From a virus (lineage: Duplodnaviria > Caudoviricetes), in IMG/VR virus record IMGVR_UViG_3300028591_000010, positions 42,374-106,373 of that record: a DNA stretch of 64,000 nt. One strand, written 5' to 3'. This document shows, one piece after another, positions 1 to 64,000 of this stretch. The translations under genes and the position numbers were made by a program. The notes under the pieces were generated by a model that saw nothing but the letters and a program-made list of their open reading frames with translations, did no database searches and had not been told where the DNA came from. How positions within the stretch are numbered: position 1 is the stretch's first letter; the number at the start of each line of letters is the position of its first letter.

Positions 1-714
1 TTTAGAGAAGCAAATCAAATGCTCTTACATAAACCACGTACCGCTAAATTATCAGAAGTAGAAAAATATGCTTGGAAAGATACATTAATATTTATAGGAA
101 TGCTTTCTATGATGATGATAGGGTGGACATTTATCCATGATGATGCAAGAGAAGTACCTAAACCTACTACAAGAGAAGAAGCTGGACCAGCATCAATGTT
201 AAATCCTGTAGATTATTATGAGTATATACGCGACATTTATATTCCAAATCAATATTGGAAGTTAGCAACTGACGATATATATTTCAGAATAGTGGAAGCT
301 AAAATATCAAGTGTAAACGTTCAACAGGTATTAGATATTGTGAACGCTCTTACAGCGTTGAAAAGCGGTTTCGATAATCAATTTGCTCTAATATTAAATG
401 ACGACGATGATTCTGAAGGTATATTAAAACAAGGAGGATATAAATTCTATACAAAAGGAGAAAAAGCTTTATACAAAGCAGTTGGTCCTGTGAATAATTT
501 ACATACCTTCTTGACATATTACGGTGCTACAGGTAACCTACGTTGGTATACAAATAAGTTCGGTAAAGTGTATAGAGCTTTTGGTTACGACTTTAAAGCA
601 AAAGACAAAGCTGCAGATAAGAAAAAATCAGCAGTAAATGAAGGATTCTCTGGAGGCGACTTCAGTGAAGGTGGATTTGAAGGCGGCGGATTTTCTGGAG
701 GAGACTTCTTCTGA
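1..714 (+). CDS. 3' end of a large late gene, open past the window edge; possibly a virion cargo/RNA-polymerase-associated giant protein
   Basis: Frame is open from base 1 (TTT AGA GAA GCA AAT CAA ATG...) to TGA at 712-714. It has one hydrophobic segment and a C-terminal FSGGDF/GGF repeat, and converges on the replication block as the giant cargo genes do in crAss-like genomes. Product is inferred from position only. Confidence 0.55.
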   Translation, partial: FREANQMLLHKPRTAKLSEVEKYAWKDTLIFIGMLSMMMIGWTFIHDDAREVPKPTTREEAGPASMLNPVDYYEYIRDIYIPNQYWKLATDDIYFRIVEAKISSVNVQQVLDIVNALTALKSGFDNQFALILNDDDDSEGILKQGGYKFYTKGEKALYKAVGPVNNLHTFLTYYGATGNLRWYTNKFGKVYRAFGYDFKAKDKAADKKKSAVNEGFSGGDFSEGGFEGGGFSGGDFF

Positions 715-760
715 TTTTCAAAAAGCCTATAAAACTCTCATTATATATTTCCAATAAACG

Positions 761-798
761 AAAAGGGAACAACATCTTATGATGCTGCTCCCTTTTTT
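761..798. terminator. Probable bidirectional intrinsic terminator between convergent late and replication operons
   Basis: AAAAGGGAACAACATC-TTAT-GATGCTGCTCCCTTTTTT. The 16-bp stem is complete with G-U pairs on the minus strand, and A/T tracts flank both sides. Confidence 0.75.
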
Positions 799-1268
799 GG
801 TATAGTTAAACCATCTTCTCCATAACTATCTGGATAATAATCTTGTAATGGCATATCGTGGGAATACTGCGTCACTATTGACGAGTCTCCCACTAACTTA
901 TCTATAAGGTCCTTAGGAAAATTCCAGAACTGCAAAACTGAAATCTTCTGTTCTCCTGTAAGATGTACAATGCCATTTTGTTTTGCTATACCTGGTTTTA
1001 TAGTAAACACATAAACATAATATGGAACTCCTTTTACAAGTTTAACATATTTACGTTTAAGTGAACGTGAAGAATCTAAATGAATCGCTCTATTTGTAAC
1101 ATGATCATTTCGTATTCTATCATCGTATACCAGATATAACTCCATATCTCCAGTAGGTTTATCTGGATCAAAGGTATAACTATCTATGAATCCTGCAGCG
1201 GCAGTGAAGTCAATCGAATTAACTCCACCGTCGATGAAAGGAATTGTTAATTTTTCAAATGTACTCAT
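777..1268 (-). CDS. Hypothetical protein, last gene of the replication operon
   Basis: Intact 163-aa ORF; ATGA overlap with the upstream gene. Confidence 0.75.
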   Translation of the reverse strand: MSTFEKLTIPFIDGGVNSIDFTAAAGFIDSYTFDPDKPTGDMELYLVYDDRIRNDHVTNRAIHLDSSRSLKRKYVKLVKGVPYYVYVFTIKPGIAKQNGIVHLTGEQKISVLQFWNFPKDLIDKLVGDSSIVTQYSHDMPLQDYYPDSYGEDGLTIPKKGAAS

Positions 1269-2293
1269 AGGTTCAATGACTCTGAGCCATCGCCTTCATA
1301 ATATTCTCTACTATGCTCCCACTTGCCTGTAGACTGATGCCATGCTATTTCATCTAGAACATCGTGTATGATTGCTATTCTAGAATTAACAGTATATTCA
1401 TCAATACAAAACACACGAATCTCATAACTACCTGTAGTATCTATACCGATAATGTAGAATTCAAAGTCCCATGTTAATGGGTCTTCTCCACATTCATTTT
1501 TTAGATACCATAAAACAGCGTTTTTATAATAACACAACTGTCTTAGATAGTCATACATCTCTATACTTTCCTCAAAGTGCCACAGTTTTGCTGTAGTCTT
1601 TAAGTCGTATATAATAGCTTTCTTATTCTTGAAATCAAGAGTAAGACCGTCTAACAGAGATTTACATTGTACGCCTCTGCATTCCCAGTTTATATGAAAT
1701 TCGTGACTGTAAGTAAATCTTGCCCCTTCGTGATACGAAACCTTTACGTCGAACGAATCTTCAAATCCAAGTTCCGTGTCAAATGGCCAGATTATCTTAC
1801 GAGCAAGCTTATGAGATTGAATGTTATGCTTGATTTTTTCAAGCATTTTAACATCCCAAGGACTAATCATAATCCTTCCATCATTTTCTTTCAAGAAGTC
1901 TATATAATCCTTCAACGTAGAGGCTATTTTAAGGCCTTCTGACAGCATTTTGTCTTCTGACTTTCCTGCTGTACTATATGCTTCTTTATAAGCGCTTAGA
2001 ATGGCTCTATTTGGCTCTATTTCTAGTGAAGATGCTAAAGCCTGACAGAACTTCTCCTGCTGTGCAGAATTAGGTCTACTTTTGTCCCAGACTACATAGT
2101 CTTTTTGGAACTCTTCTGGCTGTAACAGATATTCGTGAATCATAGTTCCACGCTCCAACACAGGATTCTTTTCTTCTGGTGGAGGATCTGTTAGCATCTT
2201 ATGTAAAAAGGCTGGTCCCTTCTGTAGAAACCAGCCTATGTTCGAATTTGAGATCCTCGAAAGGTCCTCGTAATATGGAATACTTATATCCAT
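1265..2293 (-). CDS. PD-(D/E)XK exonuclease (RecE/exonuclease VIII, DUF3799-like)
   Basis: ISNS, GTMIHEYLL, CKSLLD...IYDLKTT and YLRQLCYY motifs. Confidence 0.85.
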   Translation of the reverse strand: MDISIPYYEDLSRISNSNIGWFLQKGPAFLHKMLTDPPPEEKNPVLERGTMIHEYLLQPEEFQKDYVVWDKSRPNSAQQEKFCQALASSLEIEPNRAILSAYKEAYSTAGKSEDKMLSEGLKIASTLKDYIDFLKENDGRIMISPWDVKMLEKIKHNIQSHKLARKIIWPFDTELGFEDSFDVKVSYHEGARFTYSHEFHINWECRGVQCKSLLDGLTLDFKNKKAIIYDLKTTAKLWHFEESIEMYDYLRQLCYYKNAVLWYLKNECGEDPLTWDFEFYIIGIDTTGSYEIRVFCIDEYTVNSRIAIIHDVLDEIAWHQSTGKWEHSREYYEGDGSESLNL

Positions 2294-3075
2294 TATTTCT
2301 TAGCAATGTTAAGGAACTCCATGATTTCATCAAACGAATCGTCAGGATTGTTCTTCAACTCCTCACCGAAGATTATGACATTATCGTGAGACACAGTCGC
2401 AACGTTACTACAGAAGTATTCTGCAGCAGCATCAGACTTATCCTTGTTGTTGATTATATCATTCAATATACCAGCAACAGTCTCCTTAGTAAGTCCCTTA
2501 AAGGTCTTCTTATAACGAATACGAGAACATCTATCGTTCAAGTACTCATCGATTTCCTTCTCGTTGTTACAAGTACATATTACAAGCTTCTTGCAAGTAG
2601 GCTTAACACCATCTAAGAAACCCAACAGATATCGTGTATTCCAATATTTGTCGATTTCATCAAATATAACACATACGTCAGTGTTCACATTAGCGAAGAA
2701 TCCTTCTATATCATCTGCAAATACATTCTTATCTATTACAATAATAGGCAATCCAGATTCTACAGCTATCTTCTTAGCCATCAAAGTCTTACCACTACCT
2801 TTCATACCACTCAACAAGACACCCGTAGTCATCTTATCGGTGTTATTAAAAGTATTAATAGACTTAGTAATGAATTTATTATCCTTATCTGTCAGATAAT
2901 AAGTCTTCGGAAATTCGAAATCCTTATCCTCTGAAAGATAATCTAAACCTTCTCCTTTATCGTGAAGCAGATTATAAACTTTGCCATTTTGAAGAGTGCA
3001 ATCAAGACCCTCAGGCTTTGGGATTATATGACCATTGTGCTGAATAAAATCACTTGTTTTCTTTATCTTTTCCAT
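2293..3075 (-). CDS. AAA-family ATPase
   Basis: Walker A GMKGSGKT, Walker B VIFDEIDK, sensor TCNN and DRCSRI arginine finger. Confidence 0.85.
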   Translation of the reverse strand: MEKIKKTSDFIQHNGHIIPKPEGLDCTLQNGKVYNLLHDKGEGLDYLSEDKDFEFPKTYYLTDKDNKFITKSINTFNNTDKMTTGVLLSGMKGSGKTLMAKKIAVESGLPIIVIDKNVFADDIEGFFANVNTDVCVIFDEIDKYWNTRYLLGFLDGVKPTCKKLVICTCNNEKEIDEYLNDRCSRIRYKKTFKGLTKETVAGILNDIINNKDKSDAAAEYFCSNVATVSHDNVIIFGEELKNNPDDSFDEIMEFLNIAKK

Positions 3076-3457
3076 TTTGTCTCTGACTTAAAAGTTCTTG
3101 GATCATTTCATCTACCTGTTTATGATTTCTCACCAGATAGCAGCGCATCTTGGAATGATGACGCTTTAAATAATATTTGAAGAGTTTCCATCTTAAAGGG
3201 AACGAATCTCCCATAAGACCTTTACATTCTACTATAAATCCACGACCTACAAAGTCTGGTAGATATGTAATAGCACGTATTTTCTCTCCTAAAAACTCGA
3301 ACTTAGGTAACAGAGTAAAATGCTTTGGCTCATATTTCACAGGTATTCCTGCTTTCATAAAAGCTTCATAAGTATAGAGTTCGAGTTTACTCCTAAAATG
3401 GATTCCATACTTATCGACCGCTGTCGCATTTTTTACTCTGCTTTTAGAGGATGTCAT
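3050..3457 (-). CDS. Endonuclease/Holliday-junction resolvase (DUF1064, T7 endonuclease I-like)
   Basis: FRSKLE, YEP, TYLPDF and VECKG motifs. Confidence 0.8.
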   Translation of the reverse strand: MTSSKSRVKNATAVDKYGIHFRSKLELYTYEAFMKAGIPVKYEPKHFTLLPKFEFLGEKIRAITYLPDFVGRGFIVECKGLMGDSFPLRWKLFKYYLKRHHSKMRCYLVRNHKQVDEMIQELLSQRQNGKDKENK

Positions 3458-3701
3458 GAACAGCGTCTTTTACGCCATCCTTATCGAATCGAATAGCGGA
3501 TACAATCTTACCGTCCTTACGGAGTGCAAGATAACTATTGTCTTCCTTTTCAAACTTCTTATCGATAGCAATCACCTCATAACCGTCTGACATCTGTTTA
3601 ATGATGTAAGGCTGTTTGAGATATCTGTATGCTGCATATGCGGCTCCTGCACCAGTACATATCATACCAAGCAGAAAACCGAGGATCAAAGTCTCAATCA
3701 T
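3444..3701 (-). CDS. Small membrane-anchored hypothetical protein
   Basis: N-terminal hydrophobic helix; overlaps both neighbours in the operon. Confidence 0.65.
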   Translation of the reverse strand: MIETLILGFLLGMICTGAGAAYAAYRYLKQPYIIKQMSDGYEVIAIDKKFEKEDNSYLALRKDGKIVSAIRFDKDGVKDAVHDIL

Positions 3702-4668
3702 ATCGCTTTACTGTATTTGTAAACCAAGTTTTCACTTGGTCATAGTTATTATTCTTTACTGCGTCTGAAATATCTTTCGATTTAAATTTCTTGTGGACAA
3801 ATATAGCGTCAAATTTATACTGTTTACTGTAATCACGAGCTTTCAACATTCCTGTTGCATCTCGATCATACAATATAACAATATGTTTCCATTTACGTCG
3901 TAATGACTTAATTATATCTTCTGGTATAAAGGTAGTTTCACTTGATGCAGCTATAGCATTAAATCCCATCTCATACAAACACATCACGTCTTTCAACGAT
4001 TTTGTGATTATAAGCAGATTTCCCCCCTCATAGGGCAATTCGGCTAATCCCTGAACGTGCCGATTTGTCAGATTGGTACGCCATTTAGTATACTTTGAGG
4101 CTAAAGGACGATAAATCTTAAACTTATCATAAACCTTATATGCATACATAGGACTATCTTCTTTGTAGGTTCCTCTGACGACTCTATTACATAAGAAGTA
4201 TTTAATGCTAAATACATTGAATCGCTTTAATGTATCAATTGATATATGAAATTGCTTCCAATATCTCTTGTCTGCTTCAGTAAACGGTTGTCGAACTATT
4301 CCGATATCAGTATCTTCTCTAGGAGTATATGATCGCGTCACTGTTGCCGCACTGCTGGTTGGATTAGATCGCCGTACGATCCTCAGCAATTCTTTCTCTA
4401 GTTCTTCTCTCGTTTGTATTCCTTTATAGAGCTTCATAAACTTGAGAGCATTACCTGCTACTCCAGTTCCATGATCTTTGAAGAATAATGTACCTTCTTT
4501 ATTTGGAAATATACAAAAAGAGGGCATCTTATCATCACTTCGTAAAGGACTATTCATTAACTTACCAGGCTTAAATGGGCCTAAATAATATGAATAGATT
4601 GTATAGTCATCCACTTTTGACAACAAGTCTCTAAGACTCATTGTGATTGCTGTTTTTGTGCTATACAT
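3694..4668 (-). CDS. DNA primase (crAss-type, TOPRIM)
   Basis: SPLRSDDKMPSF...FKDHG N-terminal domain; ITKSLKDVM, LYDRDATG and KDISD TOPRIM motifs. Confidence 0.85.
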   Translation of the reverse strand: MYSTKTAITMSLRDLLSKVDDYTIYSYYLGPFKPGKLMNSPLRSDDKMPSFCIFPNKEGTLFFKDHGTGVAGNALKFMKLYKGIQTREELEKELLRIVRRSNPTSSAATVTRSYTPREDTDIGIVRQPFTEADKRYWKQFHISIDTLKRFNVFSIKYFLCNRVVRGTYKEDSPMYAYKVYDKFKIYRPLASKYTKWRTNLTNRHVQGLAELPYEGGNLLIITKSLKDVMCLYEMGFNAIAASSETTFIPEDIIKSLRRKWKHIVILYDRDATGMLKARDYSKQYKFDAIFVHKKFKSKDISDAVKNNNYDQVKTWFTNTVKRYD

Positions 4669-4691
4669 GGCTTATAAGCTCTTTTGTATTG

Positions 4692-4752
4692 TTGTGTGTA
4701 GGGATTCGAACCCTATTACGTAATTTTTCATACGCAGCCTCCAGGATCACAC
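4692..4752 (-). ncRNA. Degenerate tRNA-like element upstream of primase
   Basis: T-arm TAGGG-TTCGAAT-CCCTA, GTGTG/CACAC acceptor-like pairing and one internal hairpin; no canonical D arm. Confidence 0.55.
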
Positions 4753-5026
4753 TTCAGGTCATCTTAAACTCTTTTGTATATTCTTTGTCTTTTACACAGT
4801 TTGAATAAAACTTCCAACCCACATATCACCATGTTTATTTCTAAGAGGAGTGATATGATTTGACCTCTTCGTTAGGGGCTGACAGGATTAACCTATCAGT
4901 CCTCCACCACTGACCGTTTTCATCAACCACATATAGATATGAGGACAACTCCATCTCAATTTATAGAAATAAAGTTTATCCGTCCTATCTAAGTGGATGT
5001 ATCTTATGATTTCCTTTTCAGGTATA

Positions 5027-5623
5027 TCAAAAAGGCAGGTCGTCAGCACCTGTTGAAGTCTCAGTCACCGGAGTAGCTGCTACGCTAAGCGGATCTGCAG
5101 CAGGCTCGTTGTCTGCTACAACTGGACGCTCAAGAAGATCGTTCTTCCAGAGCTTAATCTGAGACTCTGTTACACTCATAGGTTCAACGAATGCACCAAG
5201 AGAACTTACTTTCGTAAATCCTTTCTTGTCATAAACCACCTTAAGACGAAGAGGAGTAGCCAACTGAACTGTTTCCAGCTGAGTTTTAACCCAATTTATC
5301 ATTTCAATAAACGAGCTACCTTCAAACTCATTATGACTACCGTTAACAGAATCTATTACCTGCAGAATACGACCGAACTGCTGATTATCGCGCTGCTGAA
5401 GTTCTTCATCAGTCTTAATCCACATATTCTTCTCGTTCTTCCACTCAGTCATAGTTGCTGTCTGACCCTGTTCATTCTCAAAGATTATCTCCAAGAAATC
5501 ACGTCCTTGAGGTGTTTTATTTACATTAACTTCTTTTAAAGTTACATTTTCGTTGATGCCTACAGGCATATAGGAGCTTGTAAACTCCTGATTATTTGTT
5601 GTTGCTGTTTTTGTACTATACAT
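5027..5623 (-). CDS. Single-stranded DNA-binding protein (crAss-type)
   Basis: Acidic flexible tail ending GADDLPF; lies between the annealing ATPase and primase. Confidence 0.75.
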   Translation of the reverse strand: MYSTKTATTNNQEFTSSYMPVGINENVTLKEVNVNKTPQGRDFLEIIFENEQGQTATMTEWKNEKNMWIKTDEELQQRDNQQFGRILQVIDSVNGSHNEFEGSSFIEMINWVKTQLETVQLATPLRLKVVYDKKGFTKVSSLGAFVEPMSVTESQIKLWKNDLLERPVVADNEPAADPLSVAATPVTETSTGADDLPF

Positions 5624-5649
5624 AATTTCCGATATTGACTCTAAGGTTC

Positions 5650-6393
5650 TTATTCAGGTTTATAAACACGATCCCAATAGGTTGTTATAGATCCATCATC
5701 GTTTCCGGTAGCAATGACAATGTCCTTGCCCGCGATATGTCTAGCGCGAGCTTCCATGATCGTTCCATCTCCTCCGGATTTAAAACTAATGTGCGTTTCA
5801 TTATCCTTCCGATAGACGTATCCGACTGCATCAGCCATTCCGCAGACAATCTTTCCAAGTTTTCCAACGAGGTCGATTTCTTTGGCGTTGACCTCTTCGC
5901 CATCTTTATCGGTGATACTATCTTTGACATGTCCTATTAGGATAAACTCGTCACACAAATCTTTGAACATATCGATTACTTTCTTTACAGCATCGCGTAA
6001 GTACTTATAACCTGCACCTCTTGCGAGTGTTGTAACATCAGTACCTTTCCAGTTTTTACCCAGTTCAGTCTGCTGATACAATTTGCAAGCATAAGACATA
6101 CATATGTCCTCTAATCGTGTAGCATTATCTATTGTTATATGTTTATAGAAATTATGTCCTACCTCATCGTTCTTAGCTCTAATGGCTTGTGCTATCTCTC
6201 CCAGATCATTGATGGTACGTGCCTGAACAGCTAGCGCATCTATGAACTGAGATCCGCCTTCAAGGTCTATGATGAGATTATTCTCCAACTGTGCTACACA
6301 CGAAGTCTTACCAGACTTAGGAAGTCCGTATAGGATTAAATATGTAGGATTAGTAGAGACTGCAGGAACTTTTTGAGTAGGTAATGTTATCAT
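5650..6393 (-). CDS. AAA_24/Sak4-like ssDNA-annealing ATPase
   Basis: YGLPKSGKT, IIDLEGG, ITIDNAT, ILIGH and ADAVGY motifs; adjacent to SSB. Confidence 0.8.
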   Translation of the reverse strand: MITLPTQKVPAVSTNPTYLILYGLPKSGKTSCVAQLENNLIIDLEGGSQFIDALAVQARTINDLGEIAQAIRAKNDEVGHNFYKHITIDNATRLEDICMSYACKLYQQTELGKNWKGTDVTTLARGAGYKYLRDAVKKVIDMFKDLCDEFILIGHVKDSITDKDGEEVNAKEIDLVGKLGKIVCGMADAVGYVYRKDNETHISFKSGGDGTIMEARARHIAGKDIVIATGNDDGSITTYWDRVYKPE

Positions 6394-6414
6394 ATTGACT
6401 TAAAGTTCTAATAA

Positions 6415-6909
6415 TTAAAGGATGTTAATATTAATGTTCTTAGCACCCTTAATATAAATGTCGATGATAGTCTTCTTCTTGTTCTCAGCAAGAGAATTCA
6501 GGAAGGAAATATTACCGAAGTCCTCGTAATCGAAGAAATCGTAACCAATCTGAATATTATTCTCGTAGAAAACAATAGGAGTACCATCTGACAGAGTATA
6601 ACACTTACCGATAATGTACGGGAGCTTATACTTCTTGGTATACAACTTATAATTGGTAAGGAACTTACCAGCATCATACAACTTGGGACCGCCCGTCAGG
6701 ATAATATCACCTGAAGTTTTGCTGAGGAAATAATCAGCGTCCTCATTCTTTGTACTCAGATTCTTGAACAAATACTGGTTCTTGTCGATTATATCAGTAA
6801 GAATGATATCATCGAGAATCTTAGAATAGTTTGTACTGCTGGGATTAGCCAGAAAGGAATAATTCTTATTGTTGTTCTTAGTCTTACCAAAAGTGAAAGT
6901 CTTTGTCAT
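6415..6909 (-). CDS. Hypothetical protein
   Basis: Intact 164-aa ORF in the operon. Confidence 0.7.
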   Translation of the reverse strand: MTKTFTFGKTKNNNKNYSFLANPSSTNYSKILDDIILTDIIDKNQYLFKNLSTKNEDADYFLSKTSGDIILTGGPKLYDAGKFLTNYKLYTKKYKLPYIIGKCYTLSDGTPIVFYENNIQIGYDFFDYEDFGNISFLNSLAENKKKTIIDIYIKGAKNININIL

Positions 6910-6954
6910 AATTCAGCCTAAATTTAAAAGTTAATACTTGTCATCCACAACGTA

Positions 6955-7878
6955 TTAGCTTTCAATCAGATTATTAAACATAAGGTCATTCTCGAATTCA
7001 AGTATACAAGGTTTACCTGCATCTCTGTTTTTCAACATATGCATGTAGACTTTGTTTTGTGTAGGTAGATGATTCGGACCATATTCTTGTATGTTCAAAA
7101 TCTCTGGTCTATGCATTACGAGCACATAATCACTCGCTTGAAACATTGCATCGGATGACGATAAATCGCTGCGCATTGGGTAATGACTCAGCGGATTGTT
7201 TATCCTTTCTGAAGATTCAATGTTTCTATTCATCTGTGCTATTTGCACTACTGACGTTAACGGGAACTTTTTAGCTTGTATGAAAACACGCTCAAGTTCT
7301 GCTGTTGTCTCTATTACAGAACCAACTTGTTTCGTCAGCAGAGTATGGTCATACACTATTAAGAAGTGCTTGCCCGTATCTTTCACATAGGTGAAATAGA
7401 ATTCATTTATAATACGTCTTACATCTTCAGGAGTACCTGGATTATCTACAAAATAGATAGGATATTCCTTTAGCTGATTAGATACTCTAATGACTTCCTT
7501 AAAGGTATTGTCATCGAGGTCCGTCTCCGAACTATACAAGGTAGAAGTCGTTTTACGAAGTTTATTCGAAAGCGTTCTTCCAACTTGCCTAAATCCAACC
7601 ATCTCTAATGAGAATGATAAGATGATTATATCTTCATTAGGATTCAAATCAATCACATCAGTAGTTAGCTCATTAACAAACGAGCTCTTACCGGAACCAG
7701 AGATACCAGCTATGGTATAAACGGTATTTGGTTCAATACCTCCCATACACTGCTTATTAAACTTAGACCACCTAGTTTTCAATGAAACAATATTATGTTC
7801 CCTTCTACCTCTGATATAGTTGATAGCTTCTTGAGCTACAACACTCATTGGACGTACTTTAGATGATATCTGTTCCAT
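6955..7878 (-). CDS. DnaB-like (SF4) replicative helicase, C-terminal-domain type
   Basis: AGISGSGKS, FSLEM, YDH, AQMNR, SDLSSSDAMFQASD and KNRD motifs. Confidence 0.9.
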   Translation of the reverse strand: MEQISSKVRPMSVVAQEAINYIRGRREHNIVSLKTRWSKFNKQCMGGIEPNTVYTIAGISGSGKSSFVNELTTDVIDLNPNEDIIILSFSLEMVGFRQVGRTLSNKLRKTTSTLYSSETDLDDNTFKEVIRVSNQLKEYPIYFVDNPGTPEDVRRIINEFYFTYVKDTGKHFLIVYDHTLLTKQVGSVIETTAELERVFIQAKKFPLTSVVQIAQMNRNIESSERINNPLSHYPMRSDLSSSDAMFQASDYVLVMHRPEILNIQEYGPNHLPTQNKVYMHMLKNRDAGKPCILEFENDLMFNNLIES

Positions 7879-8425
7879 AAGAATTTACTGCTATTTTGTT
7901 CGTATCTTCCATTTCTTCCTCGATGGCCTCCCATTGGCTTCTAGTGAGCCAATTCCACATAGTCATCATATAACTAAGGGAGCCTTCTCTCATGCGCTTA
8001 GACACCTCGTAGTCGAGGCATTTAATTATATGCTCTGCCATAGCGGAGCTTTTACCACATTTAGTATTGAAGAAATGCCGACATTTATTTACATTGGCAC
8101 GAAGATAGCTTTTAGTGCCATCTTTACGCATCACATATACTGGATACATATCGTAAAACAAGTCGAAATAGCTCTTATTAGGAGTTATTGCTTTATTCAA
8201 CTTGTCTGTTGGTTGATATGTCACAGAGTCTCCTCTCTCTATCGACTCGACTAATAAATTATCGATTAAGTATGATATCTCGTCGTCGCTGATTAGGCTG
8301 ACAATCTTGCGGACGTCTTGATATGATGGTTGATTCTTATCCAATACCATACTTAAGAACAGTAATTGATTTGAGTTTAGCTCTGGAAATTCATCCAAGA
8401 GCTTAGTGTTTACTTCAATAATCAT
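7859..8425 (-). CDS. Putative replication initiator/helicase-loader-like protein
   Basis: FDLFYDMYP and WL..QWE motifs resemble phage replisome organisers; lies between polymerase and helicase. Confidence 0.5.
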   Translation of the reverse strand: MIIEVNTKLLDEFPELNSNQLLFLSMVLDKNQPSYQDVRKIVSLISDDEISYLIDNLLVESIERGDSVTYQPTDKLNKAITPNKSYFDLFYDMYPVYVMRKDGTKSYLRANVNKCRHFFNTKCGKSSAMAEHIIKCLDYEVSKRMREGSLSYMMTMWNWLTRSQWEAIEEEMEDTNKIAVNSYGTDII

Positions 8426-8454
8426 ACTGTTGACTCGGGGTTCTAAGTTGGTTA

Positions 8455-10320
8455 CTAAAATAATGATAGCTGTTGTTCAGTGAAGTCCGCTATCACTTTT
8501 TTGGCTTCACTGATATAGTACCGATAGTTAATCTTTCGATCTTCTATCTTGCGATCATCAAACTTATTCAGGATTGTTACTCCTGATTTTGTTAACATAT
8601 TTGTTCGGTCTCTATCGTCTTCAGGATTATCCTTGAAGAGATATGCTCCGTTTGTACTTGCGTAAAATCTATTGATACGTTGTACAGGTTTATCACCATG
8701 TATAACTTTAAACTTCTTGTCTACTGCTTGTGACATCAAGAAATCACGGATTTCTCTATCCTTCTCAATAGTTTCTGTCACTGGAATATGATGAACAAAG
8801 TAATTTATAACTGCCTTAGGTATGACTACAGGTGCTAGTCCCTTACCTAATTTGTTTTTAGTTATAAACATACCTTTTTCTTCTATCTCACCATTCTTCA
8901 AGACCCCAAAGTAGTCGTTGATAGCGTATTGATAGAATGCTTCGTACTCATCGGTTTCAAACATAAGCTGTGTAATCTGTTCAACCTCTGAGATGGCTTC
9001 CTGAATTCCTTCTCTAAGGCTGTTTTTAGCCCTGTAGACGACGCCATCGGTGTTGACCTGTATAATCTCACATCCGAGCTCTAAAAGCCTGTCTACGAGC
9101 ATTAAAAGGATTAGCTGACCGTTTATTCTAATCTTAAAAACATTGAACGGATCATACATCCAGCTTACCTCCTGTTGCATTTTACCTGTAGGAGAATTAA
9201 GCACGATCTTTAGAAACAAGTTCTTAATCTTTTGACCTGTACGTTTTGCTTCTACTCGCTCAGCATATAAGTCAGCGAATATATCACAAAAGATTTTTCC
9301 TAAGTGGCGAGGTCCCCATTGATATTTAATCAAGAAGGACGGATACATCGAAGTCACATCTGCGTGACCTATAAACTCGTCATCTTTAGGTAGGAATATC
9401 TGCGGTGTGTGGATGGAGTGTATACCACCCACGCCTACAGAGTATACCACGTTTGAGAGAACAAACTTCTTCTCATAGCCTTTGCGTTCTTTAGAGTATA
9501 CGACTTGTTTCTTCATATCTTCTAGAACGTCTTGTAACTTTGGATTTTTGTATTTTATATATGGCAATATGACATCCTTCAATGGAATATAATCCATTGG
9601 AGAACGCATCTCCTTTATAACATTTTTAGGAATACCTGTTCTCTTAGAATATTCTTCTAACAGAAAGGTTTCTGCCATCTTCACACTATCCATAGACAAA
9701 CAGTCTATGCCGTGTTCTTGTTCAATGAACAAACGCAATTCAATATCTGGTTTCAAACGGTTTAATAACTCTTCTGTTGAATCTACGTCGTTTATATTAT
9801 ATGCAATCATCTCATCGATGTCATCATCTTTGATAGGAGCATTAAAGTCACCATCATACTCCTGCACATTTCTATAATGCATTGTCACCTGCATAGTCTT
9901 AAGACCAACACGTAGTTTTCTACTGAATTGCATTGTGAGCAAATCCATCGATTCGAAGTAATGTGCATACTTCCATCGCTTAATCCGCTCGTATTTTTCA
10001 TCCTCCGTTTCCACTATATATTTCGATAAGTTGTAAAGAGACTGACATATCTTTAAATAAGACATATTAGACAACTTATAATAGTAATCTATTATATAGT
10101 TAATTACAACATCATCATAGTGATGATTATTATAACCACAGAACATCTTTTCAGAACTATCATAATAGAAAAAATCAACTAGACTGTCTAGCTGATTCTT
10201 TCTATTAGATATTTCGAATTTATGTATTTGTCCACTTTCAGTATCTTTACAGCAACAGTGGAATGCGTTAGGGAAGATCTCTACGTCATATACGTAGACT
10301 CGTCGATTTCGTATCCACAT
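8455..10320 (-). CDS. DNA polymerase family B with 3'-5' exonuclease
   Basis: ExoI YDVE, GYNNHHYD and YNINDV; polymerase motifs DVTSMYPS, KIVLNSPTGK and NTDG. Ends QQLSLF followed by TAG TAA. Confidence 0.93.
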   Translation of the reverse strand: MWIRNRRVYVYDVEIFPNAFHCCCKDTESGQIHKFEISNRKNQLDSLVDFFYYDSSEKMFCGYNNHHYDDVVINYIIDYYYKLSNMSYLKICQSLYNLSKYIVETEDEKYERIKRWKYAHYFESMDLLTMQFSRKLRVGLKTMQVTMHYRNVQEYDGDFNAPIKDDDIDEMIAYNINDVDSTEELLNRLKPDIELRLFIEQEHGIDCLSMDSVKMAETFLLEEYSKRTGIPKNVIKEMRSPMDYIPLKDVILPYIKYKNPKLQDVLEDMKKQVVYSKERKGYEKKFVLSNVVYSVGVGGIHSIHTPQIFLPKDDEFIGHADVTSMYPSFLIKYQWGPRHLGKIFCDIFADLYAERVEAKRTGQKIKNLFLKIVLNSPTGKMQQEVSWMYDPFNVFKIRINGQLILLMLVDRLLELGCEIIQVNTDGVVYRAKNSLREGIQEAISEVEQITQLMFETDEYEAFYQYAINDYFGVLKNGEIEEKGMFITKNKLGKGLAPVVIPKAVINYFVHHIPVTETIEKDREIRDFLMSQAVDKKFKVIHGDKPVQRINRFYASTNGAYLFKDNPEDDRDRTNMLTKSGVTILNKFDDRKIEDRKINYRYYISEAKKVIADFTEQQLSLF

Positions 10321-10347
10321 GACTCAAAGGTTCTTTAGTTTATACTA

Positions 10348-10468
10348 GTAGAATGGTGAGGAGTCGAACCTCACATCACCGATTGGAGGGAAACCTTATT
10401 AAAGGAAATATTGAGTTTCTCGAATATCTTTACACCATCCCCGTTCTTACCTTTAAATGACATTCTAC
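10348..10468 (-). ncRNA. tRNA-like element (acceptor stem plus T-arm) with ~85-nt internal domain, upstream of PolB
   Basis: GTAGAATG/CATTCTAC stem stacked directly on GTGAGG-TTCGACT-CCTCAC. Confidence 0.65.
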
Positions 10469-10708
10469 ACTTGCGCACACCGTGGAATTCAACCACTCTC
10501 CGTTTCGAATGAGACGCTTGGCGACTCACGAAGAACTGCGCGGTCACCCCCGATTCTTTCGAATCTGCCGATGTCGTGACATGCAGTAGTGTGCTACACA
10601 GTTACGTTTTAGTTCCGCTATCGGGGAGCTCAACTCTCGTATTACATTTTTTCCGTTTGCTACGAATTTCACGTAGCGATGGTGTACTAAAAGAGGCTTT
10701 ACTGTGCA

Positions 10709-11560
10709 TTATGCGGCTTGAGGCAAGATCATACGACCCTTCTTACGCTTATGGTCTTTCAGGTTTGATGCTACAAGCTTCTTATTCAGAGCTTTAGCCT
10801 CGTTCGTAATCTTCTGTGCCTTTCTCAGCAGCTTAGAGTTTTTATCCAGCTCATTCACACGATGACCATCACCGTTGATGTCTTTCAACTCTGCTATTTG
10901 CTTTTCCTGATACTGTGCAGTACCAGATTCACTGATTTTGTACCGACCAGTGAGCGGTAACTTGTCAAACATAGAGACAACGAAGTCTCTTATTCGTATC
11001 AAAGCCTGTTCCTTCTCAGCTTCCCAAGCAGGAATCAATTCGTCCTTAAACAAATCGTCGTCAGGACAAGGCTTCGGATGTTTCTTCTCCCATTTCTTGA
11101 GCTTATCTTGAGTATAAAACTCCATCTTGGCTGCTTTGCCTAGATTCTTCCACAGTTTCTTTTGATAATCCTGTGAGTTGGGATACTCTGATGGATAGTC
11201 CCATTTCTTAAGTTCGACTGTTCCATCCTTATGTTTTATCCACTTCTCTCCGCGTATTCTCTTATAAAGAGACTTGCACTGTGGATACTTCTCGTGTTTC
11301 CAATTACAAGTGAGTTGATGATACGTTAATCCGTATTTATCAGGTTTATCGTTAATCACCATATATGCTCCAGCCATATTAGGTCCTACATTGAATCTAG
11401 ATAGCTTATTTGTTATTGTATTCCACGGAACCTGATATATCTTCTTATCAGAAAACTTTTTAGGTACGGTACAATTTCTAACGGAGAATTGACGACTCAT
11501 GGCTGCAAGATGCGCTACTTTTCTTCTACGCACCTTAGGACGTACACTGCGACTTCCCAT
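10709..11560 (-). CDS. Basic hypothetical protein ending in ...PQAA
   Basis: Intact 283-aa Lys/Arg-rich ORF. Confidence 0.75.
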   Translation of the reverse strand: MGSRSVRPKVRRRKVAHLAAMSRQFSVRNCTVPKKFSDKKIYQVPWNTITNKLSRFNVGPNMAGAYMVINDKPDKYGLTYHQLTCNWKHEKYPQCKSLYKRIRGEKWIKHKDGTVELKKWDYPSEYPNSQDYQKKLWKNLGKAAKMEFYTQDKLKKWEKKHPKPCPDDDLFKDELIPAWEAEKEQALIRIRDFVVSMFDKLPLTGRYKISESGTAQYQEKQIAELKDINGDGHRVNELDKNSKLLRKAQKITNEAKALNKKLVASNLKDHKRKKGRMILPQAA

Positions 11561-11589
11561 ATCAGTTTAGCTATTAAATCTAACATAGG

Positions 11590-12288
11590 TTATGCGGCCT
11601 TTTTAAGGCCTTCTGAGCTCTTTTTAGAGTTCAGCTGGACAGTTGTACTACCCTTCTTCTTTGCTGCCTTCTCAGTGGCCCATTTGTCGCGTAGAGATTT
11701 TACTTGAGCTTTGAAGTTTTTACGATTCTTCTTGCTCATATTAGCAACATTATAGCGCTTTTTGAGAACGTTCTTACCCTTTGGGCGGCTATGTGGAACG
11801 TTCTTGTTCTTGGGTTTCTTCGGAATCTCCTCTTTGGATATGACTGATTCCATCTTCTTAGCATATGGATATATCTTTGCTTTCGGAGGAGCAATCTCAC
11901 GAATCTTCGCGAGTATATCCTGATTACCATCTATAGAGAAGTACGTATCTCCGTGATACTTATACTGAATCTTGGCTTTTGCCAAAGCCTCCTTCATCAT
12001 AGCACTATCCTTTGTGTCTAGCATTACGAGGATGCTATATTCCTTCGGAGCATTAAGTTGCTCTATGAGTTTCTTAACCAACTCCTCTGTCTTCTCTTCC
12101 GTAAACTTCATACGAGCACAACGGCGACGTAGTGCATTAATTCGGAAATTACGGAACTGTTCTTCACGAGCCTTTTTACGAGCTTCTGCGTCTTTAATAG
12201 ACTTTACCTTACCTGTAGGAACATTAGATGTATTCTTATTGGTAGCCTGACCATTCTTGGCAGTTTCTACCTGCGTATTCTTATTCAT
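11590..12288 (-). CDS. Highly basic hypothetical protein ending in ...GLKKAA
   Basis: Intact 232-aa Lys-rich ORF. Confidence 0.75.
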   Translation of the reverse strand: MNKNTQVETAKNGQATNKNTSNVPTGKVKSIKDAEARKKAREEQFRNFRINALRRRCARMKFTEEKTEELVKKLIEQLNAPKEYSILVMLDTKDSAMMKEALAKAKIQYKYHGDTYFSIDGNQDILAKIREIAPPKAKIYPYAKKMESVISKEEIPKKPKNKNVPHSRPKGKNVLKKRYNVANMSKKNRKNFKAQVKSLRDKWATEKAAKKKGSTTVQLNSKKSSEGLKKAA

Positions 12289-12587
12289 ATTGATTATGAT
12301 GTTTTTAAAAGTTAAAATAATTTGTTAATTGTACGCGCAAACCAATTCATGCGCTTGAGCATATAGACTATATTATTGTGGTCATTATAGACACCAATAA
12401 CTTTGTAGTCTTTTGACAGCTCTTCGAGACGAGTATTACTGATAATACCGTCACTGGTTATTTGGATATATTTTTGTTTCATATTGATTACGATTTAAAA
12501 GTTTTGGGAAATATTTTTGTGATCGGTTACGGGAACGATCCGCTCATACATAGAAATGTATGCACCAACATTCCGATCGGTTTTCGC

Positions 12588-13142
12588 TTATATAGCGAAA
12601 TCCTGCTCAAACATAGTAGCAGTCTTATCGTCAAGAGTAATCTCAGTATTGTTATTGAAATTCTCCATATTAGTGTCAAACTTATTAGCCTTCAACTGCA
12701 AATCCTTAATCAGAGCTGCAATCTTAGCACTTGTGAAAATCTCCTCCTTACCAATATTCTTAAGACCCTTCTGAGCCTTAGTCTTCTGGTCAAGCGTAGG
12801 AATCATCTTAAGCTGTGCAATAGCCTCCTTCATCTCACAAGCCATGAAGATGCTATAATTGTTGGTCTTCTTGAAATCCTCAGCATTGAACGTATCAATA
12901 CCCATATTTAAATAAAACAACATACCTTTAATATACACCAGCTTCTCTGCCATCTGAGTAATCTCGTTATAGAGAGCCTTCAGATCGTGTGTACGGAAGC
13001 CATTCTTAATCTCTTTCTTAGAGAGCAGATTCTCTGCCTTAATATAGCTCCAATACTTCTTCTTCTTACTATTAATATCATCACGCATATTAATAATCTT
13101 ACCTGAGTTCAACTTAATTGATTTCGTCATATATATAAACAT
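12588..13142 (-). CDS. Hypothetical coiled-coil protein (start may be ATG 13130)
   Basis: Intact ORF with helical composition. Confidence 0.7.
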   Translation of the reverse strand: MFIYMTKSIKLNSGKIINMRDDINSKKKKYWSYIKAENLLSKKEIKNGFRTHDLKALYNEITQMAEKLVYIKGMLFYLNMGIDTFNAEDFKKTNNYSIFMACEMKEAIAQLKMIPTLDQKTKAQKGLKNIGKEEIFTSAKIAALIKDLQLKANKFDTNMENFNNNTEITLDDKTATMFEQDFAI

Positions 13143-13241
13143 TTGATTTAGTTAGACTTCGTGTTAATTAAATTGAATTCGAGTATCATCTACCTGTGAC
13201 TTATAGCAAATCGCTTCACTATAAATCTAAACAAATCTCTG

Positions 13242-13606
13242 TGAGGGCAGAATCCCGCAAGATTCTACCCTCAAACTCCCGCAAGAGTTATAGACGAGAT
13301 AAGTTTTATGAAAATAGCATTATCGACAATGACCTAGATATATTCATTGCTCAGTTCATCAAGATGTTATTATACTACCGCAATAATATAACAACTAAAT
13401 CCCGCAAGATTTATTAGTCTCGACTAATATGAGCTCCGACTACACCCATTTCAAGGTCAATAAATGCTCTACCAGTTGCGTCTGGAAAACGATACGTATG
13501 AGTACGTGTACGAGTATTAACGTTAACGACAATGTTTGTGTCATTGGCAGGTGTCTCAGTGACTACAACCCTTGAGCCCGACTTCCTCTGGTCTCCCGCA
13601 AGAGAC
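13242..13606 (-). promoter_or_regulatory. Cluster of five RNA hairpins with invariant UUGCGG loop
   Basis: Hairpins at 13242-13273, 13274-13289, 13366-13395, 13396-13413 and 13591-13606. Stems differ in sequence, the loop is identical, and G-U pairs form only on the minus strand. Confidence 0.8.
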
Positions 13607-14004
13607 GATTGTCCGTCACCATTACACACATGTCTATAACAATCCATCAGACGATTAACTACATCGTTATACTTTTCCGCACGTTGTGCTTCCTTAGCTA
13701 TTTCAACACTCAAACCTTCTTCCAATGCTTTCGCATTTAATCCTGAAGAAAGGTCAACCAGGGCATCCCATACAGCGAGAGCCCAACTTTCAAATGTAAG
13801 TTCGCGCTTACATCCGATCAGCTGATTCCAGAACCAATGAGTTGTTTCACCAAGAATCACGGTTCCTTCTACATCGTCAATACGATACGTCTTGTATGAT
13901 CTACCCTCTTTGCCAGCAGCTTTTACCTTATTGGCAATAGTTTCATTGTTCATCAGAATCTCCATATATTTTACGGAGTCTGGAACGAGGGCTGTTTTCG
14001 GCAT
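13414..14004 (-). CDS. Hypothetical protein
   Basis: Intact 196-aa ORF starting 2 nt after the upstream stop. Confidence 0.75.
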   Translation of the reverse strand: MPKTALVPDSVKYMEILMNNETIANKVKAAGKEGRSYKTYRIDDVEGTVILGETTHWFWNQLIGCKRELTFESWALAVWDALVDLSSGLNAKALEEGLSVEIAKEAQRAEKYNDVVNRLMDCYRHVCNGDGQSSLAGDQRKSGSRVVVTETPANDTNIVVNVNTRTRTHTYRFPDATGRAFIDLEMGVVGAHISRD

Positions 14005-14006
14005 AA

Positions 14007-14660
14007 CTATTCAGTTACGTGAACATTTACAATTGCATCTGCGTTTACGTCAGACTTAATATCGAGATTATCGATCTTAGACTCTGACCACTGACGCTTG
14101 TACTCAGCAGCCTTACGGAGATTTTCCGTAATAGCAGTCTCTACAGACTGACGCTGACTCTGAAGAGTCTTAATCAGCGCATCGATCTCTGCCAGAGTAC
14201 CCTTATTGGCCTCATTCAGGACAGATACAGTTTCGTCAACTGCGACAAAGAAGTTCTTACCTGTGCCACGCAGAGCATCATTGATAGCATCGCGCATAGA
14301 CTTCTCTACAACCAGAGGGTTAGTGCCATTCAAGGGGCACTTGAAGTCACTTTCGCCATTATCCTTCAAGTTAACAGCAATACATACACGCTGGGAGTCG
14401 CCAAGACCTTCCGTCACATAGTTGACACCTTTGATGTCAATCAGACGAATGGTGTAACGCTTTGGCGACTGGTTCACCATCAAAGTATTACTTGCAGTAG
14501 CAAGATTCTTAGCCTCTTCAAACTTGTCCTTACCACCAGGCCATGTGGGCTGACATTCTACTTTACCAAAAGTCTTACCGAGAAGACCACCGATGAAACT
14601 CGCCGACTGACGAGTGCTTGCAATCACCTCATTGAGGTTAATTTCTACGTTTTTATCCAT
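14007..14660 (-). CDS. Hypothetical protein with C-terminal coiled coil
   Basis: Intact 217-aa ORF with biased codon usage. Confidence 0.75.
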   Translation of the reverse strand: MDKNVEINLNEVIASTRQSASFIGGLLGKTFGKVECQPTWPGGKDKFEEAKNLATASNTLMVNQSPKRYTIRLIDIKGVNYVTEGLGDSQRVCIAVNLKDNGESDFKCPLNGTNPLVVEKSMRDAINDALRGTGKNFFVAVDETVSVLNEANKGTLAEIDALIKTLQSQRQSVETAITENLRKAAEYKRQWSESKIDNLDIKSDVNADAIVNVHVTE

Positions 14661-14679
14661 TTTTACTTATCCTTTTTGA

Positions 14680-16800
14680 TACCGTGGTTGATCCACCAAC
14701 GATAAGTTAGAATATTTCCTACTTCAGGGTGTAGGTTCACCGCTATAGAGAGATTTACGTCCGGCTCGGCGGCTCTATGTCTGGACGGTGTTCGTCATAC
14801 TTATTTTTACTTCGGTAGCTGTGCTAATGGGAAGCTTCGTTTGCTTACTAGATTGTTACACTTCTATATTCCTTAAAATGAAGCTCAACTCATGTAACGG
14901 GAGCGAAATGGTATCGCATGTATACCCATAGACTAATAATATTCGAAGCTTTAAATGCCGAATGTGTAAATTCAATTTCTAAGTTTTCTTGAACAAGATA
15001 TTTATTGTTTGTAAAATATTCACTAAATACTTTCCCTTACGGTACTAAATCCAGAGTTTATACTTGTCCGTTGGCAAAATTTTGGCTAGGCCAACTAATG
15101 CTCATAGGACCCCACAAAAATTCGCGTAATTTCTTCGTTAGTATATTTCCCGTTGTCTATCGAATCATTACTGCGACGATTGTTGCTTAACCACAGATTT
15201 TCTCTGATGTTGCATGGTTTAAGGCCCACACTACTATTTACCTATATTCCCTTTTAATCATGACGTGCGTGTGTCATTGCACGGGACGTGCTTCATTATC
15301 GAACGATCTAGGCTCCAGAACCAAATAACCTTACGGCTTGTTTTCTTCTATTGGCATATTGCTTGCCTCATTGTTTATAGTGCACGAATACTGGAGGAAT
15401 TCCACCTCATACGTCTAGATTTATCACCCACCTAAAGATTCATTTTTATCGGTTTCCATTACTACTACTTACACACTAGGTATAAGGTTCATGCAGGTCG
15501 CTTTACCCCTCCTAGACAGGGAGGTGATTACTAATTTCACGATAGGCTGCCTTGCATCTGGATTTCTCCTTTGTCACGTATATTGCTTCATGGTCCGAAC
15601 GCACCATCTAGATTTGCTGTCTAGACTTCTGGTCTACCATCTTGCTACTTGCTTCTCAGGAACGGTTGGCACTCGAACTTCCCGACTTCAACTGCTTCTC
15701 ATACAACGAGAGCTAAGGTCTTCTACACCTTTTTCTATTATTACGTCTATCGGGGGACATCAATTTTTGTTAAACATGTTAATTAACTCTACGGCACGTT
15801 TTTCTACTCACATTTAGTTTCATCAGAATCTACTACATCGATATGTTGTTCACGTATAGTATACAGTTTACTACTCTGCCGGGACTATATGATATAGTAA
15901 CATAAGGAATCATCTGATTATATTCATGCTTTTGAGGAAGCGGACTTAAGTCTGTACTGGTGTGTACAGGGTCGGATCAACTCCCTAGATAAGTAAATTT
16001 GGCTGTCACGTTGCCATCGTACCACAGGACATTTCCTTTTACTGTGGGTCCTTCTATAGAATCATACTCGCTTACCAGTACTATCTACCTTTGAAATAGC
16101 GTTTCTACGCGCGCTTCATCCGCGTATTGTAGGCACCTGTCCTACAAGTTAAGTAGTGCATCTACCCGCTGTCCTTTTACTTTTATATACCGCATAAATG
16201 ACGAAAGCCTGGCGGTCAACATTTTCCTCAGTACCCCATCCCCGGTGACCCATTGAAACCTTAGCTTCAAAGGTGGTCATTCTGTCTCGACACAGAAAGG
16301 ATTTCTTCAAGGACCATATTTACGATATGGCGCAGACAGTCAAACCTTCTGCTAGGCACATATGTTATTTCTTCATCCCTTTATACACGCTGTGGAGGCG
16401 TGAAACACTAGATTACAGCTAATTGATACATCATTACAAGTCATGGTCAAATGTAATGTTGCGACTCCTGTCTCGTTATACTACCCTTATGTATCCTCAG
16501 ATAGCATGTCGAATACGGCATCATTCTGCGCTTCTTGCGACTTACTCGTTTTTATGGTAATCCCTCACCAAACGGTTCTCAGGGGCCAAAGGACTTGATA
16601 CAAACGCTCTGTCCTCTTACTATGAACTTTTCTGTTATGGAGTATGCATAACATCATAGCATTTCATCCTACCTTTTGGATATCTCACCTTTTGAGAAGG
16701 CTAACATATTCTCGGATCAAGTTATACTCTTCGCACCTGGGCTAATGAGACCCATCTGAAATGTGCTAAGCAGGTGCCACTCTGGCTGGAGCCACAGTAA
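14680..16800 (-). ncRNA. ~2.1-kb non-coding, hairpin-rich block; candidate large structured RNA(s)
   Basis: No minus-strand ORF of 60 aa or more in the track; TAA/TGA in all minus frames where sampled; many short inverted repeats. Strand is inferred from the flanking genes. Confidence 0.4.
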
Positions 16801-16802
16801 TC

Positions 16803-17303
16803 CTACTGTGACTCCCCTGTGGAGTGATTAACGTTTTTAGAGTATACAACTTCACCGTCGACAGTGAGCTGTATAGCAGATTCTTTAGAAGAACCTACAT
16901 CACACTCTCCAGTTTTCTCCTCACGAACTGGAGCTCCTTTGTTGCTAACAGTATCCACAGATGTCGGCTTTGGAGTAAGCATCATCCATGAATAGTCTGT
17001 CACTCTCGCGGGCGAGCTAACCCTTGAGAATTTTGTTTTAATAACTAGGATCTGCGGACGGTCCACATACGCAGTATCGTGTATGTACAGAGTATCTCTG
17101 CTGACCGTTGAATCCATTTGTACCGGCTGCTTCAGGGATGCCTGAAGGTCGTATGGCAACTTAGATATCTCCAGTGGAGATAACGTAGCTGCACTGAGAG
17201 TCTGATGCTTAGCAAAAGAACTCCCTGTACTATTTGACATTGCCAGGAATCCGCCAGCTAAGGCGAATGCAATGCAACAAATAATTGTTGTTACGTATTT
17301 CAT
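16803..17303 (-). CDS. Membrane-anchored/secreted hypothetical protein (TAG stop)
   Basis: N-terminal signal/TM segment; Ser/Thr/Pro-rich. Confidence 0.7.
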   Translation of the reverse strand: MKYVTTIICCIAFALAGGFLAMSNSTGSSFAKHQTLSAATLSPLEISKLPYDLQASLKQPVQMDSTVSRDTLYIHDTAYVDRPQILVIKTKFSRVSSPARVTDYSWMMLTPKPTSVDTVSNKGAPVREEKTGECDVGSSKESAIQLTVDGEVVYSKNVNHSTGESQ

Positions 17304-17343
17304 CTTTGATAGATTAATTTACCTAGTTGCCGTAGTATACAGA

Positions 17344-18732
17344 TTACTTCTGCTCTTCAGCAGGAGTCTCTGCCTGGGCAATTTCGGTGATGTTACTTTC
17401 TGAGTAAGCAATCGACTGAGAAAGAGGATCACGGAACAGGTTAACGATGATGCCGGCACGCTGCTGTACGTTGTGCAACAGTGAATCCATATCAACCTTA
17501 GTCAGATCAGTACCCTTATAATAGGTGTTGATGATCTGGTCAACAATCAGGTGAGCACGCTTGTAGTCAGCGTCGGTGTCATCCTTCTTGTTGAAGTTGT
17601 CGATGAGGTTGTCAACGTCCTCGATAGAGGGGTTGTTCATACCAATAACAATGCCGTTCATCTCATTGATAGTGTTGTTACATTTCTCAATGTAATCCTT
17701 GTGGGTTTTGATGTCAGTCTTTGCAATGTTCACCTCAGTTGCATCTTTGTTTTCCTTAACAATTTCCTCTTTCTTCTTGATGATGCGCTCATTCTCCTTA
17801 ATTCCCTTCTCTGCCTTAGAGATTTCCTCTTTACAGGACCAAGTGATCATGATACGGACCAAGTCGGCAATGAAGTCGTTGGTGAGAGCACCTTTGGTGT
17901 CGATCTTATCCGCATTGCGGCGATACATACAGAAAGGACCAATGATTGTACCAACGTTGACGAAGTTCTTGCGGAACAAGCCAGCGTTACCAACCAGACC
18001 AACGGGACACGGACCTACGACAGCAGCCATTTCAGAGAGAAGGTCAGAATAGCTCTTATTCTTCACCTCTTCAAGAGCAGCCTTCTTGTCTTCAGCCTTG
18101 TTTGCCTGAATAGTCAGATAACCACGATAGAAATCGGTAGCACGACGCATGCGGGCAATAATGCCCTCATTACCTCTACTGATAAGCAGAGTCAACGATG
18201 CAGCGAGTTGCTCGGGACTAGTAACTTCTGCAGGGTTGGTCACACCTTCCAACTTCTCTTCGGCAGCAATCTTCTTCTTCATGTCATCACTTACCTTTAC
18301 GGCAGTGGACGGAATCTGAACATCACCCTTCTCATTAGGAGCGGGCAAAGCCTTCACATCAATTGCTACGCCAGTGAACTCGCTGATGGCGTTTACAGCT
18401 TCTACCTGGTTCTTCAGCATCATTTGTGCAAATGGGCTCTTATTTTCATGAACCTCAATAGCCAATACTGTTGCAAAGCCAGTCAATGTGAATACATTGA
18501 TACTGTGAATCGTGTCTTCAGACAGATTATAATATGCAGCAGCGTTAGGATTGTCGTGGATCATACCTTTCAAGCCATTCAACGCCGTTACAGTCGCATC
18601 GGGGCTTAATCCACTCTTTATCCCATTTACCACTGTCTTAACAGCTGGATTTTCTACTTTTGGAGTCTGCTGTGCTGCAGCCTCTTCTGCAGCCTGCTGT
18701 GCAGGACTCTTCTTGTTATTCTTGTTTGCCAT
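17344..18732 (-). CDS. Large hypothetical protein, probably highly expressed
   Basis: 462-aa ORF with strong codon bias. Confidence 0.8.
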   Translation of the reverse strand: MANKNNKKSPAQQAAEEAAAQQTPKVENPAVKTVVNGIKSGLSPDATVTALNGLKGMIHDNPNAAAYYNLSEDTIHSINVFTLTGFATVLAIEVHENKSPFAQMMLKNQVEAVNAISEFTGVAIDVKALPAPNEKGDVQIPSTAVKVSDDMKKKIAAEEKLEGVTNPAEVTSPEQLAASLTLLISRGNEGIIARMRRATDFYRGYLTIQANKAEDKKAALEEVKNKSYSDLLSEMAAVVGPCPVGLVGNAGLFRKNFVNVGTIIGPFCMYRRNADKIDTKGALTNDFIADLVRIMITWSCKEEISKAEKGIKENERIIKKKEEIVKENKDATEVNIAKTDIKTHKDYIEKCNNTINEMNGIVIGMNNPSIEDVDNLIDNFNKKDDTDADYKRAHLIVDQIINTYYKGTDLTKVDMDSLLHNVQQRAGIIVNLFRDPLSQSIAYSESNITEIAQAETPAEEQK

Positions 18733-18815
18733 TTTGATAACGGTTTTAAAGATTAAATACTTGTAGCTGGTTAGACTACTTAACTATAACCAATTGCCGA
18801 AAGTAGACGTTTCTT

Positions 18816-19220
18816 TCAAGAATCATCTATAATTGCAACCGAGTTTGGTGGATTCGGCAAGATATGGATGTATCCCTGAGTCACCTCAGAGACATTACTC
18901 AAGGTAAAATTACGCTCATAAGCAGGTACTATTGCCTGACTCACAGGTTCTGAAGTTACCTTCTTAGGTGCTGGTAGACCATCATCTGCTAAAAGGTATA
19001 CTAATGAACCTGATGAAGCCGCCAGCCCCTGTGTGGGCTGTACCTGCATGAACGTCGTCTTACCTTCATCTTTAGCGAAGCTATCATGGATAAGCTTAAC
19101 GCCTGCAAAGCCCAACACATAACATGTGAGCAATGCCCAGAACAGCTTATTACTTTCATTGTATCGAGCAATGAGAGTAATTAATACTATTCCGAGAATG
19201 AAAGTGAACAATGTCAACAT
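18816..19220 (-). CDS. Two-TM membrane protein immediately downstream of the ECF sigma gene (anti-sigma-like position)
   Basis: Two N-terminal hydrophobic helices; starts 3 nt after the sigma stop. Confidence 0.65.
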   Translation of the reverse strand: MLTLFTFILGIVLITLIARYNESNKLFWALLTCYVLGFAGVKLIHDSFAKDEGKTTFMQVQPTQGLAASSGSLVYLLADDGLPAPKKVTSEPVSQAIVPAYERNFTLSNVSEVTQGYIHILPNPPNSVAIIDDS

Positions 19221-19223
19221 AAC

Positions 19224-19793
19224 TTAAACGTTAATTTTGGTTTTTAATTTGCGTCTAGTTCTCGACAACGTTGACTTTATAGTTCCTGTTGGGATTTTTA
19301 ACGCTTTACTAATCTTTTTAACTGGTAAATTATCGACATAAAACAACTCAAAGATCTTACGAGTGACCTCTGGTAGTTTTTCGAATTCAGCGACAACTTG
19401 TTTATACGTCAAATGATTGACTAGATCATCCTCCGCTGATACTTGAACATTTTTAAGTGACAGTCTATCACCTTCATCTTCAAGTACAAGTCGCTTATTA
19501 CGCGTCTCACGTAAATAATCTACAGCTGTATGATTAGCTATAATTCTCAGCCAACCTCCAAAGGAGTTGTAAGCTGTGAATGTCGAGAGTTTATCATACA
19601 CTTTAAGAAATACAATATTAGCGATATCTTTCGCTTCATCCATATCTCTAAGATATTGGAATAACACACTTTCAACAAACGGTTTGTATCTTCTATAGAG
19701 TGTATTAAAAGCAAGCTCATCGCCTGCTTGCGCCTTTTTGATTAGACCAATTTCAACATCGGTGATTCTAGGATTCTTCATAATCAAAAACAA
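19224..19793 (-). CDS. ECF-type (sigma-70 group 4) RNA polymerase sigma factor
   Basis: Region 2 AQAGDELAFNTLY...DEAKDI...FGGWLRIIANH.AVDYLR; region 4 ISKALKIPTGTIKSTLSR. Confidence 0.92.
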   Translation of the reverse strand: MFLIMKNPRITDVEIGLIKKAQAGDELAFNTLYRRYKPFVESVLFQYLRDMDEAKDIANIVFLKVYDKLSTFTAYNSFGGWLRIIANHTAVDYLRETRNKRLVLEDEGDRLSLKNVQVSAEDDLVNHLTYKQVVAEFEKLPEVTRKIFELFYVDNLPVKKISKALKIPTGTIKSTLSRTRRKLKTKINV

Positions 19794-20004
19794 TTAGCCG
19801 GTTATTAAGGTGTCACTCCTGTAACAGACGGTGCTGCATATAGTGTAAGAAGTATGAGCAGGGTTCAATTGGACTTATCTTTAGGATTAGAGTACCTTCA
19901 CTAGTTGCCAACCATCGCTCTGTACTCCCAGATCGACTGCTACGAATCTTTCATACTTCTTAATTGTGGGCAGTTGCTATCAAAAGCTACCTCAAGGGAC
20001 TGCC

Positions 20005-20427
20005 CTAGAACGGGAGATCTTCAGTATTTATCTCTGACATCTCCTGCCTTATGTTAGAAGTTAAGTTATGATGTATCTTTTTCGCGATGTCATCTGGTAC
20101 ATACCAATCGTCTACTAGCTTATTTAATGTACTTGTAAATATACGAATTCGTACATCTATAGCACGATAATCCGTTATTCCAATAGCTAATACAATACGA
20201 TCGTTAACCCACTTTAAGAGATTTCTTAAATGTGAGTTTGTACAAATGGCATATATAACATCTTCATCTAACTTCTCGTCTCCAGAAACAAATATTCGTG
20301 GACATTCTAATGCGCAATTGCGCCTTGATTGTATGATACGCAACTGGGCGTACTGTTCACTAACTTTTGTTTCATCAGTAATTGTGACTCCTAAGAGTCT
20401 TAAATAGTAGGAAAATATACTAAACAT
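20005..20427 (-). CDS. Hypothetical protein with SSB-like C-terminal tail (EDLPF), TAG stop
   Basis: Intact 140-aa ORF ending TEDLPF-TAG. Confidence 0.7.
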   Translation of the reverse strand: MFSIFSYYLRLLGVTITDETKVSEQYAQLRIIQSRRNCALECPRIFVSGDEKLDEDVIYAICTNSHLRNLLKWVNDRIVLAIGITDYRAIDVRIRIFTSTLNKLVDDWYVPDDIAKKIHHNLTSNIRQEMSEINTEDLPF

Positions 20428-20433
20428 ATTCCT

Positions 20434-20931
20434 TTAATACTTACCTTCTATACAACATATCAAGAATTCTGCTAAGTTATCAACATACTGATACTTTGCT
20501 TCTTTCTCCTCCTGCGTACAATTGGGAGAAGGTAATAGCCAAGAAAGATAATCTCGAATGATTTCAATCTGTATATCAAAATCATCTTTACCTTTCTGTT
20601 TAGAGATACTGTATGCATGTTCAATGCACTGAAATTCTTTCATGAACCATTTAACCCATTTAGAGATACGTTCCCAATATTCTTTTTCTTCATTGGTTAA
20701 ATCGTCCCAATTAATAGTTTTATCAAACTCAAATTGATATTTACCATGTTCAGCAATGCCCAATGCTATACGAGTAGCATTATTACGCTGATCTTTATCA
20801 CGATATATACCAATAAAATTTGAATAAACATGATCTATCCACTTTTCTTTAGCTTTACGCCATTTAAGTGCATAGTTTACCATCTTGGGACAACGGTCCC
20901 GTAACATTTCTTTGTATCCTAATTTCTTCAT
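20434..20931 (-). CDS. Hypothetical protein
   Basis: Intact 165-aa ORF. Confidence 0.7.
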   Translation of the reverse strand: MKKLGYKEMLRDRCPKMVNYALKWRKAKEKWIDHVYSNFIGIYRDKDQRNNATRIALGIAEHGKYQFEFDKTINWDDLTNEEKEYWERISKWVKWFMKEFQCIEHAYSISKQKGKDDFDIQIEIIRDYLSWLLPSPNCTQEEKEAKYQYVDNLAEFLICCIEGKY

Positions 20932-20935
20932 ATTG

Positions 20936-21009
20936 TGATTCCTAATGGATTCGAACCATTGACCGACAGATTAGAAATCTGTTGCTCTATCCAGCTGAGC
21001 TAAGGAACC
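20936..21009 (-). tRNA. tRNA-Arg(TCT)
   Basis: GGTTCCT/AGGAATC acceptor, D-loop AGCTGGATA, ACAGA-TTTCTAA-TCTGT anticodon arm, TTCGAAT T-loop. Confidence 0.9.
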
Positions 21010-21082
21010 GTTACGTCAGCGGCTACTATTATTCACCGCTGACTACTATTACAAATCGTTCATTAGACATTGCCTCACGGCA

Positions 21083-21130
21083 GGAGTGAGGTAGGGATTC
21101 GAACCCCATACTCCAACATAGTCCTCACTC
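21083..21130 (-). ncRNA. Mini-tRNA element directly 3' of the tmRNA coding piece
   Basis: GAGTGAGG/CCTCACTC stem with T-arm TGGGG-TTCGAAT-CCCTA; short linker with no D or anticodon arm. Confidence 0.7.
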
Positions 21131-21350
21131 TGTCTGGGCACTTAGGTAGCCCGTAACACCGACTTTACGCTGCCTCCTTGAGGCCCGTATAGTCTGCAAT
21201 GTTAATATTGCCAGTTAATTTTATATCAGAGCGCTTCACGACTTACCGTCTACCGCTGTCAAATCCAAATAGGCCCAGATACTCATGTTAGACTGGTGGA
21301 CCTAGAGGGATTCGAACCCTCGTCCAAACGGCTTATTCTCAGTCACGCTA
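21131..21350 (-). ncRNA. ssrA: Circularly permuted (two-piece) tmRNA; tag peptide (A)GNINIADYTGLKEAA
   Basis: Acceptor piece ...GGACGAGGGTTCGAATCCCTCTAGGTCCACCA ends at 21294. After a 17-nt intervening segment the coding piece starts GGGCCTATTTGGATTTGAC at 21276. The acceptor stem has G3-U70; the tag ORF 21212-21165 follows TTAACT. Outer boundaries are approximate. Confidence 0.88.
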
Positions 21351-21553
21351 AGATTCTTTTGATGTGATGTTGTCAAATCATGCTACATCTCTTGTGAACT
21401 CTATGATGATCAGTCACAGAATTCGATTTAAGGCCATTTTCAGCCGTTCTAAGGCGTTTTCTAACCTCTAATGGGTAGCTAATCCATAAGCGGTTATTAA
21501 ACGCTTCAAAACGGCTTTTTGGGACCCCATAAAAAGCACATTGCCCTACTACT

Positions 21554-21841
21554 GACTCTAAGGTTCTGAATAGAATATGCTTGCATTCTTGATATACAAT
21601 GCAGTGTCAATATGTTGATACAATCTCGTACTGTAGCACCGGCTCTCAGGCTCGTACATTGTAATTTTTGATCAAATGCCCACATATTATTACACCGTGT
21701 GGACAGTGGCAGTTCTCCGCACGTGGCTCTCAGGCTCTTGTGACAGATGTTAATTCACCCGTATCTAATACCCAATTCTATAGGCGATGCCATCATCTTT
21801 TGAGATTTACATAGATTTAGACGTGGCTCAAAGGCTCTTGT
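21554..21841 (-). repeat. Non-coding array of four AGARCCT(N)2GAGYC-type motifs, 84-100 nt apart
   Basis: Copies at 21554-21567, 21641-21654, 21725-21738 and 21825-21838. Two extend to 21-nt near-identical repeats (21721-21741, 21821-21841). Confidence 0.75.
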
Positions 21842-21865
21842 CTTGGAGAACTTAGAGTAGTATGA

Positions 21866-22372
21866 TTAATACCAATAGCATTCTACGTAGTGGCGATATT
21901 CGCCCTCATACGAGTTACGCAGCTCGCGCATAGCGTCTTCATACTGCTTGTCAGACTCAGAGACCTTCTTTCTGAAGTCCTCTTCCATCTTCTTAGTCTC
22001 GGCTTCGTGCTCAGTAGGAGTGAGCACCAGTTTTGCGTCGATCTTTTTCTTGGTCGGGATCAACTCACCGTCCTTGATTTCACACTCGACGCCGAGCACA
22101 CGCTCCACCAGCTTCTTGGTAGCATCGAGCTTCTCCTTCGTGATATCGTCCTCACGACGGCGCTGCTGGAGCTGGAGCAAAGTCTTGCGGTTGACATAAG
22201 TAGCGATACAAATCTGCTTCTTAGCAGCGCGCTTCTTTTTGTCATCCTTTTCTTTTTCAATCTCTGCCAGGGCATTTTCGATAGCCGTGTCAGTTACTTG
22301 GTTACCAGTGCGAATAGCACCTTCTACTCCCTGTGTGGCCTCCTGGGCCTCTTTCTTTGTTTTTTCTGCCAT
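21866..22372 (-). CDS. Hypothetical charged coiled-coil protein, probably highly expressed
   Basis: Intact 168-aa ORF with strong codon bias. Confidence 0.8.
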   Translation of the reverse strand: MAEKTKKEAQEATQGVEGAIRTGNQVTDTAIENALAEIEKEKDDKKKRAAKKQICIATYVNRKTLLQLQQRRREDDITKEKLDATKKLVERVLGVECEIKDGELIPTKKKIDAKLVLTPTEHEAETKKMEEDFRKKVSESDKQYEDAMRELRNSYEGEYRHYVECYWY

Positions 22373-22406
22373 TTTTGATAAATGTTTAATTGTTTAACTT
22401 AAAGTT

Positions 22407-22532
22407 TTATTGTTTATACTCTTCAGTATAGTTACCTTTATGCTTTGACCTACGAGAGTAGGGTATTGCATTTGCGTGATGTCCAGTGGTTCCAGGTCTG
22501 GCTTGCCATCTGGGTCTGAATTCTCCATGCAT
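22407..22532 (-). CDS. Small basic peptide (MHGEFRPRW...RRSKHK)
   Basis: ATG 1 nt after the upstream stop; 41 aa. Confidence 0.45.
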   Translation of the reverse strand: MHGEFRPRWQARPGTTGHHANAIPYSRRSKHKGNYTEEYKQ

Positions 22533-22533
22533 A

Positions 22534-23010
22534 TTAATGATTATAATATACAGATTTGATTGTGTGTACAACCTTTTCTGTAAAACCATATTTCTTTGCA
22601 ATATCCTTAGAGATTACGCCTGATTCTGTAGCGAGTATTTCTACGCTTTTACGAGTAGTTTCATCTCTATTACATTCTGTCATGAGATGCAAAACAAAAG
22701 AGGAATAATCACGTGTTTTCTTACATATGGAAATATCTTCAGAAAAGTGTTTTCCAATATGTGCTACAGCGGCCACAATTTTCTCTTGTGATGAAGAGTC
22801 TTCAACAGAAGCGTGCACATGTATACTTGGAATCTTTTCTGCAGCTAATATAGCATCTGAAATTGATTCTGCATCTTTGTATACAATTGTGACATTATCA
22901 GTATAGGAGATAATACCATTATCAATTAATGTTAATACAAGAGCATCGTGTGCAGCTTGCGTCAATTCTCTACCGTTGTACAATACTGTGAGACAGCAAA
23001 TCTTACTCAT
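22534..23010 (-). CDS. Hypothetical protein
   Basis: ORF track 22534..23052; ATG 23010 overlaps the end of the upstream gene. Confidence 0.65.
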   Translation of the reverse strand: MSKICCLTVLYNGRELTQAAHDALVLTLIDNGIISYTDNVTIVYKDAESISDAILAAEKIPSIHVHASVEDSSSQEKIVAAVAHIGKHFSEDISICKKTRDYSSFVLHLMTECNRDETTRKSVEILATESGVISKDIAKKYGFTEKVVHTIKSVYYNH

Positions 23011-23545
23011 ATGTCGTTTCGATTTTAGTTCGTACTTTGTAGGTTTTGCCACCTATAGTAGTATCGTGCTGAGTATACTCAACTCTACCTACAGGTGCTG
23101 AATCAGGCCTATAAGGCTGACCACCGGCACTGCTGCTTGTAGGGGGGAGCACAGACTTTGTCGAATCAGAAGATGGTAAATTGTTGTATACGTCTTTGTT
23201 CGCTCGATACTCATACACTATACCACGTTTAGACACATGTCCTTCACGTTTAATACACACAGAAGCAACGTTCTTTAACACTTCTTCAGGCATAGTGTTA
23301 AATACGTCATCAATAGCTTGACCTTCAAGATATTTTGTTCTGAAAGCCAATACATCGTCCACACTGTTAAACAGCGGGTTGATGTAGTTCTGTACGCCTG
23401 CAGCTATCGTGCTGTCGACATACTCCTCAGTGACTCTGTCTCTGGAACCTAATCCGAAAACGTCTTTCTTACCACAGGAACTAATACCTATGGTAACAAG
23501 GGAAGCTATCATTAGCACCCCCAAACAATACAGGAATTTTTTCAT
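23003..23545 (-). CDS. Putative lipoprotein
   Basis: MKK, then a hydrophobic stretch and an ISSC lipobox-like Cys. Confidence 0.7.
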   Translation of the reverse strand: MKKFLYCLGVLMIASLVTIGISSCGKKDVFGLGSRDRVTEEYVDSTIAAGVQNYINPLFNSVDDVLAFRTKYLEGQAIDDVFNTMPEEVLKNVASVCIKREGHVSKRGIVYEYRANKDVYNNLPSSDSTKSVLPPTSSSAGGQPYRPDSAPVGRVEYTQHDTTIGGKTYKVRTKIETTYE

Positions 23546-23734
23546 CTTTGATAAATGAATTAAATAAAACTTATAGTTTGAATCCAGTCTTTAAGGAAGA
23601 CTTTGAAAAGACCTACTTTAACCATCCCATGTTCATACTAAGAGATAAGATAAATCCTAATGTGAGAATAACAATGAGAATAGATTTAAGAGTTTCTTCT
23701 TTCATATTTAGTGAATTAAATTAATAAAAGTTTG

Positions 23735-23806
23735 TAGTCTCAAGGAGAGTCGAACTCCTCTTTACAGAATGAAAATCTGTCGTCCTAACCGATAGACGAT
23801 GAGACC
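23735..23806 (-). tRNA. tRNA-Glu(TTC)
   Basis: GGTCTCA/TGAGACT acceptor, ACAGA-TTTTCAT-TCTGT anticodon arm, TTCGACT T-loop. Confidence 0.9.
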
Positions 23807-23870
23807 GAATGCCCCACCGCTGTGGGGCCAATCAATTCAATTTATGGAAAAAAGAATGTCCGCTAGGACG

Positions 23871-23944
23871 TGGACCAGTCTGGGCTTGAACCAGAGACCC
23901 CCTGATTATGAGTCAGGTGCTCTAACCAACTGAGCTACAAGTCC
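23871..23944 (-). tRNA. tRNA with CAT anticodon (Ile2-like; elongator Met possible)
   Basis: CCTGA-CTCATAA-TCAGG anticodon arm; TAGCTCAGTTGGTTAGAGC D arm; TTCAAGC T-loop. Confidence 0.85.
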
Positions 23945-24485
23945 AAAATAATCTATAATTACACGCGGAGTTTGACGACATAACTAATTTTCCTTTTATC
24001 GAAGCCTTGAACCAAATAATATAACACGCTACAACATCTCTATGTTGATTATAATTATAGATTATATAAAATACATCCTACACACAATGCAAAAAAGCGC
24101 CAAGCACTGCACCCCCAACCTACCTCGGATGTAATAGTTCCCACAGTTGGTTTTGCACCTACGCACATTTCGCTACGTACTGTGGGTAGTCCTCATACTT
24201 CACACACATGTTTATGGCACCACGTGATTTCATCTTATTGGACTGATTGAATTCAATTATGTACCCTCTCGTCATTATCAATACAGTATCATAGGAAGAT
24301 TATGATATAATTCTGCCAAGACTGTGAATATTCTTCCTTTATCACAGCAATGTTTATGATTTACAGGGCTTGAGGTTTCCTGTTATAGCTGACTTCTATA
24401 CATAATTTGAATACATAGCTATTCTCACGAACCGCTATGTAAAGAATGAATTGAACTAAAATGCCTAAAAAGCAAATAATATAGA

Positions 24486-24683
24486 CTAAAAGTCCGTAAT
24501 TTCAATAAATATAAGAATTGATGCAACAAGCAGAATAAATGCTACGATCACGAAAGCACCTGCTAGTGCATGAGGCAACTGATATAACCATTCAGGACAA
24601 TGGTACATTGTTGCAAACATCGATAAAGATACTCCGAATAATAGTATTACTACAATTATTGGAAGATTGCTATCTTTTTTCAT
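24486..24683 (-). CDS. Small two-TM membrane protein (TAG stop)
   Basis: Two hydrophobic helices; ATGA overlap with the upstream gene. Confidence 0.6.
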   Translation of the reverse strand: MKKDSNLPIIVVILLFGVSLSMFATMYHCPEWLYQLPHALAGAFVIVAFILLVASILIFIEITDF

Positions 24684-24868
24684 ACTCTTACTAATATTAT
24701 GTTATTTTCTATACAATCCAATTCTTTTAGATTACTACGAGTATCAATGATATTTGGACATTTTCGAATATCATTCAATGAACATCCTTGACATCCAAGC
24801 TCTCTCTTCCTTGCACGATATAATATACCGTTTAACCAAAAGAATTGACCTGGCCTTGGTGTCTTCAT
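24680..24868 (-). CDS. Small Cys-rich hypothetical protein
   Basis: PGQ..(L/V)NG...CxxC pattern shared with 25431..25658. Confidence 0.6.
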   Translation of the reverse strand: MKTPRPGQFFWLNGILYRARKRELGCQGCSLNDIRKCPNIIDTRSNLKELDCIENNIILVRV

Positions 24869-24869
24869 A

Positions 24870-25283
24870 TCATACGACTTTTTGATCTACAACTATTTTT
24901 ACGCACATTTCTCCACAAGATAGCATTTTTGTCTTGCTGAGAACAACAAACACATGGCGATATTCTCTCCATGCTGTTCTGAAACACACAAGCTCATAAT
25001 TCTTATTGAGGAATGAGAGCCAATGTTTTGTAGCTGGATGAGATACGACCCATTTGCGTCCTTTAGCTAAATCCATTAGCATTGGTTCGCTTACCGTAAG
25101 AGTAAATATACTACAGACATGTACATTCTTTTTCAAGATTAGAATGTTTGGTTCATCTGTACCAATTACATCTGCATACACGCGATCGTCCTTAATAACT
25201 TGAATTTGCATATAAGGACCAATAGGAGCACCATCTGATGCTTTCCGTCTTATAATATCACCTACTTTCATACACCACGACAT
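24870..25283 (-). CDS. Hypothetical protein
   Basis: Intact 137-aa ORF; KVGD motif. Confidence 0.65.
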   Translation of the reverse strand: MSWCMKVGDIIRRKASDGAPIGPYMQIQVIKDDRVYADVIGTDEPNILILKKNVHVCSIFTLTVSEPMLMDLAKGRKWVVSHPATKHWLSFLNKNYELVCFRTAWREYRHVFVVLSKTKMLSCGEMCVKIVVDQKVV

Positions 25284-25430
25284 TTGTACGTTATGTATAG
25301 AAAAAGGGCAATAACTATAAGACCAATCCAGAAACCTGGATCAAGTTTGTTTTTGTTAGTTGTTGACGTCATTTTCTAACTTAACATTGATTGTTAAACT
25401 TGGTAGGACATTACTCACCTTTCCTTGAGT

Positions 25431-25658
25431 TTATTTTGAGTATGGTCTCAAATAACAATTATGTGGAATTTCTTCCATACAACGTTGTTGAGTCCACTCA
25501 TTAGTTGGACCCCAACCACCAATGAAGCATGGAATAGGATTATTATTTGCTTGACACATACAACATCTACGATTAGGCATAGATGCTTCTGTTATCTTAT
25601 AATCCTTACCGTTTACTTGAATTATATCTCCTGGTTTATTCATTTTCCTTGAACACAA
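25431..25658 (-). CDS. Small Cys-rich hypothetical protein
   Basis: KPGDIIQVNGKDY...CCMC. Confidence 0.55.
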   Translation of the reverse strand: MCSRKMNKPGDIIQVNGKDYKITEASMPNRRCCMCQANNNPIPCFIGGWGPTNEWTQQRCMEEIPHNCYLRPYSK

Positions 25659-25876
25659 ATCAGATTACCTTCTAACTTAGTACCTAACTTATTTGTTAGA
25701 TCATTGAGAGATGCTACAAGAGCACGATATCCATTCTCTGTTATCCCTTTACAAAATAACATAGAACTATTACCTGACTTGAAATAGACACGCTTACGGT
25801 CATTCCCGTAAGAGTCCACACGCTTCTTTTTAGGAAGCGGTGGATGCTCTTGATTTTGATGTTTTTGTGCTATCAT
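25640..25876 (-). CDS. Hypothetical protein
   Basis: Overlaps neighbours in the operon. Confidence 0.55.
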   Translation of the reverse strand: MIAQKHQNQEHPPLPKKKRVDSYGNDRKRVYFKSGNSSMLFCKGITENGYRALVASLNDLTNKLGTKLEGNLICVQGK

Positions 25877-26292
25877 TTTACTATACCTATTATTATTACC
25901 CCAAACGTTTCTTTGAGATAATCAAATAAACACTGAAATAGCTCCTCATCTGTAGGCTCATGTTCAGGTTCACCTGGATTATCATCAAGGTTGATTTGTT
26001 TAGCCCTATCTTCCTTATATAATGTAGATAATAACTGAATGAGTTTAGAATGACTCATTGCTACATCTGAACATACTTCAGGGCTAAACTCTTTACCTCC
26101 ATTGCGTTCAGCAATAGAAATATGAGTGTTGTTCTTAGTTTCAATGCGATGATTGATTTTCAAATCTCTCTCTGCATTTACTATACGATCCATGTATTGA
26201 GGATTGTGCATAATATCCTCAATCTTTGCTGGCACAGGGATAGAACTCCTGATAATAATGCCATCTTTACCATTGATTAGTAATGTACCCAT
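25873..26292 (-). CDS. Hypothetical protein
   Basis: Intact 139-aa ORF. Confidence 0.65.
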   Translation of the reverse strand: MGTLLINGKDGIIIRSSIPVPAKIEDIMHNPQYMDRIVNAERDLKINHRIETKNNTHISIAERNGGKEFSPEVCSDVAMSHSKLIQLLSTLYKEDRAKQINLDDNPGEPEHEPTDEELFQCLFDYLKETFGVIIIGIVK

Positions 26293-26296
26293 TTTG

Positions 26297-26602
26297 TTAT
26301 TTATTTAGTTGTTCATCAACTTGTTTTAGGTATTTTTTATATACCTTTCCTGATTTCTTAGACACTTTCAGGATATAGTGTCTACCTTTAGAGGACACAT
26401 AGATAGGATATTTATTCCCATCTTTGTCAATGTAAATCATAGTAGTCTTATGACCACTATCAACTACTTCAACAAAAGCATTACCTTTACGTTGAACTTG
26501 TACACTTTGTGCTTTAGCACTAGCAATACATATGAAACATATTGCTATAATAGCCAAGAACGTGACTGTGTACTTGATGATTTGTTTGATACGATAATCC
26601 AT
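26297..26602 (-). CDS. Secreted/membrane hypothetical protein
   Basis: Signal peptide ending AKA-Q. Confidence 0.65.
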   Translation of the reverse strand: MDYRIKQIIKYTVTFLAIIAICFICIASAKAQSVQVQRKGNAFVEVVDSGHKTTMIYIDKDGNKYPIYVSSKGRHYILKVSKKSGKVYKKYLKQVDEQLNK

Positions 26603-27919
26603 TGTTTTAATTTTGATAATTATAAACTATGCTGTGACATTTATTAAACCCAGCAACAGCATCAGGGTTGAAATGGTGAAATGATAACGATATCTTTTGC
26701 ATATTCATCATCTTTTTCATAATGATTTAGTACATCTTCTAATGTCATACCAAACCAATATACAACATATATATTCATATTTAATTGTATTATATTCTTT
26801 CAAAACACCATGCACAGAGCTCCCGCTGAAGATGTGCATGATGGCGTAGGAGAAAAATGAGACAAATAAGTGTATTAATTACCTCAAATGAACTATCAAT
26901 CGTATGTCACTATTTCACAATAGTGTCTCCTACTGATTTCAGAAACTATCATTCTAAAACACACAAATATTATGAATATCAATAGAACCTGCTAATTATA
27001 CGACATAGGATAATAATAAAGCGGGGAATGTGCACACGTATACACGCTGAATACACAAACCCCGCATCATACAGAAACCACACACAGTACAATGTATGGC
27101 TGTCCTTTCCTAAGGGACATTTGCAGTTTTATCGCTCTGCACAAATATCAACGCATTCCACGTACGATATTAACGCCTGTTTACTCATTAACTGTCGACT
27201 GAATAATGAGATTATATGAGCTTTCGGTATTACTCAAACCAGGAAAATATATCTTCACATGACCTGACTGCACAGTATACTGTACACATGTTGCACCTCT
27301 ATTCCCTCAAGGTATTGGGAATTGCAGGAGTATCATCACACATTTGACTTATAAAACTACATTCGTCCTTCCCACTTCTCTCTTCCGACTTAAACGGTCT
27401 TTGTTGGTTAGATTCTGAATTTAATAGTCTTATCATACCAGATAGTACTGTAAGCACATGTAGATGTGATGCTTGTCAATCAGATGAACTGATTAAACAG
27501 GATACATTTATCCGCCCCATTTATATCGCGGACGGCAGATACTGCCCGCTTTTGGTTCTCAATAGTAGTATCGCTCTACATAATGTTCTATTTCAAACAT
27601 TTAAAGAGATATGTGTTTTGATAACACATAATAATGTTCCTACGTATACTCTACAGGAATATTGAGCACACGTACATGTCCTGGCCAACGAGTTATTTCT
27701 CTAACATAATCATGATCAGCGATTGTCTTTGCCTCTTTATCGTACGTCATATACTATATAAATAAAGTTAAAACGTAAACAAGAGTAGCTGCTGCAACAT
27801 ACATATAGATGTACGTATTAGCTAGCGGATGAGAGTTTGATAATTTCTTCATATATCTTGATATATTGATGGATAATCAATGAATAGCCTATAAACATAT
27901 ATTCTGCATTAAAACTTAA

Positions 27920-27961
27920 CAAAATAAAGGTGTACACGCAGTGTTACCTGCGCATACACCT
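27920..27961 (-). terminator. Intrinsic terminator after the 27980..28633 gene
   Basis: AGGTGTATGCGCAG-GTAACA-CTGCGTGTACACCT followed by TTATTTTG. Confidence 0.7.
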
Positions 27962-27979
27962 CATTGAACTTGTTCAGGC

Positions 27980-28633
27980 TTAGAACGCATCTTCATCAGT
28001 GTTGTCATTCGGGTCAGTTGGAGTCTCGACTGAGCGAGTCTGTACTGCCTTCTGATAGAAGCGGTCTTGCATCTCCTGACCTTTGACCTCGGGACTGATA
28101 CCACCAACATAAATGGTCTGCGGCTTGCCGTCCTCGCCAGGAATGATACGCTCTACTTGTACAAAGACCCTGATAATCTCCTTGACGACCTTCTGTCCTT
28201 GCTTGTTTGTTACAGGCTGACCGTTGACGTCGTTGGCATAACGAGCACCTTGCAGTTTGTATGGGACAACCATACCGCCAGGCACCTCGAGATACAGGTT
28301 CTTGATACGCTTCTCAGCACGTGAGCCAGACTCTGCGGCATCAAAGATTGCGTCAATGTCAACGATGAATCCGCCCTTTGCGTCCTTCATCTCTTTGCCC
28401 TCAGCATCCTTCTTGATGTACTCCTTGAGCTTCTCAAAATTTGATGAGCCCATATCGTCCTCGAAGATGATGTCACGTACTGGCTTAGCACGACCTGAAT
28501 AGGTTGACTGATAGGTGAACACTGCGAAACGGCTCTTTTTGCCGTCACGATTCTCCTTTTGTGCCTTACCAAGTGAAAGTGCAATTGCCTCGTATGAACC
28601 AAGTTCATTTCCGTTAATAATGTTTGTTTCCAT
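27980..28633 (-). CDS. Early hypothetical protein with acidic-aromatic tail (TDEDAF)
   Basis: 217-aa ORF with strong codon bias, its own promoter-like motif and a terminator. Confidence 0.8.
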   Translation of the reverse strand: METNIINGNELGSYEAIALSLGKAQKENRDGKKSRFAVFTYQSTYSGRAKPVRDIIFEDDMGSSNFEKLKEYIKKDAEGKEMKDAKGGFIVDIDAIFDAAESGSRAEKRIKNLYLEVPGGMVVPYKLQGARYANDVNGQPVTNKQGQKVVKEIIRVFVQVERIIPGEDGKPQTIYVGGISPEVKGQEMQDRFYQKAVQTRSVETPTDPNDNTDEDAF

Positions 28634-28686
28634 AATGCAGTTTTTATTTAATTGTTAATAATTGAATTATCGAACATTTATTACTA

Positions 28687-28724
28687 TCCGTTCTTTAATA
28701 GAAGACAATGTTTGGAAATTGAAA
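28687..28724 (-). promoter_or_regulatory. Putative early promoter, copy 1
   Basis: TTTCAATTTCCAAACATTGTCTTCTATTAAAGAACGGA; same spacing as copies 2 and 3. Confidence 0.65.
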
Positions 28725-28958
28725 CAAGCGAATTTGTGTAGTACAACATACCTGTATTTCTCAGATAAATGTACTACACAATTAAATCAATCTTCATACT
28801 TTCTGAAGTGAGGTTCTATACTTACTTCAATTTCTACAACATCCTCAATTGGGACATTATACATTTCTGCAAATTGCTCTTTTGTCATACCTCTTATATT
28901 TATTGAATATGAATATAACGCTATGTATTAAATAGAAGGAAAAGGACGAAACTACGCA

Positions 28959-29171
28959 TTACTGCGCAGCCTCGTACCTGATGTCCTCTACCACAGTTGC
29001 AGGCATAAAGCGAGCGTGTGTTTTGAGGCGAGCACGTTTGATGAACTCGAGTGCGTCCTCGATATTTGCACTTGGTACGCTGTTGTACCATTTGCCCTCA
29101 AACTTGACTGATGCATAATAAACAGTCGTCGCTTTCATTTCTTTCTTATTTGCTTCCATATTGTAAAACAT
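28959..29171 (-). CDS. Early small hypothetical protein
   Basis: 70-aa ORF downstream of promoter copy 2. Confidence 0.65.
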   Translation of the reverse strand: MFYNMEANKKEMKATTVYYASVKFEGKWYNSVPSANIEDALEFIKRARLKTHARFMPATVVEDIRYEAAQ

Positions 29172-29183
29172 TTTAGTTAATAA

Positions 29184-29221
29184 TCCGTCACTTAATAACA
29201 GAAGAGTTTTGGTTTTTGAAG
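29184..29221 (-). promoter_or_regulatory. Putative early promoter, copy 2
   Basis: CTTCAAAAACCAAAACTCTTCTGTTATTAAGTGACGGA. Confidence 0.6.
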
Positions 29222-29369
29222 CATAAGAAAAGGAGGGAACGAACGTAACTCGTTATAATCCCTCCACAACACGAACGGCGTAGCTAACTGGGTGTCACTA
29301 TGCGTGTTGCACTTCCAGCCCCGCGACAGATGTGCCGTCACATTGTTGTGAGAAGTTACGTTTCTCACA

Positions 29370-29407
29370 TCCGTTAGTTATGAGAAGACAACGTTTGGCC
29401 ATTGAAA
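29370..29407 (-). promoter_or_regulatory. Putative early promoter, copy 3
   Basis: TTTCAATGGCCAAACGTTGTCTTCTCATAACTAACGGA. Confidence 0.65.
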
Positions 29408-29516
29408 GGGTACGGGGGTAGTTTCCATTTGCCTATCGGTGGGGGAGGCGTTATGTTGCTGTTTCTCATCTTTACACCCACAAAACAAAAAAAAATAAAA
29501 AAAATTTAGGGAAGCC

Positions 29517-29741
29517 TTATTCAGACTTCCCTAATTCTCTCTCCATAACATCACTTGGTCCATGTATCCAAGATGTTATTGTTTTACAATTTTCCACCTC
29601 TTCAGCTATCTCTAATGCTTGCTGAGGTGTTACATCTATGTCTTCTATATCTACTTCAAATGTAGGTCTTGTTCCCGGTTCTGCTCCGTTATTTAGGATG
29701 CAGAAGGATAGCTTTATTCCGCTTTTCTTAGTCCTCTTCAT
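29517..29741 (-). CDS. Small hypothetical protein, end of the leftward late operon
   Basis: 74-aa ORF. Confidence 0.55.
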   Translation of the reverse strand: MKRTKKSGIKLSFCILNNGAEPGTRPTFEVDIEDIDVTPQQALEIAEEVENCKTITSWIHGPSDVMERELGKSE

Positions 29742-29946
29742 ACGCTCCCATAAGGAATATTGTTTCTCCGATACTATTTGTATTAACTGTTACCGATTTT
29801 ACTGGCTATATTGTACCATCTGGATGGTGTACATACACAACAGCATCCTTAGCTTTGTCTCTAAGTATATTTAAAGATGTTATGATCTAGTCTGCTGTCA
29901 TTCCGTCACCTTTATGGAGACCTTTAATTTTTACTTCATCTTCCAT
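29728..29946 (-). CDS. Small hypothetical protein (TAG read-through; start could be 30003 or 30027)
   Basis: MEDEVKIKGLHKGDGMTAD*IITSL...DGTI*PVKSV...; two in-frame TAG; fills the operon gap. Confidence 0.55.
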
Positions 29947-30033
29947 AACATTTTCCGTCTAACCCACAATGTGAATATTGCTCTCCCTCTGTCTCTAAGA
30001 CATCAGCCTCTATTGGCTCAAAATCATCCATAC

Positions 30034-30687
30034 TTACTTCTTCCTAATTATTATCTTAAACAACAGTTTTACGAATTCCCATATGAAATACAGGGGATTA
30101 GGCCTTGACTCTTTTGAGGAGTTCCCTGAAGTGGAATTTTCTTCCCCAGGAACCACAACTTCTCCTGATTCTACCACAGGTTGTTCCAAAACCACTTCTT
30201 CACTTTCTTCGACAGGTTCTTGTACTTCCTCTGGCTCTGGTTTTGCGAATTCATCTTCAGCTAATACGTTATTCCACCATTCTTTAACATTGAAACATGG
30301 GCACATCTTATGCCAGTCTTTAGGGTTAGGTCCCCATATATCCCTATGTCCTAGGATTTCAGCGTCTGGGTAGCGCGAGTGTAAGTCTTTTAATATGGAC
30401 GCTAGAGCTTGTTTTTGGGCATCCGTGCGATTATCTACAGCTCTTCCTTGCTTATCAACCCCTCCAATATAGCAGACATTGATTGAGGTGCTGTTGTATC
30501 CAGCTACTCCGTTTGAAGGTTTGTCTTCGGGCTGTAAAGGTACTATCTCTCCATCTGGCTTTATGATATAATGGTAACCTGGATTAGTCCATTTGTTGTG
30601 GTTTTTCCAGTATTTTTGTATCTCTGCAACTGTCTATGTCTGTGGACCTGCCGTGCAATGCACGAATATCCTTTTTATTTTCCTCAT
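30034..30687 (-). CDS. Endolysin: N-acetylmuramoyl-L-alanine amidase (Amidase_2/T7 lysozyme-like), one in-frame TAG
   Basis: MRKIKRIFVHCTAGPQT*TV...GYHYII...SINVCYIGG...ILGHRD...KMCPCF; TAG at 30636-30634. Confidence 0.92.
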
Positions 30688-30901
30688 CTTCAAAGAAATC
30701 TATTAATCCTTTACGTACTTTTTCGTTTTTTATGGGCTCTAATATATAATCCCAGCTACTTCCAAGCTTATGCCTATATATTATCTCCTGTTTGTCCTCT
30801 TCAGACAGCCCAAATTCGTCATTATCAGCACTAATTATGCTCACATAGACGTAGTTTTTAAGTTCATCCATTGACTTCTTCAATTGGTTCAACATATTCA
30901 T
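30584..30901 (-). CDS. Hypothetical protein (likely start ~30870); 3' end overlaps the amidase gene
   Basis: ORF fills the gap between 30864..31220 and the amidase. Confidence 0.5.
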   Translation of the reverse strand: MNMLNQLKKSMDELKNYVYVSIISADNDEFGLSEEDKQEIIYRHKLGSSWDYILEPIKNEKVRKGLIDFFEDEENKKDIRALHGRSTDIDSCRDTKILEKPQQMD

Positions 30902-31220
30902 CCATTACAGTCTCTTTTTCCTCATTCTCAACCTCAGCTTTAAGCTCTTCCATAGCCTTCTTTATCTCATCTTGAGTAGTATTCTGCATATGTGGCATCA
31001 ACTCTGGGTGTAAGAGGTATTGATTGAAGATATATGACTGTAAATTACGTATATAAGTATTATAAATACTTACTTTAGGGTCTTTAGGGTCTAATTCCTT
31101 CAGTTTTTCCTTATAAGAATCAATCTTTTGCTGTGCCGATTCTATCCTCATTTGCTCGACATCTCCTGCTTTACGGATAATTTCTCCGTCTATATCGTAT
31201 ATATTACTATCAGTCGTCAT
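30864..31220 (-). CDS. Hypothetical protein
   Basis: Intact 118-aa ORF. Confidence 0.7.
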   Translation of the reverse strand: MTTDSNIYDIDGEIIRKAGDVEQMRIESAQQKIDSYKEKLKELDPKDPKVSIYNTYIRNLQSYIFNQYLLHPELMPHMQNTTQDEIKKAMEELKAEVENEEKETVMDEYVEPIEEVNG

Positions 31221-31255
31221 AAAAGTGATTTTTTAGTCTATTTGCGGTGTCCCGC

Positions 31256-31756
31256 TTAATTTTCTCGTAAGCTTCTAACCAAGCCTGGTCTTCCAAGCAT
31301 TCTTTCAGCGTGGTATACATACTTCGTACATTCTATTTTTTGGGGGTCTCCATCTTCATTGATTGCTGTATGGTAGAATATCTAATCATTCTTCCAAGTG
31401 TTATACATGTTGAATGCCTATTTACGTTCATGTTTGCTTGAATATTGGTGTATACAGTTCAACATTCGTATAGCATCTACACAACCACATGCTTTTATAC
31501 AACAAATCTCATCAATGAAGGTTTCAACTCCTTCTTCTCCGTACTTGTCTTTTATAATTGAATATTCTGCTAGTGCCTATTGGAAATACTTGTTCTAAGC
31601 GTCATATTCAGGTTCAAGGCCTAGTATAAATGCACTGTTTATAGGGACTCCATGAATATAGAAATACTTACAATTATCTGTTACAGGCTATCCTATATCC
31701 TTCAAGCTTAAGAAATCTGAGTAAAATAGTATGGCATTCAGTTCTATATGATTCAT
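31256..31756 (-). CDS. Hypothetical protein hidden from the ORF track (5 in-frame TAG)
   Basis: MNHIELNAILFYSDFLSLKDIG*PVTDNCKYF...; 166 codons with no TAA/TGA; ATGA overlap with the upstream stop. Confidence 0.8.
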
Positions 31757-32172
31757 TTAGTTAACGTTTTGTATATACATTCCGTAACCCAGCCTAATAG
31801 ATAAGCAAGTAACTCATTACTATCGTCTTTAAAGACTTCTTCTCCGATTTTCGAATATATTCTCATACAAACATGTAGAGCTTCATGAGCACAAGTATTT
31901 ACTAAATCTACTCTTTTATCTATCCCTGCAATTTCATATGGATGATTATATTTGACTAATATTATAGCTCTATTAGTCTTTCGATCATAGCCAGATTGAG
32001 TAAAGCATATACAATCATCATCTTCAAAGTCTTTATCGTCTATAGTCTTATAACGTTTATTTATCTGTTCAATAGTTGTATGTTTATTAGCAACTACTAG
32101 ATCTACGTTATATACTGTAGGGTATACATCTATTATACTCTTCTTCTTAGTCTTACTATTTCTGTTAAGCAT
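31753..32172 (-). CDS. HExxH metallopeptidase-like protein
   Basis: CAHEALH...NELLAYLLGW. Confidence 0.7.
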   Translation of the reverse strand: MLNRNSKTKKKSIIDVYPTVYNVDLVVANKHTTIEQINKRYKTIDDKDFEDDDCICFTQSGYDRKTNRAIILVKYNHPYEIAGIDKRVDLVNTCAHEALHVCMRIYSKIGEEVFKDDSNELLAYLLGWVTECIYKTLTK

Positions 32173-32218
32173 TATATAATATATATTAGGGGGTTCTTAG
32201 GGGGAATTTTTGTCCTAT

Positions 32219-32298
32219 TAACGTAAAAACAGCCAAATCGGCTGCATTTTAAAAATTTTTATACTATTTTGCAACCACTTTAGTAAAAGTATACGTTA
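32219..32298. promoter_or_regulatory. Divergent ECF-type late promoters
   Basis: Plus strand: GCAACC(32271-76)-17 nt-CGTTA(32294-98). Minus strand: GCAGCC(32245-40)-16 nt-CGTTA(32223-19). Confidence 0.6.
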
Positions 32299-32328
32299 TG
32301 CCGGCGAAATTTGAGAAAAACAAATAGT

Positions 32329-32745
32329 ATGAGCAAGATTTTAAGAGTAATTGATCCGTTTTTTACAATGGATGTCGACGATACATTTACTCTGTCTGAC
32401 GACGGTAAGAGTTATGTAGCTGAGAGAAATGAGGAATTCCACACCGCTAAAGATGATGGTGATTTGAGTTCTACTTTTAGTTCTACGTTCACGCTGTCTC
32501 CAAAATGGGCACAGCATCTTATCGAAGAAGGTTATCTTGAGGAGGTTACTCCTACTGAGAAACCAAGCAAAGATTTTGTAAACGTATTTGATGAAATTGA
32601 TAAACTTATTGAGAAGTACAATGCAGAACTTGTTCAGCTTCCAAAGACAATGGCAGATACACCAGAATGTCTGAGAGTTGAGAAGACTACAGTACTTACA
32701 AACCTCTTGAAGGTTTTGAATTATCTTAAGTCATTGAGAAAATAA
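32329..32745 (+). CDS. Hypothetical protein, first gene of the rightward late operon
   Basis: ATG at 32329; TAATG coupling to the next gene. Confidence 0.75.
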   Translation: MSKILRVIDPFFTMDVDDTFTLSDDGKSYVAERNEEFHTAKDDGDLSSTFSSTFTLSPKWAQHLIEEGYLEEVTPTEKPSKDFVNVFDEIDKLIEKYNAELVQLPKTMADTPECLRVEKTTVLTNLLKVLNYLKSLRK

Positions 32746-33149
32746 TGGAAGATAAAGAGATTATCGACCAGTCGCAGCTCGCACAGGACGTAGCCGATAG
32801 AATTAAATATAGTTTCTTCGACTACTTCCTCGTCAAGCCGCTGGAACCGGTCAAAGTAAAGAAAGAGTTTAGTAAACCTGTCGATGCCAAGACAACTGTA
32901 GATGCAGATGGTATTGAAGCACAAGACTTCGAAAAGGTTGAGACAGAGGTTAAAGAAGTTGATTCTGATTATCGCAAGGGTGTTGTTATCAAGTGTCCAA
33001 CATATTACGGCGAAGAAGGTGCAAAGATGCACGCTAAAGTCGGCGATGTTGTGATATTCAGAGATGCTGCAGGTTTGAGATTCGATCTGGTTAAAGATAG
33101 CAGATTGCTCAGACTCTACGATATCTTAGGAATTGAAGAGACAGTGTGA
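32745..33149 (+). CDS. GroES-like co-chaperonin-fold protein
   Basis: DYFLVKP...KGVVIK...KVGDVVIF...LLRLYDILG pattern. Confidence 0.65.
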   Translation: MEDKEIIDQSQLAQDVADRIKYSFFDYFLVKPLEPVKVKKEFSKPVDAKTTVDADGIEAQDFEKVETEVKEVDSDYRKGVVIKCPTYYGEEGAKMHAKVGDVVIFRDAAGLRFDLVKDSRLLRLYDILGIEETV

Positions 33150-33361
33150 TAACAATTGAAGATGTAATCAAAGAAGTATCTAAAAGAACTGGAATAGACA
33201 AGGATATAGTTGCTACAATATGTAAACATCCATTCGAATGTACAGTAGAGACTATGAAAGATCCAGAAGCTAGTCAAGATATACTATTCAATCAGTTGTT
33301 CAAGTTCAAACTAAAGAGACGCTTCAAAGAAAACAAAACCCAAAAATATAGTTCAAGATGA
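33146..33361 (+). CDS. HU/IHF-like DNA-binding protein
   Basis: DVIKEVSKRTGIDKDIV...ILFNQLFKFKLK. Confidence 0.6.
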   Translation: MITIEDVIKEVSKRTGIDKDIVATICKHPFECTVETMKDPEASQDILFNQLFKFKLKRRFKENKTQKYSSR

Positions 33362-33711
33362 AGACGATGTACATTAGAGAGGGCAGTAATATGACAGTAG
33401 ACTTCGATACAAATGAAGTTAGTCATATCCCCTCAGCAAGAGAAGCTATTTAGCGTATTTATGTTGCTCCAGAGCCCATGCATGTTGTTTACCAGAGTGG
33501 TGATCGTAAAGAGGAAGCTGATGTCGAAAAAGACGATGTTATTGTGACATTCTACACTGATGAGTTCGATAAGCGAATGATTGTTGTAAAGAGTGCAGAG
33601 TGGACAGCTAACATTACAGCTTATGAGAAGCGCATGGAAGAAGTAAAATGGAAGCAAGCTGAACAATGTGCCGAACCGTGTTGTGATGAATGTAATTTGA
33701 AAGCGGCATAA
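33358..33711 (+). CDS. Hypothetical protein (one in-frame TAG), ends CNLKAA
   Basis: ATGA-coupled start at 33358, in frame with ORF 33478 across one TAG. Confidence 0.7.
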
Positions 33712-33731
33712 TCAGATAAAAATATAAAGTC

Positions 33732-34073
33732 ATGAAGAAAGAAACTAAAACTAAGAAAACAACGAAGAAGACTGTAAGCCCTAAGTTTATTGTAGATCTT
33801 ACTAAGGCAGAGAGTGCTACTGATGTATATGCTCAGTTTGCTCTTGCTAAGCAGGAAGCAGGTCTTCCTCTCTCTAACGAAGAGTTCAACGCTATAATGC
33901 TTATAGCAGGTGTTGTAGCTGTAGAAGCTCTTGGAGAGGCAATAAATAAGGTATCTAAGAGCATTGAGATTAAGAACGACGAGAAGCTGGTATTCGATGC
34001 TAAGGGTCACTTTACAGTTAAGAAACCTAATATTTTCCGTAGATTCTGGAATTGGATCACAAGGAAGAAGTGA
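33732..34073 (+). CDS. Hypothetical protein
   Basis: 113-aa ORF with a C-terminal amphipathic helix (FRRFWNWITRKK). Confidence 0.7.
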   Translation: MKKETKTKKTTKKTVSPKFIVDLTKAESATDVYAQFALAKQEAGLPLSNEEFNAIMLIAGVVAVEALGEAINKVSKSIEIKNDEKLVFDAKGHFTVKKPNIFRRFWNWITRKK

Positions 34074-34159
34074 TGATACAGCCGATACGTGGGAGGCTGA
34101 GATCCTGGTGGCCACTAGGACCCACGTGATACATAAGTTAAAGTTAAAATTAGTTGGTA

Positions 34160-34210
34160 GATCTACGATAGGTCCTTATCAAGAGCGAGGTTCGAATCCT
34201 CGGTAGATCG
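34160..34210 (+). ncRNA. Mini-tRNA element
   Basis: Perfect 7-bp GATCTAC/GTAGATC stem, CGAGG-TTCGAAT-CCTCG T-arm and a single internal hairpin. Confidence 0.7.
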
Positions 34211-34254
34211 CTCTAATATGAGTATATTAGGCATAATCATGTAAAATTTAAATT

Positions 34255-34306
34255 TTGGTGGTTTTGGAACAGTTTCGGCTGGGAGGTTCGATTCCTCCAC
34301 CAACCA
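34255..34306 (+). ncRNA. tRNA-like element ending ACCA, 1 nt before the suppressor tRNA
   Basis: GGAGG-TTCGATT-CCTCC T-arm; imperfect acceptor stem; CAG-TTTCGG-CTG hairpin. Confidence 0.55.
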
Positions 34307-34307
34307 C

Positions 34308-34382
34308 TGCTCCATGGTGTAATGGTAGCACGGGAGGCTCTAACCCTCCAGGCCCGGGTTCGATTCGATGGTGGGGCGACCA
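34308..34382 (+). tRNA. Amber suppressor tRNA (anticodon CTA), Gln-like body
   Basis: TGCTCCA/TGGGGCG acceptor with encoded ACCA; GGTGTAATGGTAGCAC D arm; GGAGG-CTCTAAC-CCTCC anticodon arm; irregular T-stem. Confidence 0.88.
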
Positions 34383-34408
34383 ATATAATTATAAAAGGTA
34401 TAAAGCAG

Positions 34409-34918
34409 ATGACTATTAATTTTAAGAAACTTTCAGATAAGGCTGTAACGCCTACACGTGCCACCAACAGTGGTGCAGGATACAATTTGACCGCTGCTGA
34501 AATCACAACTGAGATTAACGAGCGTGGTCAGCTGATATTAGTATATCACACAAAGATTGGTGTAGAGATTCCTGAGGGATATGAAGGAATTCTTCGTCCT
34601 ATGCCCGGTATTGTAACTAAGACGTTGCGTATGTGCGATGCTCCTAGTGTAATTACAGGCAATATCGACGACGAGCTTACTGTACACTTTGTGTCTACGA
34701 CAGATGTTGTACCTGCAGTATACAAGGAAGGCGAGCAGATTGCTCAGCTTGTACTCAACAAGATTGAAGACGTAGAGTTCGTTGAGATCGTTGAGCCTGT
34801 AACCGAAGATAGCGCAGCTACGGAAACTCAGAGTCCTTCAGAAGGTGAAGGCATGCCTACAAACTCTGAGCCCGCACCAGAGCCAGCGGCTGGGGAGAAC
34901 GCCCCTGAGCAGGCATAA
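34409..34918 (+). CDS. dUTPase-fold protein with degenerate catalytic motifs
   Basis: INFKKL..A..PTRA..GAGYNL...IGVEIPEGYEG...GEQIAQLV; motifs II, III and V are altered or missing. Confidence 0.75.
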   Translation: MTINFKKLSDKAVTPTRATNSGAGYNLTAAEITTEINERGQLILVYHTKIGVEIPEGYEGILRPMPGIVTKTLRMCDAPSVITGNIDDELTVHFVSTTDVVPAVYKEGEQIAQLVLNKIEDVEFVEIVEPVTEDSAATETQSPSEGEGMPTNSEPAPEPAAGENAPEQA

Positions 34919-35036
34919 TAATAACGTTATAAAAGCCTGGGTAACCGGCGTCTGAGATGGGGCAATGGTTACAACGGAAAGGGAGTCCAAAAGGGCTCCC
35001 TTGACCCGTATATATAAACATCAAAAGAGTGCTCTA

Positions 35037-36941
35037 ATGGAAAAGATTAATTTTAGATTTTTAAATTACAAACATTACGATACGTTTTTACGTGATCTGA
35101 ACGATAATGTTACGCTGGAGCGTCCATATGGTGCGATCAGGTAGGATGCTATCGTATTTATACAAGACAAACTTCGTATTTGGGCACGCGGTAAAGAATA
35201 TGTCTGTGATGGACAATATACTTCAAATATTGAAGGTAATACTTTAACCTTCAAAAATAATTCAGATGATGTAATCTTCACCCTTTCTTAGTCTGACGGG
35301 ACAATAACATTTACAGATTCTAACGGAAATGCCGTAACGGGTTCGTATGTACTGGATAAAACATTTTCAGATACTATTACTGATATAAGAAGATCTATAG
35401 AAACTAAATAGGAGAAACTTACAGCCAGATATCCTATATTTATAGATAATAATGTAATAGGAGCTAATATTGATGTAGAATTATATGTTATTGTAACTGA
35501 ATTACCAGACACATCTCTTGCAAATACAAATAAGATATATTTACATGAGATTCCCGATGGTAATGGTGGATTTAAATATAATCAATATAGAGTTAGAAAT
35601 GGACAATGGGTGCCTATAGGAGGTACACAACTAAACGTAGACTTATCCAGATATCTTAAATCTGAAACAGCTGCATTATTATATCAACCGATAGGCAATT
35701 ATTTAACATCTGTAGACCTTACTGGGTATGCAAAACTTACAGATATAGAAGATCTCCATATAAATAATTTTGTCCAGCTTGAATATCTTAGAGATAATTA
35801 CGCATTAAAATCGTGGGTTGAAGATACGTTTGTAAAGAAATCAAACGTGTACGATCCAGATTTATCATCTGGTTTAGGTGAAAGTACAAATTCTAACCCG
35901 TCATCGGGAGGAATAGTAATACCATCTGCCCCTACTGTAATAGTAGACAGTATTCTTGATGAAACTTCTTCAAATGCTATAGAGAATAGAGCTGTAACAA
36001 TAGCGTTACAGAATAGAGCTACAAAAGAAGACCTAAGAGAATACGCCAAAAAGACTGATTTGAATAGTAAAGCGGATACATCTGTTTTAGACAATTATGT
36101 AACAGCTACTAAACATCAGTAGGATATTGATACAAAACAAGACATTCTTACAGCAGGAAGAGGAATATCTATTATAAATAATGTAATAAGTTCTACTCTT
36201 GATACAAATATATATATTATTGTACAAGAACTTCCTGAAAGTGGAGACCCAAACAAAATATATTTGCTGGAAACCTACGACGACGGAACGCCTATTTATA
36301 CTGAATATAGGTGGGATGTAGATAGAGGTTGGATAGAGCAGAGACAGATTAATCCAGAAATAGACTTATCTGGCTATCTAACTAGATCCGATGCCGCTAC
36401 TACATATCAACCTGTAGGAGATTACGCTACTAGAACAGAAGTAAACAATGCTCATCAAGATATTGTTGACAACTATGCTACTAATGAAGAGTTAGAGACC
36501 GTAGACAATAGATTTAATGATTATTCGTCAAAAGACGATTTAGAATCATTAAGAGAAAATATAAATAACGCGTTCTAGAGAAAAGGAGATTATGCTATTG
36601 CTTCAGATGTAGCTACAGCATTTTTAATTTTACAATAGATCATTGATCAAAAATACGTCTTAAAGAAGGATGTATATATACCTCCTAAAGGTAAATGGAG
36701 TGCAGAAAGAGGCACTCCTATATCTATAGCTGGAGCTTCTGGTGGAGTTTCGTTAGGCGACGGAAGCAGTTTAATTACTCTTACCGAAAAAGAATATTAG
36801 CTTCTTGTAGAGAATGATATGATCGACGATTCTGTATATTATTTTACATACGAAGGAGAAATAAATTGGACATTCGGAGGTACGTTCCCGATCATCTTAG
36901 GTGGTGAAGGCATTGGTACACTCCCAATAACATTGACATAA
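35037..36941 (+). CDS. Tail/fibre-type structural protein (TAG read-through)
   Basis: One frame joins ORFs 35610 and 36264 across TAGs, from ATG 35037 to TAA 36939-41; DLSGY/DLTGY repeats. Confidence 0.75.
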
Positions 36942-36942
36942 T

Positions 36943-38436
36943 ATGAATTTAAATCATAATACAAATAAACAAACAGGTGATCAGCTTACGGCAGCCGAAT
37001 GGAACAATCTTGCTGCAGATGTAAACGAATTGGGTGCTGGCGGTGGTTCTAATAGCGGATCAGCAGCAGCCATCGATACAAATGGTGTAGTCTCTGTAAA
37101 CAGCAAAGGTAATACAACTATCTCTGCTACAAAGCATATTAATATCGAACCTGCTTACGTTGCTAATGGTGGCGAAGGAACATACGGAGACGTTCAGATT
37201 AAGCCAGGTGATGATATTACACTTGAATCGCATCATAGAGCTACTGATAAACGCGATGAGATCACAATTAAGACCTCTAATGGTCAGGATGGTGCTGCTA
37301 AAGCTCCTGTAAAACTGCAGGTAATTGCAGCAGATATGACTCTATCTTCTAAGGGTAAAACTGAAGATCCTAACGTAATGAACGTTAACGTTACCACTGG
37401 TAGTGGTAAAGGTTATCTAAAGGTTCGTGCACAAGCTATTGATCTCCGTTGTGAGGAACATGGTGGTATCGCTCTTCAGCCTAAAGGTAAAGACAGTCAG
37501 AACCACATGAACAAGATTAAGTTCGAACACGGTGGCGGTGATGGTCTTGAGTTTGGTACATTCAACACGGAGAAGACGTCCATCTTTACAGATGAATATC
37601 GCTTCAATAGAGAAGGTGTTTGGAAGATGGCTACACGTCAGACACAAGCTTCTGACAAAGCAGATGTTAATGATGATACTACTGCATTGAAGTATGTAAA
37701 GTAGGCTGATGATTTCTATGATGTAATCTCATTGACCGATGAGCAGTGTACCACTAAAGACATCATTAAGACTGCTTATGCAATGAACGGCGGCAAAGAT
37801 CGTCATACTAAGATTACTAATAAAGGTGCTATTGAGATTGCTACAAATTCTACATATACTGTAGTAATTGAACAAGATCCAATTGAAGAATCTTTTACTC
37901 CTGTATACGAAAATGAACCTGTAAATGGACCCCAAGAAGGTAGTGGCGGCAATACTGCAACGCCAATTGCATTGATCTCTACAAAGATAGCAGGACTTGC
38001 ATCAGTATCAGCTGGAGATGTATTTAATGAAGGTGATTTCGAAACACTCCCAACAGCAAGTACAATTTATACTAATGGCACACAGAATTTCTCATTTACA
38101 GAAGTAGCTGCTCCGGCTATTAAGATTGAGTCAGGTGGCGAACTGAAACTCGGCGGCATCCTTGACTTTGGTAGTTCATTCAACTTTGGTGAAACTGATA
38201 ATGGTATTGAATTCCAGTACAAGCTTACTAAGAAGAACGCTGAGAAGGACTGTGGTGTGCTGAAGGTAGTTGGTGTAAATAATCATGCTACTAACGATCT
38301 TACAGTAGAAGGAATAACGATCGCTCCAGGACAGTCTGCTACTATCGCACAATGCTCGGTACTTGATATTATCAAGCTTGTAAATTACATGAAGAATAAT
38401 AATCAAGGTCCCTGGACAGTACAATCAAATCCTTAA
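36943..38436 (+). CDS. Structural/tail protein (single TAG at 37702)
   Basis: ORFs 36943 and 37732 share a frame; N-terminal TGDQLTAAEWN motif. Confidence 0.8.
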
Positions 38437-38442
38437 TAAACT

Positions 38443-38631
38443 ATGATACACATAAACAATCATAATATAACTGGTGTTTATAGTGGACATAGAGATATTG
38501 TAAAAGTATTTAGCGGGCTTAAGCTCGTATGGAGTAAAGTAACAGAAATATTGAGTTGTTATTCTAATGGGTATTGGATTGATCAATACCCATGGATAGA
38601 CGATGCTTTCTGGAAAGACAATTTTAATTAA
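38443..38631 (+). CDS. Small structural-module protein
   Basis: 62-aa ORF tightly packed between neighbours. Confidence 0.65.
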   Translation: MIHINNHNITGVYSGHRDIVKVFSGLKLVWSKVTEILSCYSNGYWIDQYPWIDDAFWKDNFN

Positions 38632-38632
38632 T

Positions 38633-41600
38633 ATGGACGAACAATTATATACAAATAAAATAAACGAGTTTGTTGACTGGGTGTCCGGTGAAAATGTTTT
38701 TACTGGAGAGCAGGTTACAGGCGGATAGAAAGTGTCTGGAGGTAGCATTAGGGAATTATTACAAGAAAGACTTAGACATCCTATTGTAGTAGACGAAGAC
38801 CAAAAATAGAACTTATATAGGTTTTTCTCTAGTGATACAGCTAAAAATTTGTATTATGAAAATCCTTCTGATAATGCCGGATTACAGTTATTTACTGTAC
38901 CAAGGCCAAGTGACTACACATTAACCCTTACTATTTCGAACGATGGAGACAGATACGTTAAGTTGGGTGACGACGTTACAGATAAAACAAAAATGTAGTT
39001 CACGTGGAAGATTCATAACGATAGAGAAGATGATACTTCCGACATACTTAACATAACGTATGTAATAACGAATGCAGACGGTTCTTCATATACATTTACT
39101 CGTAGACGCAATCATCATTAGGCAGAGGACTATTCATTATACGAATATATTAAACCCGGTGTAAATAACGTTTCTATAGAAGCAAGGGGAAGTTCTACTG
39201 GAGCTTTACGCACCTTGAGTTTTAAAATAATAGTACTTGATTTACGTGTAACGTGTAATTTTAATTTTGCAGGAAGTCATGCTAGAAACGAAGCTTTGCG
39301 TATACCTTATACATTCTACAGAAACAATACAGATGGTACGGCAAAGATATATTTCTGTGTAGACGGTGTAGAACTACCTTAGGCCACAGTCGACGTATTT
39401 GAAGGCGGATAGTTAACAATTGAGGATTCCGGTAAAATGATAAGTCCTACATTGACTGCAGGACAGCATTCATTATAGGTTTATGCGTTGGCCAATTATG
39501 ACGGTCTTGATGTATATAGCAATATATTGTATTTTACATTTGTAATAGATTCAAATGAAGCAGGTGCTATAGATAAATTTATAAACGTAGCAACTTCTTT
39601 AACTAGTGGTATACCTCCATTTAGTACTTTAACATTATCCGGAGTATAGTATTATGCGTCTCAATTAAGATGGTCGTATTATACATATGCAGCTAATACT
39701 GATACAAAACTATCTATAACTTGGAAACTTCTTGAAGGAGAAAACGATCAAGATCCGCAAGTATTTTCACCAATAGACGCACAGACTGGTTATGAACCAG
39801 ACGCACTGGACTATACACCTATTATATATACAAAAACAGAATAGCTGTATTTAGCTGCATATTATACAGCATAGGGAACAGAGACGTAGTTGATTAGAAT
39901 ACCAATACAGATAATTCAGAATAACACTCTTAAGGATATATATGAGACTGACAACTATGAATTAAAGATGTCTGCATATGGCAGAACAAACGGAAGTGCA
40001 GATAGAGCTGTATGGAACGATGTAACAGATACAATAACTACTACGTTTACAGGAATTGACTGGAACCCTAATTCAGGATGGTATGAGAATAGTTTTAGAA
40101 CATCTGGTATCGGTCATTATGCTGTAATAAATTTTGAACCTTTCTCCACGTTTTCTTTCGAATATGGTAAAACTATAGAAATAGAATTCGAATCGGAGAA
40201 AGTAAATGACGCATCTGATAAACTTATAGTTATAGGCAATCCTGATGGTGCACGCATTGAGATTACTCCTAATACAGCTACATTATATGCAAATAAAGTA
40301 TTTGATTAGACTTTATAGGAATATGTTGATGCTGAAGTAGTTCATACAAACTATAAACCAAACGAAAGAATAAAGCTCGCATTCATCATAAACAAAGAAG
40401 ATGAAGATGTATCTAAGAGATCAGTAGACGACGGGCTCGCATATATAGTAAACAACGGCATTCTCGAAAGAGGATCGTTAGCTAGCGGTAGATCGTTTAA
40501 TACAACTGGAGCTCTCGATGGACTTGGGAACCTTGTTTCTTGCAATATTAAAATAGGCGGATCTAATAGCGGCGTAAGAGTATATAATATAAGAATATAC
40601 GATAAATCAATATCATATTCAGATGCCTATAATAATTTCGTATATGACAGCAGCGATAAAGTATCTATAGTAAAAAGAAATAATATACTGAATCAAGGCG
40701 AAATATCTTTTGATTAGTGTAGAGATATGATTGATACTATAGTCATTACTGGAGATCTTACTAACATCCTCGATCAAACAATGGGCAAGGACGAGTCTAC
40801 TACAGATGTAATGATAGAACGTTATTGTTATTATGACGAAACAAAAGATTTCTAGATAGGTGATATAATAGATGATCCTGAAAGACCGGGCAAACAAAAA
40901 GTTGTAAACGGTTGTCAAATAAGAAAACACGGACAATCTACGCTTAACTATCCTATCGCATCAATGAAGTTCTGGATGAACAAATCTGTATCGGGAGAAG
41001 TACCTATTTTTGAAAAGACCGGCCAAAGTAATATGATGCTTAACAAAAATAGGTATAAGATGAAAAATGGATCTATACCTGCTAATAAGTTTGTGTTACA
41101 AGCCAACTATGCAGACTCATCTGGTGTGCACAATGGAGGATTACTCAGACTCATACAAGATTCTTGGTATAATGCTAGAATAGAAGGCGTAAGTGATCCT
41201 TATAAGCTTAGAACTCTGCCATAGTTATTTGCTTCTATCAAATCAAACGAGAAATCTAATTACGGATTAAAGCATGTATGGGCAGATTATTTTCCAAAGA
41301 ATGACTTCCCATATACTATAAGAATTGCTCCAGATTCATTTCCATGTGCAGTATTTTATAAAGATTTGAGCGGTTCGGGCAAACATGTGTTCTTAGGACA
41401 ATATGTTTTCATGGATGATAAAAAATCTGATTTCTGTTTCGGAGAACGTTCTATATATAAAGTACAAGCGGATCCATTTTGTCTTACTGTTACCCATAAA
41501 GATGAAGATACTAATACCAATAAAATTTGGGATAACAGTAACGTACTTCAAATAGAAGTACTTGAGATTAATAAAAACTATTCATCTTATATAACAGATC

Positions 41601-44600
41601 AAGGATTTGATACATTCTCGGGTAGTAGATATGGATGGGAATCTCAATTTGAGATGATATATCCAGATCCAGATGACATAGAAAAAGATGACTAGAAGAA
41701 CGGATTAAATAAGGGTAATCCTAATTCTAAGTTTGCAAAAACAGCTAAACCGTTCGTAGATTGGTACAAATGGTTAATAAGTACTAGAAACAACCATCAG
41801 AAATTTAGAGACGAAGCAGCAGACCATCTTGACCTATATAAGCTTGCGGCATATTATATATTTGTATTAAGATTTGCACTTGTTGACTCGTTAGAACGTA
41901 ATGCTCAGATTAAAACGTATGATGGCGTACACTTCCATTACGAACCTTGGGATATGGATATTGCCTTAGGTAATAAGAACGATGGTGGTATCGCATTTAA
42001 TCCTCCTGTAGATCGTAATACTAAGTTGAATACAACTACGTATGCCATATCTGGTAGATCTGCAGATTAGAATGGAAACATTATAAGTTCTAACTGGTTG
42101 TGGGATGCTCTTGAAGCGTGGCCAATGTGGATGAACGAAATTGTTCCAAAAGTGGCAGATGCTTTATTTAAAACGGGTATACTTACTTACGATAATGTAA
42201 GTAATATGTTTGATACAGAATATGCGAACAAGTGGTGCGAGATTATGTATAACAGAAGTGGCCACTTTAAGTATGTAGAATCTGCAGGTGGCGATTTTAC
42301 TCGTTGGCTCGGGTGGTTACAGGGAGCTCGTATGTCACACAGACACTGGTGGTTAAGTACTTCAATGGACTATTATGACGCAAAATGGTTCTGTGGTGAT
42401 TATAAAGCACACAAAATATATCTTGCAGCAAACGTATCAGCTGACCCTAATAAATACATTAGGGTAACGCCGAACGGTTCTACATATATGACTGTAACCG
42501 TAAACCAGCTTGATGAAAACGATAACGAAATAGAGGGTAGTGAAGAAGTAGATACCACAAGAGAAGTATCAAAATAGAATCCTTTAATATATAGTATGGA
42601 AGACGGAGCTAGTACAAAAGCTCCTATACACATATACGGTGCAAACTTTATGGAATCTATAGATATGAGTGATATTGCTACCGGTATAGATGGATTAGAC
42701 TTAGTTGGTACATATTCTGAAGTATTAGGCGCTCCTCTTAGAGAACTTAATATAGGTACTCCATTAGTAGGAAGCGGTAATTAGTTTACAACAATACTTA
42801 GTCCATCTACATGTGGTGTATCTCCTGTTCAAAGTGGCAAAAATGCATTCTAGAATCTTGAGACGTTGAATATTCGAGGACATAAGCACCTCGGTAACGT
42901 ATTACAGTTCACGTTTGGTATCAATTAGTGGATTAGAGACTTAAACATGACTCAGCTCAAGAATTTCTATGCTATGGGCTCTAATCTAATTAACTTTTAT
43001 AGTTCTAACGACGGTAATAATTTTAACGATATAGAGCTTCCTTCATCTGTATCCATATTAAATATAAAGAACTCTACATGGAACAACATGACGTTCTGGG
43101 ATACTATAGAAGGATAGAATGAACAAGCTACTCTAAATTATCATCAAACAGAAATAGATACTGGCATATATACAAATATACCTCCGACTGTAAGTGAGGT
43201 GCACTTCTTAGGATCTACAGGTAGAACTAGAGAATCATTGTTATTTATTAGAGAGTGGATTAAATCTATTGTAGCAACTTATGGAGAGAGTGCTCTTTCT
43301 AATTACACTCTCGAAATGGATGATGTATTCTGGTCACCTGATGTAATAGGAAATGATAATGATCTGCTTACGTACGACGAACTCAGACTTATATCTAAAA
43401 CAAGTGGCGGACATCCTAATATTAGAGGATACGTTATGCTGAAATACGAAGGAGCTGGAACAGAGCTTACCTCGCAACAGCTTACAGAAATACGTAACTG
43501 GTTTGGAGATTCTGTATTTACTAAAGGTTCAGCTGGTCTTGTAGTCGACTATAAACACGATTATATTCAGATAAATATTGGTGGTGATATCACCATAGTA
43601 AACGGTGATGTTTATCTAACAGAAGGAAACAATGCCATTCTTAGTGCTACTGAATTCCATCTTGCTGAACCAGATCAATAGAGTTTGTAGAACTACGTAT
43701 GGGCATTAAGTGAACATGGATCTGCTCAAGCATCTCCGTAGATATATGGTGTGAGAATAGAACAGTCTGAACGTGATCACAACTGGTATTTGTTAAGTTC
43801 TGAATCATAGGTTGGTCATGATTACCAAGTAGACGTAAAGGTTGCTGCAGGAAATATTACATATGTAGCTACTATAAATATCATAGCTGCTAAATATCCA
43901 TCTTCTGTGTTTATCGATGTACAACAACCCACTACCGGAGCAGGTAATGTATCTGTTATTAGAACAGTAGGCAATATTGTTACGTTGCATCAAAACGGTA
44001 TGTAGTGTAATCTGTTTATGTCTACAAATGATAATTCTTATACAGCATCTATAAACAGTATATTATACACTATTACTGACGGGGAATATACAACTACATA
44101 TTCTTCTACAGCAGGTCCTACTTGGAGTGGCGATTTATATAATGTGGGAGATCATCTTAATATACAAGAGAATACCTAGGCACTTGGTATGAATAATACT
44201 AAATGTATTAAAGCTACTGCTATGGGTGTTCCTTACGATAACACTATATATGAGTATACTGTGACGGCAGTTATTGAATTTACATCTAATAAGAGAATGA
44301 CTGCTACTAGAAGAATACTTGTTATGAACGATGGTGTTGCTGTGGTTTCTGTAATGCAAGAACACATATATAGCGCGTTCTCAACTGCTTGGAATACTTA
44401 GTTTGGAGAACAATTGACCAAATCATAGTTATATAGAACAGATTTGTTATCAATGACCGGCGCTCTTACATTCAATACCAGCGTCGATAATATAATAGCA
44501 TATTCTGGAACATCTTCAATACTTGCATATTTGCCTAATATAACAGATCTTGTATTTGATGGAAATGCTAATTTAACGAGTACGTTCACCACATTGTCTA

Positions 44601-45292
44601 ACGAAACGATAGATCAGTTCATATTTAATAATACTCCAAATTTATAGACGTTATCTATACAAAACTGTTCTAATCTTACGGATGATATAGACTTGAGCAT
44701 GTGTCCTGAATTGTTAGAAGTTGATGCTTCTGGAACAACGATTAATGTAAATATTCCCACAGGTTCTAAGATAACTAAATATGAGCTGGGACTTCCCACT
44801 GAAGTTAATATTATTAATCCTACTGTATTACAACCTAGTGGAGTTGAGTTAGATGGGTATAAAGACATAACGTCTTTGGATATTAGAAATATACCTAATA
44901 ATAAGACTTACGCCATGTTTGGTAAAATAATGTAGAATTATTTTGGTAAAATACTTCTTTATACAGCGTATGATTATAGTGGCGGTAAAATACAGGAAGT
45001 AAATGGATCATATGCGTCTGGCAGCTGGTGTACTACACTTATAAATATAGTTGGACATAATAATATTAAAGCTACTTTTGATTCAACCGGTATTATTGCA
45101 ACTATTGTTGAGTAGGATAGAGAAAATATATGGAGTTGGATAAATCATACATCTCCTTTTATTGTATCTATTGGAGGATGGTCTGATAGAGCTTATTATA
45201 TCAGATTTGAAGGTGCTATGAGTTATTAGCCAACTTACTTTAAAGTTGAAGATACAGATACAAATGAAATACTATTTTATTGGAGGGCTTAA
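38633..45292 (+). CDS. Giant (~2200 aa) protein with CotH-kinase-like and leucine-rich-repeat regions (many in-frame TAG)
   Basis: All plus-strand ORF fragments from 39890 to 44935 share one frame; motifs QANYADSSGVHN, FLGQYVFMDDK, FALVDSLERN and PWDMDIALG; TAA at 45290. Not every internal codon was checked. Confidence 0.78.
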
Positions 45293-45295
45293 CAT

Positions 45296-47521
45296 ATGAC
45301 ACACTTAAATATACAACAAGGATAGAATATAGAGGTAGTAAGTACTAACCTTATAAAGAAGTTATATGAAGCTGCTTTATCTGTACCTGAACCATTAGAA
45401 GGAGAGTAGGATGCTGCATATATGTCTGGTAATCTATAGGTAGATAAGAGTTATAGAGCATAGGTTGAGTATTTGACTAATAGATTTGATGATCTGCATA
45501 TAAACGTAACAGATAGCTATTATATACCATTTGAAGATAGTGCTGTATTAAACGTATTGCTTGCTAATAATATAGGATCTGATGGCATTGGAATAACGGA
45601 AGCAGAAGCTGCCAATGCTACTCTTACAAATAATACATTTAAGAACAATACTACTATTACATCGTTTAATGAATTTTCTTATTTTACTAGAGCAAATATT
45701 AATCCAGTAAATAATTTATTTGAAGGATGTACTAATTTAGAGGAAGTTGATTTATCTTAGGCTACAAAAATATCAGAGGGAGAATTTTTATCATCTGGAA
45801 TAAAAGAAGTATATGCACCATCATTAATAGAAATAGGATAGGCCGCTTTTAGAAATAGTTCAGTTGAAACAGTAACTTCTTTAGGTAACATAGTAAGTAT
45901 TCCATTTGGTTGTTTTATGTATTGTAATGATTTACAAACAGTACAATTACCTAGTTCAGTAACAACTATTTCTCCTGGAGCATTTTCTGTATTAACTAAT
46001 GGTGTTAGTAGTCTTACTTATATAAATTTAAATAATGTAACATCAATAGATAATTCAGCGTTTACAAATTGTAAATTATTAAATATTGATGCTTCAGATT
46101 TATCTAATTTAGTATCTATAGGAGGGGAAACTTTTTCTAGTTGTTTTAGTATTCATGGAGAATTAAATATGCCCAATTTAATATCTGCAGGAAATAAGTG
46201 TTTTAATAGTTGTAGTAGGATAACTAAAGTAAAATGTTTAGGTAAAATAACAACTATTCCAGAATTTTTTATGGTTAAATAGTTTAGTTCTGGAATGGCA
46301 TTAACTGAAGTTTATTTACCTTATGAATGTACATCAATTTAGTGGAATGGTTTTAATGGGTGTTCTGCATTAACAACAATTAAACAATATACACAATCAG
46401 TAGATAATTGGGTTAATGGAGAACCTTCAAGTTACGGAAGAATTACTAGAATAACAGCTTTCGGAGATTAGTGTTTTTAGAATTGCAGTTCCTTAACTAT
46501 CACAACAGAAGATATTGAAAATGCGGTTACTATTGGGATGAGTGCTTTTGCAAGTTCTGGACTTACCGGAAATATAAATCTTCCTAATTTAACATCGCTA
46601 GGACAATACGCATTTTATGCGAGCGGAGTAACAGGAGCTACTGATCTTGGAAGTATTACAGAAATCCCGCAGTATTGTTTCTAGTATTCCGGATTGTAGT
46701 CAATAACACTCCCTAGTACTTGTACTACTATAAAAAGTAGAGGATTATCTGATATGACTACTCTTACTACTGTAAATGGTATGTCAAATGTTACTACTAT
46801 AGAAAGTTATGCTTTTTATAATGATACTAATCTAACGTCTGTAGCTGGATTATCTAATGTTACTAGTATTGGAGAAGGTGCATTTTATAATTGTCCTATT
46901 ACTGGAACACTAAATCTTCCAAATCTTGTTTCTTTAGGAAATATTGCATTTCGATAGACCAATATAACAAGTGTATAGAATTTAGGATAGGTTTCCGAAA
47001 TAGGAGATCCTTTTTGGAATTGCCCTAGTATTACAGAAATAATTTTACCTACTACATTAAGAAAATCGGGATGCTTTTATAATACACATGTATCTAAGCT
47101 TATATATCCTTATGGATATACAGAATAGACTGCATCATCTCTGTGTGGAAATCAACAAGGAGCGTATTTATAGTATATACAATTTCCTAGTACTATAACA
47201 AAAATAGTACTTGACGATATGTATAGAGACTCTGGAAGTAGTAGAATTACTTGTCATGTTGTCATATAGGCTACAACCCCTCCTAATACAAACAGAAATC
47301 CTTCTGATACTGAACGTGCTGGCCTCGGATGGGGATGGGGAGATCCAAGAAATGCTAGATGGTATGTCCCAGATGCAGTAGTAAATACATACAAAGCAGA
47401 TACACAGTGGTCTTCTATTGCAGATTATATATTCCCAATATCTCAATTGGAAGCAGATTCTCCTACTTGTTGGGCTTGGTATCAAGCAAATAAAGATTAC
47501 GGAGTACCTGCACAATCATAA
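45296..47521 (+). CDS. BspA-type leucine-rich-repeat protein (TAG read-through)
   Basis: Repeated LPSSVTTI..AF and VTSIGEGAF..C units; fragments 45473, 45917 and 46754 share a frame; TAA at 47519. Confidence 0.82.
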
Positions 47522-47548
47522 CAGAACCTCAACTGTCTAAAATGAGGA

Positions 47549-47590
47549 TGCATAGAATGGTTAACGTAGGTTCGATTCCTACCTATGCAC
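47549..47590 (+). ncRNA. Minimal mini-tRNA (minihelix with 10-nt linker)
   Basis: TGCATAG-AATGGTTAAC-GTAGG-TTCGATT-CCTAC-CTATGCA. Confidence 0.75.
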
Positions 47591-47599
47591 AATAAATAT

Positions 47600-47702
47600 T
47601 GCGAGGTAGCTTAATGGTAAAGCTGGAGACAAGTGCTTGTAAACGCGTTGTGGCGGCAAGTGAAGGAGGCACCTGTAGATGGTTCGATTCCATCCCTCGC
47701 GG
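47600..47702 (+). ncRNA. tRNA-like RNA with normal acceptor, D and T arms but an expanded anticodon domain
   Basis: TGCGAGG/CCTCGCG, GCTT-AATGGTA-AAGC and GATGG-TTCGATT-CCATC, with a ~54-nt middle domain. Confidence 0.7.
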
Positions 47703-47768
47703 CAAACAGACCAACTGTATAACTGGTTACTAATTAACTTTATTTACTAATTAAACTAAATTAAACTT

Positions 47769-48650
47769 ATGGAAAGTTCTAAGATTATGATGTTCCCTGA
47801 GATGGGAAGTAATAGCATTGATCCAAATCTGTTGATGGCTTTAAACAATAATGGTGGATTTGGTGGTAACAACTGGATATGGATTCTGTTCCTGTGGCTC
47901 ATTTGGGGCTGGGGAGGTAATGGTAACTGGGGTGGTAATGGAGCTAACGGCTTCCTTTCTAACCAGATTGCTAATGACTCCGGTCGTGAGCTGCTTATGA
48001 ACGCTATTCAGGGTAATGGTAACGCTATACGTGATATCGCTACTATGCTGAATACTGAGGTTCAGACTGTGCAGAATGGTATATTCACATTGAACAATGC
48101 TATTACTTCTGTTGGTACTCAGGTGGGCATGAGCGGATTGCAGATCTAGAACGCTATCCAGAGTGGTAATGCATCTATCGCAAGTCAGATTTGTCAGTGC
48201 TGCTGCGAGAATAGACTGGCTATTGCTAACCAGACTAACACACTGCAGTCACAGATGGCAGCTGCTCAGGCAGCAGATCAGCTTGCTGTATGTCAGCAGA
48301 CTAATACACTCTCCACACAGGCAGAGCGTAATACTCGTGACATAGTAGATGCTATACAGAGTCAGAGTGTTATGATCAACGATAAATTCTGTGATCTTGA
48401 GAAGAGAGAACTGCAGGATAAGATCAATACTTTGACGGCTGATAATGCTCTGTTGCGTTCTAATGCTAATAATGCTGCTCAAACTGCATTCATTAACGAG
48501 AAGTTCAATACTATTAACGCTGAACTTGCTGCTATTAAAGCTTCACAGCCTAATACAATTCCTGTTCAGTGGCCTAACGTACAAGCTGTAAACACTACTC
48601 CTTATGTGGGTAACTTCTACGGTTGGGGTTCTAATAGCTTCTGGAATTGA
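47769..48650 (+). CDS. Gly/Asn-rich membrane-helix plus coiled-coil protein (single TAG at 48147)
   Basis: ORFs 47769 and 48255 share a frame; WIWILFLWLIWG and QCCCENRL motifs. Confidence 0.8.
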
Positions 48651-48668
48651 TTGAGAAAGGAGGTACTT

Positions 48669-49025
48669 ATGTTTGGTACTACTAATTATCCATTCAATTT
48701 CTCTAATAGAAGAGGAATTCCTATGTTGGAAAGTACATCTGTCACTGTAACAGATGACAACGTGGTACTGAATCTTCCGAATAGAGCTTTTAGATGGTTG
48801 AATGACAAAGGTGTTATTTTATTCCGTTTAAATCAGCCTATTCCCGAAGGTACAACCGGAACACTTCCAGTACTATTTTCATCCAACGATTTTACACAAC
48901 CGCTGACGAATATCGGAGGTACAGCTATTACTGCTGCTCAGATAACTGGCACAGGTGTATACCTTATCTATTACGATAAAGGTGCTAACCTGATGCAGTT
49001 AATGACAACCGCTATTCCAGCTTAA
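48669..49025 (+). CDS. Hypothetical protein
   Basis: ATG 48669 preceded by AGAAAGGAGG. Confidence 0.7.
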   Translation: MFGTTNYPFNFSNRRGIPMLESTSVTVTDDNVVLNLPNRAFRWLNDKGVILFRLNQPIPEGTTGTLPVLFSSNDFTQPLTNIGGTAITAAQITGTGVYLIYYDKGANLMQLMTTAIPA

Positions 49026-49050
49026 TACTAACTTTTAACTTTATTGAATT

Positions 49051-49350
49051 ATGGTAGTTATTGAAATGCGCGAAGCCGCACAAGAAAGAGCTCTTGATCT
49101 CGTAGACGAACTTCACGAGTTAGGTCATGAGAAGAAAATGATTTTATGTGAGCTCGAAGATACATTGTATGATTGTTTTGAAACTCCTAAAGACGAGAAA
49201 GAGGAAGGGTCTGATGAAGGCACTGACCTCGGTTTCAAGCGTCGTTACGCAATGCGTAACTTCAACGAAGATGAGGACAGAGATACAGAGAAAGTCCATC
49301 ATTATCGTAGAATGCGTATGCGTAGAAATAGGATGGGTAGATATGTATAA
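49051..49350 (+). CDS. Hypothetical protein (acidic, with an Arg-rich C-terminus)
   Basis: Intact 99-aa ORF. Confidence 0.7.
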   Translation: MVVIEMREAAQERALDLVDELHELGHEKKMILCELEDTLYDCFETPKDEKEEGSDEGTDLGFKRRYAMRNFNEDEDRDTEKVHHYRRMRMRRNRMGRYV

Positions 49351-49405
49351 TTAATTGTGCACTCGGGGGCTACGGCCCCTGACAATGCACATAAAAAGTA
49401 ATAAT

Positions 49406-49903
49406 ATGTTTTCAGGATTAAGACAAGGTACAGCTCTTTACGTATTAGATAAGAGCAAAGAACCTAAAGTTATGACGGGCTATGTGGAACGTATAAGTGC
49501 TCCACACCCTATGTATCCTAACTACAACCCATCTGTAAGCTTTGGAGCAAACCTTCAAACTATTGTAGATGTGACGGTTAAGTTGGGCGATGAGAGAAAA
49601 GAATTTATGGGTGTACCTAGTACAGCTGTAATTCATTCTTATGGTGATTACGTACTTAGTGAATCTAAAGATAGTATGATTCAGGAGGTTACTACGATGC
49701 TAGAGAACAGTAAAAGTATTCTAGCTAATGTAGACCAACACAAATCTAACATATCAGCTTGTGAGAAGATACTTAAAGAGTTGAATCCAGTATACGCTAA
49801 AGAACAAGAAAGGGATGAAGCAATAGACAACATCTCTGGACGTATGGATCGTATAGAGGATATACTTGCTAGGCTTGAGAACAAGTTAGGTACGTAGATA
49901 TGA
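49406..49903 (+). CDS. Hypothetical protein
   Basis: Reading TAG 49895 through gives TGA 49901-03, which overlaps the next ATG (ATGA). Confidence 0.7.
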
Positions 49904-50295
49904 TAGCCCAATACATAAAATTAGGAGACAAAGGATGGAACGTTCTAGTGTACTACGGTGTACATAGAGAAGACTTTATTGAAGTAGAGGACGCCCTTAA
50001 ATAGTTGGGGTGCTCATATAGAGATATACGTAGATCTTTAAAAGTGTTAACTAAATAGAATACTGGTTTTACGTTTAGTAACTCTGATTATAAGATGAGT
50101 ATAATATGTGTAGGTCCTTCTTCAGATGTAAGTCAATTTGTGAACACTGCTATACACGAAGCTAAACACGTTCAATCCCATATATGTTCATACTACGATA
50201 TCCCAGAGAACAGCGAAGATGCCGCGTATCTAATCGGGTATCTAGTACAGAGAATGTACAAAATGTTCTCTAAGATAATAAAATAGTATGTTTGA
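49900..50295 (+). CDS. HExxH metallopeptidase-like protein (3 in-frame TAG)
   Basis: MIAQYIKLGDKGW...AIHEAKH...SEDAAYLIGY. Confidence 0.72.
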
Positions 50296-50806
50296 TATTA
50301 AAGGTGATAAAATTTCTCTCGCAACAGAGGACTTGGCTATACCTCCATTCAGAGAGCATTACAACAATGCTAAAGACAAGTCTTCTGCTGTGAAGGAGAT
50401 AGAATATGTAATATGGCTATACAAATGGAATACTCCATATGAAGCATATCCTCTAGAGACGAGGGCTTCGACTGTAGCCAAAGATATATTTGGGGATGAG
50501 AAATATATACCCACTGAAGAAGTGAAAGCTCTAGCAAAGCGGTTCTTAGAGTTTCAAGAGACTCCTGGAACTAGGCTACTATCAGCTTCACAAACTGCAG
50601 CAGAAGGACTTATAGCAGCTTTAAATGACTATTCTCAAGGGAATATGGACATTGATACGGCCATTAAAGTTACGCGTATATTAAAGGACGTAGGTAACAT
50701 TGTTAAGTCTTTAGATATAGCAATGAAACAAGCTAAGGCAGAACAAGTAGATGCAGGTAGAGTTAAAGGTGGTGGTATAATTGGAAGATACGAAATACCT
50801 AGGTAA
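50288..50806 (+). CDS. Hypothetical late protein
   Basis: Intact 172-aa ORF; function not recognised. Confidence 0.7.
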   Translation: MFDIKGDKISLATEDLAIPPFREHYNNAKDKSSAVKEIEYVIWLYKWNTPYEAYPLETRASTVAKDIFGDEKYIPTEEVKALAKRFLEFQETPGTRLLSASQTAAEGLIAALNDYSQGNMDIDTAIKVTRILKDVGNIVKSLDIAMKQAKAEQVDAGRVKGGGIIGRYEIPR

Positions 50807-50818
50807 AAATATTATAAT

Positions 50819-53572
50819 ATGATAAATACAATATTTTATTTTATAGATGATCTGTCGTTTGAAGATTATCAGGGAATGTTATAGAGAGAAGAGATAGCAC
50901 CACATACGATAGTCTTTGTTTCTAGCGACAAAACTATATACAAAGGTGGCGTATAGTACGGTACCACTAGTGATGAGGATCTATTGGAGACTTTAAAAAA
51001 GCTGATAAAATAGAATCCCGACTATATACTTCCTGCCGCTACTTCTACAAAACTAGGAGCAATAAAGATAGGTTATCCTGAGAATCAAAGAAACTATGCT
51101 GTCCGTTTGGATGAAGAGACAAAGAAAGCATATGTTACTGTACCCTGGGATACTCAAGTTGGTCCTAAGGGTGATAACGGTAGAGGTGTTGTTTCTATAG
51201 AGCTCACTAGTTCCGAAGGCACCAATCCTAGAATAGACACATATACCATAACTTACACAGATGGTACTACTTCTACATTCCAAGTAACAAACGGTGTTAT
51301 TGGTAGAGATGGTAGAGATGGTGCTAAAGGAGATAAAGGTGCTAAAGGCGACAAAGGTGATAAAGGAGATAAGGGAGATCCTGGTGAAAAAGGTGCTAAA
51401 GGAGATAAAGGTGATAAAGGAGAAAAGGGAGAAAAAGGTGACCCTGGCGTAGGAGGTACAGTACCAGAATACGACGACACAGAACTTCGTAACCTTATTA
51501 GTCTTTTACAAGACGCTCTTGATGATGCAAACGCTGTAGCAAATCAAGAAAAACAAAGACTCAACGATCTTATAAACGGTCTTGATGCATCCATAAGACT
51601 TAAAATAGAACAGTTAATGGCAGATGCTAACTGGGTCTAGAATAACTTTCCTGAAAATACACCGGGTAGTCAATCTAACTTTGGGCAAAGTGATGTAGAG
51701 GCTTATATACAAACTCTTGGTATCTGGGCAAAGGATGGAGATGTAACTAGAACAAGCTGGAATACACTTAGTCAGAATGTAAGTTCATAGGGAGATAGAC
51801 TTTCGTCTATTGAAGGTAGAGTTACAACTCTTGAGGGTACTACAGCTACAGGTGGTAACGTAAACTATAATCTGTTGTCTTCAAGCTTATATGCGTGGCT
51901 TAACGATCACTATACCGAAAGTGGAATGGAATCTACATGGGCTAAATTCATGCAGCTTAGTTCAGATGAGATATAGATGCTCAAATGGATGTCTTCCGGA
52001 TGTAGATCTTATATAGATACACAATCAGAAACAGCTGTTGCCCAGTTATTTGCTGCTGCTAGAGATTACGCTGATAATCAGACTGTACTCTCTTAGGCAG
52101 CTGCTGATGTGAACGCTTTGGTAGAAAGAGACGGTAATAATAATCTTGTGGCTAAATCTGCTATGACAGCTATGGTAGATAACGCTATTACAGGTATTAT
52201 CAATACAGCTACAGGAACTTCTGTCGGCACTACTATTTTCACACAGATGGAAAGTGACATCGATGCCAACAAAACCAATATTGCTGCAATCGCCACAAAG
52301 CTTACCGGAAACAGTGCTAATATTTCTGTCGGAGCAAAACTTGATGCTTTCACAGCAGGACTTATAACTAACCTCAACTTGGACAGTGCAGTAAATGGAT
52401 TGCTAGCAACAAGTACTACAGCTACTTACGGCACTGTTAGTGCTGCAATAATGCAGAACGTTAGTTCAGCACTTAGTGCTCAGCAAGACTTTGTATTAAA
52501 GAATGATCTTACATCTGCATATATTATACAGAAGATAAATGGCAATCAGTCTGAGACTACTATTGGATCAGATAAGATTAATATACATGGTGCACTTATC
52601 GCAGAAAACGCCACTATTACACAGTTGGTTAGCGACTTTATTTCTGGCGGAAGCGCTACATTTACTGGAGCTGTATAGGCAACATCATTCGTAGCCGGTG
52701 ATCCGAACGGTATAAATATTACGACTACAGCAAATCAAATTGCATTTAGAAACGGTGTTGATACTAGAGCGTATTTTGACTTGAATGGCAGCGGTATGCA
52801 GTTGCATGTAAAAGACAGTAGTGGTGATTGGTATACTATTGATTTTGCATTCTGGAATAACGAAGGCGGAAATAATGGTCCTGCTAATCACGTAACGTTA
52901 TTTAAATTAAAAAATACTATTCCACAAGATGCAATTAATACAGAAGAAGTAAAAGATAGTACTAAAACAATTTATTATACTAATTTAAGGAAATGTTATA
53001 CGGATTATGCTGGAACCACTGTCGCATCAAATTCAAACACATCTGGATATTATATAAATATAGCAGACTATAGAGACATAACTGCATCGAATGTTTGGCC
53101 TGCTGGAGATAATTTAAATTATTGGAGAGTTTTTTATACATATACTTATCACCATCCTACGTCTGGGGATTATACATATCCTGCTGTACTTAGTGCTTGG
53201 CCAGTAGAAGCATACGCTCCCGTATCGTTTGATAATTATGGTCAAATGATAATTGATACAAATCCTAATAACTTTATAGTAGTTACACGTGCGAGAGAAT
53301 ATGGAGGCTACGATTATGTATATTACTTTAGAGGAGCCTCTGTTACTACTAGTATACCTATTAGTAGTACATTCACTGGTTATAAAACAAATTCTGGTTC
53401 TGGTGGCGGAGATGCAGATATCCCCGTAGGAGGACCGTCGCGTATTGCAGGATTTTCTAGCGGTAGCAACGACTTATATATAGGTACTCTAACTAGATCT
53501 CTTACTACTATGAGTGGTCACTTCTCTACTGGTATATATAGCGGAGGAACTCTTACAGTCGCTAGCTATTAA
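50819..53572 (+). CDS. Collagen-repeat tail fibre protein (TAG read-through)
   Basis: Fragments 51107, 52109 and 52781 share a frame with ATG 50819; (GxKGDK)n collagen repeat. Confidence 0.8.
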
Positions 53573-53594
53573 TCTATTAGAAATATAATTGATT

Positions 53595-56500
53595 ATGGAA
53601 AGAATTAAAACCATATTTTATTTTGTAGAGAATCTCGACTTTGATACATACCATAGAAAATGGGAAACTAGAGAGATTGCAGACAGAACTATAATATTCT
53701 CCAGAAAAAATAAGTCTATCTTTGCTCATGGGATACAATACAGTCCCATGAGCACTGAAGATCTTAAACGGATTATACAAGATTTGCTTGATAGTGGAGA
53801 TCTTGTTCTTCCTGCAGCTGCAAGAGATAGAAGAGGTGCTATAAGAGTTGGTAACGGATTGTCTATAGGTGGAGAAGACGACGATGTACTTAGTGTAGAT
53901 TTCTCTAATGTAGAAGGTACAGAGGGTCTTTTAAAACTGATTAGAGAATTATTTGATTCTGCCGAGATACTTAGAGCTACTAAAGAACGTTTTGGTATTA
54001 TCAAGATCGGCAAAGGTCTTAATGTAGACAAGGATGGATTCTTAAATGTAGATTTCTCTGATCTCCCAGAAAACTCTAGCGTATATGCAAGCTACACTAA
54101 ATATGGTGTAGTAAAAGTAGAGAAAGATGGCGGCATTATTGTAGACAACGGTATAATCAGTGTAGATCCGGATAAATTCCCAGATGACCTCAGAGGAAAG
54201 CCAGGTGAAGATGGTAAAGATGGGCGAGACGGAAAATCTGCATATGAAATTGCTGTAGAAAACGGTTTTACTGGGACAGTAGAAGAATGGCTTGCATCTT
54301 TGAAAGGACAAGACGGCGCAAACGGAAGAGATGGTCGTGATGGCAGAGATGGTACAAACGGTAGAAATGGTACTGATGGACAAAACGGTAGAGACGGTTC
54401 TGACGGTAAAGACGGTAAAGATGGAAAAGACGGCGTAGACGGCAACGACGCCGTAGTAGATCTGGAAGAGTTAAAGAATGAAATTATTCTCAACATCAAG
54501 AATAATATTAATGAGGAGAATAACTGGTGGAATACCTGGGCAGAACTTCTTATAAATCAGGCTTGGGAAAGATTGCTTTCAGATCTCGATGGCAACTGGA
54601 ATACTATTATGCACCAAACTGGTTGGATAGACTCATTAAATGCTTATCTACAATCAGTATCGTTGTTCACTGTTTTACACGATGAGAATGGTACTACGTT
54701 AACAAGTAAATTTTCAGAGATACAATAGTCTCTTGATTCTATACGTCTTACAGTATAGGATATAGGCGGGTTCTTTGATTCAAATGGCAATCCTGTTTCT
54801 CTTGAAACAGCCATTGCTCAAATGATAGCTGGAATTGGAGATAATGAAGCTTTCAATAGTTTAGTAGCTTCAAAAGTAAATGAGAATCTAGCAAATGGTC
54901 AAATAACATCTGCTATCTCATCATTAGATATGCGAGTGTCTGACGTAGAAGGGGAATTATCTGCTACTAATAGACTTGTAGCTAGAGTAGATAATGGTAG
55001 TAACGTTACGCTTAATCTTCTTAAACAACTTTCAGACGGAACAAAGGCCGTTACTGATCTTTCTTCTTCGTATGATATATACGAGATGAATGGATAGGAT
55101 TACCAGTATGTAACAAAAGACGGATTGTGGGTTTATGATATAGATGAAGAAGGAAGAGCAATTCCTTGGAAAGCTATAAAGCTGTTCTACGTTGATGTTA
55201 ACGGAAACACCTCTGAAACGATCCCTGCAAATCCTAGATATAAGAAAAATAGAGTATGGGATGCTACTGCAAATAATGGCGCTGGAGATTGGGTAGAAGT
55301 AAACGCTCTTGACGAGAATAATAATCCACTCTACGACATGGTGGGGGAAATGGTATACTTCCAGAGAAATGGTGATACCGGAGATCTGCCGCATCCAAAT
55401 AACAACCCATCTTATATTTTAGAACGTGAATTGACACATGACGCTAACGGGGAACTCGTTTGGACTGGAGGAGGTACTCCAACTAATCCAAAAATGCTTA
55501 GTGATTCAAGAATAGCATATCATAGAGCTCGTGTAAGAAAAACAATATCTTTGGCTGATTTGCAATTAGGTGCTAATGCTGACCAAGCTTGGAATTTCCT
55601 TAGCGCAATGTACGAAGGATTCGGCGATGTACAAAATATAGCTAGCACTACACAAGTAGCTAATGCCAAGGGAGCTGTTATCGAGACTATGGCAAGGCAT
55701 ACATGCTATATTCCTAAGATAGAAAACGGAACTGTTTAGAAAGATCCAAACGGAAATGTTTACTATCAATGGGAAAGAAAAGAACAAAACGGAACCATAT
55801 CTATAGCGTGGAGTACAAGTGACAATGGTCCAGATGAACAAGGTACGTGGACAAAATCTATAAAATAGGACGTCAAAGCTGGCATGACAGCTGTTGCTAC
55901 TGAATATTTGGCGCAAGCCGGAATAACTTCTGCGATCGACGACATTGTAGCATATATGGGTACGTGTGTGACATATGACGAAAACACTGATACATATACG
56001 TCTACTGCAAAAGTTAGTGCAGAGAATATTATTTTAGAAGGTAATACATTTATTACTAATCTTACTGCCAATGAAGCTTTTATCAATAGCTTAAAAACAA
56101 AAGATTTAGGAGCGTCTCACAAGTTAGTTGCCGGAGAAGCTGGATACAAAGGTATTACCATTTCTCCATCTCCAGGTGGAAGTGGGGCTGCAGACATTAG
56201 GTACGGAACATTAGTCGAAAACGATGGCTCTATTAGCGTATATACTCCAGAAATAGCAATAGGAAATGAATATTGTTACGGGGTTTTATCCGATGGAGAC
56301 AACAATTTGGATAATCACAATGTTGTAGAAATAAGTGAATTTACAGGTTCTGGCAATTCCCATCGTAGACAATTTTCATCTAGGTTAGGAAATCACGGTC
56401 TTACAGTAAGATATTCATAGGACGTAGACACTTGGAGAGGTGCTGATAATAGCGTTGATGTATATGTTACCGATCAATTGGCAAATGTAAAGGTTCAATA

Positions 56501-56855
56501 GGGAGCAGTAGTTACTAATTATACTGCAAATGGAGCAACTGTTTCATCTGATATGCGTCTTAAAGATGTAGTGGAAGACGTAAATCTTACAGTAGAACAA
56601 ATAGCTAAAGCTCCAAGCTTTAAATATACGTTTAAAGGAGATTCTAAAAATAATGTTTATGTTGGTACTTCTGCTCAATATTGGTAGGGAATTTTACCAG
56701 AGACAGTAAATGATTCCGACGAATATTTATCTTTGGATTATTCTAGAATAGCTGCAGTTTCGGTTATACAGTTAGCGAAAGAAATCGTTAAATTAAAAGC
56801 TCAAAACGAAGAGTTGTTAAATAGAATAAAAGTACTTGAAAATAGCGTATAGTAA
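53595..56855 (+). CDS. Collagen-repeat tail fibre with C-terminal Peptidase_S74-type autocleaving chaperone (TAG read-through)
   Basis: Fragments share a frame; (GxDGxD)n repeat; SSDMRLK...VGTSAQYW...LSLDY and a coiled coil; ends TAG TAA. Confidence 0.82.
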
Positions 56856-56867
56856 ATACAATAAATA

Positions 56868-58925
56868 ATGGTAGATTTTACAAAAAAAATTCGTAATAGT
56901 TCGAAGTTCAGACAGTCAGCTCTGTTCTTCTAGGAACACGGCGTATATACATTAGCCCCAAGAGGGACAACTGATTATAATACATTCTGGGATAGAGAGA
57001 CTGATAGATGTCTCAATGGATATGTAGCAGAAGATGGAGATTCTATTACGGGCTACCATTATTTCTACTTAAATTATTGTCCTATAATGAAACTTGAGGA
57101 AGTTGAATATACAGATAGATACGGAAATAAACGTAAACGTCGTGAACGTATATTCGGCTTCCCAAGGTTCTGGGACAGTGATTATTATTACTTTAATGCC
57201 ATAGAAGAAGCAGAGAATCAAGGAAAACACATGGCAGTGTTGAAGTGCCGTCAAAGAGGATACTCATTTAAAGGTGCTTCGATGCTTGTTAGAAATTACG
57301 AGCTCATCCCAGGATCCAAAAACTTTGCAGTAGCTTCAGAACAGAAATTCCTAGTTGGTGATGGAATTCTTACGAAAGCTTGGTAGATCATGGACTTCAT
57401 AGATAAACATACGGATTGGAGCAAGCAGCGACTTACTTCTACCCGAATGGAGAGAGTCTCAGGTTTCAAAGTAAAAGATGAGTTAGGTAAAGAAACAGAA
57501 CAAGGTTATCTATCTGCTATAACCGGTATTACATTGAAGAACGACCCAGAACGTCTTCGCGGTACTCGTGGTAAACTAGTACTATTTGAAGAAGGTGGTA
57601 AGTTCCCAAATCTAGAAACAGCATGGCGAGTTGAACAACCAGCTGTAGAAACTGATGATGGACATGCATTCGGTCTCCTTATAGCATTTGGTACAGGTGG
57701 TACTGAAGGAGGAGCATTCGATGGTCTAAAGAACATGTTCTATCATCCAGATGCTTTTAATATACTAAGCTTCCCTAATATATGGGATGACGGTGCAGAG
57801 AATACACAATGCGGGTTCTTTGCTCCAGCCTACTGGAACATGGAAGGTGATGACGAAAACGGCAAGCCTAAGTTCATGGATGAGGATGGCAATAGCTTAG
57901 TAGATAAAGCAACAGAAGAGTTAATTAATCAAAGAAATAAAGTAAAGGACGGAGGAGCTACTTAGCAGTCTATTGATAGATTTATCTCTGAACGCCCTAT
58001 AAAACCGCAAGAAGCTTGCCTTGAATTAGGCAAGAATATATTTCCTAGAAAGCTCCTTATGGACTAGCTGACCAGGATACGTACCAATCTTAAGCTAAAG
58101 AACATGAAACATATAGTAGACTTAAGTTGGGATGGAAACGGCATGGTTAAGGCGACAGAAAAGAAATCAGGAGATATTACGGTATACCCATTAAAGAACG
58201 ATGACAAACCAGAAGGATCAGTAGTTATATGGGAATACCCAGTCTCAGACCCCCCATTTGGATTATACATTGGCGGCTGCGACCCGTATGATCATGACGA
58301 GTCATTTACTAACTCCTTAGGATCGACGTTCATATTTAAACGCGTTAGAGCAGGAGAAGCGTGGAATGACGTGATAGTAGCCGAATACACGGGCAGACCT
58401 GCAACAGCTGAAGAGTATTATGAGAATGTACGTAAACTGCTTACATTCTATAATGCTAGACTGTTGTTTGAGAATGAGCGCAAGGGTATTTATCCATACT
58501 TTACAAATAAACATTGCGATTATTTACTGGCAGATCAGCCAGATAAGATTATTACGGAAGTCTTTAAAGACAGTAGAGTACAGCGCCGTAAAGGCTGTCA
58601 CATGACAAAATAGATTAGGGCGTATGGAGAAGGTCTTATTCTTGAATGGTTAATGGAAGAATATGAACCAGGCCACCCTAATGTAGAAAGAGTATACAGC
58701 GAACCGCTTATCCAAGAGCTTATAGAAAACGACGGTGTAAAGAACGTAGACCGTTTGATAGCTCTATGTATGGTTATGATATACAGAGAAGAACTATACT
58801 AGGTTAAAGCGGCAGCTGCAAAGGAAGAAAACAAACAGGTCGAACTCTTCGAATTACCTCTATTCAGTCAACACTATTATGATGAACCAGAGGACTCGCA
58901 AGATGTTCCTATATTTAGTTTTTAA
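56868..58925 (+). CDS. terL: Terminase large subunit (TAG read-through)
   Basis: LKCRQRGYS Walker A, VLFEEGG Walker B, FGTGG, GCDPYD and LFENE nuclease motifs in one frame broken only by TAG. Confidence 0.92.
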
Positions 58926-58927
58926 AA

Positions 58928-61414
58928 ATGGTTAGAGTAGAAGATAATTTATACAATTCAAGCTTCCCTCAGCAGAAGCTACCTCTTAAGAAGAAAGATG
59001 AGAAGTGGTAGCATGACTGCGTAAACTATATTATCGGCGAGGGTAATGTCGTGTCTGGCGGAATGTAGAAGACACGCTTTGGAGAGATATAGACCTATTA
59101 TGACCTTTATAATTCAATATTCGATGAGAAGGATTTCAAGAGGGTTACAAACCCGTTCAAAGTTGATGATGGATTTCCTGCTACCCCACAAGATTTCAAT
59201 ATAATTAGGCCTAAGGTAGACCTCCTTATAGGTGAAGAGACAAAGAGGCCGATGAACTTTAGGGTAGTAAGAACATCATAGGAAGCTGCATCAGAACTCA
59301 TGGATAAAGAGAAAGAGATGCTTATGCAGTATATGATGTCAGCTATCATGGCAAAGATGAGTCCTGAAGAAGCTTAGCAATTCTAGCAGCAACTTGCTAA
59401 TGGTGAGGTTATGCCTCCTGAAGGTATTGCTAAGTATATGTCGAAGGATTATAAAGATATTATAGAAAATACAGCGTATCATACGCTTGTTTATCTTAGA
59501 GAAAAACTTAACTTAGACAATGAATTTATTAAAGGTTGGAAAGATGCTCTTATCTCTGGTACCGAAATATACTATGTTGGTGTGCAGAACGATGAGCCTT
59601 ATATGGAGAGGGTAAATCCTCTATTCTTTGCATACGACCAGTCACCAGATTTAGAGTTCATAGAAGACGCTTCATGGTGCTGTAGACGCATGAGAATGTC
59701 CATAGCTGAAGTATACGACCGTTATAATAATAAGTTGACTGAGAAGGACTTAAACAAGCTGTAGGAGATGCTTACAGGCAGACCTTCAAATGATATGGGA
59801 GATAAAGATCCTGTAGATAACTTTACAGGTATTCAAATGAGAATATATGACAATCCTGTATTCGATCAGAAGAGCAGACATAATATAAATGTATGGCACT
59901 GCTGCTGGAAGTCGTTTAAGAAGATCTACTATGTTACTTATATGGACGAGATGGGAACTCCACAGACGGAGATCGTAGACGAGTCCTATAAGAAGACTGG
60001 CATGGAGTTGGATGTAACACCTGACTGGATTATAGAGGTCTGGGAAGGTTATAGAGCTGGTTCAGACTTATACTTTGGTATACAGCCATTAGAGTATCAG
60101 CACATCTCTATAGACAATCCTAACAGCCAGAAACTGCCTTACACGGGTGCAGTATACAGCAATACTAACAGTAAGCCTAGAAGTCTTGTAAGTATACTTA
60201 AGCCTCTACAATATATGTATATTGTACTGTGGTATAGACTTGAATTAGCTATAGCAAGAGATAAAGGTAAGGTAGTCAACATGGATATTACATAGATACC
60301 TAAGTCTATGAATATCACCCCAGAAAGATGGATGCATTATCTATCTTCAGTAGGTGTAAACTTTATTAATCCTTATGAAGAAGGTTGGAATGTACCAGGT
60401 AGAGAAGGCGGAAAGCCTGCTACGTTTAATCAAATCACTGCTCTCGATCTTACTATGTCGAACGTGATAGCTGAGTATATACAGCTAATGGATAAGATAG
60501 AACAGCTAGCGGGTACAATATCTGGTATTACAGAGCAGCGTCAAGGTGCTATTAGCTAGAATGAGCTTGTAGGTAATGTAGAACGCAGCGTAGTACAATC
60601 TTCGCATATTACAGAACCCTTGTTCTGGATACACAACCAGTGCAAGAAGCACGCACTTAATATGCTCCTAAACACGGCTAAAGGGGCGTGGGAGCAATCC
60701 GGTAAGAAGAAGCTTAGCTATGTATTCGATAACGGAGAGCGTGCATATATAGACATTGCTGATAAGTTCTATTATGAGGATATGGATGTATTCGTAAGTG
60801 ATACTTCTAAGGATGTAGAGAATATCCAAAAGCTACAACAGCTCATACAGCCTGCTATGCAGAATGGAGCTAGTCTCCTTGAAGCAGCAGAGATCCTTAC
60901 TAATGATAACTTCAACATCATTAAGCAGAAGCTTAAGGAAGCTCAGGAACGTCAGGAGCAAATGATGCAGCAGCAACAGCAAGCTGAACAGCAGCAAGCT
61001 CAGCAGTTACAGCAGATGCAGAATGAGATGCGTGAACAAGAGCTTATGCTTGAAGAAGCTAAGATGGATCTAGAAAGATATAAGATTGATGCTGATAATC
61101 AGACTAAGATTGCAGTAGCTGAGATTAGTGCATACCGTGGTACAGAAGAGAAGGATGCCAATAATAATGGTATACCCGATCCTATGGAAATAGCCAAGGA
61201 TGCTACACAGCAGCGTAAGATTCTTTCTGACGAATATACTAAGCGTTATGAAGCTAAGTAGAAGAAGGAAATCGAGGATAAAAAGATTGATCTTGAGCGT
61301 GATCGTATGAAGCACGAGATGGATCTTCAGAAGCAGAAAGACGAAGCTGCTCTTGAACGTGAGAAAATTAAAGCGCGTACAGCATTAAAAAATAAAACAT
61401 CAAGTGGAAAATGA
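58928..61414 (+). CDS. Portal protein (TAG read-through)
   Basis: Follows terL; NIIRPKVDLLIGEE motif; Gln-rich C-terminal coil; single frame to TGA 61412. Confidence 0.85.
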
Positions 61415-61587
61415 CAAGAAGTGAAGAACAAGAGCTCTTAGAGCTTACAAGATAGAATAACTAGCTTCTAAGAGCTATACTTCGCTTTGTATAGCATGAT
61501 GAAGCTAATGATATGATGACTAACATAGTTGCTAATTTAGTAGCTAATAAGATGGAGGGAAATACTTATGCTCAAAGATCCTACTGA
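61411..61587 (+). CDS. Small hypothetical protein (3 in-frame TAG)
   Basis: ATGA-coupled to the portal stop; MTRSEEQELLELTR*NN*LL... Confidence 0.55.
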
Positions 61588-62662
61588 ATTTAGATAGAGA
61601 TTTGCTGCTTGGAAAAATGGAAAAATACCTTATTAGAACGGAAGACCAGAACCAATTTAGCAAGTTGATAATTCTGATGCAGATTTTGCAAAACGGTTAC
61701 GTTCTAATTGGAAACAAGAAATTTGGGATTGGGAAGGATCTGGAAAATCTGTAACGCATAAAATGGGAGATGCAGATAACATTATTTTCCCTAATGTCCA
61801 AACTACAAAAGGAGGCGGACTAATTGATTTTACTAACCCTATTTGGAAAGGAGTTGTAGATCCATTAAATAGAGCAATAATAAACAAGGATTATATTCAA
61901 ATGAAAACAGAATAGGACGCACGATGGTTTGGCCCTAATTATAAAAATTATTATCCCGGATTTAAAAACGGCAAATCAGAATGGGATGATTCTACAGACT
62001 TTATAACAAAGTATGAAGGATTCTCCGATACTACTTATCAAAAAAAAGGAGACGTTCCTACTATAGGATACGGCACTACTAATAAGAAATGGACATCTAA
62101 AGGTAAGATAACCGTTGCACAGGCTAGACAAGCTATGGCAGAAGATCTTGCTGCAAATGAAGGCTTACTTAGAAAGAATATTGTAGACTACGACAGGCTT
62201 CCAGACAGTGCAAAGACGGTATTGAGAGATATACTATACAATGTAGGATCTGGTAACTTATTTAGTAAGTCTCCAAAATTTATGCAGGCTCTAAATGCTA
62301 GAAATTATGAAGAGGCTGCAAGACAAATGGACTGGGATAATAACAAACCTGGATTCGGTGGAGCAAGGAAAAGAAATGCTGCTAGACAAGAACTATTTCT
62401 TAAAGATCTAAGAGCAGTTAAACCTGCGTCGTAGTTTGTAAGTTCTTTAGAAGAAAAGCCGCAGTTCGAACCCGTACAAATAGAAGTACCTGTAGATAGA
62501 ACAGATTTTTCTTTGTAGAACGCTTCTATGCAATCTACAGCACCAAGAAAACTAAACGTCTGGACTGGGTCGCAAAGTCCTGCTTATGGAGGAGCATCTG
62601 TAAGAATGCCAAGCATGCAAGAATACATGACTACAAAATCCATAATGCCAGTCGTATATTAA
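61568..62662 (+). CDS. Protein with GH24 (phage lysozyme-like) muramidase domain (TAG read-through)
   Basis: FITKYEGFSDTTYQKKGDVPTIGYGT...DILYNVG...RR..RQELF in one frame from ATG 61568 to TAA 62660. Confidence 0.8.
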
Positions 62663-62706
62663 ATATAACAGAATAAACTGTACAAATTAACAACATATAA
62701 TATTAT

Positions 62707-63870
62707 ATGAAGAAAAAGAATACTATTCCGAGTGACTTTGAGAATCTTCTCGGTGATATTGGTTATACTAATCCTGAAGAGGGAGGTGGTGTAACAATCA
62801 TCGAAGATGAACCATATGTACCACTCGTAGATGACGATGATGATAAGAAAGAGCCGCCAGTGAAAGATCCTGAGGACGGCAAAACAGCGGATCAGACTAA
62901 CGATCCAAACGCGCATGAAGATACGACTCCTGAGCCAGATCCTGCGCAAGTTACTAATCCAGAACCACCAGCAACACCCCCTGTAGAGGAACCTGCAACA
63001 GATGATCAGGAGCCTACGGACGCTGATGTAATCGAAGCTCAGCAGGTAGGTCTGCTATTCGATGCTATCGGTGATAAGCTTGGTTGGAATATGGACGATA
63101 TCGATGAGAAAGATAGACCTCTTAATACTGAAGACTTAGCAAACTATTTTGCAGAGGTTGTAAAACAAAACTCTGTTCCTGAGTATGCAGACGAGCGTAT
63201 ACAGTAGCTTGATGAGTACGTAAAGCAGGGTGGTAAGTTTGAAGACTTCTATGCTAAACAGCAAGAGGCGTTAACTATCGATAACATCGATCTCGAAGAC
63301 GAGAACAATCAAAAGGCAGTAGTACGCGAATTTATGAAGTACAGCGGTTATTCAGATGAGCAGATTAATAAGAAGATCTCTCGATATGAAGATAGCGATG
63401 TACTTTATGATGAAGCGGAGGATGCGCTTGACAGATTGAAAGAGATTAGGCAGAAAGAAGTTGAGGAAGCTCAGCGTCAGCAAGAAGAAGCTGCTAGACA
63501 GCAAGAAGAGCAGTCTAGAGAGTTCTTCAATAATGTTAGCAAGGAGATACAGAGCCTGACTAACATTAGAGGTATAAACGTACCTAAGGAAGATCGTAAA
63601 GCTTTGTTCGACTATATCTTTAAGCTTGATCAAAACGGTCAGTCACAGTATACTAAAGATTTTAATAAGAATCTATCAAAGAACCTGATCGAATCTGCAT
63701 ATTTCACTATGAAAGCTGACAGTTTGATTTCAACTGCCAAGAGAGATGGTGAGTCATCCGCTGCTGAAAAACTTAGGAATTTATTACGGCATTAGAGTAA
63801 GAATCACAGCACATACAATGCCGATGACAAACAGAAATCAGTAACAGACCTAGTCTCTGGGATGTTCTGA
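62707..63870 (+). CDS. Acidic scaffold-like protein preceding the major capsid gene (TAG read-through)
   Basis: ORFs 62707 and 63334 share a frame; ends TGA 63868; position upstream of MCP. Confidence 0.75.
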
Positions 63871-63896
63871 TGCAAGAATAAAGAATTTAAACATAT

Positions 63897-64000
63897 ATGA
63901 ATAATACTTTACTTAATAATCTCCAGCTGTATCGTGGACGTCGTTTCAGCGACCTGGTAGATGAGAACATGATTTCTAACGCTCTGCTGACCAAGCCTCA
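63897..64000 (+). CDS. Major capsid protein, 5' end (runs off the window)
   Basis: MNNTLLNNLQLYRGRRFSDLVDENMISNALLTKP resembles crAss-like MCP N-termini; synteny terL-portal-scaffold-MCP. Confidence 0.7.
   Translation, partial: MNNTLLNNLQLYRGRRFSDLVDENMISNALLTKP

Follow-up and report, generated by a model that had tools for sequence, protein, structure and literature searches.

A small covarying hairpin before phage replication-gene starts and in a structured non-coding RNA points to an undescribed RNA-binding control system

The early genes of this gut crAss-like phage raise the question of why one short motif stands directly before the start codons of several replication genes and recurs, in the same orientation, in non-coding DNA some distance away. 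A sequence-only reading of the 64,000-nucleotide stretch analysed here (the window; positions 42,374 to 106,373 of IMG/VR record IMGVR_UViG_3300028591_000010) had listed ten copies and proposed a translational regulon with a sponge RNA. All ten were recovered on the minus strand at their listed positions, as were the spacings to the ATGs of six replication genes (9, 0, 13, 3, 6 and 0 nt), although at 21641 the sequence reads CGAGCC..., with no leading A, and the list was incomplete: further copies were found at 14763-14776 and 18938-18951, together with a seventh gene-start copy, with swapped arms, at 1270-1283. The pattern AGARCYNNNRAGYC, in which the loop is fixed at 3 nt, matches nine times in the window, each time on the minus strand, while 100 dinucleotide shuffles of the window averaged 0.47 matches and never exceeded 3. 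When the loop was set to 2-3 nt and the 106,373-bp genome was scanned, 12 matches were obtained, 11 of which are on the minus (early-gene) strand within 3085-21838 of the window. In the loci of 83 relatives the gene strand carries 467 matches versus 78 on the other strand. The proposed check on strand bias and on occurrence in relatives therefore finds a motif that is one-stranded, well above shuffles and present in crAss-like relatives. Two matches were rejected as false positives, namely GGAACTATAAAGTC at 19273, which codes for a sigma region-4 helix-turn-helix, and a plus-strand match at genome position 5643 within a small ORF.

The copies at or near genes of this phage are as follows.

1270..1283, minus strand: swapped-arm mini-hairpin AGAGTC-ATT-GAACC, upstream of ORF 777..1268 with a 1-nt spacer to its ATG (1268); within the 3' end of the exonuclease gene
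3085..3098, minus strand: mini-hairpin AGAACT-TT-TAAGTC, upstream of the AAA ATPase gene (2293..3075) with a 9-nt spacer to its ATG; within the 3' end of the DUF1064 gene
4669..4682, minus strand: mini-hairpin AGAGCT-TAT-AAGCC, upstream of the Toprim primase gene (3694..4668) with no spacer to its ATG
4737..4749, minus strand: tentative degenerate copy TGATCC-TG-GAGGC with one U:G pair, also in locus L011; in the 4683-5026 gap, where a tRNA-like element follows it
5637..5650, minus strand: mini-hairpin AGAACC-TTA-GAGTC, upstream of ORF 5027..5623 with a 13-nt spacer to its ATG
6397..6409, minus strand: mini-hairpin AGAACT-TT-AAGTC, upstream of the AAA_24/Sak4-like ATPase gene (5650..6393) with a 3-nt spacer to its ATG
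8432..8444, minus strand: mini-hairpin AGAACC-CC-GAGTC, upstream of ORF 7859..8425 with a 6-nt spacer to its ATG
10321..10334, minus strand: mini-hairpin AGAACC-TTT-GAGTC, upstream of the DNA polymerase gene (8455..10320) with no spacer to its ATG
14763..14776, minus strand: symmetric copy AGAGCC-GCC-GAGCC, 100 nt before ORF 14007..14660; closes a 2.1-kb ORF-free region, with flanks CGTCC/GGACG that can lengthen the stem
18938..18951, minus strand: copy AGAACC-TGT-GAGTC inside ORF 18816..19220
19764..19776, minus strand: tentative copy GAATC-CTA-GAATC in codons 2-6 of the ECF-type sigma gene

Related records describe ORF 7859..8425 as ScpB-like or replisome-organiser and name the homologue of 8455..10320 only 'DNA polymerase'; its earlier 'PolB' label found no support, neither Pfam nor PDB sequences giving a match, and the acidic product of ORF 5027..5623, earlier called SSB, gave no family match. 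The AAA ATPase start site is also present in cr272_1, Bohxovirus and others, and orthologues of the Sak4-like site with compensatory variants occur in cr131_1, Dulem virus 42, L018 and cr124_1. The whole ~25-nt cassette of the 8432..8444 site is missing from L035, where the two genes abut. At 18938..18951 the 14 nt and their flanks are identical in a relative with a 68%-identical sigma factor. The site in the sigma gene is not conserved in cr131_1, cr272_1 or Bohxovirus, and cr124_1 carries its own motif type in those codons.

The element is a mini-hairpin of 13-15 nt, 5'-(A)G-X-a-b-c / loop of 2-5 nt / c'-X-b'-a'-C(A), with four base pairs, the outer of which is invariably G:C while the three inner ones can covary freely. 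One unpaired base, X, interrupts each arm, and the two are always identical (A in this phage), which makes the duplex two-fold symmetric. All four Watson-Crick combinations occur overall at both variable stem pairs, these pairs are Watson-Crick in 114/119 and 113/119 of the start-proximal copies, and orthologous sites differ by double compensatory changes. Swapped-arm versions (the polymerase start in L070, and 1270-1283 here) still fit the pairing scheme. G:U is found in the motif and in a neighbouring hairpin of the array, but A:C is absent from the start-proximal copies and from that hairpin, which indicates folding on the sense strand. The covariation and the presence of G:U without A:C mark an element that is base-paired and acts on one strand, in keeping with the RNA-level proposal made at the outset. 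RNAalifold does not predict the mini-hairpin, a bulged stem of 4 bp being too weak to fold alone. The base after the motif is mostly a purine (A in 61-86%).

Association with starts was counted for ATGs of ORFs of at least 50 aa. Among 238 unique copies from ~100 relatives, 122 end 0-15 nt 5' of an ATG and 47 abut it, compared with 3% for random positions. The general pattern likewise puts 154 copies in the 0-14 nt bin, with 16-31 in each of the three bins that follow. Extended stems take in the AUG at the primase and Sak4-like sites, the primase flanks ATACA/TGTAT lengthening the stem over the UG of the AUG. Copies 18938 and 14763 are far from any start.

The remaining copies lie in the following non-coding region.

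21380..21870, minus strand: structured non-coding RNA with four copies, folding z-score -4.3
21825..21838, minus strand: array copy 1, AGAGCC-TTT-GAGCC
21744..21761, minus strand: conserved hairpin beside array copy 2, a covarying stem with loop AAUUAA and closing pairs UG/CA
21725..21738, minus strand: array copy 2, AGAGCC-TGA-GAGCC, capping an extended stem (CAC/GTG)
21641..21653, minus strand: array copy 3, GAGCC-TGA-GAGCC, without leading A, preceded by a conserved GATCAAAAA box
21554..21567, minus strand: array copy 4, AGAACC-TTA-GAGTC, following a conserved hairpin that contains TCAAGAAT
21165..21356, minus strand: permuted (two-piece) tmRNA gene, directly downstream of the array

Three of the four copies are perfectly symmetric (GAGCC/GAGCC), and the copies, which cap stems of 3-7 bp, recur at regular intervals of 84-100 nt in conserved units. 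The hairpin at 21744..21761 shows compensatory changes in 4/6 pairs among 13 phages, and its block is also found in the consensus of RAGATH-22 and RAGATH-20. A partial RAGATH-22 match covers 21700-21848 (23.9 bits), and syntenic regions in relatives pass the gathering scores for Rfam RAGATH-22/RAGATH-20; the array RNA is a divergent relative of these families. The motif at hairpin tips, the folding score, the covarying neighbour and the Rfam matches support the view that the array is an RNA. Its spacers, described at first as unique and containing hairpins, do contain hairpins but are not arbitrary, being part of a conserved structured RNA. The array is always upstream of the phage tmRNA, a neighbour that is constant in all relatives. 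Symmetric copies make up 26/64 in the array versus 1/115 at gene starts; since gene-start copies are fully symmetric in the L018 lineage, a pattern of weak mRNA sites and strong decoy sites is not general.

Comparison across relatives bears on both the reader of the motif and the role of the array. Related phages switch both bulges from A to T in all copies together: cr124_1 uses GTATC..GTATC, with 12 matches, all on one strand and at homologous places, and cr55_1 is also of T type. L035 and L058 come from phages whose array flanks are nearly identical but whose motif types differ, one reading GAGCC-TT-GAGCC and the other GTGCC-TT-GTGCC in all three array copies. Such concerted switches imply a dedicated, co-evolving reader, as a regulator of this kind had been postulated, and the reader is probably phage-encoded and dimeric. 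In the close relatives L035, L058, L049, cr10_1 and cr55_1 the array is kept and there are no gene-start copies, and G002, a complete relative genome that carries L058, has three array copies and no others. On this distribution the array is older and more widespread than the gene-start copies. Translational control of replication genes is consequently dispensable and not the primary role of the array, and the idea of a pure sponge does not hold.

The explanation that we favour, at a probability of roughly 45%, is an RNA operator that blocks ribosome loading and has the array RNA as its multi-site partner. A trans-acting reader, which we infer to be most likely a phage-encoded homodimeric RNA-binding protein, would recognise the hairpin and pocket both flipped-out X bases. 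The hairpin is carried by seven or eight early mRNAs, those of the polymerase, the ScpB-like ORF, the Sak4-like ATPase, the acidic ORF198, the primase, the AAA ATPase, ORF163 and perhaps the sigma factor. Since the AUG follows its end by 0-13 nt and at some sites is covered by the extended stem, a bound reader would block ribosome loading, and replisome synthesis would be turned down. The array RNA, on this reading the ancestral home of the motif, would compete for the reader, store it or deliver it. Against this explanation, Pfam detected no RNA-binding or regulator family among 36 early-module proteins, 20 of which were also scanned with PHROGs, and no residue tracking the A/T switch was found in ten conserved replication-module proteins from 12 genomes.

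A site-specific endoribonuclease, for which the hairpin would be both recognition and cleavage site, shares the structural and positional evidence with the RNA operator but is in our analysis unlikely. The early transcript would be cut before each cistron and the array diced into ~85-100-nt units, the cuts placing mRNA 5' ends near the AUG or inactivating messages. The purine after most copies and the regular array units suit such an enzyme, as do early transcripts that are built for processing (tRNA-like elements, tRNAs and the two-piece tmRNA) and the hammerhead ribozymes carried by the same module in relatives; the concerted specificity switches suit an enzyme as well as a binder. However, the early module showed no nuclease families beyond a DUF1064/resolvase-like protein and a PD-(D/E)XK exonuclease, both with DNA-repair contexts, and cuts at 3085, 1270 and 18938, inside upstream ORFs, would truncate those messages. 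RNA contigs also span the polymerase-start copy, although these may stem from DNA or from uncut precursor. It is improbable, in our estimation, that the phage's own RNA polymerase uses the motif as a hairpin promoter or start-site element, initiating at the purine after it and so producing leaderless or very short-leader mRNAs. Promoters of phage RNA polymerases are short one-strand elements, with ~10-17 per genome; their number differs among relatives and their specificity switches in concert. All of these traits are seen for the motif, together with the following purine. Such a promoter would also suit what is known of phi14:2, a model crAss-like phage in which the entire replication module belongs to the early class, transcribed by an injected virion RNA polymerase that prefers single-stranded DNA, and in which no promoter motif was found (bioRxiv 10.1101/2020.03.07.982082). 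Leaders of 2-15 nt would nevertheless be unusual, a promoter would have no reason for stems that take in the AUG and codons beyond it, and a symmetric or arm-swapped site offers little directional information; the array, moreover, is a catalogued structured RNA with conserved inter-copy hairpins that promoters do not need, and it lies ~10 kb inside the early module rather than at its head.

Control of termination or antitermination is very improbable. Here the hairpin would be a nut/boxB-type site that loads a factor onto the transcribing polymerase, or terminator hairpins would be modulated, so that polymerase passes long untranslated stretches (the array, the tmRNA, the tRNAs and the 2.1-kb ORF-free region). 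Copies do cluster in and after untranslated RNA, the motif before the ORF217 homologue caps an extended stem of 5-6 bp followed by a T-run in several relatives, and lambdoid N/boxB pairs likewise switch specificity between relatives. Against this, the 14763 copy in the window has no T-run, a boxA-like companion element was not seen, a consensus scan gave no terminator excess around the array, and the half of the copies that lie at most 15 nt before an ATG, many abutting it, would be left unexplained. Sites in double-stranded DNA, with the motif serving an initiator or repressor as operator and the array copies acting as origin iterons, correspond to the original alternative and are disfavoured as scarcely credible. 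Some copies are perfect direct repeats (GAGCC-N3-GAGCC) and copies cluster in a non-coding region, but most are not direct repeats and yet keep complementarity. The confinement to one strand, the covarying pairs and arm-swapped forms, and the tolerance of G:T in the sense direction only all speak against DNA sites; a repeat period of 8 bp would place tandem sites on different helix faces, and Rfam RNA families cover the array.

Some of these readings have counterparts among known systems. Processing at the hairpin would follow the logic of Cas6/Csy4 or T4 RegB, and a promoter would be analogous to the hairpin promoters of the N4 virion RNA polymerase, except that N4 hairpins form on the template strand whereas the occurrence of G:T and not A:C indicates a sense-strand fold here. 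As for the RNA operator, the original impression that this is not a described system needs qualification, given that the array stands near RAGATH-22 and RAGATH-20, although these are themselves catalogued Rfam orphans of unknown function. A tiny covarying stem-loop found both before replication-gene starts and in a relative of these orphan RNAs points to an undescribed RNA-binding control system.

The complete phage genome measures 106,373 bp, with the window spanning bases 42374-106373, and its nearest named relatives are crAss-like phages of the Suoliviridae. Among these, cr272_1 (Buhlduvirus) shares approximately 76% nucleotide identity across the replication module; further near relatives are cr131_1, Bohxovirus and Dulem virus 42. 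CrAss-like phages rank among the most abundant viruses of the mammalian gut and, to our knowledge, almost nothing is known of the timing of their gene expression. In the model crAss-like phage phi14:2, the early class comprises the whole replication module, transcribed by an injected virion RNA polymerase, and a promoter motif was not found for this early region (bioRxiv 10.1101/2020.03.07.982082). The window carries a single long gene module on the (-) strand, from about 32170 down to 777, which contains small ORFs, tRNAs, a permuted tmRNA, an ECF-type sigma factor, a 2.1-kb stretch free of ORFs and the genes for replication (DnaB-like helicase, AAA_24/Sak4-like ATPase, Toprim primase, AAA ATPase, PD-(D/E)XK exonuclease and DNA polymerase). 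The features of this module to which we refer are as follows, in window positions:

19224-19793, (-) strand: ECF-type sigma factor
20935-21009, (-) strand: tRNA-Arg
21165-21356, (-) strand: permuted two-piece tmRNA (Rfam RF04321, 58.2 bits), found by the array in all Suoliviridae relatives examined
21554-21838, (-) strand: array, a structured RNA region with four motif copies

On the opposite strand, a tRNA with anticodon CTA (a TAG suppressor; 34308-34382, (+)) and plus-strand (late) ORFs that are broken up under the standard code fit amber recoding of the late genes. A weak tRNA match of 37.2 bits, spanning 103 nt (47600-47702, (+)), is possibly intron-containing or otherwise unusual.

A sequence-only reading of the window had listed copies of a short motif before replication genes and in the array, all of which were confirmed at their positions and ATG spacings. 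The motif, a 13-15-nt element that can be drawn as a mini-hairpin with one bulged base per arm, occurs beyond chance and on one strand, as that reading had supposed: the pattern with a 3-nt loop matched nine times in the window, always on the (-) strand, against 0.47 on average and at most 3 in 100 shuffles, and 11 of the 12 genome-wide matches lie on the (-) strand inside 19 kb. Copies at 14763, at 18938 and, with its arms swapped, at 1270-1283 (1 nt before the ATG at 1268) could be added to the list; about 12-15 copies occur per genome. Two matches were discarded as coding artefacts, namely one at 19273, where the sequence codes for the sigma region-4 helix, and another on the plus strand within a small ORF. 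With the four variable stem positions left free, a scan of 83 relatives' loci returned 467 matches on the gene strand versus 78 on the opposite strand.

Two further sites were noted in this region. A motif-like GAATC-CTA-GAATC lies over codons 2-6 of the sigma gene (19764-19776, (-)); the same codons in cr124_1 carry that phage's own type, GTATC-AGC-GTATC, with an Arg codon altered from AGA to CGT, L107:5007-5020 is listed with the site, and three other relatives show no conservation of it. The 2.1 kb at 14661-16802 (-), which lack a convincing ORF in a packed early module and have a symmetric motif copy at their end, are kept as an ORF-free gap in cr272_1, cr131_1, cr124_1, cr52_1, cr10_1 and cr55_1.

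The proposed enrichment within about 15 nt of gene starts was upheld in relatives, where 122 of 238 unique copies have their end 0-15 nt ahead of the ATG that opens an ORF of 50 aa or more (47 abut it) compared to 3% of random positions; using the general pattern, 154 copies fell in the 0-14-nt bin versus 16-31 in each of the next three bins. The window itself has seven such gene-start copies, situated 0-13 nt before their ATGs, and at the primase and Sak4-like sites the flanking bases lengthen the stem over the AUG (ATACA/UGUAU and AUCAU/AUGAU, respectively). Where relatives lack the motif, neighbouring genes directly adjoin, as at locus L035, where the polymerase stop codon overlaps the following ATG; at the equivalent junction the window phage has a hairpin cassette of approximately 25 nt between the polymerase and the next gene.

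Several other features of these gene starts deserve mention. In the gaps that precede the genes for the polymerase and the primase (10355-10370 (-) and 4683-5026 (-), respectively) lie tRNA-like T-arm sequences, GGTTCGA(A/C)TCC, that received no ARAGORN call; genuine tRNAs (Leu, Cys, Ser, Val) occupy these places in relatives. The primase and ORF 5027..5623 share their first seven residues, MYSTKTA, through nearly identical coding stretches of about 21 nt (4648-4668 and 5603-5623, (-)), and both genes retain this MYS/MYD opening in lineages that lack the hairpin. A further class of gene starts bears a conserved leader, TTAA...TTTAAAA...TTATCAAA(A/G) abutting the ATG (12288, 17303, 18732, 22372 and 23545, (-)); this leader, seen in relatives at L107:6028, L108:6041, L109:5339 and L110:6263 and kept over three Suoliviridae subfamilies before a gene of approximately 460 aa, would be a promoter or else an A-rich initiation context of the Bacteroidota type.

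Every lineage fits the general form 5'-G-X-a-b-c, a loop of 2-5 nt and c'-X-b'-a'-C, in which the outer pair is invariably G:C, the inner three pairs are free and X, the bulged base, is always the same on both arms. In the relatives' loci both variable pairs show all four Watson-Crick combinations, with Watson-Crick pairing in 114 and 113 of 119 start-proximal copies, and orthologous sites vary by double compensatory changes, the Sak4-like site reading GAACT/AAGTC here, GAGCT/AAGCC in cr131_1 and GAACC/GAGTC in Dulem virus 42. Since G:U is found in genuine copies and A:C is absent from start-proximal copies and from a neighbouring conserved hairpin, the motif folds on the sense strand, which points to an RNA element. 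Drawn as two strands, the duplex has two-fold symmetry, and it is for this reason that 'ideal' copies are hairpins and direct repeats together (GAGCC..GAGCC here; GTATC..GTATC in cr124_1), that a copy with swapped arms, GAGTC..GAACC, takes the place of the usual form before the polymerase gene of locus L070 and at 1270 here, and that the L018 lineage repeats even the flanking bases (AGAGCCT-AT-AGAGCCT).

The bulged base is exchanged in concert. In cr124_1, X is T and the middle pair is U:A (GTATC..GTATC), with 12 matches on one strand only (controls, 0-1), located in the array, before the homologue of ORF217, where the Sak4-like and ATPase genes begin and across the start of the sigma gene; GTGCC-type copies are used by cr55_1 and by the phage behind locus L058. 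The array flanks of L035 and L058 are almost identical, yet their three copies read GAGCC-TT-GAGCC and GTGCC-TT-GTGCC, respectively, the bulges having changed from A to T at all six positions, and an in-ORF GAGCC-AAATA-GAGCC (2003-2017 here), which serves as a negative control, is unaltered in the T-type phage. Such a concerted switch argues that a single trans-acting reader sees every copy and treats both bulges alike, the simplest candidate being a homodimer. Because the switch follows the phage lineage, the reader is most likely encoded by the phage.

The search for this reader covered 36 early-module proteins, among which Pfam revealed no RNA-binding or regulator family, nor did PHROGs in 20 of those. 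The only small basic non-replication protein kept in all sampled lineages is ORF184 (12588-13142), whose predicted fold is a helical bundle (pLDDT 90.6) that has no meaningful match in the PDB, the best Foldseek E-value being 0.35 and the best VIA Z score, 7.8, lying within the noise range for helical bundles; an Atlas search gave no usable match for ORF184 or for the array-adjacent ORF168. The ORF upstream of the array encodes a conserved Lys/Glu-rich protein in all lineages, probably a coiled coil, with no obvious specificity pattern. Across ten conserved proteins from 12 genomes no alignment column cleanly splits A-type (X = A) from T-type (X = T) phages, and no protein of G002, the complete T-type genome carrying L058, is nearer to those of other T-type phages than to those of its A-type relative G001.

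The array, which precedes the permuted tmRNA in all lineages examined, is wider spread than the gene-start copies: the phages cr10_1 and cr55_1 and those of L035, L049 and L058 have the array alone, and in the complete genome behind L058 its three array copies are the only copies of the motif. The region folds better than shuffled sequences (z = -4.3) and carries its motif copies on extended stems of 3-7 bp. The sequence-only reading described unique spacers with hairpins between the copies; the hairpins stand, but the spacers are not arbitrary, as every unit is preceded by a conserved block of its own, which persists even where the motif type of the lineage differs. One of these blocks is a hairpin with a covarying stem, in which 4 of 6 pairs are compensatory across 13 phages, and an invariant AAUURA loop.

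Positions 21700-21848 (-) match the Rfam family RAGATH-22 (RF03098) over its full length at 23.9 bits (E 0.019 in a 521-nt search), a sub-threshold score that leaves the window array outside the family by Rfam's rule (gathering score 120.3 bits). The consensus blocks of RAGATH-22 are nevertheless present, as the UGAAUUAACA hairpin, CAAGAGCC-U-UGAGCC and GCCACUG, with high posterior probability for all three, and the syntenic RNAs upstream of the tmRNA exceed the gathering score in cr55_1 (RAGATH-22, 127.5 bits) and cr52_1 (RAGATH-20, RF03048, 119.6 bits). The window array shares its genomic place with the RNAs of both families, namely the part of the Suoliviridae early module that immediately precedes the permuted tmRNA. 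Judging by the shared blocks and syntenic matches, the array is a divergent member of the RAGATH-22/20 group of phage RNAs, which is catalogued without a function. The RAGATH-22/20 models cover about one unit compared to an array of 3-4 copies, the bulged mini-hairpin is missing from their curated structures, and the link to replication-gene start codons lies outside the family descriptions. A literature search found neither paper text naming RAGATH-22 nor a description of the motif; the view that this is not a described system must be qualified, as the array part was already catalogued in Rfam.

Two sheep-gut metatranscriptome runs contain approximately 90% of the sequence words of 12500-22400. 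All four RNA runs consist of assembled contigs, which cannot show 5' or 3' ends. Summed contig depth is higher over the array/tmRNA and 4941-5587 bins, a measure that cannot rank regions, and a scan for consensus terminators and promoters around the array gave background level. The early regions of relatives harbour further RNA elements, namely RAGATH-1 hammerhead ribozymes, RAGATH-9, -12 and -15 RNAs and, in cr55_1, a group I intron (L002:83-189, L002:788-857, L004:2689-2757, L003:2092-2381, L003:2915-2993, L108:1400-1553, L109:490-668 and L110:2608-2852), none of which exceeds its gathering score in the window.

The best-supported explanation, held at slightly less than even odds, draws on the structure, strand, position, conservation and co-evolution shown for the motif and is that of an RNA operator for a dimeric phage protein, with the array as its partner. 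A dimeric protein would bind the mini-hairpin as its operator and, at gene starts, would block ribosome loading, while the array RNA may be the ancestral multi-site partner in the role of decoy, store or assembly platform; we infer the protein nature of the reader, its dimer state and the translational effect. A more far-reaching reading, to which we assign a probability of about one in three, is that Suoliviridae crAss-like phages encode a self-contained post-transcriptional control of a new kind, in which an RNA-binding protein, probably a homodimer, would read a symmetric 4-bp mini-duplex through two flipped-out bases, with RAGATH-22/20 as multi-site partner and, in some lineages, replisome mRNA starts as targets. 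A doubtful but credible competitor is an endoribonuclease cleavage signal, which fits early transcripts that are heavily processed, given their tRNA-like elements and the hammerheads of relatives. The phi14:2 data make an N4-like hairpin promoter for the virion RNA polymerase attractive, but four points render it unlikely: the motif folds on the sense strand, the array is itself an RNA, some stems take in the AUG and the site is symmetric. Termination control, to which the T-run after an extended hairpin before the ORF217 homologue in relatives would lend itself, has a slim chance of being correct. Duplex-DNA operators or iterons, the alternative offered by the earlier reading, are extremely improbable, since most copies are not repeats yet keep their intra-strand pairing, and all lie on one strand.

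Three other candidates were rejected. The words GAAC...GTC resemble the -35 and -10 words of an ECF sigma promoter, but here 2-5 nt separate the two halves, and the element lies right against ATGs. A kink-turn, with tandem sheared G.A/A.G pairs by a 3-nt bulge, is incompatible with C rather than G at 2n and with T at 2b in some lineages, and pairing between array and mRNAs was dismissed because the copies are identical, not complementary, and the switching bases are unpaired.

We class the motif as a real, conserved RNA element of the 'RNA-binding regulator plus multi-site RNA' kind. It marks a defined early-gene set, which takes in the entire replisome and possibly the sigma factor of the phage, and hence an uncharted layer of control, and it ties replication genes to orphan RNAs, RAGATH-22/20, for which no function has been proposed. 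Closely related phages that differ only in two bulged bases per copy offer a route to the reader; if the more far-reaching reading is true, the natural A-type and T-type variants would be ready-made orthogonal RNA-protein pairs, which could serve as compact orthogonal RNA tags if the reader is a small protein. Should the promoter reading instead be right, it would explain by what means the virion RNA polymerase of crAss-like phages locates the early genes, which the phi14:2 work left unanswered.

Among known systems, N4 virion RNA polymerase promoters share with the motif an early-region hairpin, a phage that injects its own RNA polymerase and a specificity that varies between relatives. The N4 hairpins, however, have uninterrupted stems of 5-7 bp and 3-nt loops, on the template strand, few per genome and upstream of a leader, whereas the motif has four pairs, two bulges and loops of 2-5 nt, folds on the sense strand, abuts ATGs and is embedded in structured RNA. 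Lambda nut/boxB sites combine a GNRA-like loop with a boxA companion at few sites per genome; here loop sequence and length are free, 12-15 copies are present and no companion box was seen at gene starts.

The CsrA/CsrB or T4 RegA logic invoked by the sequence-only reading survives as a layout, a multi-site RNA plus ribosome-loading sites. As with CsrA/RsmA and CsrB/RsmZ, a hairpin-tip motif occurs in a non-coding RNA (four array copies on extended stems) and over mRNA ribosome-loading regions (seven gene-start copies), and the expected reader is a homodimer. Unlike these systems, the motif has no GGA, the array offers 3-4 sites only and persists in phages without mRNA sites, and neither the CsrA family (PF02599) nor, by Pfam, the RegA family was found among the 36 proteins of a scan confined to the early module. 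The T4 RegA regulon and the gp43/gp32 operators likewise represent a phage early replisome regulon whose sites overlap translation-initiation regions, including the polymerase start; RegA sites are unstructured, AU-rich and without a decoy RNA, in contrast to the base-paired sites of the motif.

The coat-protein operators of leviviruses (MS2, Qbeta, PP7) are small hairpins in which a bulged purine lies by the start codon of the gene under control. They differ in that the motif has both bulges, on opposite arms of a 4-bp stem, tolerates any loop sequence and length and has many target genes, and no coat-like protein was identified. In MS2, the symmetric coat dimer places two operator adenines in equivalent pockets, and the two identical bulges that switch together in these phages would fit this two-pocket logic.

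Follow-up and report, generated by a model that had tools for sequence, protein, structure and literature searches.

Here we asked why a bacteriophage should keep, between its genes, small RNAs that fold like the acceptor stem and T-arm of a tRNA and have no anticodon. The window, by which we mean the whole stretch of 64,000 nucleotides analysed, is part of a gut crAss-like phage of the Suoliviridae. Few viruses in the guts of humans and animals are as abundant as the crAss-like phages, which express long operons in hosts that do not use Shine-Dalgarno pairing. A preliminary description of the window had listed six such elements and two weaker candidates. All six were present, within 2 nt of where they had been placed, and both candidates (about 10473-10541 and 12520-12578, minus strand) turned out to be conserved structured RNAs, which together with the element at 47600-47702 gives nine conserved small RNA folds of the tRNA top-half type (Table 1). 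The slots that they occupy lie 5' of primase, of PolB, of the suppressor tRNA and dUTPase and of ORF 47769, and 3' of the tmRNA. As had been claimed, all six are intergenic and share the strand of the gene that follows; every element lies between units in the sense orientation, and they often directly adjoin a tRNA or a start codon. Calling the family genome-wide was an overstatement, as the 106-kb genome has no such element in its initial 42 kb. Anchoring on dUTPase and on ORF 20931 in IMG/VR gave only three loci each, and five complete relatives were used in their place. Literature searches found no phage precedent for elements of this kind.

Table 1. tRNA-like elements (TLS) and neighbouring RNAs in the window.
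Position	Strand	Feature	Evidence	Distance to start codon
4694..4752	-	TLS	sequence, fold	24 nt 5' of primase ATG (4668)
10348..10468	-	TLS	sequence, fold	28 nt 5' of PolB ATG (10320)
10474..10542	-	second ('B-type') TLS, in tandem, 5' of PolB	fold, conservation	
12520..12578	-	three-helix RNA with the same layout as a TLS	covariation	
20935..21009	-	tRNA-Arg(tct)	ARAGORN, Rfam, sequence	
21084..21130	-	mini-TLS directly 3' of the tmRNA coding piece	sequence, fold	
21165..21356	-	circularly permuted two-piece tmRNA	Rfam RF04321 (58.2 bits), ARAGORN, sequence	
34160..34210	+	mini-TLS, first of two 5' of the suppressor tRNA and dUTPase	sequence, fold	
34255..34306	+	TLS, 3' end abutting the 5' end of the suppressor tRNA	sequence, fold	
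34308..34382	+	suppressor tRNA, anticodon CTA, encoded ACCA	ARAGORN, Rfam	
47549..47590	+	minimal mini-TLS between two TAG-recoded late genes	sequence, fold, covariation	
47600..47702	+	TLS with intact acceptor, D-arm and T-arm	Rfam alignment	

A loose scan for structure, which accepted a 6-bp acceptor at any place within 220 nt, matched 0-4 times per shuffled genome and was dropped in favour of a strict T-loop motif combined with an analysis of the slots. The window has nine sites with the motif GGTTCRANTCC, where shuffles predict 0.06 (an enrichment of about 150-fold); six of these sites are the elements, and the others belong to tRNA-Arg, the acceptor piece of the tmRNA and the 47600-47702 element. 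Minimum-free-energy folding stacked the acceptor on the T-arm in six of six elements, and the top-half features of the canonical tRNA (Rfam RF00005) are present: an acceptor coaxial with a 5-bp T-stem, a T-loop TTCRANN and the G53-C61 pair. Stem lengths are mostly 7+5 bp, with acceptors ranging from 5 to 8 bp, and this ruler is broken by the primase element (acceptor of 5 bp) and by the PolB element (stack of 8+6 bp). Nearly all the short elements carry TGG or GG in the linker, resembling G18G19 of the D-loop, and the 3' flank opens with N-CAA or N-ACA, as it does after the phage's own CCA-less tRNAs. Neither ARAGORN nor Rfam at its gathering score called a tRNA for any of the six elements, no CCA is encoded in them, and the anticodon arm of RF00005, with its 7-nt loop and conserved anticodon, is absent. 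In three regions searched with permissive Rfam thresholds, no family came close to its cut-off. The acceptor piece of the tmRNA, around 21308, has an encoded ACCA and a G3.U70 pair; the mini-elements lack the encoded 3' CCA, the G3.U70 pair and the separate 5' strand of that piece, their acceptor 3' strand pairing with its own adjacent 5' strand.

In the case of the primase element, a 5-bp acceptor (GTGTG/CACAC) and an inner hairpin precede the T-arm TAGGG-TTCGAAT-CCCTA, whose stem TAGGG/CCCTA has become TTGGG/CCCAA through a compensatory change in one orthologue (L012). The PolB element has an 8-bp acceptor (GTAGAATG/CATTCTAC), an 87-nt insert unlike tRNA and a T-arm with loop TTCGACT; Rfam found no match on 10300-10720 at E<=10. 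Its B-type neighbour combines a closing stem CGCGCA/UGUGCG, one long arm and a T-arm-like hairpin with loop TTGAATT, and has family members in at least 12 relatives; in these the loop is the canonical TTCGATT, one T-stem pair is UA or AU in a ratio of 6:5, and the closing stems vary and stay paired. Among relatives whose PolB proteins are only 59-86% identical, the PolB slot is filled in 43 of 59 distinct sequences (10 real tRNAs, 2 intron-like forms, 27 anticodon-less forms and 4 with a 5-bp acceptor) and the primase slot in 36 of 42, a T-arm with acceptor being met at about 2.4% of random control positions. The element is dispensable, because 16 of the 59 PolB slots and 6 of the 42 primase slots do without it. 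The T-loop lies mostly 46-49 nt 5' of the PolB ATG (39-43 nt in a few relatives), and at both slots the acceptor end is mostly 16-29 nt from the ATG, with a conserved leader directly 3' of it; linkers and inserts at PolB are mostly unconserved between genomes. These leaders, and other conserved hairpins adjoining the elements, could carry the real function in place of the elements.

The post-tmRNA element (8-bp acceptor GAGTGAGG/CCTCACTC, 14-nt linker with TTGG, T-arm) is kept in all eight related genomes examined, where its acceptor and T stems differ and yet pair; the copy in cr272_1 has a degenerate T-loop. Next to it, tRNA-Arg(tct) ends 4 nt 5' of the ATG of ORF 20931. A tRNA is found 2-5 nt 5' of this ATG in six of eight complete genomes, and L091 has a TLS there; the gap is larger in G002 and cr130_1. 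The first element before the suppressor tRNA has a 7-bp acceptor GATCTAC/GTAGATC, a 19-nt linker and the T-arm CGAGG-TTCGAAT-CCTCG; its best Rfam match, SpF41_sRNA, reaches only 16 bits, and in G001 its acceptor is TCCTATC/GGTAGGA, with pairing kept and a drifted T-loop. The second, kept in G001 and G004, has an interrupted acceptor, a linker TTTTGGAAC and the T-arm GGAGG-TTCGATT-CCTCC, and shares the linker TTGGAACAAG with the primase-slot minis of L066-L073. The minimal element at 47549 consists of a 7-bp acceptor TGCATAG/CTATGCA, a 10-nt D-loop-like linker AATGGTTAAC and the T-arm GTAGG-TTCGATT-CCTAC, and scores 17.6 bits with the tRNA model against a cut-off of 29. In its neighbour at 47600..47702, which Rfam calls as a tRNA at 37 bits, the whole anticodon arm is replaced by a 47-nt insert. 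ARAGORN in intron mode read the anticodons of Val, Phe, Ile, His, Pro and Cys in the orthologues; this inconsistency means that the element has no conserved decoding loop, and it is of the same class as the anticodon-less elements. Spacing to ORF 47769 varies between 57 and 131 nt.

The preliminary description had named conserved structure with divergent sequence in related phages as a check, and the stems do covary, compensatory changes being found in acceptor and T stems alike. In six orthologues of the 47549 element 72 of 72 cells are paired (100%) and 6 of 12 pairs carry double changes. The RNA at 12520..12578, built from a closing stem (GATCGG/CCGATC), a TTGG linker and two hairpins, the 3' one bearing a loop, AUCGUUC, that is not a canonical T-loop, shows 99.4% of cells paired and five pairs with double changes among 10 sequences. 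None of 500 shuffles reached the observed values in either case, which a neutral pseudogene does not explain. The same slots are filled interchangeably by real tRNAs (Leu, Met, Ser, Trp, Ile), by tRNA-like RNAs with a scrambled anticodon region and by minis of 41-45 nt. Because all these occupants share the top half only, the top half is the only feature that can be under selection. What is kept is the acceptor/T-arm top half, in most cases together with a linker GG that resembles the D-loop and can close the elbow of the tRNA fold. Simple decay had been said to show itself in relatives by intact tRNAs at these loci; such tRNAs do occur in a minority of relatives (10/59 at PolB, 3/42 at primase), and a few copies have degenerate T-loops (that of G001 at 34160, the post-tmRNA copy of cr272_1 and the B-type of the window). 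Against decay, anticodon-less forms are the majority, their T-loops remain canonical, compensatory changes keep their stems fully paired, they have lasted in phages whose PolB proteins share only about 60% identity, and decay would not be expected to spare the top half alone time after time. Because few occupants are real tRNAs and the stems covary, comparative sequence analysis indicates that selection maintains the elements as RNA structures, at set positions between functional units. Two further explanations were rejected. A group I intron would not fit into the inserts (18-90 nt), which are also unconserved, and the anticodons are inconsistent, which excludes intron-bearing tRNAs; remnants of attP or integration sites do not fit a 5' acceptor strand that is present and covaries with the 3' strand, because only a constraint at the RNA level explains such covariation.

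RNase P, RNase Z and the CCA-adding enzyme all accept acceptor/T-arm minihelices as substrates, so that the retained top half matches what is predicted for processing marks. The non-tRNA substrates of RNase P are many and include tmRNA precursors, viral tRNA-like structures, phage RNAs and operon mRNAs (PMC11143913). The reading that we favour, with a probability of roughly one half, is that the elements serve as tRNA-like punctuation marks, at which the host's RNase P and RNase Z would cut. This reading, already put forward in the preliminary description, has gained selected folds, fixed junctions and interchange with tRNAs, from which we infer the cleavage and the enzymes responsible. The phage would keep the elements at fixed junctions of polycistronic transcripts as cleavage signals for host tRNA-maturation enzymes, RNase P cutting at the 5' edge and RNase Z, or trimming followed by CCA addition, acting at the 3' edge. 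Cutting would part the upstream RNA from the downstream message and leave the latter a short defined leader, of about 27 nt for PolB, about 22 nt for primase and 3-4 nt for ORF 20931. The post-tmRNA element would set the 3' end of the tmRNA coding piece, and the one abutting the suppressor tRNA would be released along with it. Counting against cleavage, the elements do not encode CCA, a feature that favours bacterial RNase P, some depart from the 7+5-bp ruler, a minority of PolB and primase slots do without them, and the adjoining leaders and hairpins could carry the real function. No RNA-processing enzyme was found among 20 early ORFs (Pfam, PHROGs). The ORF at 22534-23052 was rejected as a MYG1-exonuclease, its match being weak (17.8 bits against a cut-off of 22.1) and without PHROGs or PDB-sequence support.

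Alternatively, the elements, once released, might act in trans as small RNAs that soak up or mislead host proteins binding the top half or elbow, or that regulate translation around the time when the phage turns to its TAG-recoded late genes; acceptor-end defence toxins, the CCA-adding enzyme, T-loop modification enzymes and EF-Tu could be the targets. We regard this as possible though improbable. In every genome examined the elements equal or outnumber the real tRNAs, the elbow-like GG and canonical T-loop exceed the apparent needs of a bare cleavage mark, the long conserved inserts of the B-type and 47600-47702 elements suggest an extra function, and two elements adjoin the suppressor tRNA. 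However, strict positions beside specific genes and RNAs suit a role in cis better, inserts and linkers at PolB are poorly conserved, and no partner protein is evident among the 20 early ORFs scanned. The anticodon loop, usual target of tRNA-cutting defences, is absent, and with the strict positions this leaves the earlier suggestion of decoys for tRNA-targeting defence nucleases without support. A special form of action in trans, in which released, CCA-tailed and stable phage mini-tRNAs work on readers of the elbow or acceptor end, is rather unlikely; they could blunt tRNA-directed defence or retune translation at the TAG-recoded switch, and slot positions would then merely give timed co-expression.

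It is more doubtful still that the elements stay uncut and act in cis as 5'-UTR or intergenic structures, guarding the downstream message against decay from its 5' end or offering the start region to ribosomes that work without Shine-Dalgarno pairing. The fixed distance to the start codon at PolB and primase and the conserved leader are what such structures predict, but the spacing varies elsewhere (as before ORF 47769), the post-tmRNA element precedes other RNAs and no start codon, mere stability needs no tRNA shape, and real tRNAs, which are certainly excised, occupy the same slots. Functionless drift of decaying genes from tRNA cassettes is, given the paired and covarying stems, very improbable.

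If the punctuation reading is true, it would account for tRNA genes standing at particular gene junctions and not in clusters in these phages, and would supply a maturation mechanism for the phage two-piece tmRNA. Many phage 'tRNA pseudogenes' and 'intron-bearing tRNAs' would then form a distinct functional class, a warning to annotators.

Among known RNAs, the canonical phage tRNA genes (RF00005), with the T4 species 1/2 RNAs of its tRNA cluster, have the same acceptor/T-arm geometry, T-loop consensus, slots and flanks, whereas the elements lack the anticodon arm and fall below the tRNA gathering score or go undetected. The bacterial Y RNAs such as YrlA (RF02553) and SpF41 sRNA (RF02435) are likewise non-coding RNAs with an acceptor/T-arm module; the YrlA model reached 22.1 bits (cut-off 69) on the T-arm alone, with no Ro-binding stem present, and the SpF41 model 16 bits against 52. 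In phage T7, RNase III processing sites lie between the early genes; there too a host RNA-maturation nuclease and conserved intergenic folds split a polycistronic transcript, as we propose here, but RNase III cuts double-stranded hairpins and the tRNA top half would serve RNase P and RNase Z. RNA ends are defined by RNase P or RNase Z at mascRNA and menRNA (3' ends of MALAT1 and NEAT1) and at the tRNA-like units of murine gammaherpesvirus 68. The post-tmRNA element resembles mascRNA and menRNA in standing right after a functional non-coding RNA; these are eukaryotic or animal-virus systems, and as the mascRNA-menRNA model (RF01684) gave 15.8 bits against a gathering cut-off of 42.5, the likeness is an analogy only. 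A close parallel is with the t-elements of plant mitochondria, tRNA-like cleavage signals next to mRNA ends (Forner et al. 2007, PMC1920247), and with the tRNA punctuation of animal mitochondria. As there, non-decoding tRNA-like folds lie on the sense strand between the units of polycistronic transcripts, by mRNA ends, in slots conserved among relatives. In mitochondria RNase P and RNase Z take such folds and real tRNAs alike as cleavage signals; here the interchange is seen in the slots and the cleavage is proposed, in a bacteriophage, with bacterial enzymes and no sequence relationship. Many of the elements, at 41-47 nt and without D or anticodon arm, are far more reduced than t-elements. 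The almost leaderless messages downstream of mitochondrial punctuation have their counterpart in ORF 20931, and if the elements are indeed cut by RNase P and RNase Z, this phage would share the tRNA-punctuation logic of mitochondria.

The T-arm core GGTTCRANTCC occurs nine times in the window against the 0.06 occurrences expected from dinucleotide shuffles, and a motif search found it absent from the first 42 kb of the genome. Six of the nine matches belong to the elements that a preliminary description had picked out as an acceptor stem and T-arm without an anticodon arm, and each of these was confirmed by sequence reading and folding: an acceptor-like stem stacks directly on a 5-bp T-stem with the loop TTCGA(A/T/C)T, and the D and anticodon arms are replaced by a linker of 10-19 nt (elements 47549, 21084 and 34160, named by their start coordinates), by a small hairpin (4694 and 34255) or by an 87-nt insert (10348). 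All six indeed lie between genes, on the same strand as the gene that follows, and none of the elements encodes CCA. The weaker candidate at 10474-10542 proved to be a member of a conserved second family (B-type), with the canonical loop TTCGATT in relatives; that at 12520-12578 keeps the same three-helix layout in 10 sequences (99.4% of cells paired, double changes in five pairs), but its 3' loop, AUCGUUC, is not a T-loop, the equivalents having GTCGATG in the complete relative G004 and TTCGATG in the crAss-like phage cr272_1. In total the window holds nine anticodon-less tRNA-like elements versus four ordinary tRNAs. Rfam alone also reports a tRNA (37 bits) at 47600-47702, aligning acceptor, D-arm and T-arm and skipping the entire anticodon arm, and the intron mode of ARAGORN gives a different anticodon in each orthologue, so that an intron-bearing decoder could be ruled out.

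The window is the final 64 kb of a 106,373-bp virus record, whose family-B DNA polymerase (PolB) is 76% identical to those of cr272_1 and cr273_1 from pig faeces and 68% to that of cr130_1 from macaque; cr272_1 and cr130_1 are assigned to Crassvirales, Suoliviridae, Oafivirinae. Late-gene ORFs are open only when TAG is read as a residue (18 in-frame TAGs in 45296-47521, for example), and ARAGORN and Rfam identify a suppressor tRNA with a CTA anticodon and a permuted two-piece tmRNA. This suppressor tRNA has two non-standard T-stem pairs and scores 31.4 bits against a cut-off of 29; its odd T-arm is kept in the complete relatives G001 and G004, and a regular one is present in G002 and cr272_1. 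The presence of an ECF-type sigma factor makes it probable that host RNA polymerase is redirected by the phage.

Positions of genes, tRNAs and conserved stretches in the window
Feature	Position	Strand	Remarks
Primase leader	4668-4693	-	CAATACAAAAGAGCTTATAAGCCATG
Stretch upstream of primase element	~4880-4920	-	GGTCAGTGGTGGAG-hairpin-CCCC
PolB	8455-10320	-	
PolB leader	10320-10347	-	...AACTAAAGAACCTTTGAGTCATG
Stretch upstream of PolB element	~10640-10700	-	GCACAGTAAAGCCTCT...GTAACTGTGT
ECF-type sigma factor	19224-19793	-	Sigma70_r2 52 bits, r4_2 46 bits
tRNA-Arg 3' end to ATG of ORF 20434-20931	20929-20935	-	4 nt
tRNA-Arg	20935-21009	-	ARAGORN and Rfam, ordinary tRNA
CTAAYATGAGTAT, tmRNA acceptor piece	21279-21291	-	13 nt
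tRNA-Glu	23734-23806		ARAGORN and Rfam, ordinary tRNA
tRNA-Met	23870-23944		ARAGORN and Rfam, ordinary tRNA
CTAAYATGAGTAT, 34160 mini	34213-34225	+	13 nt
Suppressor tRNA (CTA)	34308-34382	+	ARAGORN and Rfam, ordinary tRNA
AACAGAACCTCAACTGTCTAAAATGAGGA	47518-47547	+	

Comparison of eight complete genomes (this one, five from IMG/VR, cr272_1 and cr130_1) revealed recurring slots before primase, PolB, dUTPase with the suppressor tRNA and the homologue of ORF 47769, and after tmRNA. Among 80 IMG/VR loci fetched around PolB, the T-loop of the element mostly lies 46-49 nt before the start codon and is followed by a conserved leader, CTAGTATTAACTAAAGAACCTNAGAGTCATG; the region upstream of primase follows the same pattern with the leader CAATACAAAAGAGCTTATAAGCCATG. 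After removal of duplicates, the PolB slot (59 distinct sequences) was occupied by 10 real tRNAs (Leu, Met, Ser, Ile, His and others), two intron-like forms, 27 forms with a T-arm and an acceptor of at least 6 bp without an anticodon arm, and four with a 5-bp acceptor, 16 being empty; the primase slot (42) yielded three, three, 24 and six, respectively, with six empty. The background of the detector was 2.4% of 4,000 random positions in the same loci. At the 47.5-kb slot, compared across 80 loci, close relatives carry the same 41-45-nt mini, a D-arm-bearing tRNA-like RNA in which an 18-47-nt insert replaces the anticodon arm, or both together, as in the window. Directly after the tmRNA coding piece an element stands in all eight complete genomes, its acceptor stem varying yet remaining paired (GAGTGAGG, GAATGAGT, GAGTGAGT, TGAGTGT, GCGTCTT). 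ORF 20931 likewise has a tRNA or an element ending 2-5 nt upstream of its ATG, both in the window and in five of seven complete relatives; the IMG/VR locus L091 shows this spacing too, with an element in place of the tRNA found in other genomes.

Several conserved sequences accompany these slots. Both leaders are conserved and contain an AGAACC..GAGTC-type motif, and a further structured stretch is conserved upstream of each element in many relatives. The motif CTAAYATGAGTAT (about 0.01 matches expected by chance) follows the T-arm/acceptor at two sites of the window. G002 has it ahead of the suppressor tRNA, and G005 has it at the matching site ahead of dUTPase, with no suppressor tRNA called there by ARAGORN; it may be a common signal for processing or regulation. 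The segment AACAGAACCTCAACTGTCTAAAATGAGGA, without an Rfam match, runs from the stop codon of the preceding late gene right up to the 47549 mini. Covariation of both its stems in relatives (ACAG/CTGT, also ACAC/GTGT and CAAG/CTTG; CCTCA/TGAGG, also CCCTA/TAGGG, CCTTA/TAAGG, CCCCG/CGGGG and GCTTA/TAAGC) suggests a compact H-type pseudoknot.

The 47549 mini was compared in six orthologues: every one of the 72 pair cells is a standard pair, and both sides have changed in six of 12 pairs, a value reached by none of 500 shuffles; pairing is lost when the partner is slid. Even where PolB is more than 80% identical, two genomes often carry unrelated linkers or inserts; what stays constant is the 7+5-bp stack, pairing in the stems, the G53-C61 pair and the T-loop consensus. 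The 3' flank opens N-CAA or N-ACA, the same as after the phage's own CCA-less tRNAs.

The best reading, to which we give a probability of about 0.5, is that the elements are tRNA-like punctuation, the observed folds, conservation, covariation and slot logic being completed by a cleavage that we infer. What real tRNAs and the elements have in common is, by established knowledge, what makes an RNA a substrate for RNase P, RNase Z and the CCA-adding enzyme. The positions of the elements fit punctuation: elements separate two late genes of one operon, one sits between tmRNA and the next tRNA, one abuts the suppressor tRNA, and the distance to start codons is short and fixed. Given the gap before ORF 20931, a cut at the 3' end of the tRNA or element would leave an almost leaderless message. 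Known RNase P substrates include tmRNA precursors, viral tRNA-like structures, phage RNAs and operon mRNAs (PMC11143913).

Nearly all short linkers contain TGG or GG, resembling G18G19 of the tRNA D-loop, whose contact with the T-loop makes the tRNA elbow. This conserved elbow, and likewise the inserts conserved in B-type and in D-arm-bearing forms, would be better accounted for if the released RNAs acted in trans, which we consider unlikely overall. Less probable still is an uncleaved structure acting in cis, which agrees with the fixed spacing at two slots and disagrees with the remaining ones. The earlier suggestion of decoys for tRNA-targeting defences is weak, since the tRNA-cutting defences known so far attack the anticodon loop, which the elements do not have. 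Neutral decay of tRNAs is very improbable: the stems covary and anticodon-less forms predominate, both of which contradict it.

Apart from the tRNA call at 47600-47702, Rfam at permissive thresholds on three of the element regions returned no family at or near its cut-off, and full-text literature searches found no description of such elements in phages. tRNA punctuation and t-elements are a known kind, here proposed for a bacteriophage. Among known systems, plant mitochondrial t-elements (PMC1920247) come nearest to the phage elements, and the copy after tmRNA has its nearest analogue in the mascRNA of the MALAT1 3' end; almost leaderless messages, as proposed for ORF 20931, are found in mitochondria too.

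What the first reader, a model, noticed from the sequence alone, without database searches (positions are those of the whole stretch)
13242..13606. Five hairpins with an invariant UUGCGG loop and different stems, arranged as two short+long tandem pairs
Seen (minus sense): TGAGGGTAGAATC-TTGCGG-GATTCTGCCCTCA (13 bp); AACTC-TTGCGG-GAGTT; GTTGTTATATTA-TTGCGG-TAGTATAATAAC (12 bp); TAAATC-TTGCGG-GATTTA; and GTCTC-TTGCGG-GAGAC inside the 3' part of ORF 13414..14004. Stem sequences differ but keep pairing, all apparent mismatches are G-U on the minus strand, and the short+long abutting pair is repeated ~76 nt apart. Inference: selected RNA structure presenting a loop to a protein, either boxB/nut-like antitermination sites ahead of the replication operon or an autoregulatory/multivalent binding platform.
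Basis: partly seen in the sequence, partly recalled or inferred. Interest (0 to 1): 0.85.

Follow-up and report, generated by a model that had tools for sequence, protein, structure and literature searches.

The report
Tetraloop hairpin array in crAss-like phage
A rumen crAss-like phage and its whole subfamily keep five RNA hairpins with ever-changing stems but the same kind of four-base cap at fixed places between two early genes; the fold is clearly selected, but what reads it has not been found.

Summary
All five minus-strand TTGCGG copies at 13255-13601 sit in hairpins, and the other 11 copies in the 106-kb genome have no stem. The window is a complete crAss-like phage (Suoliviridae, Oafivirinae-like, rumen). 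In 57 non-redundant relatives the same five positions carry hairpins: H0 inside the 196-aa ORF, then H1+H2 and H3+H4. Stems differ but covary: 96% of cells paired, 27 of 32 pairs with changes on both sides, 0 of 500 shuffles as good. The "invariant UUGCGG" is specific to this genome. Across relatives the cap is a YGMG tetraloop (UGCG, CGAG, UGAG; UNCG/YNMG class), closed by C-G or U.G. Only the sense strand folds (G.U 81 against A.C 9). H3+H4 are enclosed by a further covarying stem, and a sixth hairpin (H5) follows. H1 abuts the ORF's stop codon. Sister subfamilies lack the hairpins; some carry a tRNA in the same slot. Best reading (about 0.45): a cis-acting RNA module on the early transcript that sets mRNA ends and stability. 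A specific loop reader is likely but unidentified. boxB/nut membership is not supported. The array is not in Rfam and not in the papers searched. The scan noted this same stretch three times, and other invariant-loop arrays (different loops) on other genomes.

The parts
13591..13606 (-). H0: 6-bp hairpin with a UGCG tetraloop (U.G closing pair), inside ORF 13414-14004. It lies in the codons of a disordered linker (protein ...S-L-A-G-D...).
   Evidence: It is conserved at the same ORF position (about nt 404) with at least 6 different stems in relatives and in other genera. The loop codon reads Ala (GCG) or Glu (GAG) according to loop type. The linker has pLDDT below 50.
13412..13429 (-). Hx: 7-bp hairpin with a CGAG loop covering the ORF's two stop codons. 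It overlaps H1 by 2 nt.
   Evidence: It is seen only in the window and its nearest relative (L008/L018, with one A.C), so it is clade-specific and of doubtful significance.
13396..13413 (-). H1: short hairpin (6-7 bp) with a UGCG loop. Its 5' arm includes the second stop codon of the ORF.
   Evidence: In 26 of 28 relatives H1 starts -3 to +4 nt from the end of the stop codon. Covariation is shown by helix 1.
13366..13395 (-). H2: long hairpin (13 bp including 3 G.U) with a UGCG loop, abutting H1.
   Evidence: many compensatory pairs. In relatives its loop is most often CGAG (20 of 28).
13290..13365 (-). A-rich, poorly conserved 76-nt spacer. Its last bases (13296-13300, AUCUC) form the 5' strand of the outer stem P.
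   Evidence: Alignments. In 8 of 28 relatives the spacer holds a small GNRA-capped hairpin.
13274..13289 (-). H3: short hairpin (5-6 bp) with a UGCG loop.
   Evidence: helix 3 (4 of 5 pairs with changes on both sides).
13242..13273 (-). H4: long hairpin (14 bp including 2 G.U) with a UGCG loop, abutting H3.
   Evidence: helix 4 (5 of 6 pairs with changes on both sides).
13235..13300 (-). P: 5-bp outer stem (AUCUC at 13296-13300 with GAGAU at 13235-13239) that encloses H3 and H4 as a three-way junction.
   Evidence: RNAalifold; helix 2 is 94% paired, with U-A to C-G in 8 sequences and C-G to U-A in 5.
13198..13227 (-). H5: 9-12-bp hairpin without a YGMG loop, directly 5' of the conserved leader.
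   Evidence: helix 5 (10 of 11 pairs with changes on both sides, 98.7% paired).
13143..13197 (-). Unstructured leader of the 184-aa ORF. It is almost invariant, is conserved across the whole family Suoliviridae, and is unique in this genome.
   Evidence: conservation; single copy. RNA contigs of two studies end at 13183 while a DNA run continues, which is a weak hint of an RNA 5' end.
13414..14004 (-). 196-aa ORF of unknown function that carries H0 and ends at H1.
   Evidence: AF2 model and fold searches.
12588..13142 (-). 184-aa ORF (real start probably the ATG at 13130): a highly conserved helical-bundle protein of unknown function.
   Evidence: AF2 model at pLDDT 91.7; no significant fold match.

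Best explanation
The hairpins are RNA structures on the sense (minus-strand) early transcript. Together with an outer stem around H3+H4 and a sixth hairpin H5, they form a conserved structured intercistronic module of about 300 nt, plus one outpost (H0) inside the upstream ORF. I think the module most likely punctuates the transcript. The very stable YNMG-capped hairpins that start at the stop codon of the 196-aa ORF would define and protect the 3' end of the upstream message, either by blocking 3' exonucleases or by stopping or pausing the polymerase. H5 and the leader would define the start of the separately controlled message for the highly conserved 184-aa protein. The invariant G at loop position 2 (the base a UNCG-type loop turns outwards) and the invariant 3' closing G suggest that a phage or host protein reads the caps. 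That protein is not identified. Shown here: the fold, its strand, its selection and its positional conservation. Inferred: the RNA (rather than single-stranded DNA) nature, the role in end formation and stability, and the existence of a reader.
For: The structure is real and selected. In 35 aligned relatives 96.4% of cells are paired, 27 of 32 pairs change on both sides, 0 of 500 shuffles match this, and slid controls pair only 32-54%. Only the sense strand folds: G.U 81 against A.C 9 in stems; 201 YGMG hairpins on the sense strand against 35 on the antisense; MFE -77.7 kcal/mol (z -4.07) against -53.1 (z -1.98). The loops belong to an RNA-specific stable tetraloop class: UGCG 89, CGAG 82, UGAG 30, CGCG 3; the YNMG class is described in PMC2346598 and PMC5633025. 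H1 starts within -3 to +4 nt of the stop codon in 26 of 28 genomes, the usual place for a 3'-end hairpin. In sister subfamilies the same slot, directly 5' of the same conserved leader, holds a real tRNA in 3 of 8 genomes. In 3 more I saw T-arm-like hairpins by eye. This fits the slot being a processing point. In phage phi14:2 the whole replication module is one early class transcribed by the virion RNA polymerase, and its long intergenic RNAs are abundant and stable (10.1101/2020.03.07.982082). Weak RNA evidence comes from metatranscriptome contigs only. One RNA contig (13393-14884) stops 3 nt after H1. RNA contigs of two studies end at 13183, 14 nt after H5. RNA depth is uneven (63, 0, 10, 52) where a DNA run is flat at about 105.
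Against: None of the hairpins is followed by a U tract, and the terminator scan calls none of them. H0 lies inside the coding region, where a plain terminator or 3' stabiliser makes little sense. If the hairpins were generic stabilisers they should occur at other intercistronic gaps, but YGMG hairpins occur only at this locus in the genome. Stability alone does not explain why position 2 is always G and never U or A as in the most stable UNCG loops, nor why about half of the closing pairs are the weaker U.G. The RNA data are assembled contigs, not reads. They show neither strand nor true ends, and the uncovered stretch may simply reflect poor cDNA synthesis through stable hairpins (as noted for Bacteroides terminators in PMC7366714). 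A deeper RNA library of the same sample bridges the region. tRNA genes may sit in the slot of other subfamilies only because intergenic DNA tolerates them.
Confidence: 0.45

Rival explanations
1. The five caps form a multivalent operator platform. They would be binding sites for one loop-specific RNA-binding protein, phage-encoded (for example the 196-aa protein acting on its own message, or one of the very basic 232- and 283-aa proteins downstream) or host-encoded. Binding would control translation, decay or read-through, much as the five IRE hairpins do in the transferrin-receptor 3' UTR. This overlaps with the best explanation but makes regulation by a reader, not end formation, the main point.
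For: G2, G4 and the 3' closing G are invariant in about 200 hairpins, while stems and positions 1 and 3 vary. There are five sites at fixed spacing, including one inside the ORF. The array is unique to this locus. The short+long pair architecture is kept in all relatives. Loop type is more uniform within genomes than position-wise shuffling predicts (8 of 28 uniform against 0.58 expected, 0 of 5000 shuffles). A viral protein reading a YNMG loop has a precedent in enterovirus 3C and oriL stem-loop D (PMC5633025).
Against: No RNA-binding domain or fold was found in any flanking protein. Mixed loop types within one genome are common, so any reader must accept all three. On a tree the within-genome uniformity reduces to about three lineages, and only 2-6 independent pairs exist, so co-evolution cannot be shown. 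The N-terminal domain of the 196-aa protein has distant positional homologues in Loutivirinae, which have no such hairpins.
Confidence: 0.27
2. One reading: boxB/nut-like sites that load a processive antitermination factor onto the polymerase before it enters the replication genes.
For: The array lies upstream of the replication genes, with the DNA polymerase gene at 8455-10320. It consists of strand-specific nascent-RNA hairpins with a conserved cap. Paired hairpins recall the two-stem put RNAs of HK022 (my own knowledge). Bacteroides RNA polymerase does use nascent pause hairpins to load NusG paralogues (PMC11685472).
Against: The loops are 4-nt YNMG, not GNRA-like pentaloops. No boxA-like element and no N-like arginine-rich protein was recognised. 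There are no recognisable terminators downstream to be overridden. By analogy with phi14:2, this module may be transcribed by the virion two-barrel polymerase, for which no antitermination system is known. One site is inside an ORF.
Confidence: 0.08
3. The region is a compactly folded non-coding RNA in its own right, such as a scaffold, a decoy or a ribozyme-like fold. The YGMG caps would merely close the helices, as UNCG and GNRA loops do in ribosomal RNA.
For: There are seven helices, including a three-way junction, all covarying. A GNRA-capped hairpin occurs in the spacer of 8 of 28 relatives. Abundant, stable intergenic RNAs exist in the early region of phi14:2.
Against: No promoter or terminator of its own was recognised. 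The long spacer is poorly conserved in sequence and length (72-106 nt loop to loop), which argues against a tight tertiary fold. H0 lies 190 nt upstream inside an ORF. There is no Rfam match even at E up to 10.
Confidence: 0.1
4. The hairpins work as single-stranded DNA. They could be a replication origin or priming signal, or hairpin promoters of the kind coliphage N4's virion polymerase uses, here for the crAss-type virion polymerase, which prefers single-stranded templates.
For: The element is unique in the genome and lies in the replication module next to an A-rich spacer. phi14:2 gp66 transcribes single-stranded but not double-stranded DNA in vitro, and its promoters are unknown. G.T wobble asymmetry fits a single DNA strand as well as it fits RNA.
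Against: The strand that folds is the coding (non-template) strand of the surrounding genes. N4-type promoter hairpins form on the template strand, so here they could only drive antisense transcription. YNMG stability is an RNA property. Promoters would be expected in front of several early units, not five at one site with one inside an ORF. There is no change of GC skew at this place.
Confidence: 0.07

Closest known systems
C(UUCG)G-type extra-stable hairpins in the intercistronic regions of phage T4 (Tuerk et al. 1988; cited from my own knowledge, paper not read here)
   Same: Both are phage mRNA hairpins capped by a UNCG/YNMG-class tetraloop within a conserved hexamer (Y-YNMG-G). Both lie between cistrons, have no U tract, and are thought to stabilise RNA or nucleate folding. 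Both are notorious reverse-transcriptase stops.
   Different: Here position 2 is always G (UGCG, CGAG, UGAG) and the closing pair is often U.G. The hairpins are confined to one locus as a fixed five-member array with a short+long pair architecture and one member inside an ORF. In T4 they are scattered over many gaps.
Iron-responsive elements: five IRE hairpins in the transferrin-receptor 3' UTR (my own knowledge)
   Same: Both have five hairpins with different stems and one conserved loop, clustered behind a coding region, forming a multivalent platform that can set mRNA stability.
   Different: IREs are eukaryotic, have a CAGUGN hexaloop with a bulged C, and have a known reader (IRP).
Lambda-type nut sites (boxA + boxB) and HK022 put RNAs
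   Same: Both are nascent-RNA hairpins in a phage early transcript, upstream of delayed genes, with a cap that matters more than the stem. put RNA consists of two adjacent stem-loops.
   Different: boxB is a GNRA-like pentaloop read by an arginine-rich N peptide and is accompanied by boxA. None of these features was found here, and the polymerase involved may not be the host enzyme.
Enterovirus oriL stem-loop D, a YNMG tetraloop bound by viral protein 3C/3CD (PMC5633025)
   Same: Both are viral RNA hairpins whose YNMG tetraloop (UGCG occurs among the natural variants) is the recognition feature for a protein. In both, loop variants are tolerated within the YNMG class.
   Different: oriL is a single hairpin within a cloverleaf of an RNA virus genome, used for replication. 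The present element is an array in a DNA phage transcript.
tRNA punctuation of polycistronic transcripts (tRNA or tRNA-like elements cut by RNase P/Z)
   Same: In both, a stable structured RNA fills the gap between two cistrons. In sister subfamilies the homologous slot holds a real tRNA directly 5' of the same leader.
   Different: The Oafivirinae module has no cloverleaf and is not recognised by ARAGORN or by the Rfam tRNA model.

Membership tests
UNCG/YNMG stable RNA tetraloop hairpins | Four-base loop with Y at position 1, any base at 2, A or C at 3 and G at 4 | tested here: met
   201 of 377 tetraloop hairpins in 57 relatives are UGCG, CGAG or UGAG, and CGCG occurs 3 times. All five in the window are UGCG.
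UNCG/YNMG stable RNA tetraloop hairpins | C-G closing pair, which gives the exceptional stability | tested here: inconclusive
   The closing pair is C-G or U.G in roughly equal numbers, rarely U-A, A-U or G-C. In the window it is U.G in all five.
UNCG/YNMG stable RNA tetraloop hairpins | UNCG-type three-dimensional fold (syn G4, position 2 turned outwards) | not testable with these tools
   This needs NMR or chemical probing.
Lambda-type nut site (boxA/boxB with N protein) | boxB hairpin with a GNRA-like pentaloop | tested here: not met
   The loops are 4-nt YGMG.
Lambda-type nut site (boxA/boxB with N protein) | An N-like arginine-rich antiterminator encoded nearby | tested here: inconclusive
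   No Pfam or PHROG family matches any neighbour. Basic 232- and 283-aa proteins lie downstream but were not characterised.
Lambda-type nut site (boxA/boxB with N protein) | A boxA element 5' of the hairpin, and terminators downstream that are read through | not tested
   No systematic boxA search was made. The terminator scan found nothing relevant on the minus strand.
Canonical intrinsic terminator | G+C-rich hairpin immediately followed by a U tract | tested here: not met
   None of H0-H4 is followed by a T run, and the scan calls none of them. Only the outer stem P is followed by a U-rich stretch (UUUGUUUAG).
N4-type hairpin promoters of a virion RNA polymerase | Small hairpin on the template strand, with a 3-nt loop, in front of each early transcription unit | tested here: not met
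   The fold is on the coding strand, the loops are 4 nt, and the hairpins occur at a single locus only.
CsrB/RsmZ-type protein-sponge sRNA | An independent sRNA gene with its own promoter and terminator and many GGA-containing loops; a CsrA-family partner | tested here: not met
   The loops lack GGA, no promoter or terminator was found, and one hairpin lies within an ORF.
Any Rfam family | Covariance-model match | tested here: not met
   Nothing matched at gathering score in the window. Only noise (E 0.98 or more, far below gathering score) appeared in 13100-13650.

The most novel reading that the evidence does not exclude
The YGMG caps are the address label of a so far unknown loop-specific RNA-binding regulator of Oafivirinae crAss-like phages. 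That regulator could be phage-encoded, possibly one of the uncharacterised neighbouring proteins, or it could be the virion two-barrel RNA polymerase itself. Under this reading the five-site array is a new kind of phage RNA operator that times the switch from the first early genes to the replication genes.
Probability: 0.25. Interest if true: 0.8.

Novelty: new variant of a known kind. Interest (0 to 1): 0.6.

Why it matters
crAss-like phages are among the most abundant viruses of gut and rumen, yet almost nothing is known about how they control their early genes. Their virion RNA polymerase has no known promoter, terminator or regulatory signal. This array is a sharply defined, strongly covarying cis element at a fixed place in the early region of a whole subfamily. 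It also offers a simple discriminating mutation: changing loop G2 to U keeps the fold but changes the exposed base. That makes the question of what reads phage early RNA in Bacteroidota directly testable, and it gives a bait for finding an RNA-binding factor in a phylum that lacks Hfq, ProQ and CsrA. If it turns out to be only a stabiliser, it is still a clean natural example of YNMG tetraloops used as mRNA punctuation, and a useful annotation feature for these genomes.

Tried and rejected
Searches that found nothing:
- Megablast of the locus against 50,697 phage records gave no match.
- Rfam gave no match at gathering score or at E up to 10.
- The sigma-70 promoter and terminator scan found nothing above shuffles and none of the hairpins.
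- PHROGs and Pfam found no family for the five neighbouring ORFs.
- The ESM Atlas gave nothing usable for the 196-aa protein and only unnamed viral clusters for the 184-aa protein.
- A TROVE/Ro60 gene, which is an early gene in crAss001, is absent from this genome.
- Literature searches for crAss-like phage hairpins, terminators or tetraloops returned nothing relevant.

Fold searches:
- For the 196-aa protein (pLDDT 63.5), Foldseek gave E of 0.3 or worse and VIA-align Z of 5.9 or less.
- For the 184-aa protein (pLDDT 91.7), Foldseek gave E of 0.15 or worse and VIA-align Z of 7.9 or less, with generic helical bundles only.
- All of these are at noise level.
- The Roquin ROQ domain, a hairpin-shape reader, appears at Z 5.2 and 4.8 over the N-terminal domain. 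It is not distinguishable from chance and I make no claim from it.

Other checks:
- The conserved leader is not a repeated promoter motif; it occurs once in the window.
- A genome-wide scan found no other loop family enriched on hairpins.
- For co-evolution of loop types, position-wise shuffles are exceeded. The tree test has only 2-6 independent pairs and cannot reach significance.
- RNA libraries were available only as contigs. The uncovered stretch 13184-13392 in run X3 and the depth differences are not evidence of absence, and the deeper library X2 of the same sample bridges the region.
- Kissing-loop, anti-Shine-Dalgarno pairing and alternative pairing of GAGAU with the second AUCUC in the leader were considered by eye. 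I dropped them because the loop variants or covariation do not fit.
- T-arm-like hairpins in cr53_1, cr60_1 and cr118_1 were seen by eye only; neither ARAGORN nor Rfam calls them.

Full report
**What is there**

Read on the minus strand, window 13242-13606 holds five hairpins whose stems differ and whose tips all read UUGCGG. They are H0 13591-13606, H1 13396-13413, H2 13366-13395, H3 13274-13289 and H4 13242-13273.

The hexamer itself is not enriched in the window (13 found, 12.3 expected). In the complete 106,373-bp genome, however, the five clustered minus-strand copies have flanking stems of 5, 6, 12, 5 and 13 bp. The other 11 copies have none. No other loop family is enriched on hairpins in this genome. 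Hairpins capped by UGCG, CGAG or UGAG occur 6 times in these 370 nt, against about 8 times in the remaining 2 x 106 kb. Every non-Watson-Crick pair in them is G.U on the minus strand.

**Where it lies**

The window is part of a complete phage genome with direct terminal repeats. Its DNA polymerase is 76% identical to those of pig phages cr272_1 and cr273_1, and 52-69% identical to other Oafivirinae (Suoliviridae, Crassvirales). Sequencing runs that hold it come from sheep and cattle gut.

The hairpins lie in the minus-strand gene block that ends in the replication genes. The order is:
- an ORF-free 2.1 kb;
- a 217-aa ORF;
- a 196-aa ORF, which contains H0;
- a 271-nt gap holding H1-H4;
- a 184-aa ORF;
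- two very basic ORFs;
- the DNA polymerase gene.

None of the five small ORFs matches any Pfam or PHROG family.

**Relatives**

I collected the homologous locus from annotated phage records (L001-L004), viral contigs and metagenome contigs. This gave 57 non-redundant sequences.

The same five positions carry hairpins almost everywhere:
- H0 at about nt 404 of the ORF;
- H1 at about 591 and H2 at about 615;
- H3 at about 716 and H4 at about 741.

Stems are different in nearly every lineage. The loop is not invariant. It is UGCG (89), CGAG (82) or UGAG (30), rarely CGCG or CGUG. The base pair next to it is C-G or U.G. So the conserved unit is a tetraloop of the YNMG/UNCG class with G fixed at positions 2 and 4 and a fixed 3' closing G. 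The window's "UUGCGG" is UGCG plus a U.G closing pair.

The array occurs in all Oafivirinae genera examined. It is absent from eight genomes of other Suoliviridae subfamilies and from an unclassified relative.

**Selection and strand**

On a 35-sequence alignment, RNAalifold recovers four elements beyond the simple pairs:
- H1, H3 and H4;
- a 5-bp outer stem P (AUCUC with GAGAU) that encloses H3 and H4;
- a sixth hairpin, H5.

The 12-sequence alignment also recovers H2.

For these 32 pairs, 96.4% of cells are paired, against 79% in shuffles and 32-54% when partners are slid. Of the 32 pairs, 27 show changes on both sides (201 cells), and no shuffle out of 500 reaches any of the five measures. 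H0 keeps pairing with at least six different stems although it is coding. In the protein it shows up as x-[Ala/Glu]-Gly-x in a linker that AlphaFold leaves disordered. Ala (GCG) or Glu (GAG) simply reports the loop type.

The fold belongs to the sense strand:
- G.U 81 against A.C 9 in stems;
- 201 against 35 qualifying hairpins on the sense and antisense strands;
- MFE -77.7 kcal/mol (z -4.07) against -53.1 (z -1.98).

The YNMG loops are an RNA-specific stability motif (PMC2346598, PMC5633025). The strand is that of the surrounding genes. I therefore take the structure to be RNA. This is an inference, because a single DNA strand would show the same asymmetry.

**Anatomy that bears on function**

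- H1 starts -3 to +4 nt from the end of the ORF's stop codon in 26 of 28 genomes.
- The short+long pairing (5-7 bp followed by 12-16 bp) is kept at both pairs. The spacer between the pairs is A-rich and poorly conserved.
- After H5 comes a 55-nt leader that is almost invariant, unstructured, unique in the genome and recognisable across the whole family. It precedes the 184-aa protein, which is far more conserved (80-89% identity) than the 196-aa protein (about 55%).
- In other subfamilies the slot directly 5' of that leader holds a bona fide tRNA in 3 of 8 genomes (Thr, Arg, Leu). In three more I saw T-arm-like hairpins by eye only.

So the gap in front of this gene is always filled by a stable structured RNA. 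This suggests a processing or punctuation point rather than a sequence-specific switch common to all.

**Expression**

Only assembled contigs of metatranscriptomes were available. They hold the phage at uneven depth (63, 0, 10 and 52 in X3), where a DNA run is flat at about 105.

One RNA contig stops at 13393, 3 nt after H1. RNA contigs from two studies end at 13183, 14 nt after H5, while the DNA run continues. By the tool's own standard these are weak hints. The uncovered stretch may be due to poor cDNA synthesis through very stable hairpins (PMC7366714), and a deeper library of the same sample bridges the region.

In the model crAss-like phage phi14:2 the whole replication module is early. 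It is transcribed by the virion two-barrel polymerase, for which no signals are known, and it includes abundant, stable intergenic RNAs.

**The search for a reader**

The 196-aa protein (pLDDT 63.5) and the 184-aa protein (pLDDT 91.7, helical bundle) have no significant structural match. A Roquin ROQ hit at Z 5.2 is at noise level.

Loop types are more uniform within genomes than independence predicts (8 of 28 uniform against 0.58 expected). On a tree this reduces to one 13-genome clade with A at position 3 plus two single lineages. Only 2-6 independent contrasts exist. Many genomes mix loop types. The N-terminal domain of the 196-aa protein has distant positional homologues in Loutivirinae, which lack the hairpins (hhalign probability 62-80%). 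No reader can be named.

**Verdict**

The element is a real, strongly selected, sense-strand structured module specific to Oafivirinae crAss-like phages.

I favour a cis-acting role in forming and protecting mRNA ends between the 196-aa and 184-aa genes (confidence 0.45). Three features are not explained by stability alone and point to recognition of the caps by a factor: the invariant outward-facing G, the in-ORF member, and the restriction to one locus. The operator-platform rival (0.27) is therefore close behind, and the two readings are not exclusive.

Membership in the boxB/nut family fails on the loop type. N4-type hairpin promoters fail on strand, loop size and distribution. Canonical terminators fail on the U tract. 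The array is not in Rfam 15, and I found no paper describing it.

Earlier notes of this scan record the same stretch three times. They also record arrays with other invariant loops in other Bacteroidota phages and bacteria. I used those notes as leads only.

Noticed in passing
window 13143-13197 (minus strand); L098-L105 just 5' of the ORF184 homologue: A 55-nt unstructured leader in front of the 184-aa ORF is almost invariant among close relatives. It is recognisable across all Suoliviridae subfamilies, although the proteins are only 30-38% identical, and it occurs once per genome. RNA contigs of two studies end at 13183 inside it.
   Followed up: partly
L098:1158-1231, L099:1166-1240, L104:1076-1160: In other Suoliviridae subfamilies the slot that holds the hairpin array here is occupied by a real tRNA gene (Thr, Arg, Leu) directly 5' of the conserved leader. 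cr53_1, cr60_1 and cr118_1 show T-arm-like hairpins there by eye, but these are not called by ARAGORN or Rfam.
   Followed up: partly
window 13130-13142: The listed 184-aa ORF starts at the ATG at 13142 (MFIYM...). All relatives start at the equivalent of the ATG at 13130 (MTKSIK...), so the real protein is probably 180 aa.
   Followed up: partly
window 14661-16802: About 2.1 kb directly upstream of the 217-aa ORF has no ORF of 60 aa or more on the transcribed strand. The same gap of about 2 kb without annotated genes exists in cr130_1, cr273_1, cr7_1 and Bohxovirus. Other readers of this scan flagged it as a candidate giant non-coding RNA. Alternative genetic codes were not tried.
   Followed up: no
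window 13412-13429 (minus strand): An extra 7-bp hairpin with a CGAG loop covers the two stop codons of the 196-aa ORF and overlaps H1 by 2 nt. It is present only in the window and its closest relative.
   Followed up: partly
window 49357-49392 (+) and genome C1 about 1574-1595 (+): There are two G+C-rich hairpins capped by UACG and UUCG in the plus-strand (late) gene block. The one at 49371 sits in a longer inverted repeat and has no U tract after it. They look like a different, terminator-like hairpin class.
   Followed up: no
window 20909-21387 (minus strand): Rfam reports a permuted tmRNA (58 bits, gathering score 47) at 21165-21356. ARAGORN calls a permuted tmRNA over 20909-21387 that overlaps a tRNA-Arg gene at 20935-21009.
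   Followed up: no
L082:3026-3613: The ORF184 homologue of one metagenome relative contains an in-frame stop codon. It may be a pseudogene, a sequencing error or stop-codon recoding, which is known in crAss-like phages.
   Followed up: no
spacer between H2 and H3 in relatives (e.g. L023, L041, L060, L071): In 8 of 28 relatives the spacer carries a small 4-7-bp hairpin capped by a GNRA tetraloop (GAGA, GAAA or GCGA). The window has a 6-nt loop at that place.
   Followed up: partly

Follow-up and report, generated by a model that had tools for sequence, protein, structure and literature searches.

Which molecule does the minus strand encode between positions 21356 and 21131 of the window, the whole 64,000-nt stretch of viral DNA analysed here? 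The original prediction was a circularly permuted, two-piece tmRNA with its own tag, encoded by a stop-recoding phage. In mammalian guts, crAss-like phages rank among the most abundant viruses; to our knowledge, the way they manage translation during a code switch is poorly understood. We consider it very probable that this crAss-like phage, which recodes TAG, has here a functioning ssrA gene in circularly permuted form. An Rfam match, covariation in the helices and coding-type substitutions in the tag together support the prediction of a phage two-piece tmRNA with its own tag, and the tmRNA features at 21356-21131 far exceed chance.

Two-piece architecture of the RNA

The Rfam model of permuted tmRNAs (RF04321, tmRNA_permuted) matches 21165-21356 on the minus strand with 58.2 bits against a cut-off of 47 (E = 1e-8 in the 64-kb window) and is covered end to end, from model position 1 to 213 of 213; a search of the whole genome gives the same result. 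Membership in the family was taken as a score at or above the curated gathering threshold over the full model length, which makes the window gene a member and, judged by sequence comparison, identifies it. A permuted-model search of this kind had been proposed with the original prediction and comes out in its favour. The acceptor piece (21356-21294) is encoded first and the coding piece follows from 21276 after a 17-nt gap, an order kept in all relatives, whose intervening sequences run from 17 to 203 nt and show no conservation.

21294-21356, minus strand: acceptor piece, 63 nt with CCA, RF04321 model positions 1-62, supported by pair counts from alignment A1 (below)
21305-21321, minus strand: T-arm GAGGG-TTCGAAT-CCCTC, five pairs, three compensatory, paired in 100% of cells across 21 sequences
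21294-21304, minus strand: 3′ acceptor strand TAGGTCC (21304-21298), A73 (21297) and CCA (21296-21294), pairing with 21276-21270
21277-21293, minus strand: intervening sequence, 17 nt between CCA and G1, with predicted removal on maturation
21131-21276, minus strand: coding piece, about 146 nt, 143 bits with an nhmmer family profile, aligned in A1
21225-21257, minus strand: coding-piece strands of P2 (P2a 21257-21252, P2b 21243-21240, P2c 21234-21230, P2d 21227-21225)
21332-21327 (P2a), 21344-21341 (P2b), 21349-21345 (P2c) and 21354-21352 (P2d), minus strand: acceptor-piece partners of P2

Both predicted modules are present, GGAC-GAGGG-TTCGAAT-CCCTC-TAGGTCC-ACCA ending at 21294 and GGGCCTA-TTTGGATTTGAC starting at 21276, with 17 nt (21293-21277) between them. 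The acceptor piece contains the 3′ strands of P2d to P2a, GGAC, the T-arm, the 3′ acceptor strand, A73 and CCA; its predicted 5′ limit is placed at the onset of conservation and of P2d pairing. The coding piece comprises the acceptor strand GGGCCTA, the D-loop analogue TTTGGATTTGAC, the 5′ strands of P2a to P2d, an A/U-rich linker, the tag and a pseudoknot, and its 3′ limit is set by the start of a tRNA-like element at 21130. The total size of the RNA is about 210 nt in two pieces. ARAGORN likewise calls a permuted tmRNA in the window, as anticipated, but gives it the wrong limits (20909-21387) and the wrong tag (VAADVTVP): that span takes in the tRNA-like element and a tRNA-Arg, and conservation favours another frame. 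When run on relatives, the same program reads the tag family to which the window tag, GNINIADYTGLKEAA, belongs.

About 35 relatives were found in crAss-like viral contigs of ~100 kb, and 21 of them form alignment A1, in which 48 pairs in ten helices were proposed. Standard pairing occupies 98.3% of cells across these 48 pairs, half of which (24/48) show compensatory changes, and none of 500 shuffled controls matched the observed pairing and compensation. Displacing the 3′ partners by 1-3 columns lowers pairing to 38-44% of cells. Covariation thus shows the proposed secondary structure in comparative terms, and the conservation in related phages on which the prediction depended holds in 21 relatives for the inter-piece pairing and in 25 sequences for the tag frame. 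A thermodynamic co-fold finds the acceptor stem, P2a, P2c, P2d and both tag hairpins (z = -3.3 against shuffles); in the thermodynamic fold the T-loop region is paired with the D-loop analogue and the T-arm is not formed.

The two pieces meet in a tRNA-Ala-like domain with a 7-bp stem, G3:U70, A73, a CCA end and a T-arm with a T-psi-C-type loop. The acceptor GGGCCTA/TAGGTCC is present as foreseen, with compensatory changes in four of its seven pairs, and G3:U70 is retained as U-G in 21/21 aligned sequences. The T-loop is non-canonical in two relatives (L087 and L039), and constraint on the tRNA-like corner is accordingly not strict. Among the tabulated loci, CCA is encoded in the window gene and in L003/L062 only; in L026 a CCA lies just beyond the acceptor end. 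The three inter-piece helices of the original prediction, AGCGG/CCGTT, AGTC/GACT and GCGCT/AGCGT, are all upheld. Compensatory changes affect 5/6 pairs of P2a, 2/4 of P2b and 2/5 of P2c, and P2a-d together have 9 compensatory pairs out of 18. Four loci lack both partners, T and G, of one P2c pair.

The tag frame and the pseudoknot

21165-21212, minus strand: tag frame, resume codon GGC (21212-21210), 15 codons GNINIADYTGLKEAA, stop TAA (21167-21165)
21172-21211, minus strand: tag-frame hairpins, GCAAT/ATTGC (21211-21196) and GCCTC-AAG-GAGGC (21184-21172)
21136-21160, minus strand: H-type pseudoknot after the stop codon, stem 1 GGTG (21160-21157)/TACC (21148-21145), stem 2 GGGC (21152-21149)/GCCC (21139-21136)

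The frame has no start codon and ends in Ala-Ala and a stop; the TTAACT predicted before GGC (21212-21210) and the 15-codon frame closing with GCA GCG TAA (21167-21165 for the stop) are both in place. Judged from its substitutions, the tag peptide is shown to be under coding selection. Variable sites at codon positions 1/2/3 number 5/4/11; codons 7-9, 11 and 14 carry synonymous changes only, and codon 10 does likewise in all sequences but one. The stop column is fixed, with TAA in 14 sequences, TGA in 11 and TAG in 0/25. The sequences comprise 24 distinct tag DNAs out of 25 and encode 17 related peptides. The usual tag endings are ...LAA and ...VAA; this one closes with ...KEAA, which leaves doubt over whether it acts as a degradation signal.

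Both hairpins within the frame are paired in 99-100% of cells, with compensatory changes in three of five pairs (21211-21196) and one of five (21184-21172). Stem 1 of the pseudoknot covaries, GGTG/TACC becoming CGTG/TACG in L004 and L009, and three of the four pairs of stem 2 are compensatory. In canonical tmRNA a pseudoknot, PK1, normally lies directly upstream of the resume codon. Here no PK1 separates P2 from the resume codon: a covariation scan over every column pair of A1 gave no extra helix, adding one pair that lengthens P2a and one on the pseudoknot stem. P2c and P2d stand where PK1 would, and the end of P2d is 12 nt from the resume codon. The RNA therefore departs from the canonical build.

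Flanking elements and predicted maturation

21083-21130, minus strand: tRNA-like minihelix, 8-bp acceptor stem GAGTGAGG/CCTCACTC, T-arm TGGGG-TTCGAAT-CCCTA, discriminator C, no anticodon arm
20935-21009, minus strand: tRNA-Arg(TCT), the next gene on the same strand, found by ARAGORN and by Rfam (68.8 bits), in a tRNA-type operon context
21396-21424, minus strand: hairpin with loop CTGATCA, upstream of the acceptor piece, conserved among relatives

Cleavage by RNase P at the minihelix likely defines the 3′ end of the coding piece. A script finds a tRNA or tRNA-like element 26-57 nt past the tag stop in 27/30 relatives, and in the remaining 3/30 such an element, with a T stem of 4 bp, is discernible by eye. 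Its acceptor stem covaries (GAGTGAG, GAATGAG, GGGTGAG, GAGTGTA) around a core of 14-51 nt, a comparative pattern that shows tRNA-like punctuation after the gene. By analogy only, the element resembles mascRNA of MALAT1/MEN-beta and organelle tRNA punctuation, in which an acceptor-stem and T-arm mimic lies directly 3′ of another RNA; here the predicted RNase P cut at the 5′ edge of the minihelix would form the 3′ end of the upstream RNA. The mascRNA-menRNA model matches the minihelix weakly, at 21.7 bits, below its cut-off of 42.5.

On the other side, the CTGATCA-loop hairpin lies 5′ of the tmRNA in most relatives, where stem changes preserve pairing, and the motif flanking it occurs once in the window; it is possibly a processing or regulatory signal. 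A scan around the gene found neither a sigma-70-type promoter nor an intrinsic terminator on the minus strand near it. Separately, an ORF within the intron of L009 matches no Pfam family.

These elements suggest how the RNA might be made. It would be transcribed together with the minus-strand early/middle genes and the adjacent tRNAs, and host tRNA-processing enzymes would cleave the transcript. RNase P would cut 5′ of G1 (21276) and a second time 5′ of the minihelix (21130), giving a coding piece of about 146 nt, while the 17-nt spacer on the acceptor piece would be trimmed to the encoded CCA (21294). The pieces would be held together by the 7-bp acceptor stem and about 18 bp of P2a-d. Host alanyl-tRNA synthetase could then charge the RNA through G3:U70 and A73. 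No SmpB was found in the complete 106-kb phage genome, and the control genome of Bacteroides thetaiotaomicron has one; host SmpB, on which the RNA presumably depends, would with EF-Tu bring it to ribosomes stalled at mRNA 3′ ends. Translation would resume at GGC (21212), append Ala-GNINIADYTGLKEAA and terminate at TAA. The phage may gain added ribosome-rescue capacity during infection, when non-stop complexes would be expected to increase through mRNA decay and through amber suppression passing TAG-terminated genes, and its ...EAA tag end may send rescued chains to another fate than the host's ...ALAA tag.

Origin, recoding and possible roles

Two-piece tmRNAs were reportedly described by Keiler et al. 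in 2000 and by Sharkady and Williams in 2004 in Alphaproteobacteria, some Betaproteobacteria and Cyanobacteria. RF01849 (alpha), RF01850 (beta) and RF01851 (cyano) represent these bacterial lineages and are merged as RF04321; each lineage model also takes in helices peculiar to its lineage outside the tRNA-like domain. Like them, the window gene has an acceptor piece encoded upstream, an acceptor stem and P2 that join the pieces, a discarded intervening sequence and fewer pseudoknots. It differs in its absence of PK1, in its Bacteroidota-like resume context and tRNA-like domain, in its carrier, a phage of hosts with one-piece tmRNA, and in failing the lineage models, none of which reaches its cut-off. 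The best, beta_tmRNA, scores 35.7 bits against 84 and covers positions 81-162 only, the tRNA-like domain; with E allowed up to 10, the other lineage models give no match to the window gene. Among viral permuted tmRNAs, fourteen others also match RF04321 and no lineage model.

The closer likeness is to the one-piece tmRNA of Bacteroidota (RF00023), with which the window gene shares 29-32 of 38 nt of the 3′ tRNA-like domain; its 5′ domain, start of P2a, resume context and first codons are similar as well. The Bacteroidetes-like resume context claimed at the outset is borne out by comparison of TTTTAACTGGCAAC in a Bacteroidota one-piece RNA with AATTAACTGGCAAT in the window. The host form, with tags GENNYALAA, GETNYALAA and GNEEFALAA, is about 395 nt long, unpermuted, has PK1-PK4 and scores about 150 bits on RF00023, whereas the same tool yields a 9.7-bit fragment match in our region. 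The phage counterpart comes in two pieces totalling about 210 nt and has one pseudoknot and a longer tag ending in ...EAA.

Because the alpha, beta and cyano models fail and the RNA resembles Bacteroidota one-piece tmRNA in its tRNA-like domain, P2 and resume context, the independent permutation put forward in the original prediction is plausible; it falls short of proof of a separate origin, the alpha, beta and cyano forms having been compared through lineage models alone. A degenerate tag pattern run against 185,579 bacterial and archaeal species genomes matched one, a Lachnospiraceae MAG, within a protein gene that has no tmRNA features. This sole match is a chance one and was rejected as donor, so the scan identifies no bacterial donor. 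More tentatively, though still conceivably, the permuted tmRNAs of crAss-like phages, and perhaps a far wider range of viral permuted tmRNAs with this tRNA-like domain, might derive from a separate phage-borne permutation of a Bacteroidota-type one-piece tmRNA, be reduced to a form without PK1 and with one pseudoknot, mature wholly through tRNA enzymes and a tRNA-like 3′ element, and carry a tag whose ...EAA fate benefits the phage during amber suppression.

Permuted phage tmRNA is not new as a kind. RefSeq annotates 'transfer-messenger RNA, SsrA' in four Suoliviridae phages:

cr273_1 (Oafivirinae), NC_055904.1: tmRNA at 35492-35861
cr272_1 (Oafivirinae), NC_055903.1: tmRNA
cr7_1 (Oafivirinae), NC_055895.1: tmRNA at 20629-20985
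cr124_1 (Oafivirinae), NC_055899.1: tmRNA at 34357-34713

These TAG-recoded phages have the same permuted order and the same tag core, which reads GNINVVDYTGLQEAA in cr273_1 and DNVNNIVDYTNVA in cr7_1, and their tmRNA is likewise placed among tRNAs and followed by a tRNA-like element. The window phage is distant from cr272_1 and cr273_1, its 2241-aa late protein being 35% identical, and its spacer is 17 nt with an encoded CCA against 76 nt in that group. In the literature on crAss-like phages or Crassvirales and tmRNA we found methods mentions only, and no paper describing the RefSeq-annotated genes. Two-piece tmRNAs are also encoded by marine T4-like phages, namely the OM43 phage Melnitz and pelagimyophages (Buchholz et al. 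2022, PMC9004378). With four annotated relatives and these published phage genes (PMC9004378), the novelty of the locus was overrated at first. The Melnitz and pelagimyophage type, Melnitz being a lytic phage, similarly combines a complete permuted ssrA with a phage that has no SmpB of its own, and its proposed roles are to keep hijacked translation running or to re-route tagged proteins (PMC9004378). Those genes are of alphaproteobacterial type with a glutamine riboswitch (PMC9004378); the window gene is Bacteroidota-like and much smaller, its carrier is a crAss-like phage of the gut, and a tRNA-like punctuation element lies beside it.

The proposal that this phage recodes a stop also stands:

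34308-34382, plus strand: amber-suppressor tRNA with anticodon CTA (tRNA-CUA), found by ARAGORN, at the head of the TAG-recoded late block

The late block has 108 in-frame TAG codons and its ORFs are open only with TAG as sense, which shows, on reading-frame evidence, that the phage reads TAG as an amino acid in its late genes. A real tmRNA might be kept specifically for this recoding, handling ribosomes stalled at or beyond UAG, whether through competition between RF1 and the suppressor tRNA or through read-through of TAG-terminated host or early genes to the mRNA end; for the same reason the tag frame would not be closed by TAG. TAG recoding is indeed seen in each of the seven carriers of the tag family that were tested (cr273_1, five relatives with a DYTGL tag and L152) and in the window phage, the tag stop is TAA or TGA in 25/25 sequences, and in recoded E. 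coli a UAG that goes unresolved results in rescue through ssrA (PMC6207430). But a permuted tmRNA with a like tRNA-like domain occurs in a distant crAss-like contig (L123) whose portal gene has no in-frame stops, and others in L130, L145 and L156, contigs with no detectable crAss-type portal. Apart from cr273_1 the tested carriers are close relatives with portals 83-87% identical, so shared inheritance may be all that lies behind the association, and missing TAG stops among related sequences are weak evidence. The link is consistent with the data yet not specific to recoded phages, and we consider a dedicated role in recoding doubtful.

It seems improbable that the RNA, by binding SmpB, EF-Tu or the ribosome of the host, obstructs or redirects the host's trans-translation while its tag normally goes untranslated. 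Such a decoy would suit a phage genome without SmpB and an RNA pared down to one pseudoknot with no PK1, and it has a precedent in the frame-less tmRNA-like RNA of mycobacteriophage DS6A, for which a decoy-type role is reported (PMC11915505). Against it, the resume context is conserved and host-like, and the tag shows protein-level selection (five synonymous-only codons, a sixth nearly so, the fixed stop column and 17 related peptides), of which a decoy would have no need. Least credible of all is a non-functional relic, a scrambled host ssrA piece from, for example, an attachment site that scores by accident: tmRNA genes often serve as integration sites, and many viral contigs have a host ssrA copy at an end, but covariation already contradicts it, as both pieces are kept in about 35 phages with compensatory changes in the helices and a conserved tag, the tag pattern is found in none of those 185,579 species genomes bar the chance match, and with 24/25 tag DNA sequences distinct the relatives are not assembly duplicates.

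With a working permuted tmRNA as the preferred reading, and with the gene annotated in relatives, the value of the locus lies in its anatomy and open biology rather than in discovery. A tmRNA this small by nature, two pieces totalling about 210 nt with a single pseudoknot and no PK1, helps to ask what trans-translation requires, and the minihelix would be a clean example of tRNA-like punctuation predicted to set the end of a non-tRNA RNA. A phage-borne permutation, if true, would give the two-piece form one more origin in addition to those in the alpha, beta and cyanobacterial lineages. That the phage tmRNA is conserved and its tag differs from the host's would mean that crAss-like phages supply their own ribosome-rescue RNA.

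Layout and fold of the two-piece gene

The minus strand carries a circularly permuted tmRNA gene in which the acceptor piece precedes the coding piece. The locus matches the Rfam permuted-tmRNA family RF04321 over the full model length (21165-21356, minus strand; 58.2 bits against a cut-off of 47, E = 1e-8), and the complete phage genome (106,373 bp) has no second match to this family. ARAGORN likewise places a permuted tmRNA in the window, but its limits and tag are wrong, and the call was rejected.

Features of the tmRNA locus and its carrier (window numbering)
21356-21294, minus: acceptor piece
21321-21305, minus: T-arm GAGGG-TTCGAAT-CCCTC, within the acceptor piece
21304-21298, minus: 3′ acceptor strand TAGGTCC
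21297, minus: A73
21296-21294, minus: encoded CCA
21293-21277, minus: 17-nt spacer between acceptor and coding pieces
from 21276, minus: coding piece, opening GGGCCTA, with D-loop analogue TTTGGATTTGAC
21212 (GGC) to 21168 (GCG), minus: tag frame, 15 codons, peptide GNINIADYTGLKEAA
21167-21165, minus: tag stop TAA
21130-21083, minus: tRNA-like minihelix directly after the pseudoknot; 8-bp acceptor stem, T-arm and discriminator C, without an anticodon arm
34308-34382, plus: amber-suppressor tRNA, anticodon CTA, at the head of the late block (ARAGORN)

The original prediction of a two-piece tmRNA with its own tag is supported by the full-length RF04321 match, helix covariation and selection on the tag, and its coordinates and pairings all proved correct on reading the minus strand. 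The analysis supports a tmRNA of a known, already annotated kind, whose reduced build is of interest. The homologous position in the crAss-like phages cr273_1 and cr272_1 is labelled 'transfer-messenger RNA, SsrA' in RefSeq, and cr7_1 and cr124_1 carry this annotation too; the permuted gene of cr7_1 reaches 66.4 bits on RF04321 and encodes the tag DNVNNIVDYTNVA. Phage two-piece tmRNAs have been published for phage Melnitz, in a study that counted 53 unique two-piece genes in public phage genomes, of which marine or aquatic samples yielded 50 (Buchholz et al. 2022, PMC9004378). For crAss-like phages, we found no mention of tmRNA in the literature outside methods sections.

Relatives were gathered by two pattern scans of viral contigs and a profile search (~30 loci), a third scan giving six more; nearly all those with a matching coding piece lie in ~100-kb contigs. 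Pairs were counted in an alignment of 21 intron-free members, for a structure of 48 pairs in 10 helices. Standard pairs occupy 98.3% of cells and 24 pairs show changes on both sides, pairing values attained by none of 500 shuffles; sliding the 3′ partners by 1-3 columns lowers pairing to 38-44%. Compensatory changes affect 4 of 7 pairs in the acceptor stem, where G3:U70 is invariant (21/21), and 3 of 5 in the T-arm. The helices joining the two pieces likewise covary (P2a, 5/6; P2b, 2/4; P2c, 2/5, with four loci having jointly lost both partners of one P2c pair), showing that inter-piece pairing is kept in related phages. All ten helices, among them two hairpins within the tag frame and the two stems of an H-type pseudoknot directly 3′ of the stop codon, are supported by these counts, and a search of all column pairs found no further helix, adding just one pair each to P2a and the pseudoknot. 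Thermodynamic co-folding of the pieces recovered the acceptor stem, P2a, P2c, P2d and both tag hairpins, and mis-paired the T-loop region. Two relatives (L087 and L039) carry AGGCATA or AGACATA in place of the T-loop TTCGAAT with all other helices intact, a change in the tRNA 'elbow' that could escape standard finders.

The RNA is small, with pieces of ~63 and 146 nt. In canonical tmRNA, the pseudoknot PK1 fills the site just ahead of the resume codon, and PK2-PK4 of the one-piece form sit past the tag. Here an unbroken run of pairing (P2a-d) joins the 5′ part of the acceptor piece to the coding piece up to 12 nt before the resume codon, so inter-piece helices occupy the place of PK1. Just one pseudoknot follows the tag, and the circle is broken past it, in the region of PK2-PK4. 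The spacer is unconserved in relatives and ranges from 17 to 203 nt. CCA is encoded in the window and in L003/L062, and lies just beyond the acceptor end in L026; most other loci have AC followed by other bases and so would need CCA addition.

Tag conservation and origin of the split form

The tag family comprises 17 related peptides in 25 sequences. Only synonymous changes are seen at codons 7-9, 11 and 14 (D, Y, T, L, A) and, with one sequence excepted, at codon 10 (G); variable sites number 5, 4 and 11 at the three codon positions. The stop column is fixed (TAA in 14, TGA in 11, never TAG). The frame, whose lack of conservation would have counted against the original prediction, is conserved in related phages, and these patterns indicate that the tag is under protein-level selection.

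No lineage-specific Rfam model accepts the RNA: the best, beta_tmRNA, reaches 35.7 bits against a cut-off of 84 and covers the tRNA-like domain only. For the three bacterial lineages with two-piece tmRNAs, a member's own lineage model usually gives a better score than RF04321 does (PMC11915505); this RNA shows the opposite. When compared with Bacteroidota one-piece tmRNAs, 29-32 of 38 nucleotides of the 3′ tRNA-like domain are identical, the arrangement of P2a, internal loop and GGTAAG motif is common to both, and the resume context is alike (TTTTAACTGGCAAC against AATTAACTGGCAAT), bearing out the Bacteroidetes-like context first proposed. In a scan of 185,579 species genomes, the tag pattern has no bacterial carrier beyond a single chance match within a protein gene. 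Together, these observations make a separate, Bacteroidota-derived origin of the split form plausible, at roughly even chances. The independent permutation originally proposed thus gains from the failure of the lineage models and the Bacteroidota likeness; we infer it with reserve, since tRNA-like domains are conserved everywhere and the alpha, beta and cyanobacterial forms were compared through Rfam models alone.

Scanning viral contigs with the 5′ tRNA-like-domain pattern yielded two kinds of gene. The first are Bacteroidota one-piece tmRNAs at provirus edges (tags GENNYALAA, GETNYALAA and GNEEFALAA; ~150 bits on the one-piece model RF00023). The second are many permuted tmRNAs with unrelated tags, such as GEQVEMAMAA, GKQINVNFAASRKLAA and DNVYQLGGVQRRFAA, in viral contigs of 35-178 kb; 14 of 14 tested pass RF04321 only. 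Permuted loci with a Bacteroidota-like 5′ domain are L119, L122, L123, L127, L130, L139, L143, L145, L148, L156, L162, L168, L170 and L178. These genes suggest that viruses harbour an extensive and little-described set of two-piece tmRNAs beyond the three bacterial lineages.

Ends, flanking elements and insertions

A scan around the gene found neither a sigma-70-like promoter nor an intrinsic terminator on the minus strand. In 27 of 30 relatives, a script located a tRNA or tRNA-like element beginning 26-57 nt past the tag stop; in the remaining three, one can be recognised on inspection, its T stem having 4 bp. The acceptor stem of the element covaries, its core ranges from 14 nt (the minihelix, as in the window) to full tRNA size, and a genuine tRNA-Met or tRNA-Gln takes the minihelix position at several loci. 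Because RNase P needs no more of its substrate than an acceptor stem and a T-arm, it would make both ends of the coding piece, cutting at 21131/21130 for the 3′ end; the acceptor piece would be finished by exonucleases (or RNase Z, in relatives). In cr7_1, the element after the tmRNA (L182:527-593; NC_055895.1 20926-20992) overlaps the annotated tmRNA and bears the label 'tRNA-Cys' (67 nt, anticodon ACA at position 28); it is probably no decoding tRNA but the tRNA-like punctuation element again.

Upstream, a hairpin with the conserved loop CTGATCA (21396-21424, minus), preceded by GCCTTAAATCGAA, lies ~40 nt from the acceptor piece in the window and ~8 nt in most relatives. Its stem changes preserve pairing, and the window has a single copy of its flanking motif; the hairpin is possibly a processing site, promoter element or protein-binding site. 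A TTTGACA(A/G)A..GCAA motif (21361-21395, minus) stands 20-25 nt ahead of the acceptor piece in several loci, and occurs upstream or within the spacer in L003, L007, L062, L079, L010 and L104. In some relatives, a terminator-like hairpin lies between the spacer motif and the coding piece, immediately ahead of the latter. These are hints that the motif is a phage promoter and that the two pieces are transcribed separately in phages with a spacer copy.

A group I intron (RF00028, 63-87 bits; 741-840 nt) splits the acceptor-piece T-loop in L005, L006, L009 (5299-6139), L098, L101 and truncated L013, after nucleotide 1 (L006, L009, L098) or 7 (L005). A ~240-codon opposite-strand ORF in L009 has no Pfam match. 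The tmRNA database paper treats 'permuted' and 'intron' as separate gene forms, and we found no mention there of genes that are both. Longer spacers (176-203 nt; L006, L039, L060, L098) contain small ORFs, 53-60 codons long, that fall into two families (L006/L039 and L060/L098). Each family is conserved across divergent loci and ends immediately ahead of G1 of the coding piece; no such ORF is present in the 17-nt spacer of the window.

Carrier phage and role of the tmRNA

The window belongs to a complete IMG/VR virus record bearing terminal repeats, whose closest GenBank kin are cr272_1 and cr273_1 (Suoliviridae, Oafivirinae; pig faeces); across 94% of its length, a 2241-aa late protein shares 35% identity with its counterparts there. 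In the late block (34965-63870, plus), long frames appear only with TAG as sense, with 36 in-frame TAG in the 2241-aa frame and 108 among the 9,290 codons of the block. The minus-strand early block, holding the tmRNA and three tRNAs, mostly follows the standard code and is largely free of in-frame TAG. A suppressor tRNA with a recoded late block is the usual lytic-gene recoding layout in crAss-like phages. Between two late genes (47600-47702, plus), a 103-nt Rfam tRNA match (37.2 bits) lacks an ARAGORN call and may represent either a tRNA interrupted by an insertion or intron or a further tRNA-like element.

The original prediction had suggested a tie between the tmRNA and stop recoding. TAG recoding was found in each of the seven carriers of the tag family that were tested: in cr273_1, the portal, terminase and further late genes contain in-frame TAG and a tRNA-CUA is present, and five close relatives and L152 have 83-87% identical portals with 6-11 in-frame TAG. 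The tag itself never stops at TAG, and in recoded E. coli ssrA handles unresolved UAG codons (PMC6207430). However, the tested carriers are mostly close kin, and permuted tmRNAs are also carried by phages without a crAss-type portal and by a distant crAss-like contig with a portal gene free of in-frame stops, so that a role specific to TAG recoding appears rather unlikely. That the RNA is a pure decoy is unlikely because the tag is under coding selection. No SmpB was found in the complete phage genome. The RNA is best read as a working tmRNA that would use host AlaRS, SmpB and EF-Tu, with general ribosome rescue or a re-routing of tagged proteins as its default role.
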